The notes beneath the pieces are model-generated. The model saw nothing but the letters and a program-made list of their open reading frames with translations. It did no database searches and had not been told where the DNA came from. Below, in pieces: positions 1 to 64,000 of a DNA stretch of 64,000 bases. Both the position numbers and the translations under genes were made by a program. The stretch comes from Candidatus Gilichinskyi gelida. Lineage in GTDB: Bacteria > Acidobacteriota > Thermoanaerobaculia > Gp7-AA8. The stretch is from positions 147,453 through 211,452 of the forward strand of contig JBBPII010000004.1 of NCBI GenBank assembly GCA_038040385.1, given 5' to 3'. The stretch's first letter is position 1. Each line of letters opens with the position of its first letter.

Positions 1-834
1 GCGAAAGCTTGACGTGTAAGAGCCTGAGCACCTCGCTGGCGGGATTGAGAAAGTCCATTCGTACTCGTCGCCGGCGAAGATCATCCCGACAGCCTTGATG
101 GCTGTCCGAACCCAGGCACCCGAGTCGGCGGCTCGGGCGAAGGTCCCATCCAACGACGCTTGAGCAGCTTGATGCGGATGAACTCTTTCAACAGCTTCGC
201 TTCGAGAACGGATTGCGTGACGTTTTCCGCGTACGCGGAAGCAGCCCCCAAAACCGAGGAAAGAGTAAAGAATCGTCTTTTCATCTCTTTCATCTCTTTC
301 GTCTTGGCCTTTTCTGTTTCTCGAAACGATCGACGAACGCGCCGGACTTCCGCCGCATCCCTGGACGTCGCTCGAGCCGCGGATCTTGCGGCCGCGATGC
401 CTCGTCGCCGATTCTGAACGTCCGAGGCGTTAGCCGAATACGTGCGCCTGACCGACGATCTCGTCGGCGCCAAACTCCAGCAACTCGTCGCGTCTCCGAT
501 GTGCAGGCGCGCGTGAGTTGCAGTCTCTGGAATCGCGGGAACAGAAATCCCCGCCAACCGCTCCGTGATTAAAGCATGGGACTTACAGGATCACCCCGAC
601 CCTCACAAGCGCAGCTACATGAACTTGCCGCGCTAGTTGCTGGCGGCGCCGTCGGAGGCGGCCGCCTGTTTTGGGGCGGTCTGCACGACACGCACGAGGA
701 CATCATGCACGTCGACCTATGGACGGGACCGATCCGGCAGAGGACCTAGCTAGCTACACAGATCATTCCTGGCTGCCCCGCAGTTAGTGGATAATAGGCG
801 ATACGGTACGTGAGTCAACTTTTCGGCTTCAGCT

Positions 835-3800
835 GTGAGGACGGGTCTGAACTCAAGAGAAACGCGGATTCTGATTGGCAGCATCGCGACTATTAGTGTC
901 GCCTTGACGGCGCTCGTCGTAATGGAGATCGACCGACGCCGCGATCCGATGCGCCAACTCTCGCACAGCGTTCGGGCACTCGAAAAGCGTTCAATCGAAG
1001 GGCGTATCGCAGAGTTTCCTTATCGTCCGCTGGACCTGCGCCATCCCCCCTCGGCCAACGTTCGGGCCGTTATCACCAATGTCATGCGCTCTGCGTCGGC
1101 GTGCGCTTCTTCAACGTGTCGTCACGCGGCTGGTCTGGCTGCTCTGCTCCTAGGCCGGCCGGCCGATGCGGTGCGGTACTTAAACCAGGCCACTGCCATC
1201 AACCCATCGAATGCGGCGATCTGGAATGACCTTGGCGTGGCACGGTTGACAGCCGCCGCGGCCAATCAACCTCAGGAACTCGTTGATGCACTCACAGCCA
1301 TCGATCGAGGCCAGGAACTCGACCCTACCCTCCTCAGTCTGCGCTTCAATCGAACGATCATTCTCGAACGCATGGGACTGAGAGCCATTGCAGCGAAGTC
1401 GGCTCGAGAAGCAATCACCGTCGACCCTGCATCGGGATGGGCTTCCGAAATGCGCGCGCAGATATTTCGAGCCGCAAGGCCTTTGCGACAGGCCCAGTGG
1501 GCCAGCGCCGTCAGTTCCCTCCGCGAGGCCGCCGAATCCGGCGATTCGAGTTCGATACGGGTTATCGTCAAGAGTTTTCCCCAGATGACTCGGACGTCGG
1601 CCGAGCTTCTCTTCTTGCACGATTGGGCGGATGCCTTCGTCGCCGGTGATGAGAAGAAAGCAGCTGCTCATCTGAGACTCGCGATGTCTGTGGGAACGTC
1701 GCTCCGCGACGGGACAGGTGAATCTCTATTATTCGAAGCAGTCCGGGCCATTACGACCGCAGATCAAGAGGGGGCTTCAACCCTGGCGAATGCGCACCGC
1801 GATTACTACGCCGCAAGGACCTTGTATCGCGAGCGGCGCGTACGCGAATCACTTCCGCTGTTTCAACGTGCCGCTACACGCTTCCAAGCCGCATCAAGTC
1901 CCATGGCTGATGTCGCGCAATATTACGTGGCCAACTGCCTCTACGATCTCAATCGGAACGCGGACGCACTTCACACGATTGACCAACTGCTAGCGTCTGA
2001 GCGATCTGCGCATAAGGCTTTACGAGCTCAGTTGCACTGGGAGCGGGCTACGATTCTTTCCGCATCAGGGCTTCTGCACGAGACATTGGCCGAACACACC
2101 CGCGCGTTGGTGTTGTTCGACGAACTGGACGAGCGAGAGAGCGCCACCTTAGTGCGCTCGGCCTCCTCGGCCGTATACGCGCTGCTGGGCCGCCGCCGCG
2201 ACGCATGGCGCATGCGGATCGCAGCTCTTAAGGCTCTGGGCGAAATGGGAAACCTCGAAGGTATCCAAAATACCTTGGAGCTCGCCGCGCGAACAGAGGC
2301 GCTGAACGGTGATTGGGAAGTCGCGCGCGTTCTCCTTCGGATCGCGACCGAACCAGAGTTGCGGGTCAACGCTCGCGTGACTGCGAGCGCGCTGTTTTGG
2401 CGCGCACTTGCTGCATACCGGTTAGGCCGTTCAGCGGACGCACGCCGGTTGATCGCTGAAGCAACAGCGTCTGTCACTGCAATCCACGATGACGTGATCC
2501 GGCGGAGAGCTCTCGCAGACTTGACGTTCGGCTCCGCGGTAATGATCCGCAGCAGCAATTCATACCGCGCCGTTGAGGTACTGACACATTTCATCGATGA
2601 TGCCATCGCGCGAGAGGACCTTTTTCTCCTTCCTGAGGCGTACTGCGAACGTGCCCGCGCGCGATTAGCCCTTCGCCAACAGCGAGAAGCCATCGCCGAC
2701 TATGACGAAGCTTTGAAGAGTGTCGACCTTCGGCGCAGTGGTGGTAGCCGCGACGACTTTCGCGACGCTTATTTCAGAACAGCCGATACCGCACTGCACG
2801 AATTGGTCGACCTCCTCGATCGACGCGGAGAGTCTCTCGCCGCCTTTGATGCGATCGAGCGCCGAGCGACCGTCAGGCGCCGGACGCCGGCACCACAACG
2901 TTTCGACCACATCGTGCTCGCGTCCTATTTCGTACTGGCCGACCGGATTATCATTTTCCTCTTCAACTCAGATGGCCTTCGCGTGGTTCGTGTTGTGGTC
3001 TCGCGCTCAGAGCTCGCGCAGACGATCAGCCGGTTCCTCGCCAGCGTCCGCGCGGAGAAAGACGGGCAGACTGCTGCAGACGCGGAACGTTTGTCACGCT
3101 GGCTGATTCGTCCTCTCCAGGCGGATCTCACAAATAAGAGGCGGCTGGTTGTGATCCCTGACGAGTTACTGGCGAGCATCCCATTCAATGCTCTACCTAC
3201 ATCAACAGGATCGCGATTGATCCAGGACTTGGAAGTCGTCATCGCTCCCTCTGCTTCTTACGCCTTTCCACATCATGGCGCGCCCACCAAGCGGCGAATG
3301 GCCCTCCTGGTTGGCAATCCGGCGCTCGATCATTCCCTTCTCCCTCTTCTTCCGAACCTCCCAGAAGCTCTCGGCGAAGTTAAGAAAATCGCTGCCATCT
3401 ATGGCCACGATGCCATCGTCCTTACGGGCAGCGAGGCCACGCCGGAGAAAGTCGACGCGATTCTTCGTCGAGCCACGGTGGCCCACATCGGAACTCACGC
3501 CATAGTCGTTGCGGATGATCCCAGTCGATCGTTTCTCGCGCTCACCCCCGATCGGAACGAAGCGAGCGGCTTTCTGTCTGTTCGCTCGATCGCCAACATG
3601 GCGCTGCAAAGCCTGCAGGTGGTCGTTCTCGCCGGCTGCCGAACCGCGTCTCCCACGGCGGAGCGGGCAGCGACAACCAGTATCGCCCGGGCGTTTCTCG
3701 AGGCAGGCGCGCACACTGTGATCGGCACATTATGGGATGTGGACGACGATGATGCGGCGGAATTCTCGATCGACTTTCACCGCCGACTGGCGGTCGGCAT

Positions 3801-3915
3801 GTCGCCGGCCGCCGCGGTCCGCGCCATCCAAATATCGATGCTCAACTCCCGCGACGATCGTATGAGACGCTTTCGCGGCTGGAGCGCCTTCCACGTTTAC
3901 GGTTCCGGAGACTGA
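835..3915 (+). CDS. TPR-like repeat / CHAT-domain protein (caspase-fold protease family) with N-terminal hydrophobic segment
   Basis: 1026-aa ORF. Has an N-terminal hydrophobic stretch (ILIGSIATISVALTALVV) and a long helical repeat middle region. The C-terminal CHAT-type His/Cys dyad context is present (VAHIGTHAIV ... VVVLAGCRTA). The GTG start is taken from the ORF track and is uncertain. Confidence 0.8.
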   Translation: MRTGLNSRETRILIGSIATISVALTALVVMEIDRRRDPMRQLSHSVRALEKRSIEGRIAEFPYRPLDLRHPPSANVRAVITNVMRSASACASSTCRHAAGLAALLLGRPADAVRYLNQATAINPSNAAIWNDLGVARLTAAAANQPQELVDALTAIDRGQELDPTLLSLRFNRTIILERMGLRAIAAKSAREAITVDPASGWASEMRAQIFRAARPLRQAQWASAVSSLREAAESGDSSSIRVIVKSFPQMTRTSAELLFLHDWADAFVAGDEKKAAAHLRLAMSVGTSLRDGTGESLLFEAVRAITTADQEGASTLANAHRDYYAARTLYRERRVRESLPLFQRAATRFQAASSPMADVAQYYVANCLYDLNRNADALHTIDQLLASERSAHKALRAQLHWERATILSASGLLHETLAEHTRALVLFDELDERESATLVRSASSAVYALLGRRRDAWRMRIAALKALGEMGNLEGIQNTLELAARTEALNGDWEVARVLLRIATEPELRVNARVTASALFWRALAAYRLGRSADARRLIAEATASVTAIHDDVIRRRALADLTFGSAVMIRSSNSYRAVEVLTHFIDDAIAREDLFLLPEAYCERARARLALRQQREAIADYDEALKSVDLRRSGGSRDDFRDAYFRTADTALHELVDLLDRRGESLAAFDAIERRATVRRRTPAPQRFDHIVLASYFVLADRIIIFLFNSDGLRVVRVVVSRSELAQTISRFLASVRAEKDGQTAADAERLSRWLIRPLQADLTNKRRLVVIPDELLASIPFNALPTSTGSRLIQDLEVVIAPSASYAFPHHGAPTKRRMALLVGNPALDHSLLPLLPNLPEALGEVKKIAAIYGHDAIVLTGSEATPEKVDAILRRATVAHIGTHAIVVADDPSRSFLALTPDRNEASGFLSVRSIANMALQSLQVVVLAGCRTASPTAERAATTSIARAFLEAGAHTVIGTLWDVDDDDAAEFSIDFHRRLAVGMSPAAAVRAIQISMLNSRDDRMRRFRGWSAFHVYGSGD

Positions 3916-3939
3916 GGAAACAGAAAAAAGGAGAATGAA

Positions 3940-4719
3940 ATGTTCGAGATGCGATTCATCGGCCTCATGACTCACGGCAGGATTCGGGATGACTCGGGCG
4001 CGAATTTGTGGGTTGTTGTGTTCTACAACGTTCCACATCCGCCGCACACGCCGCTGCTTTCCATCCACAAACGCGACTACGATTATGCGCGCACGACTGT
4101 CCATCCGATCTCGACCGGCGACAATCGCTGCTGGAAGCTGGAGGGAAAGATCTACACAGATCTCGGTTCTGGTTTCCCTCAAGCATATGCGAACGATGGA
4201 ACGCCGAGCACCGATCTCCCCGACGTCAAAAAACTATCGGAGATCACGAATGGGAAATACGTCTCGGAGGCCGTCCTCAAGCTGGACCCGGCGTTGAGCG
4301 AAAACATCGCTGCGATTTTCATCCTCCCGCCCGGCAATATTTACACCGAAGACTGGTTCCAGAAAAAAGGACAGCTGAAATCCGCAACCGGCGCATTCTG
4401 TGTGGCGCGAACCATTCTCTTTCAAGCGGATCCGGCAAACGATGTTGCATTCACGATCATCACGCAAGCGGGCTCGGAAACAATCGTACTGAAGAACAGT
4501 GCGCAGGCATGGTTCACGAACTTGCCTCACGCAAACGCCGATCATGCTCATTACGAGACGCACAGGTCCTTCTTCGAAGACCCAGACAAGGTCACAATCG
4601 ACGTCGTCGAGGATCACCCCGCCCTCAAATGCGAGAAGGGCTCATCTGACCCGGACCGCCCACAGTGTACGACGGGAGCGAACTTTACCGTCGAATGTTC
4701 GAACACGCAGTGGCCCTGA
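3940..4719 (+). CDS. hypothetical protein, co-transcribed with the CHAT gene
   Basis: 259-aa ORF starting 25 nt after the CHAT stop. An AAGGAG Shine-Dalgarno lies about 7 nt upstream of the ATG. GC is markedly lower here (29/60 at 4141-4200 by hand count). I recognise no family motif. Confidence 0.6.
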   Translation: MFEMRFIGLMTHGRIRDDSGANLWVVVFYNVPHPPHTPLLSIHKRDYDYARTTVHPISTGDNRCWKLEGKIYTDLGSGFPQAYANDGTPSTDLPDVKKLSEITNGKYVSEAVLKLDPALSENIAAIFILPPGNIYTEDWFQKKGQLKSATGAFCVARTILFQADPANDVAFTIITQAGSETIVLKNSAQAWFTNLPHANADHAHYETHRSFFEDPDKVTIDVVEDHPALKCEKGSSDPDRPQCTTGANFTVECSNTQWP

Positions 4720-4762
4720 ATCGCATGTGTAAGTTTTGCGTCAAGAGCATCCCCAGTTGGCG

Positions 4763-5881
4763 TCACGCTGGCGCTTGAACCAGACCCTTACCCAAAAGGT
4801 CTGGTTGTCCGAGATCGAGGGCTCGAAGCCTGAGCACTTCGCGCAGAGCTTCGCCTCTGTACTTGGCATCGCTGTGCGCCCACAACGCAGCGACACCGGC
4901 CGCGTAAGCGGCTGCCTGGCTCGTTCCACTGTCCCTTTGATACGCCGCCACTCTCGAGAAGTACGAGGAAAGAATACCTTCCCCGGGGGCGGCGACCTCT
5001 ACGACGTCCGACCTTCCAGAACCGGCTGAATACTCCCACGGTCCACCGTTGTCATCCACTGCCGCCACGGCCATGATCGAAGGCGCGTTCGCCGGATGCC
5101 CTAACAGGGCGACGGTCGTGGAGCTGGTATCGTTCCCGGCCGCGGCAATGATTAAGCTGGTCTTTTTGATACCCGCCGCATCGTTTTCGAACACCGCAAC
5201 AGGCGGAACATCGGCACTCATGCACATCACGATGATGTCGGCCGCCAAATCTGCCGCCAGATTCATGGCCTTAAGGATGTCACCATCGTCGCCCAGTAGG
5301 TCGTTATCCAGCGCACGAATGATCATGAGAGTCACGTCCGGTGCAGCGCCGTAACCCGGATGTTTTCCATAGGCCACACGCGGACCGGCGATCAATCCCG
5401 TGCAATGTGTACCGTGACCATTTTTATCGCAAGAGTCGAGGTTTTTCACTTTGGAGTCTCGCAAGATACTTCGGCTCATGAAATCGGGATGATCACATTC
5501 CAGTCCGCTGTCGAGTACCGCTACTTTGATTCCCGCCCCGGTCCATTTCAAATCGGATGAGATTTTCATCTCCTGAAGTGGATTCATTCGGAACTGTTTG
5601 TCCGGAAGCGGCACGCTTCTGATACCGATGACCCGCTCAGGGTCTACAGCTATGATTTCGTATTTCGCGCGCAGCGATGGATCGATGTCGTCCGGAGCGG
5701 CTGGTACTCGAGCCGAGCCAAAGCGGCTCAGGAACAAGCCTTCGAGCTCCTCGCGGGCAAATCTATCCGTTCTGAGCTGAAGTTCCGACAGAAACTCCCG
5801 AAAGCGCGCTTGCGAGATCGGCTCTGCAAAAACGACCAACGATCGTCCCGTTAGAGCCAGTTCTTTTCGCTCTCCATTCAT
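4763..5881 (-). CDS. subtilisin-like serine protease (peptidase S8), no signal peptide
   Basis: The Asp/His/Ser triad motifs are present: VAVLDSGLECDHPDF, GHGTHCTGLIAG, SGTSQAAAYAAGVAAL. I chose the start at ATG 5881 (MNGERKE...) because GGAGGTGG lies 5 nt upstream. The track ORF extends to 5932. GC is low (26/60 at 5401-5460). Confidence 0.85.
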   Translation of the reverse strand: MNGERKELALTGRSLVVFAEPISQARFREFLSELQLRTDRFAREELEGLFLSRFGSARVPAAPDDIDPSLRAKYEIIAVDPERVIGIRSVPLPDKQFRMNPLQEMKISSDLKWTGAGIKVAVLDSGLECDHPDFMSRSILRDSKVKNLDSCDKNGHGTHCTGLIAGPRVAYGKHPGYGAAPDVTLMIIRALDNDLLGDDGDILKAMNLAADLAADIIVMCMSADVPPVAVFENDAAGIKKTSLIIAAAGNDTSSTTVALLGHPANAPSIMAVAAVDDNGGPWEYSAGSGRSDVVEVAAPGEGILSSYFSRVAAYQRDSGTSQAAAYAAGVAALWAHSDAKYRGEALREVLRLRALDLGQPDLLGKGLVQAPA

Positions 5882-6176
5882 TCGCCACCTCCGTTGCGTG
5901 ATTGTAATGAATCCAACCAGCCAATGGAACAAGAGCGCGAATCGAAACGTGCGCGGGAAACGCCCTGTCAGCGATACGAGCGAACTCGCGCTGTACCGCT
6001 CGCGTCCCGGAGCGCGTGGGTGATGATTTCTTGCGTGTAGAAGCTCCTTCAGGACACGAGAACACAGCGCGAAGACGCGGTGCTGGGTCCTCGAGAGAGC
6101 GCATCGGCGAGCGATGGTCGACGTCGTTTCGTCGCCCCCAATTTGGGCACATCGAGGTCAAACCGAACGCTTCGTT

Positions 6177-6220
6177 GAGCCGTTAGCCGGATTTGAACCG
6201 GCGACCTGCTGATTACGAAT
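6177..6220 (-). repeat. 3'-half fragment of tRNA-Thr(CGT), att-like direct repeat
   Basis: The 44 nt at 6177-6220 match 31483-31526 (the 3' half of the intact tRNA-Thr, from the anticodon to the acceptor end) with 1 mismatch (6185 a vs 31491 g). The upstream part cannot form an anticodon stem or D arm, so this is not a functional tRNA. As a cross-check, track ORFs 6158..6421 and 31404..31607 share the peptide IRNQQVAGSNPANGS. Confidence 0.85.
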
Positions 6221-6461
6221 GGCGCTACGGACTCTTGGTTGCTCCCCGACGCTCGTGCTTTCAACCACTTGCGGAATTGCATGGGTGTCGGGAGCGGTCC
6301 ATGAATGTCCGTAGAAACGCAACTTCGACACCCGAACGACACCTCTTTGAACGCCTCCCGCGCGCCTGAGGGGCCACCGCGCCATCCGGGCCCGCGCGGC
6401 GCAGCTCAAGCCGTTCGCCATCGTGCTTGCACGATTTGCCTACAGTGCCTACAATTGATGC

Positions 6462-6704
6462 ATGCAGTACACCGTTCGTGGTATTTCCGTCGCCCTTGAC
6501 GCCGCCTTGCGCAAACGCGCCCGGGCCGCGGGCAAAAGCCTCAACGAGGCCGCCATCGAAGCGCTGGCGGAAGGAACTGGCCTGATCGAAGTTCCCCGGA
6601 AGCGAAGGAATCTCCGAGACATCGCTGGGACGTGGAAGGCGGACAAAGCCTTCGAGACCGCAATCGCCGCGCAGGACCGGGTGGATGAGGATCTCTGGGA
6701 GTGA
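6462..6704 (+). CDS. vapB: type II antitoxin, VapB-like (ribbon-helix-helix type)
   Basis: 80-aa ORF that overlaps the downstream PIN gene by 4 nt (GTGA). The N-terminus MQYTVRGISVALDAALRKRA is typical of small DNA-binding antitoxins. Confidence 0.65.
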   Translation: MQYTVRGISVALDAALRKRARAAGKSLNEAAIEALAEGTGLIEVPRKRRNLRDIAGTWKADKAFETAIAAQDRVDEDLWE

Positions 6705-7084
6705 GGGTCGCTCTCGATACCAATCGATACGTCGATCTCTGCAAAGGCGTGGTCGAGACCGTGACTCTCCTGGAGGAAGCCGAGGCCGTCGTTGTGCCGT
6801 TCGTCGTGCTCGGCGAACTGCGAGCGGGGTTCGCCAACGGTCGTCGTCAGGCGGAGAATGAACGAACGTTGCGACGCTTCCTCTTGAAGGACAGCGTCGA
6901 TGTCCTTTTCGCTGATGACCAGACGACGCATCACTACGCCGCCGTGTTTCTACAACTCCGGAAACAGGGAACGCCGATTCCCACCAACGACATATGGCTT
7001 GCGGCACTGGTTCTTCAGCACAATCTCGTCCTGCACGCGCGGGATCGTCATTTCGATTACCTCCCACAGATCATTCGAGTCTGA
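6701..7084 (+). CDS. vapC: PIN-domain toxin VapC
   Basis: 127 aa. PIN acidic residues appear in the expected contexts: an N-terminal ALDTN motif, a central E, and C-terminal TNDIWLAALV ... RDRHFD. The gene is translationally coupled to the antitoxin. Confidence 0.75.
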   Translation: MRVALDTNRYVDLCKGVVETVTLLEEAEAVVVPFVVLGELRAGFANGRRQAENERTLRRFLLKDSVDVLFADDQTTHHYAAVFLQLRKQGTPIPTNDIWLAALVLQHNLVLHARDRHFDYLPQIIRV

Positions 7085-7253
7085 GAGAGCCCCTTCTTCC
7101 CGCCACGTGCGGCGAGACTTGGGTTGGGGGCGGCGATGCGTCGGTCGTGGCCACCGTCGCCACCGGCCGCTGGGCCGGCCGACTGCGTACAATGACGTTG
7201 ATGTTTTCAGTCGCGGAGAAGCGCCTCACGCCTGATGAGTACCTTCGCGGGGA

Positions 7254-10340
<3,087 letters not shown>

Positions 10341-12524
10341 CTATGCCGGGGACGACATCGCATTCTTCAGGCAGTGCACGAGCCGCGTCCACCGTTCGCC
10401 GCCGCGTCCCGTGCGCACCGCCCTCTCGACCGACCGGGAGTCGCCGACAATGACGACCAGCTTTCGGCCGCGCGTCACCGCCGTGTAGAGGAGATTGCGG
10501 CGCAGCATGATCGAGTGCTGCGGCATCAAGACAATGACAACGGCCTCATACTCGGATCCCTGCGACTTGTGGATCGTCGTGGCGTAGGCCAGCGTCAGTT
10601 GATCGGCTTCGTCGAATGCGTAATCGACGATGACCTCGCCGCCGAAGTCGACGTTAAAGAGCTCCTCCTCGGCGTCCACCGTGGCGATCACGCCGACGTC
10701 ACCGTTGAAAACGCCCTTCTCATAGCTGTTCTCGAGTTGCATGACTTTGTCGCCGGGGCAGAAGAAAACGCCGTTTGGCCGTTCCACGCGCGCCTTGTGT
10801 CGAGCCGGGGGGTTCAGGGCGCTCTGCAACTCGGCGTTCAAAAGATGAATGCCGGCGGGACCTGAGCGCATCGGAGCCAGCACCTGCACGTCCCGCAACG
10901 AGTGGAATCCGAATCTCTGTGGGATCCTCGTTGTGACGAGGTCGACGACCTGACGAACGGCGCGTTCCGGAGAGCTCGCGGGGAAGTAAAACATGTCCGA
11001 ACCCTCGCTGATCGAGCCGAACCGAGGAAGCTCGCCTCGGTTGATCCGGTGCGCATTCAAAACGATTTGACTCCCCTCCGCCTGCCGGTGGATCTCCGTC
11101 AGACGAATCGACGGGATCCGTTCCGACTGCAGGATGTCGTGGAGCACCTGACCGGGGCCGATCGACGGCAACTGATCGGCGTCGCCGACCAGGATGATGG
11201 CAGCTCGAGGGGGCATGGCCCGCAAGATCGCGTCGAGGAGAGGCACGTCGACCATCGAAGACTCGTCAATGATGATCACGTCCGCCTCGAGAGGGTTCTC
11301 TTCGTTGCGCTGGAATTGCCCCGATTGCGGACTCATCTCCAGCAGGCGGTGAATCGTCCGCGCCGTGCTTCCCGTGCTCTCGCCGAGTCGTTTCGCCGCC
11401 CGGCCGGTCGGAGCCGCGAGCGACACCGTCAGCTCGGCGGATTCAAACACGGCCACGAGCGCACGCACCAGGGTCGTTTTTCCGACGCCCGGACCGCCGG
11501 TGATGACGACGGCTCTCGATGTGAGCGCGAGATCGATCGCCCGCCGCTGCGTGGCATCCAACGGAATCCCGCTCTCTGCCTCCGCGATTCCGACGGCCTC
11601 TTCCGGGTCGATGTCATGCCACGCCGGCACTTCGTCCGCGAGCTTCGCCAGCGATGCCGCGATCCGCGATTCGGCGCGATACAGCGCCGGCTCGAACACC
11701 ATGCGCCGGCCGTCGAGATCCTCCTCGACCACGACGCGGCTGGCGATTGCGGTCTTGACCATTTCGGCGACGAGATCCGATTCGATGCCGAGGAGCGCGA
11801 CGGCCTGCCTCACTGCCTCGTCGACGGGGATGCCGCAATGGCCACTCTCCCTCGCCGCCTCGACCACGTGACGCACGCCTGCCATCAACCGAAACGGAGA
11901 TCGGAGGTCGTGACCCAGCCGTTGCGCGATCGCGTCGGCTGTACGGAAGCCGATTCCCCGAACCTCGTGGACAAGGCGATATGGATTCTGACGAATCATG
12001 GCCACGGCGCGCTGGCCGTACTGCTGGTGAATCCGAAACGCGCGCGCGCCGCCGAGACCGATCGAGGCCAGAAAGACCATCAGATCGCGCACGCCGCGCT
12101 GCTGTTCCCAGCTCTCCTTGATCTTCTCCAGCGTCCGCCGGCCAACCCCGGGAATCTCGCGCAGGCGTTCCGGCTCCTGGTCGATAACCCGAAGAACGTC
12201 GGCGCCGAAGCGTTCGACGAACCGCTTCGCCAGCGCCACTCCGATTCCTTTCACATGCCCGGCCGCAAGATAGCTCTCGATGCCTTCCGCGCTGGTCGGC
12301 ATGACCGGCGCTGCCGACTCGGCCGCGAACTGCCGGCCCCACTTCTTGTGACTCCGCCACTCGCCCGTGACCGCGACCAGCTCGCCGGGCTGGAGCTCCA
12401 GGCAGTTGCCGACGAAGGTCACCTCCTCTCCCGAATCCTCGCGCGATCCGACGGCGACGGTGAAGCCCGTGCCGGCGTCGTGGAAATGCACGCGCCGAAG
12501 TGTGAGGTGAATCGTCTCCGGCAT
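10341..12524 (-). CDS. recD2: RecD2-like SF1B ATP-dependent DNA helicase
   Basis: Motifs: Walker A ITGGPGVGKTT, Walker B IIIDESSMVD, LVGDADQLPSIGPG, TIHKSQGSEY. There is an N-terminal HhH-like region. Its stop codon abuts the SNF2 stop codon with zero gap. Confidence 0.9.
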   Translation of the reverse strand: MPETIHLTLRRVHFHDAGTGFTVAVGSREDSGEEVTFVGNCLELQPGELVAVTGEWRSHKKWGRQFAAESAAPVMPTSAEGIESYLAAGHVKGIGVALAKRFVERFGADVLRVIDQEPERLREIPGVGRRTLEKIKESWEQQRGVRDLMVFLASIGLGGARAFRIHQQYGQRAVAMIRQNPYRLVHEVRGIGFRTADAIAQRLGHDLRSPFRLMAGVRHVVEAARESGHCGIPVDEAVRQAVALLGIESDLVAEMVKTAIASRVVVEEDLDGRRMVFEPALYRAESRIAASLAKLADEVPAWHDIDPEEAVGIAEAESGIPLDATQRRAIDLALTSRAVVITGGPGVGKTTLVRALVAVFESAELTVSLAAPTGRAAKRLGESTGSTARTIHRLLEMSPQSGQFQRNEENPLEADVIIIDESSMVDVPLLDAILRAMPPRAAIILVGDADQLPSIGPGQVLHDILQSERIPSIRLTEIHRQAEGSQIVLNAHRINRGELPRFGSISEGSDMFYFPASSPERAVRQVVDLVTTRIPQRFGFHSLRDVQVLAPMRSGPAGIHLLNAELQSALNPPARHKARVERPNGVFFCPGDKVMQLENSYEKGVFNGDVGVIATVDAEEELFNVDFGGEVIVDYAFDEADQLTLAYATTIHKSQGSEYEAVVIVLMPQHSIMLRRNLLYTAVTRGRKLVVIVGDSRSVERAVRTGRGGERWTRLVHCLKNAMSSPA

Positions 12525-12555
12525 ATTCCGAGGATGACACGTTTAGAATCGTTTC

Positions 12556-13380
12556 ATGGCGTGGTACCGAGACTACTTCCCTCCTTCGGTGCCGATCGCG
12601 GTCAAGGGAGGGATCAAGTCGCGCTCGAAGCGCGGCGCGTTCGCGACGAACTGGTGGGCCCGCCGCTGGATCGCCGTTCTCGAGGCGCTGAACCTCGGCG
12701 GACGCTTGCAGCGCGGTCGCAGCTACGCGCGCAAAGGTCAGGTCCTCGACATCGACATCGAGCCGGGCGTGGTCCGCGCCGAGGTGCAGGGATCGCGGCC
12801 GAAACCCTACACCATCGGCATCGGCGTCGCGCAGCTCGGGGGACAACAGACGAAACGCCTGGCAATCGAGTTGGGGAAGAATCCCTATTGTCTGGCCAAG
12901 CTGGCGGCTCGCGAGATGCCGCCGGACGTCGAGAAGCTCTTCGAGGTCGCCCACGTCTCACTCTTTCCGTCGCGCGCCAGCGAGCTGCGAACCGAATGCT
13001 CCTGTCCCGACTGGTCGAATCCGTGCAAGCACATCGCCGCCGTCTACTACCTCCTAGGCGAGGAGTTCGACCGCGATCCCTTCCTCATCTTCCGCCTGCG
13101 CGGCATCGACACCACCGCGCTGCTCGACGCCGTCGGCGGCGCGGCCGCGCCACCGGAGAGGGTTGAAGGGGATGAACCGACTCCGCTACAACAGGGCGAC
13201 TTCTGGGAAGGCGAACGCGCCGAGATCGATCTCACCGTCGACACCACCCGCCCCCCCGCCCCGCTCCTCCATCTTCTCGGAAATCTCCCGTTCTGGCGTG
13301 GAGAGCAGCCGCTGGCAGAGTCGCTCGAACCTGCGTACGCACGCGCCGCTGTCGCGGCCGTGGAGCTTCTGTCGAGTTGA
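12556..13380 (+). CDS. SWIM zinc-finger protein (typical partner of bacterial SNF2 helicases)
   Basis: The SWIM CxC...CxH signature is present as CSCPDWSNPCKHIAAVYY. The N-terminal motif FATNWWARRWI is typical of this family. Confidence 0.8.
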   Translation: MAWYRDYFPPSVPIAVKGGIKSRSKRGAFATNWWARRWIAVLEALNLGGRLQRGRSYARKGQVLDIDIEPGVVRAEVQGSRPKPYTIGIGVAQLGGQQTKRLAIELGKNPYCLAKLAAREMPPDVEKLFEVAHVSLFPSRASELRTECSCPDWSNPCKHIAAVYYLLGEEFDRDPFLIFRLRGIDTTALLDAVGGAAAPPERVEGDEPTPLQQGDFWEGERAEIDLTVDTTRPPAPLLHLLGNLPFWRGEQPLAESLEPAYARAAVAAVELLSS

Positions 13381-13395
13381 GGTGCTGGCACCGCC

Positions 13396-13971
13396 TCACA
13401 TCACCGCACTGTTGCGATAGATCTCGTCTACGATCAAGTCTGCACTCAGCGACGAAACCTCCACCCGTCCCCCCTTGGTCGCGACCCGAGTAGCCCACAC
13501 ACCGTCCGTCCCGCGCTCGTTGACGATGATCCGCCGCTCGCGGTGCGACCCGATCACATACTCACGAAGGGTTGGGATCGTTCGGTAGTACTCGAGCTTC
13601 GGGCCGGTGTCGTACTCTTCCGACGAGTCACTCGTAACCTCGACGAGAATCATGGGGTTGAGTGCCGTCGCGGTCGGGCTGGGCTCGTGTTGTTGCAACG
13701 GGCCGCGGATCACCGAGCCATCGGGAAACGTCGCCAGCCCAACCGCTTCGACAAGGATGCGCAGGTCCGAGGTGTGGACGCGGCCGGGACGATCGCCAAC
13801 GGCGTTGCCGAGCACACGCACCATCTCTGCCGCAAGCGCGGAATGCTCCTCGGAGCCACCAGCCATCGCGTAGATTTCGCCGTCGAGAAACTCGTACTTG
13901 CTGGTGGAGAGCATCTCAAGCGCCACGTAGTCGGCGTAGGTATAACGATGGAGCCGGCGCGGTTCAACCAT
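13396..13971 (-). CDS. Uma2-family (DUF820) restriction-endonuclease-like protein
   Basis: The N-terminus YTYADYVALEMLSTSKYEFLDGEIYAMAGGSEEHSALA and the later HTSDLRI ... PDGSV pattern match the Uma2 family. Confidence 0.7.
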   Translation of the reverse strand: MVEPRRLHRYTYADYVALEMLSTSKYEFLDGEIYAMAGGSEEHSALAAEMVRVLGNAVGDRPGRVHTSDLRILVEAVGLATFPDGSVIRGPLQQHEPSPTATALNPMILVEVTSDSSEEYDTGPKLEYYRTIPTLREYVIGSHRERRIIVNERGTDGVWATRVATKGGRVEVSSLSADLIVDEIYRNSAVM

Positions 13972-14077
13972 GCGGCGATTCTAGCCCCAGATGAGCGGGA
14001 TGCACGTACGTGTCGTGGAACAATTGGTCGCGGTTCGAGCTGGTGCGGGTGAGGGCGCAGGAGTAGTTGCGCTGCAA

Positions 14078-15526
14078 TCAGCTATGAGTGTTGCCCACCG
14101 TAGCCTCGCGGCCAGGCTGACCATAGATGACGACGAGATTGAGCAGGACGACGATGAACATCAATTCGAAGATGTTGGCAAGCGATGTAATGAACTTCGC
14201 GCGCGCAGAAATCGGCACGATGTCGCCGTAACCCGTGGTGGTGATCGTATAGATCATGAAGTATGCGTAATCGAGGAGCTCGAATGGGCGTCCGCTTTCG
14301 ATCACCACTTCCACGTGGAGCTTGTGGTTGATTCCCTCACGATACTTTGTCGCCACGAACCGGTCGTCGTTCGAGACAGCGCGAAGCCTCCACTCGATAC
14401 GGACATCGGGTTTCAGGATCTTCAGCTCCCGCTGAATGAAAGCCCGCACCTGTTCGATTCGCTCTTCCGATAATGCCAGGTTCTTCTGAGCTCCCTCCTG
14501 GGCCGCCAAACTGTCGCTGGCGTGGCCGACGACGGTGATCCTCCACCACTCCGGCTTCTCCGATCGGATCCTTTCGAGCATGCTCTTCCATTCGATGATG
14601 TCCAGACGCGCGCCTTCGATCACTGCTTCGTCACTGTCCTTGAGCTCGGGACGCTCGCGAAGAAGTATCCGCTGATCGTCCGCGCTGGCCGGCCATTTCG
14701 TGATCAACTCGCCGAGTTGCTGCACCACGTCCATCTTCATATGAGCGCTTCGCTCGGTGAACGGCAGTGTGTACGTGGTCACCTTCGTGAGAATGGGTTT
14801 GGCATCGAGGGCGGGTCCCTCGAGGGCGGATTCCAGACCTCGGCGGTCGTGAAGAGCGAGCGCAAAGGTTAGGTCGTATGCCACATGCGAAAAGAGATAG
14901 AGCGCGCCGCAAATGGCGGCGAAGAAATGCCGCCGAATCGCTTCTTGACGCTTCGGATAGTTAATGGTGAGACGGGCGATGACGAGGATGCCGGTGAGTA
15001 CGACACAGCCGATCGCAATGGCCACAAACGACAGTCCTTCAGCCACAGTCCGGAAGCGATCGCCTCGACAGTAAACGAATGTCAGCAATGCTTTCCATAG
15101 CTCTAGCGCCAAGTACACCGAACCGATATGCCACGGCGGCTTGGAACTCCCAGCCCAAGCGCCGCCGATGATGAGAAGGATCGGTGAAACGAGCAACAGT
15201 AGAGCCGTGTAGGGAGCGCCACCCTCAACATCCTTCATTCCGGCGTACCACGTGGCAGCGGTGACGATGCCGGTGATGATCGCAACGATCCAGCCCCATC
15301 CGAAGATGCGCCGCCATAGCGACTCGTTCGCTGCAGGCGAGACCGCTTGCGGTTCACGCTCTTTCGGCGGTGGCGTCGCTTCGGCATTGGACAACGCTCT
15401 TTCCCTTCGTTGAATGACTGCGGACGTGCGCGGACCCACCCTAGGAGTGACGCATCTGCCGATTTCCCTACCGGTGCCATGATATTTTCCTTCCCCTGCA
15501 GGTAGGGAAACGCGGGGTCTCGCCAC
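14078..15526 (-). CDS. membrane protein: K+-channel pore module with OmpA/MotB-like domain inserted before the pore helix
   Basis: The C-terminal selectivity filter is YTITTTGYGD, followed by an inner helix. There are several N-terminal TM helices. Between them lies LPFTERSAHM ... ITVVGHASDSLAAQEGAQKNLALSEERIEQVRAFI, which resembles the OmpA C-like core (GHTD..N..LS..RA..V). GC is lower (30/60 at 14161-14220). The GTG start at 15526 is uncertain. Confidence 0.7.
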   Translation of the reverse strand: MARPRVSLPAGEGKYHGTGREIGRCVTPRVGPRTSAVIQRRERALSNAEATPPPKEREPQAVSPAANESLWRRIFGWGWIVAIITGIVTAATWYAGMKDVEGGAPYTALLLLVSPILLIIGGAWAGSSKPPWHIGSVYLALELWKALLTFVYCRGDRFRTVAEGLSFVAIAIGCVVLTGILVIARLTINYPKRQEAIRRHFFAAICGALYLFSHVAYDLTFALALHDRRGLESALEGPALDAKPILTKVTTYTLPFTERSAHMKMDVVQQLGELITKWPASADDQRILLRERPELKDSDEAVIEGARLDIIEWKSMLERIRSEKPEWWRITVVGHASDSLAAQEGAQKNLALSEERIEQVRAFIQRELKILKPDVRIEWRLRAVSNDDRFVATKYREGINHKLHVEVVIESGRPFELLDYAYFMIYTITTTGYGDIVPISARAKFITSLANIFELMFIVVLLNLVVIYGQPGREATVGNTHS

Positions 15527-15635
15527 TCCTAGGGAGAGGTTCGCGGCGCGGCTTCGCCAGATCGTCTACGGAGACAATCGATCCCTGGCAGAGTGGGGTT
15601 GGCGTCTTGCGTCGTTCGAACAAGGAGAACTGTTG

Positions 15636-16064
15636 ATGCGCGCTGTCGACGTCGAGAGGCTGGTAACCACGACCAAGGGCGATGTCCTGGCCGCGGCGAG
15701 CACGGGAATCCTTCTCGTGGCGGCCGCCGCGGCACTGATCTTCCCGAAGGCGATCGTGGCGGTCACCGGCAAGGCGGACGCGGCGCGGCTGAACGCACCG
15801 GACGAAATCACGATGGCGGCACACGACGACGACGCTCCGTTTCTCATCTCCCGCGACACGATCGAGATTCGGGTCGGGAAAGCGATCACGCTGCGGCAGC
15901 TTCTCGATCTCTACCGGCTCGAAAAGCCGCACCAGCGCAAGCAGGTCGTCGAGCAGCTCTCCGGCGCAACACTCGACGCGCCGATTCCGCCCGGCACCAC
16001 GCTGCGCATCAAGCTTACCCCGACGACGGCGGATGTCCCGGGCTCGCCGCGGGAGGCAAAATAG
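15636..16064 (+). CDS. small single-pass membrane protein, possible LysM-like C-terminus (operon gene 1)
   Basis: AGGAG lies 8 nt upstream of ATG 15636. The TM segment is ILLVAAAAALIFPKAIVAV. The C-terminal IEIRVGKAITLRQLLDLYRL...PIPPGTTLRIKL is weakly LysM-like. Confidence 0.55.
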   Translation: MRAVDVERLVTTTKGDVLAAASTGILLVAAAAALIFPKAIVAVTGKADAARLNAPDEITMAAHDDDAPFLISRDTIEIRVGKAITLRQLLDLYRLEKPHQRKQVVEQLSGATLDAPIPPGTTLRIKLTPTTADVPGSPREAK

Positions 16065-16068
16065 ACGA

Positions 16069-17103
16069 ATGCGTATTCTCTGCAAGGACTGCTGGATTAC
16101 GCATGACACCACCACGCTGCTGGCGAGCTGCAAACGCTGCGACGCAAACACGCGCATCCCGCGGCTCGATCCGCTGCCCGACCGCGCCGCACCGGCCGTC
16201 CCGGCGGCGGGCCGCCCCGCGGAATTCGTCTGCCGCATTCATCCCACCGAACCGCTCGACCTTTACTGCCCCGAATGCGAGGCGAAGCTTTCTGCGCGCG
16301 CGGAGGTCGGCGATCGAAGCGTCGTGGCCATCATGGGTGACGTCGGCGTCGGCAAGACTTGGCTCCTGCGGGTCTTGAGCCGCCGGTTACGTCCGTCGAA
16401 CGGATCGCCGGTGTCCTTCCGCCGCGCGCTGGGCGACACCGATGAGCAGATCGCGGCGGCGATCGCGGAAACGCGCACCGGCGCCCGCGTCACGCCGGCG
16501 ACCGATGCGGTGGTCCGCAACTACGCCTGGGAGGTAATGATCGACGGTTCGCCGCGATCGTGGGTGGCCGCCGTGCACGACGCGGCCGGAGAGGTTTGGA
16601 ATCGCCTCGAGTCGCTCGATCGCAGCGCGTACGACAAGCTGTATCGCTATCTCGATCTGGTGGGAAGCGTGATCTTTCTGGTCGACGGTGAACGCATCGC
16701 CGAGGCCCTCGACGCCTCGCCCGATGCGCCGTCCGCAGCCTCGGATGCAGCCGTGTCGCGCGAGATCGCAATGATCGACGCATTGGGGCGAAGAACGCGC
16801 GCGCACAGCGGCAATACCGCGCTGGCAATCGTGATCTCCAAGGCCGACGTCTTGTGGAACCGCGACGACTGCGCACCGATGCATCCCGACAGCGGTGCGG
16901 ACCGCGACGCGATCGATGTCGCAACGCGAGCGCTGCTCGGGAAGGCCGGCCGCGCCGCGCTGCTCGCCGCGTGCGCGGAGTCGTTCACACCGGTGCGCTG
17001 CTTTGCGATATCGGCATTCGGAACGGCGGCCGGCTCGCCGTCGATCGACGATGTCAGGCCGGTTCGGATCGAAGAACCGCTGATCGCCTTGTTGCGCGAG
17101 TAG
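16069..17103 (+). CDS. zinc-ribbon + P-loop GTPase (operon gene 2)
   Basis: Start ATG 16069 lies 4 nt after the upstream stop and has a GGGAGG RBS. Two CxxC...CxxC pairs are present (CKDC...CKRC, CRIH...CPEC). GTPase motifs: G1 GDVGVGKT, G3 DAAGE, G4-like SKAD, G5-like ISAFG. Confidence 0.75.
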   Translation: MRILCKDCWITHDTTTLLASCKRCDANTRIPRLDPLPDRAAPAVPAAGRPAEFVCRIHPTEPLDLYCPECEAKLSARAEVGDRSVVAIMGDVGVGKTWLLRVLSRRLRPSNGSPVSFRRALGDTDEQIAAAIAETRTGARVTPATDAVVRNYAWEVMIDGSPRSWVAAVHDAAGEVWNRLESLDRSAYDKLYRYLDLVGSVIFLVDGERIAEALDASPDAPSAASDAAVSREIAMIDALGRRTRAHSGNTALAIVISKADVLWNRDDCAPMHPDSGADRDAIDVATRALLGKAGRAALLAACAESFTPVRCFAISAFGTAAGSPSIDDVRPVRIEEPLIALLRE

Positions 17104-17105
17104 AC

Positions 17106-18845
17106 ATGATGGCCGAGTTACGTGTGTCGCATCGGATCTACACGCACGCGGTGAGCGGCGGCGTCGCACCGGGTGCGGGCTACGCTGATGCTGGAAATCT
17201 CGATCTCGGACCCTCGTCGCTCGATCAATTCATCGAGAGTGTCACGCCGGGGGAAGAGCGATGTTTCGCCATCCGCCGGGTTGCGTACGATGTCGGCTCG
17301 GCGGCGTGCGCGGTTGTGTCGTACGGGTCGCTGGTCACCGACGGCAAAGAACGGGCTGGTGTTCTGACACACGCCCGTCTGGCGTACGTGGCCGACGGAC
17401 GTGCCTATCTCGATGCGCTCGAAATCGTGCAGACCGCGTTCGAATTCGACGTGAGGGACATCCTGGAAGCGCTCCCTGCGGAGCGCGTCGATCGCTATGT
17501 CGAACGGATTCGCAACGAGGACCGCGTGTCGGTCCGGGAATGGTCGCCGGCACCGCTCGATAACATTCCCACGGACTTCGCGATTAGTGTGCTCTCGACC
17601 TGCGTGAGGCAGTGGAATCCGCAGGTCGCCGTCACCGCTCCTCTCGCTTCCGATCACTGCAACGTTCAATCGATCACCGCGGCGTGGAGCGCGCTTCCGC
17701 ATTCGATGCAGATGTCGTGTCCGTGGGCGGTGGGAGCAAACCGAGGATCGCGCGTCCGCATCATCTTCATGCCGGCGCAACGGTTGATCGAGACGCCGCC
17801 GCCTCCCCACCGCGATCTCCTCGCCGACTATCTCGACTGGCTGAAGAACGACCCGGTGGAGGGAAGACGGTTCATCGAAGAAAGCACCGCGAACACCGGA
17901 GAAGACTTTCTCCGCGAGATCCGCGGCGTCATGCGCAGTCCGGCGGTGGCGCCGGCCGAGATATACGCGTCGGCGCCGGACGTCGCCGAGGAGCTCGACA
18001 TGTCGAAAAAGAACCGGTCGTCTGCCGAGAACGCCGCGCCCGCCAACGCGCGCGAGGGCATCGATCCCGAGGTCACCGCCGCCCTCAACCGCCAGATCCG
18101 CGAGGCCGGCAAATCGCTGGAGCGATACGTCGAAGATCGCCTTCAGGCGTCGCTTGGGACGCGCGGGCCGTGGCAGGGAGACCTGGACGGATTCGGCACC
18201 GCCCCGCTGCCTCGACCGGCTTTGTTCGTACCGCCGTGGTTGCTCGGTACCGCGTTCGCGGTGGTTCTCGTGGCTTTGGGATACCTGTTGTGGCGAGTGG
18301 AACGCCTCGGATCCAGTCAAGCGGAGCTGGTAAGGCAAATTGCTGCCGTGCACCCCCCGTCGAGTACCGTCAATCCGAAAAAAACAAACGCTGACGTTTC
18401 CGCGGTGCCGGCCGTGGCGGATCCGGCAGTCTCGCTACAAGGTGCGAGATGGATGGAGAAATTCAGATCACTGACCGAGATACAACCCTTGCTGCTGGCG
18501 CGAGCGCTGGATGCGCTCGCATCCAACAAGTTGGCCGCCTCACCGAATCAGGCCAAGAGGTTGGCGGAGCAATTCGAACAGTATGCCGCGAAGAAGGAAG
18601 ACTACCCTCTACCCGATCCCGACAGGCGCCACAAACTTCGCCGTTTGCTGTTCGAGCACGTCATCACTGTCGAGAACAGTCCGCCACCGCCCATCGTGGT
18701 CGACGGAGATCTGAGCGATCTGAGGATGGCCGACCTGCGCGCGGTGAAGTCGAAGCTGCACCTCACCAATACGAGCGACAAGGTCGACGACGAAGAACTC
18801 CAAGCGGAAGCCGTCATCCGGTACACGTTGAGTCTGAAGCCATGA
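17106..18845 (+). CDS. large GTPase-partner protein A with one TM helix (operon gene 3)
   Basis: ATG 17106 lies 2 nt after the upstream stop. The N-terminal domain is paralogous to that of gene 4. The TM segment is WLLGTAFAVVLVALGYLLW. I recognise no enzyme motif. Confidence 0.65.
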   Translation: MMAELRVSHRIYTHAVSGGVAPGAGYADAGNLDLGPSSLDQFIESVTPGEERCFAIRRVAYDVGSAACAVVSYGSLVTDGKERAGVLTHARLAYVADGRAYLDALEIVQTAFEFDVRDILEALPAERVDRYVERIRNEDRVSVREWSPAPLDNIPTDFAISVLSTCVRQWNPQVAVTAPLASDHCNVQSITAAWSALPHSMQMSCPWAVGANRGSRVRIIFMPAQRLIETPPPPHRDLLADYLDWLKNDPVEGRRFIEESTANTGEDFLREIRGVMRSPAVAPAEIYASAPDVAEELDMSKKNRSSAENAAPANAREGIDPEVTAALNRQIREAGKSLERYVEDRLQASLGTRGPWQGDLDGFGTAPLPRPALFVPPWLLGTAFAVVLVALGYLLWRVERLGSSQAELVRQIAAVHPPSSTVNPKKTNADVSAVPAVADPAVSLQGARWMEKFRSLTEIQPLLLARALDALASNKLAASPNQAKRLAEQFEQYAAKKEDYPLPDPDRRHKLRRLLFEHVITVENSPPPPIVVDGDLSDLRMADLRAVKSKLHLTNTSDKVDDEELQAEAVIRYTLSLKP

Positions 18846-21778
18846 GTCTGCTCATCGACCACGCTCTGGTGACGGATACTGATCATCTGACCGGCGGCGG
18901 AGGCTACGCCGTGGAGGGGGTATCACCGGACGTCACGCCCGTGGAGCGCGCCTTCGTGGCCGACAACTTCGGCATCAGCGGCTATCTGCACGATCCGTCG
19001 AACGCGCGCGACTACTTCAGCTTCTTCCGCATTCCGAACGGCCGCTTGGCGTTCGTCCGCCGCTTCGCCAACGGCACGCGCCGGAACGGCGTTCAGAACC
19101 GGCTCTTCATCCACACGATGTTTCTATACGACGACGCGTTCGCCGCTCTCCACGGGCTGCCATGGCTGTTGGTGGAGTCGACTTTTCGCAACGGGAAGGG
19201 CGCAGAGGAATTCGCGCTGACCAAAGACGTCGAGCCGCTTCTGAAGTTCCTGCCGCTCCAAATCCAGACGCCGCTCACCGTCGCGGCGGCCCATCAACAC
19301 CTCAATGACCGCCTCGCGCAATTCGAGCGGCGCGCCGCAGTGGCCGGCGGCCAGCGGGCCGACGAGGTCATCGCCTCCGCCATGGCGGCGATCGGCGAGG
19401 GAAGACCGGTGGTTCTCCCGCAGGATCGCGACTTCGAGCTGGTTACGCTGCTCGCCTGGTCGATGCTTCCGTTGCGCGACCGCTTTGACCTGGCGTGGAC
19501 ACAGCACGACTCGCGCAACCTCGCCGGCATCACCTTCGACATCGCGAACGCTCCCGAGGGCGAGGCCGCGGACCTCACGTCGCGCAGCGGGACCGACGCC
19601 GCGCAGCGACTCTTCCGCCTCAATCAGGGAACCGCCCGAGACTGGTACGAGCTTCACGACGAAGCGCTGCGGCGCGATCTCACCATCCGCAGGCCGGAGC
19701 TCAGCTATTGGCTGCGGTGGCGGGAGGCGCTCGCGGAAGTGATGTCCGATCCGACAGCCCCCAACGAAGTCCTCCGCCCGCGCCTGGAACGCCTTGCGAG
19801 CACCGTGCGTCTCGACCGCCGCGACCCGTGGGTCGACGAGCTGGCGCTGCTGAAGGTCCTCTGGAGCGGTATTGGCCGGGCCATCGAGAGCGGGGAGTCC
19901 AAATCGTCCGCCGTGAACCGCTGGGTAGGCCTCATGACGGGGAAAATCGGCGACGTCATCTTCCGCAAGCCACCGACGAACGCGTGGCTCGACGAGAGCG
20001 AGCGCCAGATCGGCCGGGACTTGCTGGTCGACGCTTTCCTGCGGGGAACGGAGACGCGCGACTCGGCCGCCGCTACCCGAGAGGCGCTCGCTTCGTGGCT
20101 CATATCGCACGCGGACAGCGGCGCTCCCGTGGAAACGGCCGCCCTCGTGCGGCTCCTGGAGCGGCTGGCGCTCGATCGCTCGTCGCACGTCGAAGATCTC
20201 CTGCGCATCGTCATCCGCCGCAGCGATGGATTCGCGGCGCTCGTCAGCACACTTCCCGCCAGCCGTCCCGAGTTCGCCGACGTCATCCTTCTTTCAGTGC
20301 TCCTCGGCCTCAACGCGCAGCATCGCGACACCGGGAACGCTGTCCGTAAACTCCTGATTCCGCAGCTCCTGAGTGACGCGGCCCTGGCGGAACGCATTCC
20401 GCAGTCGGCAGTGCTGTCGATTGCCACGCTGCTGCGCGACGAGCCGGCCGAGTTCCTCGACTTCGGCCGCCGCTTCGGCCCAGCCACCATCGGCGAGATC
20501 ACCAAGCAGGTCACGGAGTGGTTCAACAAGGATCGAGACCGCACACGAAGCCTTGCTCGCGAGCTGCTCGATCAAGTGGTGCGGCGTGTCTACCCGCAGG
20601 TGCAGTCGGCGGCGCTGGCGCTCGCCGCCGCCGCGGCGGGCGAGCCGTCGCGCTTATGGCTGCCGATCGTTCTGGGGACAGCCACGTCGATCGACGATCA
20701 GCCGGACCATAGCCGGCGCGAGCGGTTTCTCGCTCAGATCGCGCTGATCACGAATCCGAATGTCATCGACTCGGAAGCGGCGAGCCAGATCGTCGACACA
20801 TTCGTGTCCCGCGCGAAGGCCGGCGCGTCGATCGGCCCCTGCATGCGCCAACTGCTTCGATTGTCGAGCCGCACGTGGGCGTCGGACATCGGAAGAGATC
20901 TCGCCGACGTCACCGCGCGTATTCTGAAGAACCCGCGCGAGCCGATCGGCAATTGGGAGTTCGTCCTCACCGAGTTGTTACGGGTCGAAACGAAACGGGA
21001 GCTGAGGCCGGAGGTCGCCGAGGCGTTGACCGTCTACTGGGAACGCGCCGACGAGCGTGCGCTGGCAGGAATCGGCGATCACGTCCTGTCCGCGATCCCT
21101 CGGCTGACCGGCGCGCATCGCGATCGCGTGCTGCGCCGCTGGCTGGGGCGGGTGAGTAATCTTCCGCGCGGCAGTCGGAGCGATGAGTTGATTCGCATCC
21201 TTGGCTCGCTATTGCCGGCGGACCAGCGCTGGCGCCTGACAGTTCCGTTGGCTGAGCGCGATCTGGAGCTGGGGACGGCCACCATCGAGACGTTGGCAAG
21301 ACTCGACGCGGTGCTGCTCGAGCACCGATACGGCCGGGAATCGCCATTGGAAGCCTTCATCGCGCGCATGAGCTCGAACAAGAATGCGGTCGCGCGCGCC
21401 GTGCAACTCATCGGTATCGCCGTGCACCAACACACGTTGCCGTCGACCCGCTCGTTCATCGAGACCGATCTCCTGGACGCCGCGCTCAGCAAGGTCCCCC
21501 ACGAGGGGTGGCCCGAATTGCTGTCGAAAATCGCGACCTTCAACCGTCTTTATGAGGATGAGATGTATTTGCTTCAGGTGATCGCCCGCCGCGCCGGAGC
21601 GGTCGCGCACAAATCGCCCGCTGCCGTCGAGGAATTCCGCAAGCAGTGCCGGCGGCACCATCGGCGAGGCGCGTATGACGCGTTCTGCATCGGGTTGAAG
21701 CCGATCGGCGCGCGAGCGTTGGAAACGGCCGGGCGGCAAATCTCGCGCGTGGCAAAGTGGTGGGCTCACTGGGAATGA
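18842..21778 (+). CDS. large (978 aa) mostly helical GTPase-partner protein B (operon gene 4)
   Basis: ATG 18842 overlaps the upstream stop (ATGA). The N-terminus is GGGGYAVEGVSP...YFSFFRIPNGRLAFVRRFANGTRRNGVQNRLFIHT. The remainder is Leu/Ala/Arg-rich and helical. Confidence 0.65.
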   Translation: MSLLIDHALVTDTDHLTGGGGYAVEGVSPDVTPVERAFVADNFGISGYLHDPSNARDYFSFFRIPNGRLAFVRRFANGTRRNGVQNRLFIHTMFLYDDAFAALHGLPWLLVESTFRNGKGAEEFALTKDVEPLLKFLPLQIQTPLTVAAAHQHLNDRLAQFERRAAVAGGQRADEVIASAMAAIGEGRPVVLPQDRDFELVTLLAWSMLPLRDRFDLAWTQHDSRNLAGITFDIANAPEGEAADLTSRSGTDAAQRLFRLNQGTARDWYELHDEALRRDLTIRRPELSYWLRWREALAEVMSDPTAPNEVLRPRLERLASTVRLDRRDPWVDELALLKVLWSGIGRAIESGESKSSAVNRWVGLMTGKIGDVIFRKPPTNAWLDESERQIGRDLLVDAFLRGTETRDSAAATREALASWLISHADSGAPVETAALVRLLERLALDRSSHVEDLLRIVIRRSDGFAALVSTLPASRPEFADVILLSVLLGLNAQHRDTGNAVRKLLIPQLLSDAALAERIPQSAVLSIATLLRDEPAEFLDFGRRFGPATIGEITKQVTEWFNKDRDRTRSLARELLDQVVRRVYPQVQSAALALAAAAAGEPSRLWLPIVLGTATSIDDQPDHSRRERFLAQIALITNPNVIDSEAASQIVDTFVSRAKAGASIGPCMRQLLRLSSRTWASDIGRDLADVTARILKNPREPIGNWEFVLTELLRVETKRELRPEVAEALTVYWERADERALAGIGDHVLSAIPRLTGAHRDRVLRRWLGRVSNLPRGSRSDELIRILGSLLPADQRWRLTVPLAERDLELGTATIETLARLDAVLLEHRYGRESPLEAFIARMSSNKNAVARAVQLIGIAVHQHTLPSTRSFIETDLLDAALSKVPHEGWPELLSKIATFNRLYEDEMYLLQVIARRAGAVAHKSPAAVEEFRKQCRRHHRRGAYDAFCIGLKPIGARALETAGRQISRVAKWWAHWE

Positions 21779-21787
21779 GGAACAGTC

Positions 21788-23092
21788 ATGGCCGAGCAAT
21801 ACACATGCGGTTCGTGCGGCAAGATCGTGGACGAGAAGCCGTGTCCGCACTGTCAAAGCTCTGCGGCGATGAAGCCCCTCGAGCGGCCTTCCAAACCCGC
21901 CTCGAAGGATGATCCCATCACCGCCGCAATCAATCGTGAGGCGCAGCGGCTGAAACCCCAGCAGGCCGGCGCGCCGAAACCGGAGTCCGCGCCGGCGCCC
22001 AAGGCGGTGGTTCCCACCCGGCCGGCGACGCCGGCACCCGTATCGGCACCGGTGCCAAAGCCGATCCCACGCCCCGAAACGCCGCCGCGTCCGCGGCTCG
22101 TCGACCCGGAACCCGAGCCTCCGCCACGGCCGGCCGAATCACGGAAGCCGGCGGCCGAGCCGGAACCTGACGTCCCGGCGCCACCGCGAGTGCCGACGCC
22201 TCCGCCACGACGAGTGCGGCCCCCCGCCCCGTCGCCGGACGCGGTGAAGGGATTGAGCGGATTCCTCTCGCTGCTGAAGGACGAAGATTTCCGCGCGATC
22301 GTGATCTGCGGCCGTCCGAACTCAGGCAAGTCGGAGATCGTCAGCGGTTTCTCTCGCGCCAACGCCGCGGTCCGCGGCAAATCACAGATCAAGGGACGCA
22401 AGTCTCAGCAGGAGACACTGCTCACAGTTGGTGGAACGGAGCACGGCACGGTTTGGTACGAGATTCCGAATACCGATCGCGATCTCGTATTCCTCGATCC
22501 ATCCGGCGAGTTTTTCAGACGACTCTCGCCGGATGAGCAAGCCAGACTGGGTGTCGACATCACCGAGGCGCACTTCGATTTCGTCCGCGATGCGATGAAG
22601 TTCACCTCCGGAATCCTGTTGGTCGTCGACGTTTCAGAGCCGGACAACACAGACATTCCCGAAGCGCCATGGCGATACCAGGAACGGATGCTGTCCTTCA
22701 CGCTTGCCGCGCTCCGCTGGCTGCGATTCGACAAGAAAGCCGTTCTCCCGGCCTTGGGCGTCGTCGACAACATCGCCGCGCGCGTTCGTAAAGTGCGGCG
22801 CCTCGATGTTCCTGTCCTCGTTCTTCTGTCCAAAGTAGACCGTGTACCGAACTACACGAACGAGTCGCCGCTCGACTTCTCGCGCAAGTGGTTGCCGCAG
22901 CTTCACGCCTCGCTCCTGACGCATACGCGCATTTTCCACATCGACTATTGCCACACCATGATCGGGCCACGCGACGCGGCGCGCGCCGAGGAGCGCCCGT
23001 GCGGCGTACTGCTCTCGCTGGAATGGCTCATGGCCCCGCCGCTGCGGCTGCTGCCCCGCATTCCCAGCCGATGGCTGGAGAGGTGGAAGTGA
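21788..23092 (+). CDS. zinc-ribbon + Pro-rich linker + P-loop GTPase (operon gene 5)
   Basis: The zinc ribbon is CGSCGKIVDEKPCPHC, followed by a Pro/Ala-rich linker of about 110 aa. GTPase motifs: G1 GRPNSGKS, G3 DPSGE, G4-like SKVD. It is a paralog of gene 2. Confidence 0.75.
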   Translation: MAEQYTCGSCGKIVDEKPCPHCQSSAAMKPLERPSKPASKDDPITAAINREAQRLKPQQAGAPKPESAPAPKAVVPTRPATPAPVSAPVPKPIPRPETPPRPRLVDPEPEPPPRPAESRKPAAEPEPDVPAPPRVPTPPPRRVRPPAPSPDAVKGLSGFLSLLKDEDFRAIVICGRPNSGKSEIVSGFSRANAAVRGKSQIKGRKSQQETLLTVGGTEHGTVWYEIPNTDRDLVFLDPSGEFFRRLSPDEQARLGVDITEAHFDFVRDAMKFTSGILLVVDVSEPDNTDIPEAPWRYQERMLSFTLAALRWLRFDKKAVLPALGVVDNIAARVRKVRRLDVPVLVLLSKVDRVPNYTNESPLDFSRKWLPQLHASLLTHTRIFHIDYCHTMIGPRDAARAEERPCGVLLSLEWLMAPPLRLLPRIPSRWLERWK

Positions 23093-24855
23093 TGGAGGGG
23101 CCGCGTCATCCCGACCATCGCTGGTTCCGGTGGGCCGTATTGGGCGCCATATTGGTCGGTATCGCCGTTGCGATCCCTTTCTACTTCTGGATCGTCCGTT
23201 CATTCCGTTTCACGTCGCTCGATGAGGGGGTGCGTACCCAGCTCGCAGCGCTGAAGATGGATCACGACGCGACTTCGGTCATCGAGAGGCGTTGGGTCGC
23301 CGAGGGATTCGGCACCGGCTATCTGCAGGCGCCAGTGGGACCGATGGCCTGTCCACCCGCGGCGGCATCGAGTCCCCCACACGAACGAAGCGCCGCCCAA
23401 CAGGCGTTCGTCGCATTGGAAGAGACCGATCCCGACGGCCGCATCGAGCGTCTGGCGCCGATCTCAGACGCCAATCCCTCGAACCTGCTGGTCGCGTTGA
23501 TCTACGGAACGGCGCTGGTCAAGGCAGACCGGATGGCGGAGGGCGAGCAAATCATCGGCCGCGCTCTCGGGCAGACGAATGAAGACGAGAGCATCATCGA
23601 CGCCGCCAAGCGGCCGGGCACGCCGCTCGATCTCGGCAACGACCGCGTGGCCACGGTCATCTATCTGCACCATGCGCTCGGCGTCGCCGGCCTGTCGCAG
23701 TCGGGCAGCACACCGCCGTGGCGGCCGCTCAAGAACGTCATCGGCTCGGTGCGGCATCTCAGCCGCAAGAGTCTCATCGGCTCGTCGCGAGATCCGGCGG
23801 TGTCGGGCAAGCTGCTCATTCCTGCCCCCGGCTGCGGCGCCGGCGTGGACGCGCTCTCCTCGTACGATCTGTTCAACAATCTCATCGTCGGCTACGTACG
23901 AGGGAAGTTCGTCGGCAATGAGAGCGAGCGGCAGAAAGAGTTCTACCGCGACCGGAAGACGTATCCGAGCGCCGTCCACCGGCTCCTGCTGCTGCAGCGC
24001 GATCGAGCCGGGACGGAGTGGAAAGACGAATCGGCGCTATGGGCGCTGTCGAATGCGGAGCAGGTGCTCGACTTGCGGACGCCTGACGACGCGCGACTGA
24101 ACTTCAACATCATCCAATTGCTCGACTGGTGGACGGCTGACGAACGTTGCCGCACCTGTCCCGCAGAAATCCTGCAGGGCGTCCATACGATGAAGGGCGT
24201 GCTCCTGCAGAACGCCATTCGCCGCCACAACGTGCCGCAGGAGCAGCAGGCGGAGTTCGCCCGCGGCATCACGCGCATGCTGGCCGACTCGAACATCGAG
24301 CGCGCGCGACTGGAGGCCGATGCGGAAACGATCCGGGGATGGCTTTCCAATCCGCGCCAGGCGCAGACGCTGGCCGATCTGTTTGTCGCCGACCGGGCCC
24401 GCGCCGCATTCCCCGGCTGGGTCGTGCAACCCGAACAGGCCGAGGAGCCGCCGTACGAGAAGCTCGGCACGCGCGCGGATGCCTGGCGCGCCGCCGCGCA
24501 ATCCGACTTCGCCGCAGCCGTGGCGAAATGGTCGAGCGAGCGTCCGGCGGTGGAGAAGAAGCAAACACTCATCGCCATCCGCCAGATGCTCGGATGGACG
24601 AAGGCGCCGGACGAAGTGAAGGCCGTGGAGAAATCGTTCGGCTGGGGTTCGCGGCTCTCGATTTTCCTCGCCGCATCGCATCTCTTCTGGGCTTTGGTGG
24701 CCGCCGTTCTCGGCTTGATCGTCTGGACGGCGATCGTCACCGTGCTGGTGCAGGTGCATGAGCGGCGCTCGCTTCACACATCGTTCTATAACATCGAGTT
24801 CGACTATCTGCGCAGCACCGACCGCACGTCGCATTCAGGAAGACCGCGGCCGTGA
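23092..24855 (+). CDS. two-TM membrane protein with helical repeat ectodomain (operon gene 6)
   Basis: ATG 23092 (or GTG 23089) overlaps the upstream TGA. The N-terminal TM is WAVLGAILVGIAVAIPFYFWIV and the C-terminal TM is LFWALVAAVLGLIVWTAIVTVLV. Confidence 0.6.
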   Translation: MEGPRHPDHRWFRWAVLGAILVGIAVAIPFYFWIVRSFRFTSLDEGVRTQLAALKMDHDATSVIERRWVAEGFGTGYLQAPVGPMACPPAAASSPPHERSAAQQAFVALEETDPDGRIERLAPISDANPSNLLVALIYGTALVKADRMAEGEQIIGRALGQTNEDESIIDAAKRPGTPLDLGNDRVATVIYLHHALGVAGLSQSGSTPPWRPLKNVIGSVRHLSRKSLIGSSRDPAVSGKLLIPAPGCGAGVDALSSYDLFNNLIVGYVRGKFVGNESERQKEFYRDRKTYPSAVHRLLLLQRDRAGTEWKDESALWALSNAEQVLDLRTPDDARLNFNIIQLLDWWTADERCRTCPAEILQGVHTMKGVLLQNAIRRHNVPQEQQAEFARGITRMLADSNIERARLEADAETIRGWLSNPRQAQTLADLFVADRARAAFPGWVVQPEQAEEPPYEKLGTRADAWRAAAQSDFAAAVAKWSSERPAVEKKQTLIAIRQMLGWTKAPDEVKAVEKSFGWGSRLSIFLAASHLFWALVAAVLGLIVWTAIVTVLVQVHERRSLHTSFYNIEFDYLRSTDRTSHSGRPRP

Positions 24856-27800
24856 CGATGATCCCCAGGGCGACGAGCCTGTTGCTGCTCATCGCGCCGG
24901 TCGTGCTCTTCATCCTGGCGTTGCGCGACCGCCGCCAGGCATTCCGGCCCGCCGGGCGCAAGCTGCTGCTCGCCGTCTACGTCATACCGGTGATCGCGCC
25001 GCTGATCATGGCCGTCTTCTGGCGCTTCAGCGACACGCGCATCGTCATCGAGCTGCGCGGCGTCGCGTTCCGCGCCCTCGGGGACTCCCCGATTCGCAAG
25101 GTGATCATGGAACGCCGCGTCGGCGGCGGACGCATCGTCATCGGCGACGCTCCCCGCCGGCGGACCGCGTCGACGCCATCTCTCGGAACGATCACCTTTA
25201 ACCCAACCACGCACGGCAGCGACAAGAATGGCATCGCCACGCTCGAACTGCCTCGGCCGCAACTGAGATCAGGAATCATAGGCGCCGGCTCCGACGGTCT
25301 TCTCGGATCGACGGCGCTCGAGGACGGCGACGACATCTGCATCGACGGCGACTGCTGGAAGTACGACGCCTCCGAGCGTTCGTTCTTCTCCAGTCACGAC
25401 CGGGTGCGCATCCCTCGCAGGATGGCCAAGCTGCCCGGCATCGACTTCGCCTTCCCGCTGCGGTGGGCTTCGCCGGTGACCGCGGGACTCCGCACCTATC
25501 CGCTGCAGTGGCTTGCCAGGCGCGGCGCGGCGGCCGGCGCGCCGCAGCAAAGAGTGCGCTCCTTCCTTTGCTACGCCAGGCCGGGACCGCGACTGCGCCT
25601 CGTCCTTCTCGACTCCAGCGTCTCGGTGGTCCGCAAGGGCAGCGCCGTGGCCATTCCATCGAGCCTGACCATCGACGCCGAGCACCCGCTGGCGTTCTAC
25701 TCGCTGCCGCCGGAGTCGGACGTCTTCGCGGCGCCGGGCATCACCGAACGCCGCAGCGTCGTCTACCGGCCCGGCAAGCGAAGTTTCGCCATCGAGCTGG
25801 ACACACCCGAGGTGCATTCGCTGGCGGAGCGGGAGCTCGATCGCCTGACGCTCGGAAACGCGGAGCGGCGAAAAAAGACGCCGACGGTCGGCCTCTCGAT
25901 GGGCAATGCGCAGATGGCCGATCGCAGCCTCTATTTCAGCGGAATCAGCGAGTCGGTCGCCCTCCAGGCCAACTCGCTCTTCGAGTTTCCGCGCTTCTTT
26001 CCGCACAACATCGGGACGTCGTTTCGCATCGTCTCGCCGCGCGGCCCGACCGACGCTTCGCTCGGCGACGTGGCGTGGATCGGCGCGACGGATCTCGCGG
26101 CCGTTCGTCTCGACGTGCTCCGCCCGCCGCTGCTGCTCCTGCTGATCGGCCTCCTGCTCCAGCTCTGCAAGTGGGGCGCAGCCATCGCGGCGCGCTTCAC
26201 CACCAATCAGGCGTTGCTGGCCGGCACCCTCGAATGCCTGGTCGGCGTCCGACTCCTCCTCGGCCACCGCATCTGGGCGCTGCCACCGCATGAAGTCGAG
26301 GGGATCGAGCTGGCCCTCGTGGTCTGGATCGCGCTTCCATGGTTTTTCTTGGCGGCGAGCGCTCCGGTCACCGTTTCATCGTCGCGCGGCACGCTCCTCC
26401 GCGATTTGCCGAAGGAGCCGTGGCTTCCCGCCGCAGCCGGGTTGCTCTTCTCCGCGATTTTCTGTCTTCGCGTCGTCGACGAACCGAAGAAAGCCGCCGT
26501 CTGGGTCGCCTGCCATCTTCTCGCTGTTGGCGTGGCGCTGATTCGCGAGCCGCGCATCCGCGATCGCGCTGTGGCGTGGACGCGCGCCGCGACGGCGAAG
26601 CTGCGCCAGTGGTTGCGGTCGTTCGCCGCCCGGCTCGCATCCAGCGGTGTCGCCAGATCGATCCGCGACTGGATCATCAGCGACACACTCGTCGTGAGAT
26701 TGATCCTCGGCACGGCGGCGGCGGTGACCATCTGGCTCATCGTGCGCACCTTTGCCGATCCTCTGTGGATCGTCGGCTTCGAGCTGCTCTTCTTCATCGT
26801 CGGCTGCTTCGTGGTTCCCGTGGTGCGCTTCGTCCGCGACCGGTTCGACGTCGAATTGCGCCCGTGGCTGTACGCCGCAAGCCTCTTCTTTTTCTTCCGA
26901 TTCTTTCTCGTCCTGCTCGGATTCAAGGAGAGCGTGCCGGTGGGAGGTACACGTCTCGCCCTGAGCGCGATCTACGTGCCCGCGGCACTGATCCTGGAAG
27001 CGACGTTCCTCTGGACGCTCTGGCAGCGGCTGCAGCGGAATGACCGCTTGATGCCGTCCGACGTCGCGGCGTCGGCTGTGATCATGTTTTTCGTCTGGGT
27101 GGCGCCGGCGCTGGTGACGAGCGATATCGGCCTTGCGCTTCAGCACCTGCCGGTGTTCGCATTCCTGCTCGCCGACTGCCGGCATGCGCGCGCCCGGCAA
27201 CCCGCCGCGTCGCCCGTCGACCGCATGCTCCAGCATTTCCCCGCGGCGGTGATCGTCGCCGTCCTTCTTTTCGTCGCCATCGCTCCGGCATGGCGGCTGG
27301 TCATGCCGTTGTTCGGCAGCGACGAGAAGCTGCTGGAGCGCGCGTCGGACTCGAACTTCGCTCGCTTCATCCACTTCGCGGAGCCCGAGCAGCTCAAGGA
27401 GCTGGCCACCAAGCAGGGCGAGAGCCTCGCCGTCACCTCAGCCATCCTGCAGCGGTACATCAACACCGGTGTGATCGGCCGCGGTTACGGCACGTCGGAC
27501 ATCAGCCCCCACCTGGCGGACACGGCACTGCGCGATTTCGCCCCCGCGGTCTTTGTGGCCGCCGAATGGGGCTTCGTCGGCACGTTCGCCATGCTGCTCG
27601 TCTATGGCCTTTTCGCGGTGATCGGCCGCCTGGCTACTCCATGGGCCCGCAACAGCGGCGAGCCGGCCACGGTCGGCGGCGTCATCGAATACGCAGCGGC
27701 CGCCACCATCGCCATCGCCAGCATCTACATGGTTCTGGCGAACCATGAGCTTCTGCTCCTCACCGGCAAGAATGCGTATCTGCTCGGACTCGATTCGGCG

Positions 27801-27911
27801 GGCGACGTCTTGGAGTCGCTGCTGATCGTTCTCTTGATCGCGTTCGGCTCAGCGACTCTGCGCGACACCGCCCCCACGCCGGTGGTCTCCGCAACGGGAG
27901 CGCGGTCATGA
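24852..27911 (+). CDS. divergent SEDS-family (RodA/FtsW/SpoVE-like) polytopic membrane protein with ~430-aa N-terminal extension (operon gene 7)
   Basis: The GTGA start/stop overlap couples it to gene 6. The C-terminal half is polytopic. GVIGRGYGTSDISPHLADTALRDFAPAVFVAAEWGFVGTFAMLLVYG aligns to the SEDS core G.G.G......LPE.HTDFIFA...EE.G..G. The C-terminal LLLTGKNAYLLGLDSAGD occupies the place of LP.tG..LPf.SYGGSS. Confidence 0.65.
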   Translation: MTMIPRATSLLLLIAPVVLFILALRDRRQAFRPAGRKLLLAVYVIPVIAPLIMAVFWRFSDTRIVIELRGVAFRALGDSPIRKVIMERRVGGGRIVIGDAPRRRTASTPSLGTITFNPTTHGSDKNGIATLELPRPQLRSGIIGAGSDGLLGSTALEDGDDICIDGDCWKYDASERSFFSSHDRVRIPRRMAKLPGIDFAFPLRWASPVTAGLRTYPLQWLARRGAAAGAPQQRVRSFLCYARPGPRLRLVLLDSSVSVVRKGSAVAIPSSLTIDAEHPLAFYSLPPESDVFAAPGITERRSVVYRPGKRSFAIELDTPEVHSLAERELDRLTLGNAERRKKTPTVGLSMGNAQMADRSLYFSGISESVALQANSLFEFPRFFPHNIGTSFRIVSPRGPTDASLGDVAWIGATDLAAVRLDVLRPPLLLLLIGLLLQLCKWGAAIAARFTTNQALLAGTLECLVGVRLLLGHRIWALPPHEVEGIELALVVWIALPWFFLAASAPVTVSSSRGTLLRDLPKEPWLPAAAGLLFSAIFCLRVVDEPKKAAVWVACHLLAVGVALIREPRIRDRAVAWTRAATAKLRQWLRSFAARLASSGVARSIRDWIISDTLVVRLILGTAAAVTIWLIVRTFADPLWIVGFELLFFIVGCFVVPVVRFVRDRFDVELRPWLYAASLFFFFRFFLVLLGFKESVPVGGTRLALSAIYVPAALILEATFLWTLWQRLQRNDRLMPSDVAASAVIMFFVWVAPALVTSDIGLALQHLPVFAFLLADCRHARARQPAASPVDRMLQHFPAAVIVAVLLFVAIAPAWRLVMPLFGSDEKLLERASDSNFARFIHFAEPEQLKELATKQGESLAVTSAILQRYINTGVIGRGYGTSDISPHLADTALRDFAPAVFVAAEWGFVGTFAMLLVYGLFAVIGRLATPWARNSGEPATVGGVIEYAAAATIAIASIYMVLANHELLLLTGKNAYLLGLDSAGDVLESLLIVLLIAFGSATLRDTAPTPVVSATGARS

Positions 27912-30802
27912 AGCAGCGCGTCGTCTTCATCGCGATGGCGGTTCTCGTGGTGGCGCTGGTGTGGTCGCGTCAGACCATCGCACCACTCTCCTATTACTCG
28001 TCCAAGAGCTACGTCGAGCGTACGAATGGGCTCATCCGGCGCGGCGCGCTCCATTACGACTGCTTCGACCGCCAGATCAAGCTGACGGGGCGCGCCACTC
28101 CCGCGGAGCGCAAGTGGTTTTCGGCGAGTTACCTGGAGACCGATGTCGAGTTGTACAACCGCAACCGCGAGCTCTTCGGACACTTCTTCGTCGTCTCCGA
28201 CTGCAAATTGATCCAAATCAATCCGTTTCTTCGGACCATCCGTCTGCCGTTCGCCACGTCGCTGGAATGGCTCGGCGACATCGATTACTCCGGCCCGGGT
28301 GCCGATGCCGCGCTGGTCTCCTCCAACGGACGCACGATTCTGATCAATCATGCCTCGCCGTTCGCGCCTCTCCGCGAAGTGCGAACACCCGTCAGCGCCA
28401 TCGAGAACATCGCGGCAAACGTCGTCCATCTCGATTTCGCCGGCGGTCCCCGAACGCCCGCTGTCGAGGTGCACAACGTCGGCGGCGCGACGGTCGCCGA
28501 GCAGCGCATCAAGGAGGGGCAGTCGGGAGAGGCACGGATCCTCGGACATTCCATGCCCGAGGGGCGCATCGCCAGGCTGGAGACCGGCGATTGGCTGTAT
28601 CTCGCCGCGCAGCAGCCGGTGGAGCGTTCCGAGACCTTTCTCTTCACCGGCGAGCGCTCCTTCGAAAAGCTCAGCATCGTGCGCACGCGCAACGCGCAGC
28701 AGGAGCGCACGTACGCCGAGGAAGAGCCGCTGCTTCGCTGGATCGGCGGCGAAAACGGCGACGAGATGCTCACATTCGGAGAGGCGCTGGCCCGCAGCGT
28801 CTCGAACGCGTTGGGGCAAGCCGACAAAAACCGGCGTAAAGATCTGGTGAGGCAATTCGATGTGCAGCTCTCCATTGATCGCTCGCTGCAGGTCTCCCTC
28901 GATGAAGGATTGCGCGAGACAGCCACGGATCTCATGGCCAACTCCGCGGGCGGCGATCCATTTGCCGCATCGATGACGGTGATGAACGGCAAGACCGGCG
29001 AGATCCTGGCCGCCGCCAGTTTTCCCGGAGAGCGGGACCTCGCCGACGTCGACTCTCTCGGTGAAGGCGAGCGCCGCAGCCTTCTCGTCAATCACAACTT
29101 CAAACGGCATCCCATCGGATCGGCCGGCAAGCCGTTCTTCTATGCCGCGATCGCTTCCAGACATCCCTACCTTCTCGACATGACCATCGCCCCTCACGGG
29201 CCGGTACGCCGCCCCGACGGCGGCGAAGGGCAGCGCGAGGTCTTCCAATTCTTCCTCACGCGCGACTACAGGCTCTGGCCGCACACCGACCGGGCCATGG
29301 ATTTCCTGTCTGCGCTCGAGCGCTCCTGCAACAAGTACACGGTGGAGCTGGCCACCTTGGCGCTTGCTGCACCGCCGGAGCGCAACGAGCGGAGGCTGAC
29401 CGAGCCGCTCGACCGCGTCTTTCGGCCGCAGCCGGGCGTCCAATGGCCGCCGCCCGGCGCGCCCGGCACGCTTTGGATCGGATCGCAGGCATTGACGTTT
29501 CCGCCGAGCCTCGGCCGTTACATGAACGAGAACTGGACGCCTGTACCGCGCGGCGAGCACACCCCCGCGGTGCTCCAGCCGGGAAGCCTCGACCGCATCG
29601 ACGAGGCGCCGTTCATCGAGACCTTCGGCGACATCACCGGCGTGTTCACGTACGGCGGCATCGCGCCGAACGTCACGGAGGAGTCGTCGGAGAAGCTCGG
29701 TCGAGCGGCGCTCCAGTCGAGCCAATACGACCTGCGGGTGTGGCGGCCGCTCATCGAGCGCCTCGGCGCCGGCGAGAAGATCGACGCGGCATGGAAGATC
29801 AACGCCGCATTTCAAGCCGTATCACCGGAGCGCGTGAATCTGGCGCTCAATCACGTCACCGAGTTCCGCACCGAGTTCGTCAGCCTCCTCCTGGGCGGCT
29901 CGACCTCATTGTGGACCAACTTTCAATTGGCCGAGGCGCTCTCGCGACTGGTGACGAAGCGGCAGGTCGAAGCGACACTCGTGCATGATTTGCCCGCGCA
30001 CGGCGGCCAGTCGGAGCCGCGGCCGCCGCGCGATTTTCCGGAATTGGCCATCACCAACGAGAGCCGCGATGCGGTTCTCCGCGGAATGCGCCGGACCATC
30101 CTCGGGGCGCAGGGTACGGCGCACATCGCTGCCGGGCGGGTGACCGATCTGCAGCAACGGTACCGCGATTACAACGTCGCCGTTTTCGCCAAGACCGGTT
30201 CGCCGACCGTCGTTCGGCCGGAAGCGAAACCGCTCGCTTCGACGCTCGACGAGCTCGTGAATCGCGGCCGGCTCTTTTTTCGTGCCGGCGAGATCTGCAC
30301 CTCTCCCGACGGGCGCACGGTCGTGCCGTACGGCAGCCGGGGAACGCCACAGCGCGCGGCATTTGCCTCCGCGCTACAGCGCGCCGCGCGCGCCGTCGGC
30401 CGCCCCATGTCGCCGCGCACCAGCGCGCGCCTACTCGGTCTCACCGATCTCTTCCACCGCCGCCGCAACCAACTCATCTTTCCGTCGCCGGAGGCCGTGC
30501 GCCTGACGGAAACCACCGCGCTGCCGATCTACGTCATCGCCGGCCAGCTCGTTCTCAATCGCGACCATCCCATCTTCGATCCCGCATTGCAGGCCGACTC
30601 CAGCGCCGCCTTCATCTTCTCCATCGTCAAGTGGCGGGGCGCTGGCCTCGACAATGAGGCCATCCCCACGCCGGACGATCTGCGCCGCGAAGACTCGCGC
30701 GTCATCACCGTCGTTCTCTACTTCGACATCGGTCCGGGCAGCCCGGTCGCCGTGGAGGCGGCGCGAGCGCTGATTCCGCGACTGTATCCGCTGCTGGATT
30801 AG
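27908..30802 (+). CDS. class-B penicillin-binding-protein-like transpeptidase with long N-terminal domain (operon gene 8)
   Basis: The ATGA overlap couples it to gene 7. There is an N-terminal TM segment. The three transpeptidase motifs appear in the correct order: SxxK as IGSAGKPF, SxN as RSCNKY, KTG as AKTGSP. Confidence 0.75.
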   Translation: MKQRVVFIAMAVLVVALVWSRQTIAPLSYYSSKSYVERTNGLIRRGALHYDCFDRQIKLTGRATPAERKWFSASYLETDVELYNRNRELFGHFFVVSDCKLIQINPFLRTIRLPFATSLEWLGDIDYSGPGADAALVSSNGRTILINHASPFAPLREVRTPVSAIENIAANVVHLDFAGGPRTPAVEVHNVGGATVAEQRIKEGQSGEARILGHSMPEGRIARLETGDWLYLAAQQPVERSETFLFTGERSFEKLSIVRTRNAQQERTYAEEEPLLRWIGGENGDEMLTFGEALARSVSNALGQADKNRRKDLVRQFDVQLSIDRSLQVSLDEGLRETATDLMANSAGGDPFAASMTVMNGKTGEILAAASFPGERDLADVDSLGEGERRSLLVNHNFKRHPIGSAGKPFFYAAIASRHPYLLDMTIAPHGPVRRPDGGEGQREVFQFFLTRDYRLWPHTDRAMDFLSALERSCNKYTVELATLALAAPPERNERRLTEPLDRVFRPQPGVQWPPPGAPGTLWIGSQALTFPPSLGRYMNENWTPVPRGEHTPAVLQPGSLDRIDEAPFIETFGDITGVFTYGGIAPNVTEESSEKLGRAALQSSQYDLRVWRPLIERLGAGEKIDAAWKINAAFQAVSPERVNLALNHVTEFRTEFVSLLLGGSTSLWTNFQLAEALSRLVTKRQVEATLVHDLPAHGGQSEPRPPRDFPELAITNESRDAVLRGMRRTILGAQGTAHIAAGRVTDLQQRYRDYNVAVFAKTGSPTVVRPEAKPLASTLDELVNRGRLFFRAGEICTSPDGRTVVPYGSRGTPQRAAFASALQRAARAVGRPMSPRTSARLLGLTDLFHRRRNQLIFPSPEAVRLTETTALPIYVIAGQLVLNRDHPIFDPALQADSSAAFIFSIVKWRGAGLDNEAIPTPDDLRREDSRVITVVLYFDIGPGSPVAVEAARALIPRLYPLLD

Positions 30803-30811
30803 GAGGTTCGC

Positions 30812-31453
30812 ATGCCCGCTGGAGATCCTCTGGCCGTGATCGATGACGAGATCTTTCGCCAACGCGTCCGCGATCGAGTCGCCGCCGAGCGGCGAAGCCA
30901 CCTGACGCGAATTCTGGAAGCGCCGCTCACGACGATCATCATCGCGGCGGTGGTCGGCGGCTCATTGACGTTCTACTACGACCGACTTCGCCTGCAGACC
31001 GAGCATCAGCTTCTTGCGGAGCGCTCCGCGGCCGAGCGGAAGCTGGCCCAGCACGAAATCGAGCTGACCAAGACGTTCGAGACGTTCGAGAATCTCAGCC
31101 ACCTCATCGATCGCCGGCTCTGGCACACCCGCCAACTGATCTGGATCAGTGGCCGCAACCCCACTCTGGAGCAGCTTGCCCCGTATCGAACGGAATACGC
31201 GAAAGTCGTCGACGAATGGAATGAAAACTACAACCGCAATCTCGCCCTCGTCGAGCGCTATTTCGGCGCCGATGCACGCGTGGAATTGGAAACGACGATC
31301 TCGAGCCAGTTCCGCCAGCTTCATCACGACCTCGGCAAGCCTGGGCACGACCTCTTCGCACTCGACGCCGCCGCCAACCGTCTGAACGAGCGCACATACG
31401 CGTTCAACCGGCTGCTTCTATCGCGGACTCGATCGTTCGACCGCGCACGATAG
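30812..31453 (+). CDS. small single-pass membrane protein (operon gene 9)
   Basis: AGGAGG RBS precedes ATG 30812. The TM segment is LTTIIIAAVVGGSLTFYY, followed by a helical C-terminus. Confidence 0.55.
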   Translation: MPAGDPLAVIDDEIFRQRVRDRVAAERRSHLTRILEAPLTTIIIAAVVGGSLTFYYDRLRLQTEHQLLAERSAAERKLAQHEIELTKTFETFENLSHLIDRRLWHTRQLIWISGRNPTLEQLAPYRTEYAKVVDEWNENYNRNLALVERYFGADARVELETTISSQFRQLHHDLGKPGHDLFALDAAANRLNERTYAFNRLLLSRTRSFDRAR

Positions 31454-31480
31454 GGAAACGCCGCGCGCAGACTGAGGGAC

Positions 31481-31556
31481 TGGAGCCGTTGGCCGGATTT
31501 GAACCGGCGACCTGCTGATTACGAATCAGCTGCTCTGCCAACTGAGCTACAACGGC
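31481..31556 (-). tRNA. tRNA-Thr (anticodon CGT), CCA encoded
   Basis: The reverse complement GCCGTTGTAGCTCAGTTGGCAGAGCAGCTGATTCGTAATCAGCAGGTCGCCGGTTCAAATCCGGCCAACGGCTCCA folds as a cloverleaf. The anticodon arm is GCTGA/TTCGTAA/TCAGC. Confidence 0.95.
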
Positions 31557-31610
31557 GTTCTTCTCGGCAGGAACCCCAAAAACAGCGGGGCGGCGTATTC
31601 TATTCACCCT

Positions 31611-31687
31611 GCGCCCTTAGCTCAACTGGACAGAGCAGCGGACTTCGGATCCGCCGGTTGGGGGTTCGAATCCCTCAGGGCGCGCCA
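31611..31687 (+). tRNA. tRNA-Arg (anticodon TCG), CCA encoded
   Basis: GCGCCCTTAGCTCAACTGGACAGAGCAGCGGACTTCGGATCCGCCGGTTGGGGGTTCGAATCCCTCAGGGCGCGCCA. The acceptor stem is GCGCCCT/AGGGCGC and the anticodon arm is GCGGA/CTTCGGA/TCCGC. Confidence 0.9.
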
Positions 31688-31696
31688 ACTCCCTCG

Positions 31697-33193
31697 ATGA
31701 ATCGCAGCCGCATCGTCATCGCCGCCGTCGCCGCGGTCTCCCTCCTCTTCCGCGCGCTCGCCTTCTTCCGCTACCGCTTCGACTCAGACGAGCCGCAGCA
31801 CCTGCACGTCACGTGGGGGTGGACGGCGGGGTTGCTGCAGTACCGCGATGTCTTCGACAACCACGCGCCGCTCTTCCACATCCTCACCGCGCCGCTGCTC
31901 GCGCTCGCCGGCGAGCGCGCCACGGTGCTCTTCTTCATGCGCCTGCCGATGCTCGTCCTCTGGGCGGTGGTCCTCGGATGCACGTTTGTCGTCGCGCGGC
32001 GGCTCTACGACGCGCGCGTCGCGATGTGGTCGACGCTGCTGCTGTCGGTGCTGCCGCCGTTCTTTCTGAAGTCGCTCGAGTACCGGCCCGACAACCTCTG
32101 GACCGCGTTCTGGATGCTGGCGGTGGTGGCGCTGCTCTCCAGACGGTTCTTCGTCGCAGGCTTGCTCCTCGGACTGGCGATGGCTACGTCGCTGAAGACG
32201 ATCCTGCTGATCGCCACGCTGCTCATCGCCGCGGCGATCACCCGCACGCTCTCGCGCGGGTTCGCGATTCTCCTCCTCGGCGCCACCCTCCCTCCCGCCC
32301 TCGTCGCCGCCTATTTCTGGTATCGAGGGGCTTGGCCGAGCCTCGTCTACTGCCTCGTCACGTTCAATCAATCGGTGGATGGGAAGTGGCTGCCACGGCT
32401 ACTCTCCGTCGTGGCATTGATCGCAATGGCGGTGATAGCCCGTAAGCGAGGGTTCTGGAGCGTCGCCACCATCGTTTTCTTCATCCTGTTGGCCAGCTTC
32501 TGGATCCTGCCGCTCGTCTCGCCGCGCGACGCGCTGCCGTTCCTGCCCTTCGTGGTGATGTTCGGCGTCGCCGCAGTGATCGACCGGCCGGCGCTGCTCA
32601 CGGCGACGGCCGCGATCTGCCTCGCCCTGATCGCGTACTACGCCGACGGCTTTCGCAATCGCACGCGGGAGTTCACCACCATGATGAATCAGGTCCTCGG
32701 CCTGACGCGACCCGGCGAATCGCTGATGGACTTGAAGGGCGAGACGATCTACCGGCCGCGCCCGTACTACTACATCTTCGAAGTCATCGGCCGGCAGCAG
32801 ATGCAAAGGCAGTTGATCCCCGACAACGTCCCCGAGGCCATCGTCGACGCGCGCTGCTACGTCACCCAGGCCGACGGACCCTTCTTCACGCCGCGCACGC
32901 GGAAGTTCCTCGTCGATCACTTTCTCGACATGGGGCGGTTGCGCGCGGCGGGGAGCCTCATCGGTGTGGACGGCAGCTTCGCCATTGCCGTTCCGGGCGA
33001 GTACGTGATGGTGAGGGAGGCGGGGGAAGCGATTGGCAAGCTCGATGGAACGCCGTACGCGGGAGCGCGGCGGCTCGACGCCGGGCCGCACCGCTTCGAG
33101 CGCGGCGTCGCCGGCGAAGTGGTCACCGTGTTGTGGGCGCCGGCGTTCCGGCGCGGTTATTCGCCGTTCCACCGGCGGGATCGCGAGTTCTAG
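31697..33193 (+). CDS. GT-C fold membrane glycosyltransferase (ArnT/PMT, GT39/GT83-like)
   Basis: Polytopic membrane protein with the first-loop acidic motif RYRFDSDEPQHLHVTWGW. Start is ATG 31697; the track ORF begins inside the tRNA region. Confidence 0.65.
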   Translation: MNRSRIVIAAVAAVSLLFRALAFFRYRFDSDEPQHLHVTWGWTAGLLQYRDVFDNHAPLFHILTAPLLALAGERATVLFFMRLPMLVLWAVVLGCTFVVARRLYDARVAMWSTLLLSVLPPFFLKSLEYRPDNLWTAFWMLAVVALLSRRFFVAGLLLGLAMATSLKTILLIATLLIAAAITRTLSRGFAILLLGATLPPALVAAYFWYRGAWPSLVYCLVTFNQSVDGKWLPRLLSVVALIAMAVIARKRGFWSVATIVFFILLASFWILPLVSPRDALPFLPFVVMFGVAAVIDRPALLTATAAICLALIAYYADGFRNRTREFTTMMNQVLGLTRPGESLMDLKGETIYRPRPYYYIFEVIGRQQMQRQLIPDNVPEAIVDARCYVTQADGPFFTPRTRKFLVDHFLDMGRLRAAGSLIGVDGSFAIAVPGEYVMVREAGEAIGKLDGTPYAGARRLDAGPHRFERGVAGEVVTVLWAPAFRRGYSPFHRRDREF

Positions 33194-33412
33194 CCGGCGC
33201 GCGTACCGTTCGGCACCTGCCGCTTCCGGCAGCGCGAGTGCCGGCAGGAGGCCGGCCACGATAGCGCGGACGTGATCGCCGAATGAGACGCGGAGACGAA
33301 CGAGCTTCGAGGACAACCACTGCCTTGACAGGCGCCGGTGTGAAGTCAACCATGTCGAATCAATGCAACGATTCCGGGGATCGCATCACTAACCTCGGCG
33401 AAGGAGGCATTC

Positions 33413-33796
33413 ATGCGACGTGTTTTGATTCTGCTGACGTTTCTCATCTCCACCACCGCATTCGCGGCCACGCCGGAGGGCTTCGTCTGGGGCGACCAGC
33501 CTGCGAATCCCGGCTACGCGCCGAGCGCCGCATACGCGTACAACTCGACCGGTGGCCCGATCCGCATCCAGCGCACCGCGGTCGGGATGTACAAAGTGAC
33601 GTTCTTCGGTCTCGGCGCCGCAGGCGGCGGCCACAAGTCGAACGTACAGGTGACGGCGTACGACGGCCGCAATACCTGCAACGTTCAGAGTTGGAGCGGC
33701 AGCCCCGATCTCAACGTCACCGTCAACTGCTTTTACATCCCGGACGGCTCGCTGAAGGACAGCAAGTACACGGTGCTGGTGACGTACTCGCCGTAG
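33413..33796 (+). CDS. small secreted hypothetical protein
   Basis: GAAGGAGG RBS. The signal peptide is MRRVLILLTFLISTTAFAATP. Confidence 0.6.
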   Translation: MRRVLILLTFLISTTAFAATPEGFVWGDQPANPGYAPSAAYAYNSTGGPIRIQRTAVGMYKVTFFGLGAAGGGHKSNVQVTAYDGRNTCNVQSWSGSPDLNVTVNCFYIPDGSLKDSKYTVLVTYSP

Positions 33797-33797
33797 G

Positions 33798-34538
33798 CTA
33801 CGTGTACAGCCCGCCGCTGACGTTCAGAACCGTCCCGGTGATGTAGCCGGCTTGCTCGGAGGCGAGGAAGACCACCGCGAAGGCGACGTCGTCGACGGTG
33901 CCGAGGCGCTTGAGGGCGATGCGGCCCTTGAGCGCCTCGCGCGCCTCCTGCGTCATCGCGCCGGTCATCGCCGTCTCCACAAAGCCCGGCGCGACGGCGT
34001 TCACCGTCACACTGCGCGAGCCGATCTCCAGCGCGAGCGCCTTGGTGAAGCCGATCAGCCCCGCCTTCGACGCCGCGTAGTTCGCCTGCCCGACGTTCCC
34101 CATCAGCCCGACCACGGACGAGATGTTGATGACTCGCCCCCATCGCGCGCGGATCATCTTCTTCACCACTTCCTGGCTGATGTGAAACGCGGAGTCGAGG
34201 TTGGTGCGCAGCACGCTCGTCCACGCCTCCGGCTTCATGCGGATGAAGAGGTCGTCGTCGGTGATGCCGGCGTTGTTGACCAGGATCTCGATCGGTTGCT
34301 GCTCCATGAGCGCCTTGATGCGATCGCGGACGTCGGCGGCGGTGATGTCGAGCTGCACGGCGGTCGCGCTGCCGCCCGCGCTGCGGATCTCGCCGGCGAC
34401 GCGCTCGACGCCCTCGACGCTGCGCGCCGCGCACAGCACGTTGGCCCCCGCCTCCGCCAGACGGCGGGCGATGGCCTCGCCGATCCCGCGCGAGGCGCCG
34501 GTGACGAGGGCCGTGCGGCCGTTCAGGTCAATTCTCAT
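33798..34538 (-). CDS. fabG: 3-oxoacyl-ACP reductase
   Basis: SDR motifs are present: TGASRGIGEAIA, NNAG, and a YAASKAG catalytic Y..K. Start is ATG 34538 (MRIDLNGRTALVTG). Confidence 0.9.
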   Translation of the reverse strand: MRIDLNGRTALVTGASRGIGEAIARRLAEAGANVLCAARSVEGVERVAGEIRSAGGSATAVQLDITAADVRDRIKALMEQQPIEILVNNAGITDDDLFIRMKPEAWTSVLRTNLDSAFHISQEVVKKMIRARWGRVINISSVVGLMGNVGQANYAASKAGLIGFTKALALEIGSRSVTVNAVAPGFVETAMTGAMTQEAREALKGRIALKRLGTVDDVAFAVVFLASEQAGYITGTVLNVSGGLYT

Positions 34539-34543
34539 ATCGT

Positions 34544-34648
34544 TGTCATTCCGAGCGTAGCGAGGAATCGGTGTGGTCGGGGGGCGCACCAAATGCCGCT
34601 CATCGCACCGCCCACCCACACCGATCCCTCGCTACGCTCGGGATGACA
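34544..34648. repeat. REP family A copy (long form), palindromic
   Basis: TGTCATTCCGAGCGTAGCGAGGAATCGGTGTGG ... CCACACCGATCCCTCGCTACGCTCGGGATGACA. The fabD stop codon lies inside its right arm. Confidence 0.85.
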
Positions 34649-35597
34649 CCTCCACAAATGCTTCCAGCGTCGGCACATCCGAGACGTTGATCACCTCGAC
34701 GGAGTCGTCGATGCGCTTGATCAAGCCGGTGAGCACCTTGCCCGGGCCGACCTCGACGAAGCGCCGCACGCCCATGGAGATCATCTTCTGCACCGACTCC
34801 ACCCACCGCACAGGCGATGCCACCTGCCGCAGCAGCGCATTGCGCACCGCGGTGGCGGTGCCGATCGGGGAGGCGTCGACGTTCGAGACCAGCGAGACCC
34901 AGAGGTCCTTGAAGTGCGCCTCGTCGAGGACCGGACGGAGGCGCTCGGCCGCGGGCTCCATCAGCGCGCAGTGGAACGGCGCGGACACCGGCAGCGGCAG
35001 CGCACGGCGGACGCCGCGCGTTTTCGCCACGGCGATCGCCCGCTCGACCGCGCTCTTCGTCCCGGCGATGACGATCTGTCCCGGCGCGTTGATGTTGGCG
35101 ACGGAGAGGACCTCGCCCTGCGCCGCTTCAACGCAGATGGCGCGCGCGTCTTCGACGCTCGGCCCGATCAGCGCCGCCATCCCGCCGGTGCCGACCGGCA
35201 CGGCCTCCTGCATGAACCGACCGCGCATGCGTACGATCTTCGCCGCCTCGGCCGGCGTCAGTCCGCCGACGCTGACGATCGCGCTGTACTCGCCGAGGGA
35301 GTGGCCGGCGACGAGGTCGCGGCGCGTGGCGGCCTTTTCCTCCAGCACCGCGTGCAGCGCGGACGACACCGCGAGGATCGCCGGCTGCGTGTTCTCCGTC
35401 AGCCGCAGATCTTCCTCTGGGCCTTCGAAGCAGAGGCGGGAGATCGGGAAGCCGAGCGCGGCGTCGATGTCGTCGAACACCCGCCGCGCGGCGGGGTACT
35501 TCTCGGCGACGTCCTTGCCCATCCCGGCGTACTGACTCCCCTGCCCGGGAAAGACGAATGCGGTGTTGTGCTCCACGTTCGAGCGCGAATGATACAT
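34632..35597 (-). CDS. fabD: malonyl-CoA:ACP transacylase
   Basis: Motifs FVFPGQGSQYAGMG and GHSLGEYSA. Start is ATG 35597 (MYHSRS...). Confidence 0.9.
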   Translation of the reverse strand: MYHSRSNVEHNTAFVFPGQGSQYAGMGKDVAEKYPAARRVFDDIDAALGFPISRLCFEGPEEDLRLTENTQPAILAVSSALHAVLEEKAATRRDLVAGHSLGEYSAIVSVGGLTPAEAAKIVRMRGRFMQEAVPVGTGGMAALIGPSVEDARAICVEAAQGEVLSVANINAPGQIVIAGTKSAVERAIAVAKTRGVRRALPLPVSAPFHCALMEPAAERLRPVLDEAHFKDLWVSLVSNVDASPIGTATAVRNALLRQVASPVRWVESVQKMISMGVRRFVEVGPGKVLTGLIKRIDDSVEVINVSDVPTLEAFVEVSSRA

Positions 35598-35610
35598 GTA
35601 GAATCGGCGC

Positions 35611-36141
35611 GTGCCCGACGACGCGCGCGCCAAGCTGATCGACCAATTGCAGGGCGCGTATTCGGGTGAGCTCGCCGCCGGATTCGCCTACCGCGGCCAC
35701 TGGCACAGCGTGCGCGACCCGCAGGAGCGCGAGCGCATCCGGCAGATCGAAGCGGACGAGTGGCACCACCGCCGGCTGGTCGGCGGACTGCTCCAGCAGC
35801 TCGGCGCGAAGCCGCGGCCTCTCCGCGAGATCGCTTTCTGGATGATCGGCAAGTTCATCGGCGGCTTCTGCCACGTCGGCGGCTGGTTCTTCCCGATGTA
35901 CGGCGCCGGGCGGCTGGAGCGCTCCAACATCGTCGAGTACGAGGACGCCGCGACGTACGCCGCCGCGTGCGGGCACGAGGACATGATCGACTGCCTGCTG
36001 ACCATGGCTGAGGTGGAGTGGGAGCACGAGCACTTCTTCCGCAACAAGGCGCTGGGGCATCCCCTGACGCGGCTGTTCCGGATCTGGAAGGCGCCGGCGG
36101 CGAAGGAGACGATTCGGGCGAAGCGCGCGACCGCCGCCTAA
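35611..36141 (+). CDS. ferritin-like di-iron carboxylate family protein
   Basis: Two E..H motifs are present (EADEWHH, EVEWEHEHF) in a helical protein of about 175 aa. GTG start. Confidence 0.55.
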   Translation: MPDDARAKLIDQLQGAYSGELAAGFAYRGHWHSVRDPQERERIRQIEADEWHHRRLVGGLLQQLGAKPRPLREIAFWMIGKFIGGFCHVGGWFFPMYGAGRLERSNIVEYEDAATYAAACGHEDMIDCLLTMAEVEWEHEHFFRNKALGHPLTRLFRIWKAPAAKETIRAKRATAA

Positions 36142-36150
36142 CCGCCCGCC

Positions 36151-36576
36151 ATGCGCTCCGTCCAACCCTTCATGAGAAAGCTCGCCATCGCTCTGCTCGC
36201 CTTCGCCGCCGCGATCCCCGTCGTCGCCAAGACCAAGCACAAGGAAAAGCGGTTTGAGCCGGTGGCGATCACCAATCCGGCCCAGGCCGCCGGACGGTAC
36301 GTCGGCATCGATCCCGATGTAGTCATCGAGCTGCACGGGAGCAGCGGAACGCTGCGCAACTTCAAGCGCACCGCGACGCTCGAGAACGTGGTCTACCAAG
36401 GCAGCGAGCTGAAGGCGACGGCGATCTACGCCGGCGGACGCCGCGAGCCGCTGCAGGCCACCTTCGTCAATCGGGTGAAGAACGGCGAGACGGCATTCGG
36501 CCTGATGTTGCGCAATGCGGACGTGCGCATCGACGCCTACATGACCATCCAGAATCTGTTCTGCCGGAGGGAGTGA
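36151..36576 (+). CDS. small secreted hypothetical protein
   Basis: Signal-peptide-like MRKLAIALLAFAAAIPVVAKT. The start may be the internal ATG at 36172. Confidence 0.5.
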   Translation: MRSVQPFMRKLAIALLAFAAAIPVVAKTKHKEKRFEPVAITNPAQAAGRYVGIDPDVVIELHGSSGTLRNFKRTATLENVVYQGSELKATAIYAGGRREPLQATFVNRVKNGETAFGLMLRNADVRIDAYMTIQNLFCRRE

Positions 36577-37596
36577 TTACGCCTCGTGCTCGTGCGTATG
36601 CAGCTCGAGCACTTTGGCGCGGATCTTCTCGTCGATGCGATTGCGCGCGAAGTCGTAGGCCACGCGCACGGCGTTCTTGATCGCCTTGGCGTTCGAGCGG
36701 CCGTGGCAGACGATGCACCCGCCCTTCACCCCGAGCAGCGGCGCGCCGCCGTACTCCGAATAGTCCATCCGCTTCTTCAGCCCGTCGAATGCGCTCTTGG
36801 CGAGCAGCGCGCCGATCTTGCGGCGGAACGTCTTGGTCAGCTCTTCGCGCAGGGTCTTGTTGACCATCTCCCCCAGCGCCTCGGAGGCCTTGAGCACGAC
36901 GTTGCCGACGAAGCCGTCGCAGACCACCACGTCCGCGTTGCCGTTGTAGAGGTCGCGCCCTTCGGCGTTGCCGATGAAGTTGAGCCCCGTCTCCTTCAGG
37001 ACGCGGTAGGTCTCCTTCGTCAGCTCGTTCCCCTTCCCCTCCTCCTCGCCGATCGATAGGAGACCGACGCGCGGCTCATCGAAGCCGAAGAGCATCTGCG
37101 CGTAGAAGTGACCCATGACCGCGAATTCGCGGAGGTGGTTGGGCTTGGTCTCCACGTTGGCGCCGACGTCGAGCAGCAGCGTGTGTCCCTTCGAGCTGGG
37201 GACGATCGCGGCGAGCGCCGGGCGGCTAACGCCCTCGATCATCCCCATCACCGCGCGCGCCGAGGTCCACGTGGCGCCGGTGTTGCCGGCGGAGACGAAG
37301 GCGTGGGCGCGCCCCTCGGCCACCAGGTTGGCGCAGATGCGGACCGACGAGTTCTTCTTCTTGCGCAGCGGCGCGAGCGCGGTGTCGTCCATCTCCACGA
37401 CTTCGCGCGCGTCGACGACTTCGATGTTGCGCGGGACCGAGTCAGCCGCGGCGAGATTCTTGCGGACGACTTCTTCCTGTCCGACCAGCAGAATTTCCAC
37501 CGGGTACTCGCGCGCGGCGAGCACCGCGCCCGCCACGATCTCCTCGGGTGCGTGATCGCCGCCCATCGCGTCGAGGGCGATGCAGACGTCCGTCAT
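36577..37596 (-). CDS. plsX: phosphate acyltransferase PlsX
   Basis: The N-terminus IALDAMGGDHAPEEIV plus full-length similarity to the PlsX pattern. It lies downstream of rpmF, as in the canonical cluster. Confidence 0.9.
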   Translation of the reverse strand: MTDVCIALDAMGGDHAPEEIVAGAVLAAREYPVEILLVGQEEVVRKNLAAADSVPRNIEVVDAREVVEMDDTALAPLRKKKNSSVRICANLVAEGRAHAFVSAGNTGATWTSARAVMGMIEGVSRPALAAIVPSSKGHTLLLDVGANVETKPNHLREFAVMGHFYAQMLFGFDEPRVGLLSIGEEEGKGNELTKETYRVLKETGLNFIGNAEGRDLYNGNADVVVCDGFVGNVVLKASEALGEMVNKTLREELTKTFRRKIGALLAKSAFDGLKKRMDYSEYGGAPLLGVKGGCIVCHGRSNAKAIKNAVRVAYDFARNRIDEKIRAKVLELHTHEHEA

Positions 37597-37605
37597 CGCG
37601 ACAGC

Positions 37606-37791
37606 TTAGAGGACATCCTTGACGGCGAGAACCTCACGGCCTTTGTAGTAGCCGCACTTCGGGCAGACGCGGTGCGGCATTTTCATCTCGTGGCACTGCG
37701 GGCAGGTCGACAGCGACTTCGTCTCGAGGAAGTCGTGCGCGCGCCGCGTGCGGGTGCGCTGCTTGGAATGGCGTCGTTTTGGATTCGGCAT
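37606..37791 (-). CDS. rpmF: 50S ribosomal protein L32
   Basis: MPNPKRRHSKQRTRTRRAH ... CPQCHEMKMPHRVCPKCGYY. 61 aa. Confidence 0.95.
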   Translation of the reverse strand: MPNPKRRHSKQRTRTRRAHDFLETKSLSTCPQCHEMKMPHRVCPKCGYYKGREVLAVKDVL

Positions 37792-37837
37792 GGTTCGTAG
37801 CTCCTTGTTCGACGGGCTGAAGCCCGTCCTACATGTC

Positions 37838-38404
37838 TTACACGTCTTTCTTTTTCGCCAACTGCTCCCGGATCTCGTGCAGCGCGCCCCACCGCTCATC
37901 GGTGATCGACGCCTCGCACTTGCATCCCTCGCGGTTCCTGTTCGCGCCGCAACCCGGACAGAGTCCGAGGCAGTTCTCTTCGCACAACGGCTTCATCGGA
38001 ATGGCGAGCTGGACCTGCTCGGCTGCCAGGTCACGCAGGGGAATCGATCGCTCCGTATAGAACTCGACGTCGAGGTCGTCGGAAGCGATCTCCACCTCTT
38101 CGTTCTCCGGAGAGATCTCGAGGCGGGGGCGGAATCTTAAGTGAAACGTCGCCGAGTTCGCAAACGGGTACGGCTCCACGCATCGCGAGCAGGCAAAGTC
38201 GGCGGTGAACTTCGACGACCCGTCGATGAGGTATTCGCCGGGCTGGTCGCCCTGGCGAGCCGTCGCCTCGATGGAGATCGGACCGAGGCCCTCCAACTCG
38301 ACCCGCCCGAGCTCCTGCGGGGTGAGCTGATAGGTCCGGCTGAGGGTCTGCGGACCGTACTTGTTGATCTCGTCGAAAACGATGAAGTCCTGTGTGTCCA
38401 ACAT
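37838..38404 (-). CDS. yceD: YceD/DUF177 family protein
   Basis: The C-terminal CEENCLGLCPGCGANRNREGCKC motif, and its position upstream of rpmF. Confidence 0.85.
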   Translation of the reverse strand: MLDTQDFIVFDEINKYGPQTLSRTYQLTPQELGRVELEGLGPISIEATARQGDQPGEYLIDGSSKFTADFACSRCVEPYPFANSATFHLRFRPRLEISPENEEVEIASDDLDVEFYTERSIPLRDLAAEQVQLAIPMKPLCEENCLGLCPGCGANRNREGCKCEASITDERWGALHEIREQLAKKKDV

Positions 38405-38447
38405 GATGCCGACGCTCTAACTGCGCCCCTCATCAGTCTATTTCTGT

Positions 38448-38487
38448 GAGATCCCTCGCTGACGCTCGGGATGACGCTGCGCGTCAT
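38448..38487. repeat. REP family A half-copy plus short palindrome
   Basis: GAGATCCCTCGCTGACGCTCGGGATGACG followed by the palindrome ATGACGC-TGC-GCGTCAT. It overlaps the stop codon of the 38484..39659 gene. Confidence 0.7.
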
Positions 38488-39659
38488 TTCGCCGTGATCC
38501 GCACCCGCAAGACCTCTGCCGCGCCGTCATCCGAGGCCGCCGCTTCGATGGCCGAGGCCCGCTCCAGGCCGCCGATCCAGTGCTCCAGATCGCGCGCGGA
38601 GCGGAACAGCCGCGGCGCGGCGACGCGCAGGCCGAGACTGTCGCCGAGCTTGCGAAGGATGGGCGCCAGGCGCTGCGGATCGGCGCGAAGCGACCAGACG
38701 TTGCCGGGGAGGCGGGCCGGCTCAAACGCATCCTTTAGATATGTGTCGAGGCTGTCGTCGAAGGAGAGGAGGATCTGGCCGTCCTTCTCGGCGGTCCGGA
38801 CGCGCACGCCGAGGGCCTCGGCCTCTCGCGCGCGGTCGACGAAGGCGGCGAACGCAGCGCGGCGGGCGTCGTCGGCGGGGATGGCGATGACGCCGAGAGG
38901 GCGCGGGAGGAGTTTGCGGGTCTCGACGTCGTAGATGGCGATGCTGCCGCCGTTCTCGAGCAGGGCGGAGACTTTGGTGCCGAAGAGGCGGTTGAGGTCC
39001 TCGGCGGCGCGGGGCATCTCGGTGAAGGTGGCGGCGAGGAGCGCGGCGCGGGGAAATGATGTAGACGTTGCACGTTGCACGTTGCGAGTTGCGAGTTGCG
39101 CGCGCGAGGTTAGCTCGATGGCGTTCGGCGTTACCGCCACTGAGGTGACGGCCGGGCGGGCGATGGGGGGGAACGCGCCGCGCGACTGTGCGCGCTGCAC
39201 GACGAAGGCGTCGCCGGGCGGGAGGGAGGCGGCGAGGACGAGGATGGCGTCGAGGTCCGCGGAATCCATCGGCGATCCGGGCGGCTCGTTGCGGACGAAC
39301 AGCGAACGAAGAGGGTCGGTGTGCACGAGATAGCGCGTGCCGCCGCCCGACTCGCGCCAGACGAGAAGGTCCGCGCCGCCGAGCATCCACGGCGCGGGCA
39401 GGGACTGCTTCTCTTCGAAGGAGGCGATGGCATCGCGCGTAACCGGATTCGCGCGCAGCTTGGCCTCGAACGCCGCGGCGGTTGGAATGAGCGCGAATGA
39501 CTCAGCGGAGGACGGCACCTGCGCCACCAGCGCGCGTTGCGCCGCCGTCAGCGGAAAGCGGACGCCCGCGCTGCGGCTCGGCGTGGTGGTGAAAAGGTAG
39601 ACCGCGATCCCGCCGAGGACGGCGGCGAGGAGGAGGATTGTGATGAGAAGCTTTCGCAT
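38484..39659 (-). CDS. hypothetical exported/membrane-anchored protein
   Basis: The N-terminus MRKLLITILLLAAVLGGIAVYLF is hydrophobic. I recognise no family. It contains the heptamer tract at 39067-39101. Confidence 0.55.
   Translation of the reverse strand: MRKLLITILLLAAVLGGIAVYLFTTTPSRSAGVRFPLTAAQRALVAQVPSSAESFALIPTAAAFEAKLRANPVTRDAIASFEEKQSLPAPWMLGGADLLVWRESGGGTRYLVHTDPLRSLFVRNEPPGSPMDSADLDAILVLAASLPPGDAFVVQRAQSRGAFPPIARPAVTSVAVTPNAIELTSRAQLATRNVQRATSTSFPRAALLAATFTEMPRAAEDLNRLFGTKVSALLENGGSIAIYDVETRKLLPRPLGVIAIPADDARRAAFAAFVDRAREAEALGVRVRTAEKDGQILLSFDDSLDTYLKDAFEPARLPGNVWSLRADPQRLAPILRKLGDSLGLRVAAPRLFRSARDLEHWIGGLERASAIEAAASDDGAAEVLRVRITAK
39067..39101. repeat. 5 x 7-nt tandem repeat inside a CDS
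   Basis: GTTGCAC GTTGCAC GTTGCGA GTTGCGA GTTGCGC. Confidence 0.9.
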
Positions 39660-39677
39660 CTACCATCCGCGGCGCCG

Positions 39678-40922
39678 ATGATCGCCGTCATCCGCCACAT
39701 CCTTCAGGTTCTGGGCCACGCGTTCGCCAGCCGCCTCCGGCGCGCGTGGCGCGCCGCCGCGCATCGGGAGCGGAAGCTGCGCGTCGGCGTCGACATCCGG
39801 CCGTTCTACGAGCCGCTGACCGGCATCGGCTGGTATCTCTATCACCTGTTGCACGAGATCGCGAAACGCGACGACGTCGAGCTGCTGCTCTTCGGCGACG
39901 CGCGCGTCACCGACCTCGGGCCGCACCTCCATGCCGACCCGCCGGCCGCCGCCCAGCTCTGCTGGTTCGACTTGCGGGGACGCGGCCGCATCGGCCGCGC
40001 CGAGCGCGCGCTCACCGCCGCCGCGTACGTGTTGTGGATGAAGCTCCTCGACCCCGACGTGATCTTCGGCGCGAACTACTTTCTCCCACGACTCCTCGGC
40101 GCCATCGCGCGCAGGCGCGTGGTGACGGTGCACGACCTGACGTACAAGCGCTTCCCCGATCTGCTGCAGAAGGAGACGCTGGAGAGCCTCGAGCGCCACA
40201 TGACGCGCGAGCTCGCTCTGGCCGACGCGGTGATCTGTGTATCGGAGTCGACGCGCGATGATTTGCTGGAGTTCTACGAAGTCGACGAGGGCCGTGTTCA
40301 CGCCATTCACTCCGGTGTCATCCCGAGCCGCGAAGACGGCGAGGGATCCCCTCCGCATATGCACGGGGGATCCCTCGCTCCGCTCGGGATGACATCGCGC
40401 TACATCCTCTTCGTCAGCACTATCGAGCCGCGCAAGAACCTCGGCGTGCTCCTCGACGCCTTCGAGCGCCTCCGCGCCCGCGGCGCGTACGACGGATCGC
40501 TGGTCGTGGTGGGGAAGATCGGCTGGAAGGCGGCGACGATCGCGCGGCGACTCCGCGCGCCGGGGGTCATGCACCTCGACTACCTCGACCCCGCCGATCT
40601 CGCCGCGGTCTACGCCAACGCGGAGCTGTTCGTTTTCCCGTCGATCTACGAGGGATTCGGCTTTCCGCTGCTGGAGGCGATGGCGCACGGCGTGCCGTCG
40701 ATCGCCGCGCGCTCGTCGTCGCTGCCGGAGATCGGCGGCGACGCGGCGCTCTACTTCGATCCGCACGACGCGCACGCGCTCGAGGCGCTCATGGAGCGCG
40801 CGCTCACCGACCGCGCGCTGCGCGACGATCTCGCCGCGCGCGGTCGCGCGCGGGCGGCGGAGTTCCGGTGGGACCGCGCGGCGGAGCAGACGCTCGCGGT
40901 GTTGCGCTCTGTGTCATCCTGA
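39678..40922 (+). CDS. GT4-family glycosyltransferase 1 (carries an in-frame REP copy)
   Basis: Motifs FVSTIEPRKN and FPSIYEGFGFPLLEAMAHGVP (the E..7E region). Start is ATG 39678. The stop TGA 40920-40922 lies inside a REP copy. Confidence 0.85.
   Translation: MIAVIRHILQVLGHAFASRLRRAWRAAAHRERKLRVGVDIRPFYEPLTGIGWYLYHLLHEIAKRDDVELLLFGDARVTDLGPHLHADPPAAAQLCWFDLRGRGRIGRAERALTAAAYVLWMKLLDPDVIFGANYFLPRLLGAIARRRVVTVHDLTYKRFPDLLQKETLESLERHMTRELALADAVICVSESTRDDLLEFYEVDEGRVHAIHSGVIPSREDGEGSPPHMHGGSLAPLGMTSRYILFVSTIEPRKNLGVLLDAFERLRARGAYDGSLVVVGKIGWKAATIARRLRAPGVMHLDYLDPADLAAVYANAELFVFPSIYEGFGFPLLEAMAHGVPSIAARSSSLPEIGGDAALYFDPHDAHALEALMERALTDRALRDDLAARGRARAAEFRWDRAAEQTLAVLRSVSS
40316..40394. repeat. 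REP family A copy (short form) inside the GT4-1 coding sequence
   Basis: TGTCATCCCGAGCCGCGAAGACGGCGAGGGATC...GGGGGATCCCTCGCTCCGCTCGGGATGACA. It is nearly identical to the intergenic copy at 46753-46830. Confidence 0.9.
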
Positions 40923-41005
40923 GCGTGAGCGAAGGATCTGTGTGGGTGGGCATGCTCTGCGCGCCGCCCGGCCACACCGGTCCCTCGCTCACGCTCGGGA
41001 TGACA
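40912..41005. repeat. REP family A copy (long form) at the GT4-1/GT4-2 junction
   Basis: TGTCATCCTGAGCGTGAGCGAAGGATCTGTGTGGGTGG...CCACACCGGTCCCTCGCTCACGCTCGGGATGACA. Confidence 0.9.
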
Positions 41006-42025
41006 GCAGCATTGAACATCGTCATTGACGGCCGTCCGCTGGTCGGTAACCGCACCGGGATCGGCGTGCACACGGCGGAGATCGCGCGGCGGCTGGCGGT
41101 CGAGCCGCCGCCGCTGATCGCCTCGCACGCGGAGATCGCCGACCGCGGCGGCATCGAGTGCTGCCGCTTCCGCGTCGATCCGATGCCTCTCGGCGTGATG
41201 TGGCAACAACTCGTGCTGCCGCGCATCGCGCGCGACGGCGTGCTGTGGGCGCCGCACGGGACGATGCCGCTGATGCTGCGGACCCCGGCGGTGATCACGC
41301 TGCACGACTTCAGCGCGCTGACCATGCCGCGGCGGCACCGCGTGCAGACCATCCTCTCCTTCGATCTCTTCATCGGACGAAGCATCGATCGAGCGAAACG
41401 CATCGCCGCCGTCTCGCGCGCGGTGGCGGAAGAAGCAGTGCGGTGGTTCGGCGTGGCGCGCGGCTCCATCGAGATCGTGCCGAACGGCGTGGACGACTTC
41501 TTCACCCCCGGCGACGTCGAGGAGGGCGACTACATCCTCTTCGCCGGCACGCTCGAGCCGCGCAAAGGCGTCGACGACTTGCTTGCGGTGTGGTCGTCGC
41601 TGCCGGCACCGCGCCCGCGGCTCGTGCTGTGTGGCGACGCGGGATGGCGCGTGGACATACCGAGCGGAGTCGAAGTGACCGGCTACGTCGATCGCCAACG
41701 GCTGCGCGACCTCTACCGCGGGGCGCGCGCGTTCGTCTATCCGTCGCGCTACGAGGGATTCGGCATCCCGCCGCTGGAGGCGATGGCCTGCGGCGCAGCG
41801 GTCATCGCTACGCGCACCGGGGCGATTCCGGAGTACGCGGACGGCGCGGCGCTGCTCGTCGATCCCGGCGACCGCGACGCGCTGCGCGGCGCGCTCGTCC
41901 GCGCCCTCGGCGACCGCGCACTGCGGAGCGAGCTGCGCGCGCGCGGCGCCGAGCGCGCGGTGGCGTGGCGGTGGGACCGGCCGGCGGCGTTGATGACGGA
42001 GCTGCTGGCCGAGGCGGGGCGATGA
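41000..42025 (+). CDS. GT4-family glycosyltransferase 2
   Basis: Motifs ILFAGTLEPRKG and YPSRYEGFGIPPLEAMACGAAV. I chose ATG 41000 (MTAALNIVIDG...), which lies in the REP terminus GGGATGACA. Confidence 0.8.
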   Translation: MTAALNIVIDGRPLVGNRTGIGVHTAEIARRLAVEPPPLIASHAEIADRGGIECCRFRVDPMPLGVMWQQLVLPRIARDGVLWAPHGTMPLMLRTPAVITLHDFSALTMPRRHRVQTILSFDLFIGRSIDRAKRIAAVSRAVAEEAVRWFGVARGSIEIVPNGVDDFFTPGDVEEGDYILFAGTLEPRKGVDDLLAVWSSLPAPRPRLVLCGDAGWRVDIPSGVEVTGYVDRQRLRDLYRGARAFVYPSRYEGFGIPPLEAMACGAAVIATRTGAIPEYADGAALLVDPGDRDALRGALVRALGDRALRSELRARGAERAVAWRWDRPAALMTELLAEAGR

Positions 42026-43002
42026 GGATCGGCATCGACGCGCGGAAGATCGCCGACTTCGGCATCGGCACCTACATCCGCAATCTCCTCGGCGCGCTCG
42101 TCCATCTCGGCGATGAGTACGTCGCCTTCGCCCCGCCGGGCGTCGCGAAGCTCCTCCCGCGCGGCGTGGAGCATGTGGTGGTCGACGCGCCGCACTACTC
42201 GATCCGCGAGCTGATCGCCGTCGGCCGCGCGGCCGACCGCGCGCGCCTCGACCTTTTCCACGCGCCGCACTACGTCGTCCCGTTCACCAAGGTGCCGCTG
42301 GTGGTGACCGTGCACGACCTCATCCATCTGCGCCACCCCAACCCGCTGGCGCGGCTCTACGCGCGCCGCATGATCGGCCGCGCCGTGCGCAAGGCGCGGC
42401 GCGTGCTGACCGTGAGCGAGACGGTGAAGCGGGAGATCGAGCAGACATTCGGCGCGCGAAAGGTTGTCGTCGCGCCAAACGGTGTCGACCACCTCTCGGC
42501 CAACAGCCAACGGTCAACGGCCAACTATTTCCTGTACGTCGGCAACGACAAGCCGCACAAAAACGCCGGCTTGGTCGTCGACGCGGCCGCGCGCATCGGC
42601 GCGCCGCTGGTGCTGGCCGGCGCGCCGTTCGAGCGTTTCCGCGGGCGCGCGCGGCTCGCGGGATTCGTCAGCGACGAGGAGCTCGCGGCGCTCTATCGCG
42701 GGGCGATCGCGCTGGTGATGCCGTCGCGCGAAGAGGGCTTCGGACTCCCGGCGCTGGAGGCGATGCGCTGCGGAACGGCGGTGATCACGTCGACCGCGCC
42801 GGCGCTGGTGGAGGTCACCGGCGACGCCGCGCTGCACGTCGCGCCGTCCGTCGACGCGCTCGCCGACGCCATGTCGCGGATGACGAACGACGCTGCGTTT
42901 CGCGCGTCGATGATCGCCCGCGGAGAGGCGCGATCGCGCGACTTCACGTGGAAACGCTGCGCGCGAATCGTGCGCGATGCATATTTCGAATTACCATATT
43001 GA
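42022..43002 (+). CDS. GT4-family glycosyltransferase 3
   Basis: An ATGA overlap couples it to GT4-2. Motifs FLYVGNDKPHKN and MPSREEGFGLPALEAMRCGTAV. Confidence 0.85.
   Translation: MRIGIDARKIADFGIGTYIRNLLGALVHLGDEYVAFAPPGVAKLLPRGVEHVVVDAPHYSIRELIAVGRAADRARLDLFHAPHYVVPFTKVPLVVTVHDLIHLRHPNPLARLYARRMIGRAVRKARRVLTVSETVKREIEQTFGARKVVVAPNGVDHLSANSQRSTANYFLYVGNDKPHKNAGLVVDAAARIGAPLVLAGAPFERFRGRARLAGFVSDEELAALYRGAIALVMPSREEGFGLPALEAMRCGTAVITSTAPALVEVTGDAALHVAPSVDALADAMSRMTNDAAFRASMIARGEARSRDFTWKRCARIVRDAYFELPY
42499..42526. repeat. 4 x 7-nt tandem repeat inside GT4-3
   Basis: GCCAACA GCCAACG GTCAACG GCCAACT, encoding SANSQRSTAN in the variable loop. Confidence 0.85.
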
Positions 43003-43013
43003 TAAACAAATGC

Positions 43014-43042
43014 TTGACAATATCGTTTAACGCTCGCATATT
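43014..43042 (+). promoter_or_regulatory. candidate sigma70-type promoter
   Basis: TTGACA (43014-43019), a 17-nt spacer, then CATATT (43037-43042), in an unusually AT-rich intergenic region. Confidence 0.4.
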
Positions 43043-43171
43043 TAGTCAAGTTAATCATCATGATCAACGTGACCTCTCATTTCGCAATCAAGTTAGCCGG
43101 CGCGAGCCGGCGCGAGATGCCAAGAATGCGCGACCGGGAGGTCCCGTACGGCATGAAAGGTGGTGAATCGA

Positions 43172-43234
43172 ATGGCCGCTAAGAAGAAACCCGCGAAGAA
43201 GGCAGCGAAGAAGGCAGCGAAGAAGAAGAAATAA
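43172..43234 (+). CDS. 20-aa lysine/alanine-rich micro-ORF (MAAKKKPAKKAAKKAAKKKK)
   Basis: AAAGGTGGTG RBS lies 7-8 nt upstream of the ATG. The ORF sits between the candidate promoter and a strong intrinsic terminator. Confidence 0.45.
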   Translation: MAAKKKPAKKAAKKAAKKKK

Positions 43235-43263
43235 CGTCAGCTAATCGACTTTGGGGAGTCGTA

Positions 43264-43293
43264 CGAGGGGCCTTCGGGCCCCTCGGTGTTTTT
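43264..43293 (+). terminator. Rho-independent terminator
   Basis: CGAGGGGCC-TTCG-GGCCCCTCG (9-bp GC stem) followed by GTGTTTTT. Confidence 0.8.
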
Positions 43294-43331
43294 GGCCCGC
43301 CGATAACTTTTCCCCCGCCCGCTCGTTCATC

Positions 43332-44024
43332 ATGGCGGAGGACCTCATGCCCATCCGTCTCGCCGTTGCCGCCGCCCTCGCCCTCGCCCTCGCCGCCTTC
43401 AGCGCCGCCGCCGACGACGAGGTCACCCATTCGTTCGCCTCCTCGGTGCCGCGCGGGCAGATCCGCCGTCTGGTCATCGACATCCCCGCCGGCGAGGTGA
43501 AGCTCCGCAACGGCGCCGCCGGCACCATCGCCCTCAGCGGCGAGATCCGCCGAGGCTTCGACGGCTGGCGCGAGCGGCCGAAGGAACAGCGCATCGCCGA
43601 CGACATCAGCGCCGAGATCTACGTCAACGGCGACGAGGCCGTCGTCCGCCGCCGCTACGGCCCCAACGCCGGCAGTTGGAGCGCGCGCAGCTTCCACAGC
43701 GGCTTCGACGTGCGGGTCGAAGTGCCGCCCGGCGTCGACGTGACCATCGAGACCCGCTATGGCGAGGTCGACATCGACGGCAGTTTCGGCAACGTGCTGT
43801 GCGACCTCCGCGCCGGCGAGATTCACGTGCGCACGCCGCGCGCGAACGTCCGCGATCTCAGCGCCTCGGTGCGCGTCGGAGAAGCCCACGCCGACCTCGG
43901 CGACCATTCGATCCAGAAGGAAGGCCTCTTCGCCGGCGGCATCGAGTGGAGCAACGCCGCCGGAAAGTCCGACATGCGCGTGCACACCACGTTCGGCGAG
44001 GTGCATGTCACGTTGACGCGGTGA
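43332..44024 (+). CDS. DUF4097-like beta-repeat (putative adhesin-like) exported protein
   Basis: The signal-like N-terminus is LAVAAALALALAAFSAAA. Repeated strands are present (YGEVDIDGSFGNV, AGEIHVRTP, VGEAHADLG, FGEVHVTL). Confidence 0.6.
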   Translation: MAEDLMPIRLAVAAALALALAAFSAAADDEVTHSFASSVPRGQIRRLVIDIPAGEVKLRNGAAGTIALSGEIRRGFDGWRERPKEQRIADDISAEIYVNGDEAVVRRRYGPNAGSWSARSFHSGFDVRVEVPPGVDVTIETRYGEVDIDGSFGNVLCDLRAGEIHVRTPRANVRDLSASVRVGEAHADLGDHSIQKEGLFAGGIEWSNAAGKSDMRVHTTFGEVHVTLTR

Positions 44025-44031
44025 CGTGGCC

Positions 44032-44108
44032 CGTCATCCTGAGCGCAGCGAAGGATCTCCGACTGCGTCGGCTGAGATCCTTCGCCGTCTGCGCGGCTCA
44101 GGATGACG
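44032..44108. repeat. REP family A copy (variant)
   Basis: CGTCATCCTGAGCGCAGCGAAGGATCTCC...GAGATCCTTCGCCGTCTGCGCGGCTCAGGATGACG. It contains the lgt stop codon. Confidence 0.85.
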
Positions 44109-45030
44109 GAATCGGCGGATACATCCGCGAGTGCCGCAGTCCCGGGTGCCGCTTCCCGTAGCGCTCCGGCACGTCCTGCGTCCAGTCGCTCGGCATCAGA
44201 AGGCAGAAGAGGAGCAACAGCGCGAGCGCGATGCGCCGCGTCCAGAGGGCGCGCGCCACGCCGGGCCGCTCAGCCGGCGCGGGCCGGCGGCTGAGATACG
44301 ACCAGACGATGATCAGCAGGCCGGCGACGGACATCGCCACGTTGAGCCCTTGTCCCGTGGCCAAGCCGAAGAGCGTCGTCGGGTACTCGCGGAAGACGTC
44401 GACGAAGATCCGCAGGAACGCGTACCAGAAGAAGAAGTGGCCGACCATCGCACCGCGCGGCGGGTTGCGCCGGCGGATGTAGAGGAGCAGCGGCACCATC
44501 AGGATGTTCTTCAAGCCGTCGTAGAGCACGACGGGATGGCGGAAGCCGTCGGCGTCGGGGAACTTCACGGCCCACGGCACATCGGTCACGCTGCCGACGA
44601 TCTGCCCGTCGATGAAGTTGCCGATGCGGCCGATGCCCATCAGCAGCGCGCCGGGGATGGTCAACGCGTCGGCGATGCGAAGAAAGTCGCGGCCGCGCAG
44701 GCGGCAGAAGAGCGCCGCGCCGGCCGCCGCGCCGAGGAGCAGGCCGTGCGTCGACATCCCGCCGAGCCAGATCGCAGGGATCTGCGCCAGGTGCGCGCGG
44801 TAGTACGGCCACTCGTAGAAGACGACTTCCACCGCACGCCCGCCAAGCAGCACGCAGGCGACGAGGCAGAGGGTGAGGTCGTAAACGTCGCTGATGGTGA
44901 GGCCGAGGCGGGGGCGCTCGTGCCGCAGCCAAAGGAACATCTCGGTGAAGCCGGCGGTGTACGAGAAGCCGTACCACCAGAAGTACACGACACCGAGGTC
45001 GAGGAGGACGGGGTCAATGCGATGAATCAC
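44098..45030 (-). CDS. lgt: prolipoprotein diacylglyceryl transferase
   Basis: Motifs YFWWYGFSY, GRIGNFIDGQIVG, HPVVLYDGL. The proposed GTG start at 45030 overlaps the cca 3' end by 17 nt. The N-terminal part of the track ORF (to 45411) overlaps cca and is rejected. Confidence 0.8.
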   Translation of the reverse strand: MIHRIDPVLLDLGVVYFWWYGFSYTAGFTEMFLWLRHERPRLGLTISDVYDLTLCLVACVLLGGRAVEVVFYEWPYYRAHLAQIPAIWLGGMSTHGLLLGAAAGAALFCRLRGRDFLRIADALTIPGALLMGIGRIGNFIDGQIVGSVTDVPWAVKFPDADGFRHPVVLYDGLKNILMVPLLLYIRRRNPPRGAMVGHFFFWYAFLRIFVDVFREYPTTLFGLATGQGLNVAMSVAGLLIIVWSYLSRRPAPAERPGVARALWTRRIALALLLLFCLLMPSDWTQDVPERYGKRHPGLRHSRMYPPIPSS

Positions 45031-46024
45031 GAACGAATGCCTCCGCTTCTTCCCGCGTCGCGACCTCGCCGCGGATCTGCGCCTCGAGCAGGGCGCGCTT
45101 GATCTCGCCGAGGCGCGGGCCGGTCGGGAGGCCGGTGAGCGCGGCGATCGCGTCGCCGTCGAGCAGCGCGCGGATGGAGAAGTCGGGCACGTCGAGCCGG
45201 TCATCGCGGGCGAGGGCCCGCAGCAGCGGCGGAAGCTGCGACGCGACGCGCTCGCCGGCGTCGTAGAGGGCGATGCGGTCGTGACGGTCGACGAGATGCT
45301 GGAGCGCGGCGATGTCGCGGGCGATCGGGCCGGGAGGCACGCGCCGCAGCAGGGCGTACGCCGCGGCAAGTGACACATCATCCGCATGAAAGCGCGACGC
45401 GTAGAGATCAATGCCGAACAGCGGCACGTCGAGCGCGGTGGCGTGCAGCAGCTCGACCGCGCGGCGGAACACGCCGGCGGAGAAGATGACCGACAGCTCG
45501 TATTCGGTGCGCTCGCGCGCGACGCTGTTGATCTTCGCCGCGCGAGCGCGGACGGCGTCGGCCGTCGCCGCGTCGATCTCGAATCCGAGCGTGACCGCGA
45601 AGCGCACGGCGCGAAGCAGTCGCAGCGGATCGTCGTCGAAGTTTTTCGCGTCGATCATCCGGACGACGCGCGCCGCGACGTCCGTCGCGCCGCCGAACGG
45701 GTCGCGCAACTCCCCCGTCGCCAGCTCGACGGCGATAGCGTTGATGGTGAAGTCGCGCCGGCCGAGCGGCGACAGCTCCGAGAAGTCGTAAATCCGGTCG
45801 CCTTCCACGACGCGCCAGGCGATCAGCTCGTCGCGGCCGAGCTGGATGACCTTGCGTCCCAGGCTCTGCGCGACGGCGAGCGGGTCGTCGCATTCGATGT
45901 CGACGTCGTTCGGAGTGCGGTCGAGGAGGAGGTCGCGGATGGCGCCGCCGACCGCCAGGCGCGCGCCGGGCGGGAGATCGCGCAGCCGCGGGAAGAGTCG
46001 CAGAAGGGCGTCACGCAACTGCAT
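45014..46024 (-). CDS. cca: tRNA nucleotidyltransferase / poly(A) polymerase family (CCA-adding enzyme-like)
   Basis: The motif [18 protein letters not shown], then [11 protein letters not shown] and RAVRFA. Confidence 0.8.
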
Positions 46025-46739
46025 TGCGGAGGACGCCGATCCGCTCGATCTCCACTTCGACCACGTCGCCCGCGGCGAGCGGCCCCACGCCAGCCGGCGT
46101 GCCGGTGAGGATGACGTCGCCCGGCAGGAGCGTCATCACCGAGGAGATGTAGGCGATGAGGAACGCGCAGTCGAAGACCATCATCGACGTCCGGCCGTCC
46201 TGCCTCGTCTCGCCGTTGACGCGCGTGGTGAGCCGCAAATCGTTCGGGTTGGCGTCGGTCTCGATGCATGGGCCGAGCGGCAGGAAGGTATCGAAGCTCT
46301 TCGCCCGGGTGAACTGCACATCCTTTTTCTGCAGGTCGCGCGCGGTGACGTCGTTGGCGCAGGTGTAGCCGAGGATCGTGCCGCCCTCGCCGATGACCAC
46401 GGCCAGCTCGCCTTCGTAGTCGACGCGCTGCGATTGCGGCGGCCGCACGATGGTGCCGTTCGGCGGCAGCAGCGCGCTGGGCGGCTTCAAGAAAAGAATC
46501 GGCTCCGCGGGCGCCTCGTTGCCGAGCTCCTTGGCGTGGTCGGCGTAATTGCGGCCGACGGCGACGATCTTCGACGGCTCCACCGGCGGCAGCAGTTGCA
46601 TGCTGGCGATGAGGTGCGGCGGCTCGTCGGCGCGCGCGCCGAGGTGGAGGGCGTCGGTGCCGTCGTGGCGGAATAGGTGCGGGCCGTCGCCAACAGCGAT
46701 CGCGGAGCGGCCGTTGTGGAGGAAGCGGTAGATTTTCAT
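46011..46739 (-). CDS. fumarylacetoacetate hydrolase (FAH) family protein
   Basis: Pattern typical of the FAH fold: NYADHAKE ... EGELAVVIG ... DVTARDLQ ... [13 protein letters not shown]. Confidence 0.8.
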
Positions 46740-46752
46740 GGCGTTGCGCTCG

Positions 46753-46830
46753 TGTCATCCCGAGCCGCGAAGACGGCGAGGGATCTCGTGGCACAGGCGC
46801 GGGGGATCCCTCGCTTCGCTCGGGATGACA
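46753..46830. repeat. REP family A copy (short form), intergenic
   Basis: Nearly identical to 40316-40394. Confidence 0.9.
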
Positions 46831-46833
46831 CGC

Positions 46834-48393
46834 TCACACCAGTGCCGGTTTCTGATCGTAGATCAACCACAGCCCGCTGAAGCCGCGCAGGAGGCGGAAG
46901 CGCGAGCGGTAGAGCTGATGGAGGATTCGCGCGTTGGTGTAGTACACCGCCTCGTGCAGCAGCGTGTTGAAGTCCTCGTCGAGCTCTTTGGCGCAGTCGA
47001 GGCTCCCTTTCGCCTTGGTCAGCAGCTCGCTCTCCGCGGTCACGCCGGCGGCGCGCGACGCGGCGAGGATCGTCGCCTCCTCGTCGATCTTCATCCGGAG
47101 CGCCGCGGCGCGCAGGTAGAGCACCCACAGCTCTTCGGTGTCGTCCTCCGCCTCCGAGGGGCGGCGGTCGAACACTTTCTGGTACGCGGCGATCTCCCAC
47201 GGCTCGAGGCGCAGCTCGCGCGGTGCGGGCATCTGCGCCGCCTCCTCCGGCATCAGCAGCACGTCGATGGGGTCGACCACGCCGGCGATGCGCATGAGGT
47301 ACGGCTGCAGCAGGTCGTTCCCGAACCGGCCGGCGATCCGGTCCGCCTGTTCGGTCACGGTGAAGAAGGCGGGCGGGAGGTCGGCGGTGGTGTCGAGCTC
47401 GTCGAAGCCGAGGCCGCGGTCGAGCTGGGAAAGGATGTTGGTCATGCTCTGCTTGAGCTGGGTGATGGTGTCGTGCTTCACGTTGGAAGTGGCGCGGGAG
47501 CGGTCGTACTGCTCCTTCGCGCTGCGGAAGCGAGCGATTTCCTGCAGCAGCTCGGGATTGGTGTCGCCGAAGTTGCGCTCGATGGCCGCACCGTGCTCGA
47601 GCAGCTTCTGCGAGTCCTCCACGATGCGCTTCTCGTCTTCGTGGTAGAGGCGGAGGAACTTGTTCTTGGTGGCCACGTTCAGCTCCACGATGGCCAGGAG
47701 GATGTCGGGGTTGAAGTAGAAGTCGCCGAGGCGGTGCTTGAACTGCCGGGCGTTCTTGAGCAGGTTTCGGTCGGTCAGCTCTTCGAAGTGCTCGGCGGCC
47801 TGGATCTGGTCGCGCAGCGCGCGGATGGCGAGGATGAGCCGCACCACTTCGTCCTGCGGCGCCTCGCTCACGCGCAGCAGCGACACCAGAGCGATGATCC
47901 GCTCGCGGAACTCGAGCGACTCGCGCGACCAGTACTCGCCGCGGTCGGCCATGAAGTCCTCGCCGATGCGGGTGAAGAGGAAGTCGAGCTTGTCGCGGCG
48001 GTCGCCCTCGGCCGCGTCGGCGTAGAGGTAGAACTTGATGAGGTTCTGGACGATGGTCTCGTCCTGCTTCTTCAGCTTCTCGAAGAAGCGGCGGAGGATG
48101 GAGGTGGTGATCTGTTCGTCGACGCGCAGCAGCGGGGCGGAGGCGCGCTCCAGCGCCAGATCGCAGAGGTCGATGCTCGCCGCGGCATCGCGGGCCTGCG
48201 CCGCGTTGAGCATGGTGCTGACCGCTTTGATGCGGTCGTAGGTCGCCTGGAAGTCGACGGTGTACGGCAGCGGCGCGCTCAGAAAGTTTTTGAAAACCGC
48301 CGAGGCGAACTGGTGATACGTCCAGACCGACTTGAACCGATCGGTCAGGCGCACGTACCGGCCGTGAAGGACACCGATCTCCGCAACAGACAT
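46834..48393 (-). CDS. conserved-looking helical hypothetical protein (519 aa)
   Basis: Long ORF with normal composition and codon bias. I recognise no motif. Confidence 0.6.
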   Translation of the reverse strand: MSVAEIGVLHGRYVRLTDRFKSVWTYHQFASAVFKNFLSAPLPYTVDFQATYDRIKAVSTMLNAAQARDAAASIDLCDLALERASAPLLRVDEQITTSILRRFFEKLKKQDETIVQNLIKFYLYADAAEGDRRDKLDFLFTRIGEDFMADRGEYWSRESLEFRERIIALVSLLRVSEAPQDEVVRLILAIRALRDQIQAAEHFEELTDRNLLKNARQFKHRLGDFYFNPDILLAIVELNVATKNKFLRLYHEDEKRIVEDSQKLLEHGAAIERNFGDTNPELLQEIARFRSAKEQYDRSRATSNVKHDTITQLKQSMTNILSQLDRGLGFDELDTTADLPPAFFTVTEQADRIAGRFGNDLLQPYLMRIAGVVDPIDVLLMPEEAAQMPAPRELRLEPWEIAAYQKVFDRRPSEAEDDTEELWVLYLRAAALRMKIDEEATILAASRAAGVTAESELLTKAKGSLDCAKELDEDFNTLLHEAVYYTNARILHQLYRSRFRLLRGFSGLWLIYDQKPALV

Positions 48394-48436
48394 ACGTCAC
48401 GATTCCAGTCGGAACGAGGCTAGAATTCTACGCCGC

Positions 48437-48952
48437 ATGCCGCAGACGACGTTAATCAGCAAGTCACAAATCGACCAGCGCGTTGCCGAGATGGGGCGGC
48501 AGATCACCGCCGACTTCGCCGGCTCGGAGCTCATCGCCTGTTGCGTCCTCAAAGGGGCGATGTTCTTCTGCAGCGATCTGATGCGCCGCATCGCCTGCGA
48601 CGTGGCCCTCGATTTCATCCAGGTCTCGTCGTACGGGAACGAGAAGTACTCCTCGGGCGTGGTGACCATCCTCAAGGAGCCGCAGCTCGACATGCACGGC
48701 AAGGCGGTGCTAATCGTCGAAGACATCATCGACAGCGGCCTGTCCATGCGCGAAGTGTTCCGCTACATCGAGAGCCGCGGTGCGTCGACGGTGAAAACGG
48801 CGACGTTCCTCGACAAGGCCTCGGCGCGGAAGGTGGAGTTCAAGGCAGACTACGTCGGCTTCACCATCGACCCGCACTTCGTCATCGGCTACGGGCTGGA
48901 TTACGCGGAGAAGTACCGGAACCTTCCGGACATCCAGGTCCTCTCGGACTAG
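48437..48952 (+). CDS. hpt: hypoxanthine phosphoribosyltransferase
   Basis: The PRPP-binding motif LIVEDIIDSGLS and a family-typical length (171 aa). Confidence 0.9.
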   Translation: MPQTTLISKSQIDQRVAEMGRQITADFAGSELIACCVLKGAMFFCSDLMRRIACDVALDFIQVSSYGNEKYSSGVVTILKEPQLDMHGKAVLIVEDIIDSGLSMREVFRYIESRGASTVKTATFLDKASARKVEFKADYVGFTIDPHFVIGYGLDYAEKYRNLPDIQVLSD

Positions 48953-49770
48953 ATCATGTGCCCCGCCAGCAGCACGATCATCACCGCGCCGAGCAGGAAG
49001 CGGTAGTAGATGAAGACGTGCGTGGTGTGCGTGCGCAGGTAGCGCAGCAGGAACCAGATCGAGGCGTAGCCGGAGACGAAGGCCACGGCGATGGCCAAGA
49101 GGATCGGCGTCCATCCCAGCGTGGCCAGGTGATGCCGCTCGTGGAAGAGCTCGAGCAGACCGGCGCCGCCCACCGCGGGGATGCTGAGCAGAAACGAGAA
49201 GCGGGCGGCGGTGGGGCGTTCGACACCGCGAAAGAGAGCGGCCATGATGGTCGAGCCGCTGCGCGACGCGCCGGGGACCAGCGCCAGGCACTGCCCCAGT
49301 CCGATGGCTAGCGCATCCTTCACATCGATCTGCGCAAAGTCCTTGAGCTGCCGCCGCCTGGCATACGCCTCGGCCAGCAGCATCAGGACGGCCACGATGA
49401 TCACCATCGCCGTGACGATCCAAAGCCCGCGGAACGTCGTCTCGATGTGCTTCTTCAACACCAGCCCGAGGATGACGATGGGGATGGTCCCGATGATCAC
49501 CAGCCATGCCTCGCGGGAGTCGACGTCGGCGAACGGCCGGCGGGTGAACAGACCGCGCACGAAACCGACGGCGAGGCGGACGACGTCGCGGAAGAAGTAG
49601 ATGACCGCCGCCAGCCACGTTCCGAACTGAATCACCGCCGATGCCGCCGCCCCCGGATCGCCCCAGCCGAGGAGCATGGGGACGATTTCGAGGTGGGCGG
49701 TGGAGGAGATGGGGATGAACTCGGTCAGGCCCTGGACGAGGCCGAGGACGATGGCTTGGAGGATCGACAT
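48949..49770 (-). CDS. uppP: undecaprenyl-diphosphate phosphatase
   Basis: The motif LGLVQGLTEFIPISSTAHL and the later PGASRSG motif. Confidence 0.9.
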   Translation of the reverse strand: MSILQAIVLGLVQGLTEFIPISSTAHLEIVPMLLGWGDPGAAASAVIQFGTWLAAVIYFFRDVVRLAVGFVRGLFTRRPFADVDSREAWLVIIGTIPIVILGLVLKKHIETTFRGLWIVTAMVIIVAVLMLLAEAYARRRQLKDFAQIDVKDALAIGLGQCLALVPGASRSGSTIMAALFRGVERPTAARFSFLLSIPAVGGAGLLELFHERHHLATLGWTPILLAIAVAFVSGYASIWFLLRYLRTHTTHVFIYYRFLLGAVMIVLLAGHMI

Positions 49771-49772
49771 AT

Positions 49773-49843
49773 GGTCTCGCGGTCTCGGGGTCTCGCGGTC
49801 TCGGGGTGACCTCGCGACGGCGAGACCCCGAGACCGCGCAACC
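49773..49843. repeat. REP family C copy (GGTCTCGCGGTCTCGGGG palindrome)
   Basis: The 19-bp arms CGCGGTCTCGGGGTCTCGC (49778-49796) and GCGAGACCCCGAGACCGCG (49820-49838) lie between the rnj stop and the uppP start. Confidence 0.85.
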
Positions 49844-49848
49844 TCGAA

Positions 49849-51495
49849 TCACATCTCCCAAACGACGGGCAGAATCATCGGCCGGCGCCCCATCTCTTTC
49901 CTGAAGTACCTCTTGAGCTGCGCGCGCATTTTTTCCTGCACCTGCTCGATGTCGCGCAGCTCATCGGGCCGGCTCTCGGCGATCAACTGCACGAGTTGTG
50001 CGCGGACGTCGTCGAGCACTTCGCCGCTGGCGTCGACGTGCACCAGGCCGCGGGTGATGATCTCCGGGTCACGCACCAGCCGGCCGGTCGAGTCGAGGGC
50101 CACCACCACGATCACGAATCCATCCTCGGCGAGATGCTGGCGGTCGCGCACCACGACCTCCGGCACCTCCTCGGCCTCCGAGTCGATGAAGACCTTGCCG
50201 TGCGGCACGCGGTCCTCGAGGACGCGCACCGAATCGCCCTCGATCTCCACGACCTGACCGTTGGTGATCACCACGCCGTGCGGCACGCCGACGCTCTGCG
50301 CCAGCTTGGCGTGGTGGACCAGATGCCGCAGCGTGCCGTGGATGGGGATGAAGTACTTCGGCCGCGTCAGGTTGAGCATCAGCTTCAGCTCTTCCTGGCA
50401 GGCGTGCCCGGAGACGTGCACGTCCGCGTTGTCCCACGTCAGCACCTCCGCTCCGCGGCGATAGAGGTTGTCGATGAGATGGGCGACCGCGCGCTCGTTG
50501 CCAGGGATGGTCCGCGCGGAGATGACGACCGTGTCACCGCGGCCGACCTCGACTTGTTTGTGTTCGCCGATGGCCATCCGAGAAAGCGCCGACGCCGGCT
50601 CGCCCTGCGTCCCGGTGCTCATGATCACCACCTCGGCGTCGGCGAAGTCGGACGGCCGGGCGTTGACGCCGGGGCGCGCCTCGCGCGGGAAGCGCACGTA
50701 TCCGAGGCGGTCGGCGGTCTCGATGTTGTCGACCAGCGAGCGTCCGACGAGGAAGACCTTGCGGCGATGCCTGACCGCAAGATCGATCACCTGCTGCACG
50801 CGATGGATGTGCGAGGCGAACGTCGTGACGATGATTCTGCCCCGCGTCTGCGCGAAGAGATCGCCGAGCGCGGTGCCGACGCTGCGCTCCGACGGGCAAT
50901 GGCCCGGCACCAGCGCGTTGGTGGAGTCGCTGAGCAGCGCCAGGACGCCTTCGTCGCCGTAGCGGCCGAAGGTGGCGAGGTCGGTGACCTTGCCGTCGAT
51001 CGGGGTGTGGTCGATCTTGAAATCACCGGTGTGGATGACCGTGCCGAGCGGCGTGCGGATGGCGAGGCCCAGGGCGTCGACGATGGAGTGCGTGACCTGG
51101 ATGGGCTCCACGCGGAAGGGGCCGGTTTCGATGACCTCGCGCGGCGTCATGGCCCGCAGCTCGACCTCGTCGACCCCGAGCTCCTCGAGCTTGTCGCGCA
51201 CGAAGCCGAGGGCCAGCGGCATGCCGTACACCGGCACCTTGAGGCGCTCGACGAGGAACGGCACGGCGCCGATGTGGTCCTCGTGGCCGTGGGTGAGGAA
51301 GACCGCGCGCAACTTCGACGGCTGCTCGAACAGGTAGGTCATGTCGGGGACGATGACGTCGACGCCCAGCGTGGCGGCGTCGGGGAACATCATTCCGCAG
51401 TCGACGGCGATGGCGGCGCCGGCGTGCTCGTAGACCATGAGGTTCATGCCGATCTCGCCGAGGCCGCCGAGGGGAATGATGCGTAGAGGGTCCAT
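49849..51495 (-). CDS. rnj: ribonuclease J
   Basis: The metallo-beta-lactamase motif THGHEDHIG, a beta-CASP region and a family-typical length (548 aa). Confidence 0.85.
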   Translation of the reverse strand: MDPLRIIPLGGLGEIGMNLMVYEHAGAAIAVDCGMMFPDAATLGVDVIVPDMTYLFEQPSKLRAVFLTHGHEDHIGAVPFLVERLKVPVYGMPLALGFVRDKLEELGVDEVELRAMTPREVIETGPFRVEPIQVTHSIVDALGLAIRTPLGTVIHTGDFKIDHTPIDGKVTDLATFGRYGDEGVLALLSDSTNALVPGHCPSERSVGTALGDLFAQTRGRIIVTTFASHIHRVQQVIDLAVRHRRKVFLVGRSLVDNIETADRLGYVRFPREARPGVNARPSDFADAEVVIMSTGTQGEPASALSRMAIGEHKQVEVGRGDTVVISARTIPGNERAVAHLIDNLYRRGAEVLTWDNADVHVSGHACQEELKLMLNLTRPKYFIPIHGTLRHLVHHAKLAQSVGVPHGVVITNGQVVEIEGDSVRVLEDRVPHGKVFIDSEAEEVPEVVVRDRQHLAEDGFVIVVVALDSTGRLVRDPEIITRGLVHVDASGEVLDDVRAQLVQLIAESRPDELRDIEQVQEKMRAQLKRYFRKEMGRRPMILPVVWEM

Positions 51496-51534
51496 CGCGC
51501 GCGGTACGTTACCGCAAGCTCGCTGCCCGCGGCG

Positions 51535-53595
51535 TCACGGACGGGCGGGACGCCCGTCCGGTGCGGGCGGGACGCCCGCACTCCTCAGCTTCTGGACGGC
51601 GGCCAGTTGCGCTTTCGCCTCGTCGAGCCGATTGTCGTCGGGGTCGTGCGAGTCGACGAAGCTGGCCAGGGTGTTCACGGCCTCCTGATCGACGGCTTCG
51701 GATTCGTCCAGGCGGTTGAGTAGCTCCAGCGCTTTGCCGAGATCGAGGAGGCTCAACGCGTACGCGTAGCCGCGATCGCCGTTGCGGCGTCGGATCTCGA
51801 GGCTGCGGCGGATCAGCGTCTCGGCCTCGGCCGGGCGGCCCGTTCGCGCCAAGTGCTGTCCGAGGCCGTTCATGGTCAGGGCGATCGTCGTTGACGTGCC
51901 GAGCTTCTCGCGCAGCGCAAGGCTTTCGCGGAACGCGGCTTCGGCCTCCGCGTTCTTTCCGCGCAGTGCGAGCACGCTGGCCAGATCGAAGAGGCCGCGG
52001 GCGACGGCAGTGTGCCGATGGCCGTACGCCTTCTCGCGGATGGCCAGGCTCTCGCGCAGCATCGCCTCCGCGTCATCGAGATGATCCTGATGCTTCCGCA
52101 CCAGTCCGAGGTCGTTGAGGATGGCGCCGACGCGGCCGCTGCTCCGGCCGTCGAGCTCGATCCGGAGGCGCAACGCCTCGCGCAGGAGCTGTTCGGCGCG
52201 ATCGAGGTGGCCGAGGTGAAACTCCGATGAGCCGATGGTCTCCAGCAGCTCGGCGCGCGCGACCGGCTGATCCTTCAGGTCGTGCCCGATCTTCTGCGCC
52301 GCCTCGGCCAGCAACTGCCGCACGGTCGTCTCTTTCGTCCGGTTCCAGGGACTGGCCGAATCGAGGAGATCGGTGAGGAACTTCGACACCGCCTCCGCCT
52401 CCGACCGCGCGCGCTGCGCGCGAAGCATGCCGATGGTGGTGCCGGCGATGCCGCCGACGATGGCGATGAGAACGAGACCCGCGGCGACCACGCCCGCCCG
52501 ATGCCGGCGCGCGAACTTCGCCGCGCGATAGCGCAGCGACGGCGGGCTGGCGACGACCGGCTCGTCGTTGAGGTGGCGCTGCAGATCGGATTCGAGGTCG
52601 GCGGCCGAGCCGTAGCGCTCCTCGCGCTCGCGCGCCGTCGACTTCCGGGCGATCCATCCGAGGTCGCCGCCGAGGGCGGCGGCGAGGGAGCGCTCCTCCT
52701 CGCGCCGCATTCCGGCGATGCCGACGCGCGCCTCTGTGCCGAGCGCACGGAAGAGCGTCCGCGGCAGGACGGTGTCGTTCTCCGCGACGGTCCTGATCAC
52801 GGCGGCGAGCGGAAGGTCGTCGACCTTGTGCGGCTTCAGGCCGGCCAGCAGCTCGTAGAGCATCACACCGAGGGAGTAGACGTCGGTGCGCGTATCGAGG
52901 TCGTCGCCGCTGAGCGCCTCGGGGCTCATGTAGCCGGGAGTGCCGATGACGCCGTGGCTGGTCAGGATGGCGGTCGCGTCGCCGAAGGGCTGATCGATTG
53001 CTTTGGCGATACCGAAGTCGATGATCTTCGGCACGGCGTGCCCTTCGACCTCCGCCACGAGCACGTTCGACGGCTTGAGGTCGCGGTGGATGACGCCCTT
53101 CTGATGCGCGTGCTGCACGCCTTTGCAGATCTGGATAAAGAGCTCCACGCGCTGGCGGATGGTCAGGCGACGCTCGTCGCAGTAGTCGACCAGCGGCCGT
53201 CCTTCGACGTACTCCATGACGAAGAACGGGTAGCCGTCGTCGGTCGTGCCGGCGTCGTACATCGCGGCGATGCTCGGATGCGACAGCCGCGCGAGCGCCT
53301 GCCGTTCCGCGTTGAAGCGCGCCACCGCGCTCGGACCGGGAAGGGTCGAGCGCATCAGTTTGAGGGCCACGGCGCGATGCACCGGCTCGTGCTGCTCGGC
53401 GAGATAGACGGCGCCCATGCCGCCTTCGCCGAGGAGCTCGAGGAGCCGGTAGCGGCCGATGGCGGTGCCGCGCGGCAACGCGCGCGGCGGCACGGCCGGA
53501 TGGAGCATCACGGTCGACTGCTGCTGCGCGGCGTGACGGTCGCGAAAGCGCGCCGCGAACGTCGCGTCGGAGCGGTCGGGGATTTCCTGGGACAT
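51535..53595 (-). CDS. Ser/Thr protein kinase with TM segment and C-terminal TPR repeats
   Basis: Motifs GEGGMGAVYLA, VALK, HRDLKPSNVL, DFGIAK, GTPGYMSPE. A TM helix lies near VVAAGLVLIAIVGGIAG. TPR-like repeats follow. The last ~15 codons run into a REP family B copy. Confidence 0.9.
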   Translation of the reverse strand: MSQEIPDRSDATFAARFRDRHAAQQQSTVMLHPAVPPRALPRGTAIGRYRLLELLGEGGMGAVYLAEQHEPVHRAVALKLMRSTLPGPSAVARFNAERQALARLSHPSIAAMYDAGTTDDGYPFFVMEYVEGRPLVDYCDERRLTIRQRVELFIQICKGVQHAHQKGVIHRDLKPSNVLVAEVEGHAVPKIIDFGIAKAIDQPFGDATAILTSHGVIGTPGYMSPEALSGDDLDTRTDVYSLGVMLYELLAGLKPHKVDDLPLAAVIRTVAENDTVLPRTLFRALGTEARVGIAGMRREEERSLAAALGGDLGWIARKSTAREREERYGSAADLESDLQRHLNDEPVVASPPSLRYRAAKFARRHRAGVVAAGLVLIAIVGGIAGTTIGMLRAQRARSEAEAVSKFLTDLLDSASPWNRTKETTVRQLLAEAAQKIGHDLKDQPVARAELLETIGSSEFHLGHLDRAEQLLREALRLRIELDGRSSGRVGAILNDLGLVRKHQDHLDDAEAMLRESLAIREKAYGHRHTAVARGLFDLASVLALRGKNAEAEAAFRESLALREKLGTSTTIALTMNGLGQHLARTGRPAEAETLIRRSLEIRRRNGDRGYAYALSLLDLGKALELLNRLDESEAVDQEAVNTLASFVDSHDPDDNRLDEAKAQLAAVQKLRSAGVPPAPDGRPARP
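51541..51584. repeat. REP family B copy (two GGGCG-GGA-CGCCC hairpins)
   Basis: ACGGGCGGGACGCCCGTCCGGTGCGGGCGGGACGCCCGCACTCC. Confidence 0.75.
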
Positions 53596-53652
53596 ATGGG
53601 GATTTCTTTAACGCGCATTTTCGCACGGACGGCGTTACAGTCATCGTCAAGC

Positions 53653-54615
53653 GTGAAGGAAAAGACGATCACCCACCCCGAGGGGCCGCCGCGCGCCCCC
53701 GCCGGGGAGGCGCCGGCATGCGTGGTGGCGATCTACGGCGGCGAGCTGGGACGGCGCTTCAAGCTGGCGTCGCGCGAGATCACCGTCGGCCGCGACGACG
53801 ACAACGCCATCCGCGTCGCGCTCGACACGATCTCCCGCCGGCATGCGCGGCTCTTTCCTCACGACGGCGCGCACTGGGTCGAGGACCTCGGCAGCACCAA
53901 CGGCACGTTCGTCAACGAGGAGGAGATCGCGCAGCCCACGGTGCTGCGCAACGGCGATCTGATTCGCTGCGGCGGCGCGGTCTTCAAGTTCATCGAAGGG
54001 GGCAACGTCGAGGCCCTTTACCACGAGGAGATCTACCGCCTCACCATCACCGACGGGCTGACGCAGGTGGCGAACAAGCGCCACTTCGTCGACTTCCTGG
54101 AGCGCGAGATCGCGCGCGCCACGCGCCACGGCCGCCCGTTGGCGCTGGCGCTTTTCGACGTCGATCACTTCAAGCGCACCAACGACGAATATGGGCACCT
54201 CGCCGGCGACCGGGTGCTGCAAGGCATCGCCTCGGTGGTGGCGAAACAGGTGCGGCGCGAGGAGCTGATCGCGCGCTATGGTGGCGAGGAGTTCGCGGTG
54301 GTGCTGCCGGAGACGAGCGTGGAGGATGCCGCACTTTTCTGCGAGCGCATCCGCGCCGACGTGGAGCGCGAGAGATTCGAGTTCGACGGCGAGCCGCTCC
54401 GGGCGACGATCAGCCTCGGCGCGGCGGCGCTGGAGGCGTCGGACACGGTCGACACGCTCGTCGCGCGCGCTGATGGGCTTCTGTATCGGGCGAAGCAGAC
54501 CGGGAGGAATCGGGTGGTGGCTACGGAGTCTCGCGGTCTCGGGGTCGCGGAGTCTCGCGGTGGCCAAGCCTCGGGCGCGAGCACCCCGAGACCGCGAGAC
54601 CCAGAGACTGCGTAA
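53653..54615 (+). CDS. FHA-domain diguanylate cyclase (FHA + GGDEF)
   Basis: The FHA domain shows ITVGRDDDNAIRV...ISRRHARL...DLGSTNGTFVN...NGDLI. The GGDEF domain shows DGLTQVANKRHF...DVDHFKRTNDEYGH.AGD...RYGGEEFAVV. The start is uncertain (GTG 53653 vs ATG 53596). The last ~30 codons are encoded by a REP family C copy. Confidence 0.85.
   Translation: MKEKTITHPEGPPRAPAGEAPACVVAIYGGELGRRFKLASREITVGRDDDNAIRVALDTISRRHARLFPHDGAHWVEDLGSTNGTFVNEEEIAQPTVLRNGDLIRCGGAVFKFIEGGNVEALYHEEIYRLTITDGLTQVANKRHFVDFLEREIARATRHGRPLALALFDVDHFKRTNDEYGHLAGDRVLQGIASVVAKQVRREELIARYGGEEFAVVLPETSVEDAALFCERIRADVERERFEFDGEPLRATISLGAAALEASDTVDTLVARADGLLYRAKQTGRNRVVATESRGLGVAESRGGQASGASTPRPRDPETA
54525..54612. repeat. REP family C copy
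   Basis: GGAGTCTCGCGGTCTCGGGGTCGCGGAGTCTCGCGG...CACCCCGAGACCGCGAGACCCAGAGACTGCG. Confidence 0.85.
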
Positions 54616-55911
54616 CTACGGATAGATCCGATTCAGCATCCGCGGGTACGGAATCGTCTCCCGGAGATGCGGCACGCCGCTGACCCACGCCACCATCCGC
54701 TCCAGTCCCATGCCGAAGCCGGAGTGCGGGAAGGTGCCGTACTTGCGCACGTCGAGGTACCACTGGAACTTCTCGACCGGCAGGTTGTGCTCCTTGATGC
54801 GCTGCAGTAGCAGGTCGTGGTCGTGGATGCGCTGCGAGCCGCCGATGATCTCGCCGTAGCCTTCGGGGGCGATCATGTCGAGGCCGAGGACGACCGAGGG
54901 GTCCTGCGGGTCGGGCTGCATGTAGAAGGCTTTGATGGCCGTCGGGTAGCGCGAGATCATCACCGGCCGGTCGAACGAGTTGGCGATCACCGTCTCCTCG
55001 TCGCCGCCGAGGTCGTCGCCGAAGTTGACGCTCATCTCCTTCGACTTCAGCAACTCGATCGCGTCGCGATAGGTGATGCGCGGGAAGGGGCGTTTCACGT
55101 TCTCCAGCTTCGACACGTCGCGCTCGAGGGTCTTCAGCTCTTCCTGGCAGCGCTCCAGCGCGCGGCCGACGATGTATTCGACGAACTCCTCGGCAAGCTC
55201 CTGCAGGCCTTCGAACTCCAGGAAGGCGACCTCCGGTTCTACCATCCAGAACTCCATGAGATGGCGGCGCGTTTTCGACTTCTCCGCGCGGAAGGTCGGA
55301 CCGAAGCAGTAGACGCGGCCGAAGGAGGCCGCCGCGGGCTCGAGGTAGAGCTGCCCCGACTGCGACAGGTACGCCTTCTCGCCGAAGTAGTCGGTCTCGA
55401 ACAGCGTCGACGTCCCCTCGGCCGCGTTCGCGGTGAGGATCGGCGAGTCGATGAGGACGAAGTCGCGGTCGTAGAAGAAATCGCGGATGGCCTTCTCGAT
55501 CTCGTTTCGGACGCGCAGAACGGCATGCTGCTTCGATGAACGGAGCCAGAGGTGACGCAGGTCCATCAGGAACGCCGTTCCGTGCTCCTTCGGCGTAATC
55601 GGATACTCCTGCGTGAGCTGGACGACCTCGAATGATTCGACGCCCAGTTCCACACCGCCCGGCGCGCGCGGCTCGGCGCGGGTGGTGCCGGTGACGCGAA
55701 CCGTCGACTCCTGCGTGACGTCCTCGACCGCCTTCCACGTCTCCTCGGAGACTTCCTTCTTGAAGACGACGCACTGCAGATAGCCGCTGCCGTCGCGGAT
55801 GATCGGAAACTGCAGCTTCCCGGAGGTGCGCTTGTTGTAGAGCCACCCGTTGACGGTGACCGCCTCGCCGATGTGTTGGGGAAGCTCTTTGATGCGGAGG
55901 GTTGGTGCCAT
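54616..55911 (-). CDS. asnS: asparaginyl-tRNA synthetase
   Basis: Class II aaRS motifs are present: [40 protein letters not shown]...IPYPR. An N-terminal OB-fold anticodon-binding region is present. 431 aa. Confidence 0.85.
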
Positions 55912-55922
55912 AGGGCGGCGGA

Positions 55923-56477
55923 TTATAGAGCAGCGGGTTCGGCGCGCGAGACGATCGAAACGGCGTGGACGATCATCAGCAGCACGAGCGCAAAGAGGAC
56001 GACGGACGAGAGGTATTCGATGGTCATCAGATTCTCGCAGCGGGCGATCGACGCGGAGGTCCAGACCTCATCGACGGACTCGAAGTCATCGAGGAGCTCG
56101 GCGCAGGTCGAGACTCTGTTGGCCTCGACGTCGTTCTTCGCCTGCGCCGTCAGCACCGTCCCGATCAGGATTGGCTTGCCGCGCACGTCGCACGTACAGA
56201 CACGCTGATCCTGACGGTAGCGGAGAAACAGACCGCACGCCGCGACCAGCGTGACGATCGCCGCGATCGTCCACCAGCGAAGGTGGTGTCGCTTCGACCA
56301 GACGACGCCGGCAATGATCAGCAGCGCCACGAGCACCGTGACGATGAAGCGGGCGAGAAGGGCGAGATCGTCCTTTCCCTTGACCACCTCGGGCGGGTGG
56401 AGGAAGCCGATCTGCAGCATGACGAACCCCGCGAATTGCGCGATGGCGCTCCAGTGGCGCTTCGCCAGTTCGAGCAT
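55923..56477 (-). CDS. hypothetical membrane protein
   Basis: Four hydrophobic helices. ATG 56477 lies 2 nt downstream of the upstream gene stop. The longer track ORF overlaps that upstream gene. Confidence 0.55.
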
Positions 56478-56479
56478 CG

Positions 56480-57088
56480 TCACGGGATGACCAGATCGAA
56501 GTCGTAGGTCGGACGGCCGTCGCCGCCGATCTTTTGCGTGCTCGGCGCCTCGCCGCCGACGCGGAACACGTACGTGCCCGGCGACAGTTCCCCGACGGCG
56601 GGCGAGCTCAATTTCCGCAGCGGACGCCACTTCGACGGCACGTTCGCCCATCCGCGGCGGCAGACCATGACCTGCTTTCCGGGCACCGGCGCGCCGTCGC
56701 GCTTGGTGTGCGCCTGCACGGTCACCAGCTCGTTCCACGGCGCACCCGCGCGGCAGTGCGACGCCTTGAGATGCAGGTCTTCGGCGGCGGCGCGCATCTG
56801 TTCCGCATCACCACCCACCAGCGCGTCGCGATCGTCGTTGAGACTCTCCGCGTACTGCGCGGGAGTCGTCGCGGTCGTGGTCTCCCCCCACTTCTGGCGC
56901 AGCAGGTCGATGTCCTCGACAACACCCGGCACGCGAGCTTGCTCCGCGGCCGCACGCAACTGCTCGAGCAGCGGCCCGGTGTCGTTCCAAGAGAGATCCG
57001 CTGCCGCCGGCGGCGGACTGACAGGCGTAGCAGTCCCGCACGCCACGAGAAACAGAAAGCCGATAGCGAGCCGCGACATGCCGTGCAT
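56480..57088 (-). CDS. hypothetical lipoprotein
   Basis: The lipobox lies in MHGMSRLAIGFLFLVAC-G. I chose the start at 57088; 57079 is also possible. Confidence 0.6.
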   Translation of the reverse strand: MHGMSRLAIGFLFLVACGTATPVSPPPAAADLSWNDTGPLLEQLRAAAEQARVPGVVEDIDLLRQKWGETTTATTPAQYAESLNDDRDALVGGDAEQMRAAAEDLHLKASHCRAGAPWNELVTVQAHTKRDGAPVPGKQVMVCRRGWANVPSKWRPLRKLSSPAVGELSPGTYVFRVGGEAPSTQKIGGDGRPTYDFDLVIP

Positions 57089-57096
57089 GATAGCGG

Positions 57097-57140
57097 AACG
57101 CCGGCGTCCCGCCGGCTGGCCAGGCGGCGTCCCGCCGCCG
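57097..57140. repeat. REP family B copy, left flank of the RAYT gene
   Basis: AACGCCGGCGTCCCGCCGGCTGGCCAGGCGGCGTCCCGCCGCCG. Confidence 0.85.
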
Positions 57141-57201
57141 TCCGAGGTACGATAGCAATCCCACACGCCCTCCTTCACGTGGCCGCTCGCTCCGCGAGCC
57201 C

Positions 57202-57780
57202 ATGCGCCACGACAACTTCATCCCCCCACAAGGATTGCGCCGGCGATCACGCGGCCGTCTGCCGCACTGGGAGGTTGATGACGCCGACTATTTCGTCACG
57301 TTCCGGTTGCGAGATTCGCTGCCGCATGCCATAGCGCGCAAGCTTGTGCAGGAGCGCGCACATCTCATTGAGACCTGCCATACGGCTGCCGAACGATCGT
57401 CAATCGACAAAGCCTTCGGAGTGCGTCTCGATTCATATCTCGACGCGGGCTACGGAAGCTGCATCCTGGTTCAGCACGCCGAAGTGGTCGCCAATGCTCT
57501 GCGCTACTTCGACGGAAAACGATACGTGCTTCACGCGTGGTGCGTCATGCCGAATCATGTCCATGCGCTGTTTCACCTGGAGTTTGGCCGCGACCTTGAT
57601 CGGGTGCTGCATTCGTGGAAGTCGTATACCGCGCATGAGATCGATCAGGGCGTGATTTGGCAGAGGGAGTATTTCGATCGCGTAATTCGCGGGCCGGAGG
57701 ATTTTCGGGAGACGCGGATCTACATTCTTCGGAATCCGGCGAAGGCGGGATTGGCGGACTGGAAATGGGTTAGCGGGTGA
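57202..57780 (+). CDS. REP-associated tyrosine transposase (RAYT; IS200/IS605-like Y1 HUH transposase)
   Basis: The HUH motif is VMPNHVHAL. The C-terminal Tyr motif is RIYILRNPAKAGL. The length (192 aa) and the flanking inverted REPs also fit. Confidence 0.85.
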   Translation: MRHDNFIPPQGLRRRSRGRLPHWEVDDADYFVTFRLRDSLPHAIARKLVQERAHLIETCHTAAERSSIDKAFGVRLDSYLDAGYGSCILVQHAEVVANALRYFDGKRYVLHAWCVMPNHVHALFHLEFGRDLDRVLHSWKSYTAHEIDQGVIWQREYFDRVIRGPEDFRETRIYILRNPAKAGLADWKWVSG

Positions 57781-58714
57781 CCGGCGGCGGGACGCCGCCG
57801 GGCCAGCCGGCGGGGACGCCGGCGTTCCGGGGGACGCGGACCAGCAGCGACTGCGGGACGATCGTCACCGTCAGCGGCATGTCCGCGGTCATGACCTCAC
57901 CGTCGACGCCGAGGTGGAGATGTTTCTTCGATGACTGCATCTTGAGCCGCGCGGTGCGGAAGGAGCGGAAGCCGGGGGCGCTCCGGACGCGGCCGGCGAG
58001 GTAGTGGGCGATGAAGGACATCAACTTCAGCCGCGGCACGTGCGGGAGCCAGTAGACCGACAGCCGTCCCTCCCCCAACCCGTTGCGGGGCGCGTCGACG
58101 CCGAGGCGCGAGAGGTCGTAGGTGTTGTTCGACACCATCAGCACGTGGGTGCGCACCACCTCGTGGTGGTGCTCGCTGTCGAGCGTGACCGCGATGTGCG
58201 GGAACTTCTGCAGCGTCGTGTAGGCGGCGTAGAGGCGCGCCTTCCAGCGCGGGTAGTCGCGTCCGCGCGATTCGCGCTTGCTGACCAGCTCCGGGTAGAG
58301 GCCCATGGAGATGTTGTTGACGAAGAAGCGCTCGTTGGCGCGCGCCGCGTCGATCTGCCGGGTGGCGCCGCCGGAGGCCACCTCCAGCGCGGCGCGCCAC
58401 CCGAGCGGGATGCCGAGGTCCTTGGCGAAGTGGTTGTAGGTCCCGATGGGGATGACCCCGAGCACCGCGTCGGTGTGGACCAGGGCCTGAATGACGTTGT
58501 TCACCGTTCCGTCGCCGCCGGCGGCGACGAAGAGCCGCCGCCCCTCACTCATCCGCTCGCGGATGAGGGCCAGACAATCGAGGTCCCTGTTCACGTGTGC
58601 GACCTCCAGCCCCGCCTCCCGCGCGGCCGCCTCCAGCGACGCCAATTCGGCGGGCGGAAGCTTCACGCCCGAGGTCGGGTTAAGGAGCATCAAACCTTTG
58701 AGGCCCTCAGACAT
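57770..58714 (-). CDS. diacylglycerol/lipid kinase family protein (YegS/BmrU-like)
   Basis: The motif LMLLNPTSG ... LFVAAGGDGTVNNV is present. The start is 58714 or 58690. The C-terminal ~18 aa are encoded by the REP copy, and the 3' end overlaps the RAYT stop by 11 nt. Confidence 0.8.
   Translation of the reverse strand: MSEGLKGLMLLNPTSGVKLPPAELASLEAAAREAGLEVAHVNRDLDCLALIRERMSEGRRLFVAAGGDGTVNNVIQALVHTDAVLGVIPIGTYNHFAKDLGIPLGWRAALEVASGGATRQIDAARANERFFVNNISMGLYPELVSKRESRGRDYPRWKARLYAAYTTLQKFPHIAVTLDSEHHHEVVRTHVLMVSNNTYDLSRLGVDAPRNGLGEGRLSVYWLPHVPRLKLMSFIAHYLAGRVRSAPGFRSFRTARLKMQSSKKHLHLGVDGEVMTADMPLTVTIVPQSLLVRVPRNAGVPAGWPGGVPPPVTR
57781..57826. repeat. REP family B copy, right flank of the RAYT gene (inverted)
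   Basis: CCGGCGGCGGGACGCCGCCGGGCCAGCCGGCGGGGACGCCGGCGTT. Confidence 0.85.
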
Positions 58715-61628
58715 GAAACGGATCTTCCTCGTTGTTTTCCTGTCGTTTTTCGCCCTGTCGCTGTTTGCCGCCGACGCAGCGAAGGAATGCTCGATTTGCG
58801 TCGGTGCGGTCACCGATCTGACGGCCATTCCCGCAACACCCGTGCCGCAGCTGGCGCAGATCCGGGAGGACGACCTCGCCGCCGCCGGCGCGGCGCTCGA
58901 CGCCATGACGCCGGAGGCGCGCGCTCACACGGCGATCGTCGTCAGCTACACCGTCGACCGCAACAAAGACCCCCTCCTCGACATCGAGACCCACACCAAG
59001 GCCATCATCGAATGGGCGCGCCAGCACGGGCCGCTCGACGCCATCGGCATCGCCGTCGAGGGCACCGACGCCGCGCAGACCACGTACGCCATCAAGCGCC
59101 TCGCGGTCAGCGCGCAGGGGCAGAACGCCGCTTCGCGCATCGTCCTCCCGTGGACGGCGATCGACGATCTGACGAAGTTGGCCGACGCCGGTGCGATGCC
59201 ATACGTCGACGCCCTGCTCGTCGACGCCGCGAACGTCACGTCCACCGCCGCATGGATCGTCGAGAAGGACCCGGCCAAGAAGATCTGGGCCATCGTCGCG
59301 CCGCAGTCGCCGAACGCGTTCTACGACCTCGGACGCGCCATCGCCGACGGCGCGACGCGCGCCTACCTCGCGCGCACTCCCGACGCGGAAACCTTCGCTT
59401 CGCTCGCGGCGTTCGACCGCGCGCTGATCGGCGAGTACGCCTACGACGCCACCGCCCGCATCGAGAGCCTCGACGCGAAGGGCAACAAGATCGACGCGCC
59501 GGCGCTGGCGTTCGTGCGCGGCGAAGACCTCCGCACCATCGTCATCCCCCGCGGCGACGCCGCGGCGGCGACCATCACCTCGCTCCCCGGCGACTTCTAC
59601 ATCCGCCCGCGCCGCGTCGACGCCGCCGGCGAGCGCGAGCTGTCCGACGTCGGACAGAAAGGCGGCCGCTTCCTCATCGGCGTGCAGCCGGTCAAGCGCC
59701 CATTCGTCTTCACCGTGGAGCACAACGAGAAGCCCCGCCCGAACGTGACGAAAGAAGCGCTGGAAGTGGCGACGCAGCGCGGCATCAGCGTCGAGGAGAT
59801 CATCCGCAACCATCAGGCGTACAAGGCCTTCCAGGACTCCATTCAGCCGCGCTACGTCGCCCAGAACACCACCAAGCTCCGCTTCACCATTCAGGGGGGC
59901 GAAGCGCTGGAGGCGGCGATCTCCGGCAAGTACTTCTCCGATCCGAACGTCCGCGCCGACTGGGTGTGGAGCGACTTCTACATCAACGGCGTGCGGTGGA
60001 AGTACGGGCGCATCCCCGAGCTGCCGCTCATCCAACCGGAAAAAGTCACGCAGCTTCCGCTCGACATCCACCTCACCAACGAATATCGCTATCAGTTCGT
60101 CCGGGAGACCGACCTCCTCGGATATCGCGTTTACGAAGTCCGCTTCGAGCCGCCGCAGAACGCGCCGGAGTCGTTACCGCTGTACCGCGGTACGGTTTGG
60201 ATCGACACCCGGACATGGGCGCGCGTGCGCATCTCCATGGTGCAGCTCAACCTCACCGGGAACGTCCTATCCAACGAGGAGCGGGTCGACTTTGCGCCTT
60301 TCACACGACCCTCACCCCCAGCCCCTCTCCCGCAAGCGGGAGAGGGTGGCCGAAGGCCGGGTGAGGGCCTGACCGCAGCGGACGTCTCGAAGATGGACGC
60401 CCGCGAGATTCTCTGGCTGCCGTTCGACATCGGCGCGCAGCAGGTGGTCTCCGCGGCCGGGCGGGCGAACGTCGTCCTCCGCTCCACCACCTTTACCAAC
60501 TTCCGCATCGAGCCCGAGGACTTCGAGCAGAGCCTCGCGGAGGCGTCCGCGTCGGACGCGCGCATGGTGCGCGAGACCAGGGCCGGCATGCGTTACCTCG
60601 AGAAGAGCGGCAGCGGGGAGCGGGTGGTCAAGGAGGGATTCGAGAGCTCGCGCAAGTTCCTCCTCGGCGGCATCCATCACGACGCCGGGCTGGAGTATCC
60701 GGTCGTGCCGCTCGGAGGCGTCGACTACTTTGACTTCGACCTCTGGGACAAGGGCATCCAGGCCAACGTCTTCTTCGCCGGCGTGGTCGTCTCGGCCAAC
60801 GCCACGCATCCGAACGTGGCCAACACGCGCACCAACCTCGGCGCCGACTTCTTCGCCATCGCCGTCCCCACTACGAATTCGATGTACCGCGCCGGCCTGG
60901 AGCAGAAGACCGAAGCGGTGAAGGCGCTTCCGACCTGGCTCGCGCTGCGCGGCGGACATCCCTTCGCCACCTTCGGCAAGATCGACTTCCAGCTCGGCCT
61001 CGGGCACATTTCGTACAAGCGCGCCGACGACACCGACCCCTCGTTCACCGTTCCGTCGAGCACCTTTCTCCTCAGCCCGACGGTGACCGCGCACTACGCG
61101 CGGTGGGGCTACACCGCGGCTGCGTGGTACGACTACACGCGCCGCACGAAGTGGGAACCGTGGGGCGTCCTCTCCGAGTACGACCCGAACCAGAAGAGCT
61201 TCGCCACCTTCGGCGCGTCGCTCGGCAAGAGCTTCTATCTTCCGAAGTTCCAGCGCCTCGGCCTCGAGGTCGACTACCTCGACGGAACGCGCCTCGACCG
61301 CTTCTCGAAATACGAGCTCGGATTCTTCGGCACGCAGCGCATCCACGGCGTCCGCTCCGGAACGGTGCGCGCGGAGAGGGCCATCCTCGGCCACGTGTCG
61401 TACGGCTTCGTGCTCTCCGATCAGATCCGGATGGAGGCGTTCTACGACCACGGCCTGATCGACGACGGCGTCGCCGGCTACCGCCGCGAGCCGTTCCAGG
61501 GGGTCGGCATCGCCGGGCAGACGGTCGGGCCGTACGGAACGCTGCTGCGCCTCGACATCGGGAAGATGGTGGGACGCAACGCGCAGAGCGGCTTCGTGGC
61601 GAACGTGGTGTTCCTGAAGCTGTTCTGA
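58713..61628 (+). CDS. large exported protein with probable C-terminal outer-membrane beta-barrel
   Basis: The signal peptide is MKRIFLVVFLSFFALSLFAADA. The C-terminal half has alternating beta-strand patterns and ends ...NVVFLKLF (terminal Phe). An in-frame REP family D copy lies at 60309-60367. Confidence 0.65.
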   Translation: MKRIFLVVFLSFFALSLFAADAAKECSICVGAVTDLTAIPATPVPQLAQIREDDLAAAGAALDAMTPEARAHTAIVVSYTVDRNKDPLLDIETHTKAIIEWARQHGPLDAIGIAVEGTDAAQTTYAIKRLAVSAQGQNAASRIVLPWTAIDDLTKLADAGAMPYVDALLVDAANVTSTAAWIVEKDPAKKIWAIVAPQSPNAFYDLGRAIADGATRAYLARTPDAETFASLAAFDRALIGEYAYDATARIESLDAKGNKIDAPALAFVRGEDLRTIVIPRGDAAAATITSLPGDFYIRPRRVDAAGERELSDVGQKGGRFLIGVQPVKRPFVFTVEHNEKPRPNVTKEALEVATQRGISVEEIIRNHQAYKAFQDSIQPRYVAQNTTKLRFTIQGGEALEAAISGKYFSDPNVRADWVWSDFYINGVRWKYGRIPELPLIQPEKVTQLPLDIHLTNEYRYQFVRETDLLGYRVYEVRFEPPQNAPESLPLYRGTVWIDTRTWARVRISMVQLNLTGNVLSNEERVDFAPFTRPSPPAPLPQAGEGGRRPGEGLTAADVSKMDAREILWLPFDIGAQQVVSAAGRANVVLRSTTFTNFRIEPEDFEQSLAEASASDARMVRETRAGMRYLEKSGSGERVVKEGFESSRKFLLGGIHHDAGLEYPVVPLGGVDYFDFDLWDKGIQANVFFAGVVVSANATHPNVANTRTNLGADFFAIAVPTTNSMYRAGLEQKTEAVKALPTWLALRGGHPFATFGKIDFQLGLGHISYKRADDTDPSFTVPSSTFLLSPTVTAHYARWGYTAAAWYDYTRRTKWEPWGVLSEYDPNQKSFATFGASLGKSFYLPKFQRLGLEVDYLDGTRLDRFSKYELGFFGTQRIHGVRSGTVRAERAILGHVSYGFVLSDQIRMEAFYDHGLIDDGVAGYRREPFQGVGIAGQTVGPYGTLLRLDIGKMVGRNAQSGFVANVVFLKLF
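60309..60367. repeat. REP family D copy inside a coding sequence
   Basis: CCCTCACCC...CCCTCTCCCGC-AA-GCGGGAGAGGG...GGGTGAGGG. Confidence 0.85.
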
Positions 61629-61631
61629 CGA

Positions 61632-61745
61632 CCCTCACCCGGCCCTTCGCTGCGCTCAGGGCCACCCTCTCCCGCAAGCGGGAGAGGGGCCCGGTTGTCC
61701 TTCTCCCGCTTGCGGGAGAAGGTGCCGCGAAGCGGCGGATGAGGG
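61632..61745. repeat. REP family D composite copy (two hairpins), intergenic between convergent genes
   Basis: The hairpins CCCTCTCCCGCAAGCGGGAGAGGG and CCTTCTCCCGCTTGCGGGAGAAGG are nested between CCCTCACCC and GGATGAGGG. Confidence 0.85.
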
Positions 61746-61750
61746 CTGCG

Positions 61751-62212
61751 TCAGATCCGGACGGTGACCTCGCCGGCGCCGTCCGCGGCGCGGCGCTTCG
61801 GCAGCCTCGACGCACAGTTGTTCACCTCGGCGAGGAGAGCGTCGAGGCTGACCGGCTTGCGGAGGATGGCGGCGACCTGCTGATGCAGGCTGTCGACCAC
61901 CGCGTCGGGCATCCCAGTCACGACGATGATGCGGCGGAGGATCTCCGGCTTCTCACGCTGCACGAGGCTCAGTACCGTCGCGCCGTGTACCGACGGCATG
62001 GAGAGATCGAGCAGGATGGCGGCGTATTCGTTGTCCTGAATCTTCTCCAAAGCCTCGCGGCCGTTCGCGGCCACGTCGGTGACGAAGCCCGCTTTGGTCA
62101 GCGCGACCGAGCAGAGATCGCGCACCGCGGGATCATCGTCGGCGCAGAGAACGCGCGGCGCGCCGACCGCCCTGGCGAGGGAGTGGAACACCTCGGAGAG
62201 TGAGAGCTTCAT
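61751..62212 (-). CDS. stand-alone response-regulator receiver domain protein
   Basis: VLCADDDPAVRD ... AAILLDLSMPSVHG ... VTGMP ... RKP (CheY-like D, D, T/S, K positions). Confidence 0.8.
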   Translation of the reverse strand: MKLSLSEVFHSLARAVGAPRVLCADDDPAVRDLCSVALTKAGFVTDVAANGREALEKIQDNEYAAILLDLSMPSVHGATVLSLVQREKPEILRRIIVVTGMPDAVVDSLHQQVAAILRKPVSLDALLAEVNNCASRLPKRRAADGAGEVTVRI

Positions 62213-62233
62213 TGCCAGGCCAGCCCTGCAAAC

Positions 62234-62262
62234 GGTAGGCCGGGCGCGCGCCCGGCCTTACC
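62234..62262 (-). terminator. GC-rich hairpin 2 nt after the stop of the 62264..63862 gene
   Basis: GGTAGGCCGGGCG-CG-CGCCCGGCCTTACC. The U-tract on the transcribed strand is weak. Confidence 0.45.
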
Positions 62263-62263
62263 A

Positions 62264-63862
62264 TCACGGAACTGCGTTGGCGTTCTGGGTGTAGAAGTCG
62301 ACCGAGCCGATCTCGGTCTTCTGTCCAAAGAAGTCGACGACGCGAACCGTCAGACGGTGACGCTCATTCGGCAACTTGGTGGTGTCGTACGTGAAGCGCC
62401 AGCCGGAGTTCAATGTGTTCCGCAGGAACGGATACTGTTCCTGAACGTCCGGGCGAGGGAACCCATACTGCGCGAGGCCAACCGTCGTGCCGTCGACGAT
62501 GATCTCCACCGAGCTGATCTGGCCGACCTCTGAGGCCGCCCATCCCTGGAAGACCACGCTGCCCTTCATGTAGTCGAAGGGAGCCGGCACGTCGATGAAG
62601 CCTTGGGCGGAGAAGACGCGCTGTTCGGCACACTGGAAGAACACCGGCAGCCCCTGCGGGCCCGGCAGCTCGGTGAAGGTCTGCTGTTGATCGCCGACCC
62701 GCACTTTCAGGATGTGGTTGCCCGGGCGGACGCCGAGGGCCAGCAACGCGCCGACGTCCATGGTGAAGAGGTAGCCGGCGCGCGGCACATCGGGATAGTT
62801 CGGGTAGTACTTCTGCACGTCGTAGCGCGTCAGGCCGTAGCAGTTGGTGAAGGTGTTGAAGAGCGTGTTGAAGGCGCAGTCGTCGCTGGAGTACCAGCGG
62901 ACGCCGTCCACCATCAGCTCGACGTAGGCCACGCGCCCGGTATCGGTGCGCGTGCCGAGGTCGAGGGCCCAACCGCGGACGGGAGTGACGTGCGCCTGCG
63001 GATTCGCCGCCGGTGAGACGACAGGGATGGTGGCGCAAAGCGTTCCGTACAGCACGGCGTCGCGCTTCGGCTCGTCGATGTAGCCGAACGGCTTGAGGTT
63101 CGCCTCATCATTGAAGACCTGAATCTGACGGCGGCCGATCAGGCGCGAGAGGCCCTGGCGATCGGTGGCCTTCACTTCCAGCAGATGGATGCCGTCGACG
63201 ATGCGGGTTGAGTCGATGTTGGCGATGAAGGAGCTGTAGAGCGCCGCGGGGAAGTCGGGATAGGTGTTGGCCACGTCGGGACGCGCGTCGCCGTAGACCG
63301 CCGCCTGCAGGATGCCGCCGTCGACGTAGACGTCGACCGTGGCGACGCCGTCAGTGTCGAGCGCCCAACCCTGCACCGGGAACGAGCCGGAAGCGTTGTA
63401 GGCGAAGGCGACGTCGGGGATGTCGACATTGCCGAACGGCGCCTGGTTGATGGTGTTGTCGATGTCGATGGTGCGCCGGCCGAGGGGGGTGACGCGGTTG
63501 TCGCTGGTGACTACCCGCACTTCGACGGTGTGGGTCCCGTTGCTGAAACGGCTGGCGAGGATGCCGACCTGGAAGCCGGGCGCGATGTTCTGGATGCCCG
63601 GCCACTGCGGATAGGCCTCGATGACGTCGATGCGGGGCAGGCCACGATTGGCCAGCGCGATGAACTGGTCATCGACGTAGACCTGGATGTCGGAGATCTG
63701 CGCCGGATCGAGCGCCCATCCTTTGAAAAAGATGACGCCCGACTGCTTGGCGTTCGGATCAGGGAAATCCAGCGCGCCGACGAACTCCAGCTGAGCGAAC
63801 AGCGCGGGCGCCGAACACAACAGAACGGCGAGAATCAGGCAGCGGGTAACCCATCTCCACAT
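62264..63862 (-). CDS. secreted protein made of four tandem ~115-150 aa modules
   Basis: The signal peptide is MWRWVTRCLILAVLLCSAPALFA. There are four repeats of the pattern G..F.GWALD....V..V.VYVDG......YG..RPDV...YP. Confidence 0.7.
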   Translation of the reverse strand: MWRWVTRCLILAVLLCSAPALFAQLEFVGALDFPDPNAKQSGVIFFKGWALDPAQISDIQVYVDDQFIALANRGLPRIDVIEAYPQWPGIQNIAPGFQVGILASRFSNGTHTVEVRVVTSDNRVTPLGRRTIDIDNTINQAPFGNVDIPDVAFAYNASGSFPVQGWALDTDGVATVDVYVDGGILQAAVYGDARPDVANTYPDFPAALYSSFIANIDSTRIVDGIHLLEVKATDRQGLSRLIGRRQIQVFNDEANLKPFGYIDEPKRDAVLYGTLCATIPVVSPAANPQAHVTPVRGWALDLGTRTDTGRVAYVELMVDGVRWYSSDDCAFNTLFNTFTNCYGLTRYDVQKYYPNYPDVPRAGYLFTMDVGALLALGVRPGNHILKVRVGDQQQTFTELPGPQGLPVFFQCAEQRVFSAQGFIDVPAPFDYMKGSVVFQGWAASEVGQISSVEIIVDGTTVGLAQYGFPRPDVQEQYPFLRNTLNSGWRFTYDTTKLPNERHRLTVRVVDFFGQKTEIGSVDFYTQNANAVP

Positions 63863-64000
63863 AACCCCAACCTCCAACCCCAAAATGACCTTGCCCGTGT
63901 TATGTGACCGGCCGGAGAAACGCCGATCCGCTATGGTTTTGCGCGAGTTTATACTAAGCAAGGTGACTTCTTCAAATATCGATGTGACAAGGTAGTGGGT

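Follow-up and report, generated by a model that had tools for sequence, protein, structure and literature searches.

tRNA genes are classic landing sites of integrative elements. Decayed islands without an integrase are common, and they are missed by island finders that start from an integrase gene. An island inserted in a tRNA gene is marked by an intact tRNA together with a direct repeat of its 3' fragment (Islander, PMC4383910). A related class, the CIMEs, comprises decayed ICEs and IMEs that keep both attL and attR and are without integration and transfer genes (PMC5704250). Here we analyzed a 64,000-nt stretch of DNA (the window, to whose positions all coordinates refer) in which a repeat of this kind brackets a block of accessory genes. 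We conclude that the 25.3 kb between the two repeat copies (6221-31480) is probably the remnant of a site-specific integrative element belonging to a Thermoanaerobaculia family.

A direct repeat of the tRNA-Thr(CGT) 3' half

Positions 6177-6220 and 31483-31526 form a 44-nt direct repeat with one mismatch, which is A at 6185 and G at 31491. The left copy reads GAGCCGTTAGCCGG...ACGAAT. When the repeat is widened by 2 bases (6175-6220 against 31481-31526) it comprises 46 nt with 2 mismatches, the second of which changes the encoded CCA end to CAA in the left copy. These differences could reflect a divergent incoming attP rather than age. A search of the 64 kb allowing ≤3 mismatches returned the two copies only, a short-word BLAST of the window found no further degenerate copy, and a match was obtained in 0 of 100 dinucleotide-preserving shuffles. 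ARAGORN and Rfam call the tRNA-Thr(CGT) at the right copy, and neither calls a tRNA at 6177-6260. The anticodon lies at tRNA position 34, so that the repeat covers positions 31-74 of the tRNA, with its first base just ahead of the anticodon loop and its last at the acceptor 3' end. The sequence-only reading of this DNA had described the repeat with its single mismatch, its extent between the anticodon loop and the 3' end of the acceptor, and the restriction of the tRNA fold to the right copy, and each of these points is borne out. The pairing of tRNA-Thr with tRNA-Arg (Table 1) is also kept in loci L002, L008, L016, L021-L023 and L051-L053.

Table 1 Features at and around the bracketed segment, in window coordinates.
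Feature	Position	Strand	Basis or remark
Left flank	1-6176		CHAT/TPR protein, hypothetical, S8 peptidase (Pfam); low GC, not core
CHAT/TPR protein	835-3915	+	Pfam
259-aa hypothetical protein	3940-4719	+	
S8 peptidase	4763-5932	-	Pfam
Displaced tRNA-Thr(CGT) 3' fragment	6175-6220	-	Distal core site (P-O-B', 'attR', lambda nomenclature)
Element-side P arm	6221-6345	+	Hairpin at ~6240-6296; CGACACC repeats at 6326 and 6337
vapBC toxin-antitoxin cassette	6420-7104	+	Upstream palindrome, vapB, vapC
vapB antitoxin	6462-6704	+	Pfam FitA-like RHH, E 7e-6
vapC toxin	6701-7084	+	Pfam PIN, E 5e-11
Cargo block 1	7254-16032	mixed	Pfam; PADLOC; gene calls on Logan contig
SNF2/DUF3670 helicase	7254-10340	+	
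RecD2	10341-12524	-	
SWIM protein	12556-13380	+	
Uma2 nuclease	13396-13971	-	
K+-channel-like protein	14078-15526	-	
Small hypothetical	within 7254-16032		Cargo block 1
Cargo block 2	16033-31453	+	Eight-gene operon (~15 kb)
Zinc-ribbon and DO-GTPase2-like protein	16033-17103	+	356 aa
Operon protein A	ends 18845	+	
Operon protein B	ends 21778	+	GAP1-like
Operon protein C	21788-23092	+	Zinc-ribbon GTPase-like
Operon protein D	ends 24855	+	
Operon protein E	24852-27911	+	SEDS-like membrane protein
Operon protein F	27908-30802	+	Class-B PBP-like
Membrane/coiled-coil protein	30812-31453	+	213 aa
Intact tRNA-Thr(CGT)	31481-31556	-	Proximal core site (B-O-P', 'attL') in its 3' part, 31483-31526
tRNA-Arg(TCG)	31611-31687	+	Core right flank, first conserved gene

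Assembled independently at k=31, five sequencing runs yielded contigs that break at the repeat. The end of one contig is at 6215, and another, of 25,331 nt, begins at 6191; the part of it that was read, the first 10,894 nt, is identical to 6191-17084, and its total length implies an end near 31521. The contigs thus break inside the repeat, which k=31 assemblies do not resolve, at both ends, as they would if a metagenome assembler had used the tRNA sequence common to both to link the low-GC left flank with the island. Under such an artefact the left flank would abut the intact tRNA in one genome, and the island would come from another genome or from a free circle. The left-flank GC is unlike everything to its right, which would suit a false join, as would the occurrence of the exact CHAT protein only on 5-10 kb contigs when island proteins are also found on a 396-kb contig, although a different start-codon call can account for this difference in the protein lookup. 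Against a false join, neither of the two changes of the left copy (A at 6185, CCA to CAA) occurs in any of about 45 functional tRNA-Thr genes from relatives, and the right copy has the canonical sequence, a pattern that a pseudo-fragment on the left would produce. At 35-44 nt, the repeat is also shorter than the k-mers or reads with which modern assemblers resolve it. Finally, four other contigs show the same junction from fragment to P arm with unrelated host DNA outside, and because the order recurs in them we take the junction to be expected biology. An assembly artefact is therefore extremely improbable.

Related loci reveal a hot spot at tRNA-Thr(CGT)

The right flank is syntenic across about 45 related Thermoanaerobaculia loci. 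[quoted passage not shown] The insertion had been expected to fall if relatives carried the same 25 kb at this position; none does, and near-empty alleles of the site exist in L010 and L040, in which the distance from the core rpsF-rpsR-DUF2232-rplI operon to tRNA-Thr is 1.46 kb and 0.9 kb, respectively. The search for an isogenic empty-site allele gave none, the closest relatives (91% nt) carrying other DNA at the site, and we thus infer the insertion from the hot-spot pattern and not from a clean before-and-after pair.

The 44-mer occurs in 13 contigs among 185,579 species-representative genomes, all of them Thermoanaerobaculia or Acidobacteriota MAGs. It is present on a contig either once, as the tRNA, or twice, as a tRNA/fragment pair that brackets an island, which settles the earlier concern that it might be a dispersed repeat. 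The same bracket of tRNA plus fragment is found on seven other contigs, with spans of 0.5-45 kb. A tyrosine integrase abuts the tRNA in three loci and a decayed one in a fourth. In JADGNY010000010.1 (JADGNY), the C-terminus of a Phage_integrase runs into the tRNA and the fragment lies 9.8 kb away; this locus holds a tandem array of three tRNA-Thr copies or fragments. In Ga0070741_10000015 an integrase of 397 aa lies directly against the tRNA, and in OY970284.1, a complete chromosome, a decayed integrase remnant adjoins it. The occurrence of the same bracket with an integrase against the tRNA in related genomes supports the original proposal that the repeat pair is the attL/attR scar of a tyrosine-integrase element. 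Brackets without an integrase span ~0.5 kb (L026), ~1 kb (L052), 1.7 kb (L042) and 2.9 kb (L051). The island of JBBRNB010000058.1 (JBBRNB) spans ~18 kb. The mini-islands of L026 and L052 have a truncated fragment and no hairpin.

A putative element arm beside the fragment and no integrase in the window

The P arm of the window is 73-82% identical to the DNA adjoining the tRNA fragment in four other elements. Its hairpin folds in three elements, with a weak score for the copy in the window (z = -1.70), and compensatory changes are seen in 5 of the 21 hairpin pairs. GACACC repeats spaced 11-12 bp apart are present in both arms of other elements, and the tandem repeat occurs only in att arms; from the density of motif hits, we estimate that ~0.3 tandem pairs would be expected by chance in 64 kb. 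A single 9-mer, SGACACCCG, was rejected as an arm motif, being no commoner than chance in the window, and only the tandem arrangement of the motif is informative. The CGACACC repeats are putative arm-type integrase-binding sites, and the DNA inside the fragment, with its hairpin, GACACC repeats and then vapBC, looks like the attP arm of an element. Searches of 6000-7400 for known RNA families, promoters and terminators gave nothing meaningful, and a Plastid-ycf2 match over the tRNA fragment was dismissed (25 bits against a threshold of 66).

No recombinase ORF had been visible to the sequence-only reading, and directed searches agree. Pfam (PF00589 or other) identified no recombinase in the main ORFs or in gap ORFs of at least 80 aa. 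The proposed check for integrase remnants by tBLASTn, run on the whole window with two locus-specific queries, the complete L032 integrase and the C-terminus of the JADGNY one, found none, and a local tyrosine-recombinase HMM (14 integrase sequences) gave nothing below E = 1 against the six-frame ORFs of the window. A protein search seeded with the 143-aa JADGNY integrase fragment recovered no full-length JADGNY integrase; its matches were limited to short fragments and one ICE-like element (L017) that is unrelated. Relaxase, coupling protein and T4SS genes were not seen in the ORFs scanned. Neither 31300-31480 nor 7085-7260 contains the P'-arm motifs of JADGNY, L042, JBBRNB and L052, and the hairpin and tandem GACACC stand on the fragment side only, without a tRNA-side counterpart.

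This asymmetry bears on two fates that had been put forward together, a decayed or immobilized island and an element mobilized in trans. The first is favored, since the arm repeats are present at the fragment and absent beside the tRNA. In the second, the segment would be a CIME-like hitch-hiker, mobilizable in cis or in trans, and would depend on an integrase supplied by a related tRNA-Thr(CGT) element that is either elsewhere in the genome or lands next to the segment. In its favor, the two core sites have kept all but 1-2 of their 46 nt in common and the P arm is well conserved, but the tandem GACACC and the integrase-proximal arm of other elements are missing beside the window's tRNA, and no integrase was found in the 64 kb window or in 3.7 kb further left. 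Integrase-less brackets are common at the site (L026, L052, L042, L051), vapBC is near-identical across divergent hosts, tandem arrays exist (JADGNY) and the CIME concept itself is established (PMC5704250). The mini-islands of L026 and L052, however, resemble deletion scars and not active units. If the GACACC repeats are dispensable for recombination, the loss of the P' arm would be uninformative about mobility. On balance, we consider a mobilizable hitch-hiker improbable, and the island is probably decayed and immobile; it would be unable to excise by itself because its integrase gene and the matching tRNA-side arm have been lost.

A further reading extends the hitch-hiker to a whole family, in which fragment, hairpin arm and vapBC form an 'att plus addiction-module' unit that borrows integrases and the window's island is still mobilizable. 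We regard this as distinctly improbable. If true, such hitch-hikers would spread among soil Thermoanaerobaculia through the integrases of tRNA-Thr(CGT)-specific elements, and the 25 kb island would be a cargo-laden member that moves the GTPase/SEDS/PBP conflict operon between genomes.

The vapBC cassette at the distal end

The two genes next to the P arm follow the layout of Type II VapBC modules, a small antitoxin gene and then an overlapping PIN toxin gene, with an overlap of 4 nt. The cassette is 87-97% identical at the nucleotide level to copies abutting tRNA-Thr(CGT) in L026, L051, L052 and L053. In L026 the identity is 94-97%, though a flank protein is only 53% identical, and in L051 it is 92.8% in a flank that is not syntenic; in both loci the copy lies between a tRNA fragment and the tRNA. 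High VapC protein identity alone was rejected as proof of transfer, since copies with 87-89% amino acid but ~75% nucleotide identity are found away from tRNAs in Luteitalea-type/Vicinamibacteria-type contigs. Judged by the copies with 90-97% nucleotide identity, which alone count as evidence, vapBC has been exchanged recently.

The tRNA follows the cassette (~6420-7104) within 30-1000 nt in the four vapBC-bearing relatives, and similarity to them stops sharply at 7087-7104. These observations suggest a variant history of the integrative remnant, and not an alternative to it, in which the present segment is a composite of two events. An old vapBC mini-island, with the order fragment, P arm, vapBC, P' arm and tRNA as in L051/L052, would have been followed by a later 24.4 kb (7105-31480) at the tRNA, and a deletion would then have taken out the integrase together with the two inner arms and the tRNA fragment in the middle. 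The lower GC3 of vapBC (0.66-0.73) than of the cargo (0.75-0.85) is consistent with this, as is the accretion at this tRNA in JADGNY. On the other hand, no third fragment or arm remnant is found between vapC and SNF2, and the mini-islands are equally explicable as deletion derivatives that kept the addiction module. In addition, an ENA contig from another study (L059) contains the same vapBC-SNF2 junction (95-97% nt) beside a different left flank, which indicates that vapBC and cargo travel or persist together. A composite origin is possible but, in our judgement, rather unlikely.

Accessory cargo and its setting

Pfam reproduces the gene list drawn up from the letters alone (VapBC, SNF2, RecD2, SWIM, Uma2, channel and a large operon) and adds a DUF3670 to the SNF2 protein. 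The cargo is accessory and consists largely of conflict- or defense-type genes. Within cargo block 1, PADLOC detects resemblances to ZorD/DpdE and RecD. None of 10 cargo proteins matches a phage structural, packaging or replication family in PHROGs, and Pfam gave none either; the sole PHROGs matches place the SWIM protein in a family of unknown function and the channel in a K+ transporter family.

The most unusual cargo is the 15 kb GTPase/GAP1-like operon with SEDS-like and class-B PBP-like genes. GAP1-N2-type DO-GTPase conflict systems combine a DO-GTPase carrying N-terminal zinc ribbons with a GAP1-N2 protein (Kaur et al. 2020, PMC7159879). The 356-aa protein of the window scores 24.6 bits against DO-GTPase2, below the cut-off of 27, and its zinc-ribbon matches are weak. 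The window's B protein has no GAP1-N2 match, and its L050 orthologue scores 24.6, where the cut-off is 24. No PDB match to the SEDS-like protein E emerged from single-sequence or three-sequence profile searches. Orthologues of the operon, ~60% identical, occur in many Thermoanaerobaculia, so the cargo came from a close relative or is a long resident. The operon was considered as a normal neighbor of tRNA-Thr and rejected as such, having other flanks in L049, L050 and the P0014 contig, with no tRNA nearby in L049.

The base composition of the cargo is only mildly atypical. GC is 0.56-0.60 in 1-6000, ~0.65 in the segment and 0.65-0.70 rightward, and GC3 is 0.60-0.68 in the left flank and 0.66-0.85 in the island, with values of 0.89-0.92 for core genes. 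By tetranucleotide usage the island lies at a distance of 0.146 from the right flank, compared with 0.075-0.09 among core segments. The left flank (1-6176) shows no synteny with any relative examined, and homologues of its CHAT protein lie downstream of tRNA-Thr in loci L014, L005, L031 and L035. A tandem second island extending leftward had been suspected here and is supported in part; the foreign composition, the lack of synteny and the CHAT homologues in the same variable region elsewhere speak for it, whereas the 9.9 kb on the left contain no additional tRNA fragment. Neither the window nor 3.7 kb further left holds an additional tRNA fragment or P-arm copy, so that a second bracket could not be shown, and the left flank is probably older variable or island DNA.

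Proposed history of the island

Taken together, the comparisons are consistent with the following course for the integrative remnant. A tyrosine integrase would have recombined the attP of the element, which brought a copy of the 3' 44-46 nt of the tRNA, with the chromosomal tRNA-Thr(CGT) at its anticodon loop. Integration would have regenerated the intact tRNA at the proximal end and left the original 3' half at the distal end, where the element arm is still present, with its hairpin, two GACACC repeats ~105 nt from the core and vapBC. As an addiction module, vapBC may favor retention of the island. The integrase gene and the tRNA-side arm would have been lost by deletion, or replaced when further DNA inserted later at the tRNA and a deletion ensued, leaving an island that may no longer excise itself and is probably fixed. 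The sequences themselves show the repeat geometry, the lack of an integrase, the absence of the segment from relatives and the conserved arm; recombination, integrase binding at the GACACC repeats, stabilization by VapBC and immobility today are inferred from them.

Significance and comparison with known systems

As a single feature the island is ordinary, probably a decayed mobile-element remnant at a well-used integration hot spot. Its description documents that the interval from rpsF to tRNA-Thr(CGT) is a strain-variable hot spot in Thermoanaerobaculia, an uncultured soil lineage that has received little study, and it provides a signature for one element family, namely a 44-46 nt core, a hairpin, tandem GACACC and often vapBC. 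It also places a large uncharacterized operon (DO-GTPase/GAP1-like, SEDS-like and class-B PBP-like) on mobile DNA, which supports an accessory and possibly conflict-related role over housekeeping cell-wall synthesis.

In common with the tDNA islands recognized by Islander, the locus has a regenerated tRNA at one end and a displaced 3' fragment in direct orientation at the other, with identity from the anticodon loop to the 3' end as in the class with an anticodon-centered crossover. It also lies at a hot spot that holds different islands by strain, with an integrase beside the tRNA in related loci. The locus thus shows the bracket, a crossover at one of the canonical places in the tRNA (anticodon-centered or T-stem) and the absence from relatives that define such islands, whereas the interval contains neither an integrase gene, and so fails the Islander integrase filter, nor the integrase-proximal arm. 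The host also differs, being an uncultured Thermoanaerobaculia bacterium (Acidobacteriota). With CIMEs, the segment shares two core att sites, the lack of recombinase and transfer genes, and a site at a tRNA 3' end with tandem accretion in relatives. It differs from them in having no relaxase, coupling protein or T4SS that would point to a conjugative or mobilizable ancestry, and in apparently having lost one arm, which makes mobilization doubtful.

The provirus IMGVR_UViG_3300022181_000002 (45 kb) also occupies a tRNA-Thr(CGT). A 35-nt core, its orientation and the tRNA fragment at the far end (47 nt in the provirus) are common to both, whereas only the provirus carries an integrase, which is 414 aa long and abuts the tRNA. 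The provirus is AT-rich and represents a different element in a different host, with no arm or cargo in common with the window. Finally, the cassette resembles the Type II VapBC modules that stabilize islands, both in its overlapping RHH antitoxin and PIN toxin genes at the very end of the element and in its retention in mini-islands where the rest is gone. By analogy with these modules, VapBC may have a stabilizing role in the window as well.

The displaced tRNA end and its repeat

Window positions 6177-6220 and 31483-31526 are alike over 44 nt apart from a single substitution, with A at 6185 where 31491 has G. With up to three mismatches allowed, the search found no copy in the 64 kb beyond these two and 0 in 100 shuffles, and short-word BLAST revealed no weaker copies in the window. 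The repeat spans positions 31-74 of the intact tRNA-Thr(CGT) (anticodon at 34): it starts immediately ahead of the anticodon loop and runs through to the 3' end, an extent that matches the anticodon-centred crossover class among islands that target tRNA genes (PMC4383910). The left copy (the fragment) was called as a tRNA by neither ARAGORN nor Rfam. The two bases beyond the 44-mer are TT in the fragment and TG in the tRNA, so that the fragment has CAA for the encoded CCA end. The sequence-only reading of a one-mismatch direct repeat, reaching from the anticodon loop to the acceptor 3' end, with the intact tRNA at the right and a non-tRNA copy at the left, is thus borne out.

In independent k=31 assemblies of five sequencing runs, contigs break within the repeat. 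The left-flank contig ends at window 6215, and another contig begins at 6191, whose length of 25,331 nt implies an end near 31521; the part of it that was read (its first 10,894 nt) matches window 6191-17084 exactly. An assembly chimera joined at the repeat is unlikely, because the fragment carries two changes seen in no functional tRNA-Thr of relatives and because the junction of a fragment with element arm DNA is the rule in other elements.

Features of the segment, its flanks and related loci (window coordinates unless a locus is named)
Feature	Location	Strand	Basis or note
CHAT (caspase-like)/TPR protein, hypothetical, S8 peptidase	left of fragment; CHAT/TPR 835-3915
Sigma-70 region 4 and zf-HC2 anti-sigma-like proteins	L001 805-2510		upstream of CHAT/TPR
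Non-coding DNA, ~240 nt	first stretch inside fragment
Hairpin + tandem CGACACC (11-12 bp spacing) by fragment	window 6240-6296 + 6326-6343; L003 6654-6780; L042 7674-7800; L051 8468-8590; L015 1-76 (rc)		five independent elements
vapB + vapC	6462-7084 (vapC 6701-7084)		after non-coding stretch
SNF2/DUF3670 helicase, RecD2, SWIM protein, Uma2 nuclease, K+-channel-like protein	left to right after vapBC; Uma2 13396-13971
Operon, 15.4 kb	16033-31453	+	last part of segment
E, SEDS-like membrane protein	24852-27911	+	weak match
F, class-B PBP-like	27908-30802	+	motifs, PDB profile match
tRNA-Thr(CGT)	31481-31556	-	ARAGORN + Rfam
tRNA-Arg(TCG)	31611-31687	+	ARAGORN + Rfam
Uma2 genes adjoining tRNA-Thr	L021 2802-3397; L011 5823-6418
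Tandem tRNA-Thr(CGT) copies, JADGNY010000010.1	L003 4927-5000; L003 6610-6653; L012 435-510		within ~68.9-80.5 kb
tRNA 3'-half scraps	L005 ~1360-1400; L009 6239-6264; L015 203-221; L052 ~10520-10545; L042 ~9290-9320

A variable site in relatives

In a collection of species-representative genomes the 44-mer was present in 13 contigs, all Thermoanaerobaculia or Acidobacteriota MAGs. It was the tRNA in every contig, with a second, non-tRNA copy only in two (9.8 kb and 18 kb away), which speaks against a dispersed repeat. Metagenome contigs scanned with the protein of the first right-flank gene as seed yielded 28 further loci. All loci from both searches share the window's gene order in the right flank, similarity to the window ends at the tRNA 3' end even in the two closest contigs (91% identical), and the DNA downstream of the tRNA differs in almost every relative. 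Except for vapBC, the window interior was not found downstream of the relatives' tRNA. In three genomes the variable region is bounded on its far side by the core rpsF-rpsR-DUF2232-rplI operon, at distances from the tRNA of 1.46 kb (L010), 0.9 kb (L040) and 6.5 kb (L053); neither the window nor the 3.7 kb further left contains this operon. The changing downstream DNA and these short distances indicate a strain-variable hot spot. Near-empty alleles of the site exist, none among them with the window's own left flank. None of these related loci has the 25 kb segment.

The Uma2-family nuclease genes adjoining tRNA-Thr in L021 and L011 are 94% identical in nucleotides in otherwise divergent genomes. 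From this sequence comparison Uma2 seems to be a second module, with vapBC, that moves between hosts here; the window Uma2 is 42% identical to this gene.

Integrases and the ends of the element

Relatives' integrases adjoin the same tRNA, which supports the interpretation of the repeat as a tyrosine-integrase att scar in a tRNA 3' half. In JADGNY010000010.1 the coding sequence for a tyrosine integrase's C-terminal catalytic part (Pfam E 1e-16) extends into the intact tRNA, a complete 397-aa integrase adjoins it in Ga0070741_10000015, and in the complete chromosome OY970284.1 the tRNA is followed by an adjoining decayed integrase remnant and then a CHAT gene. In an IMG/VR provirus of 45 kb, a 414-aa integrase is adjacent to the tRNA and a 47-nt fragment lies at the opposite end. 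Brackets lacking an integrase occur in L042 (1.7 kb), L051 (2.9 kb), L052 (~1 kb) and L026 (~0.5 kb); to judge from these loci, integrase loss is evidently common at this site.

JADGNY010000010.1 contains a 74-nt tRNA-like copy, a 44-nt fragment 1.6 kb on, and the intact tRNA with the integrase 9.8 kb beyond; this triplet reads as an array built by accretion at this hot spot. Degenerate tRNA 3'-half scraps lie on the downstream side of intact tRNAs or fragments, at 80-110 nt, and often adjoin a conserved terminator hairpin (GCCACYGTTTCCAGTGGC); they resemble scars left by previous integration or excision events.

About 125 nt just inside the window fragment (the distal arm) are 73-82% identical to DNA inside the fragments of JADGNY010000010.1, JBBRNB010000058.1, L042 and L051, and this DNA was never found beside an intact tRNA. 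It includes a long hairpin that folds in three elements, with compensatory changes in 5 of 21 pairs, the window's own copy being weak (z = -1.70). Two CGACACC repeats follow at 11 bp spacing, ~105 nt from the 44-nt core. The tandem also occurs on the tRNA-side (proximal) arm of JADGNY010000010.1, L042, JBBRNB010000058.1 and L052, 100-230 nt inside the intact tRNA. All observed pairs lie in att arms, against a chance expectation of ~0.3 pairs in 64 kb estimated from single-hit density, and the repeats are putative arm-type integrase-binding sites. The window has them on the fragment side only: 31300-31480 and 7085-7260 lack the tandem repeats, tRNA scraps and terminator hairpin typical of the tRNA-side arm elsewhere.

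Segment content and vapBC

The genes found in the segment agree with the cargo first read from the sequence (VapBC, SNF2/SWIM, RecD2, Uma2, a channel and the GTPase/SEDS/PBP operon), as does the lack of a recombinase ORF. No segment ORF matched an integrase, serine recombinase, transposase, excisionase, relaxase or phage family; tBLASTn with two integrases from the relatives' same tRNA locus gave no integrase remnants, and a local HMM search at full sensitivity of all six-frame ORFs of the window gave no tyrosine recombinase. GC3 is ~0.9 in the right flank (a 470-aa protein, on to plsX and further), 0.66-0.85 in the segment and 0.60-0.68 in the left flank, and the segment's tetranucleotide distance to the right flank is ~2x that between core sub-segments.

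The vapBC cassette (window ~6420-7104) recurs beside tRNA-Thr(CGT) in L026 (94-97% nucleotide identity, with a flank protein just 53% identical), L051 (92.8%, flank without synteny), L052 (90.4%) and L053 (87.5%). In three of the four loci the cassette is flanked by a tRNA fragment on one side and the tRNA on the other, no fragment being detected in L053, and this supports a recent exchange of the element end between hosts. Protein identity alone is no proof, since the VapC family is very widespread and copies with 87-89% amino acid and ~75% nucleotide identity also sit away from any tRNA. In the database, 7093 homologues match this VapC at E < 1e-10, with >100 clusters of at least 83% amino acid identity across Thermoanaerobaculia, Vicinamibacterales and Luteitalea, which is unusually strong conservation for a toxin.

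L059, a contig of another study, has the window's vapBC-SNF2 junction (95-97% nucleotide identity) with a different left flank, so vapBC and cargo are linked in at least two contexts. The 24.4 kb from vapC to the tRNA may either have arrived with the original element or reflect a later insertion followed by deletion.

The left flank

A tandem second island had been suspected to the left. Low GC, lack of synteny and CHAT homologues at the same region in L014, L005, L031 and L035 indicate that the left flank probably consists of older variable DNA; no second tRNA-fragment bracket was found for it in the window or the 3.7 kb beyond its left end.

The cargo operon and the nature of the island

The order of the six conserved operon genes (A-F) is kept in many Thermoanaerobaculia at ~60% amino acid identity, with different flanks each time. 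In F, SxxK, SxN and KTG are invariant in an alignment of 25 sequences, and its profile matches class-B PBPs in the PDB; Thiomargarita and Achromatium have distant homologues. E matches the FtsW/RodA/SpoVE family over its full length but weakly (E-value 0.015, below the Pfam cut-off). The first operon gene (24.6 bits for DO-GTPase2, cut-off 27) and gene C both resemble zinc-ribbon GTPases, and the L050 orthologue of B scores barely above the GAP1-N2 cut-off. The operon resembles, by tentative assignment, the GAP1-N2 GTPase-centric conflict systems (Kaur et al. 2020, PMC7159879), in whose text 'penicillin-binding', 'transpeptidase' and 'FtsW' do not occur. Two zinc-ribbon GTPase-like proteins with GAP1-like, SEDS-like and class-B PBP-like partners are possibly an undescribed variant.

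The segment is probably an integrative island from a family specific for tRNA-Thr(CGT), one that retains both core sites, the distal arm and an addiction module and appears to have lost its integrase and proximal arm. Between a decayed island and one mobilised in trans, the missing integrase and proximal arm favour decay, and trans-mobilisation is unlikely. The segment is best described as a decayed remnant resembling cis-mobilisable elements (CIMEs; PMC5704250).
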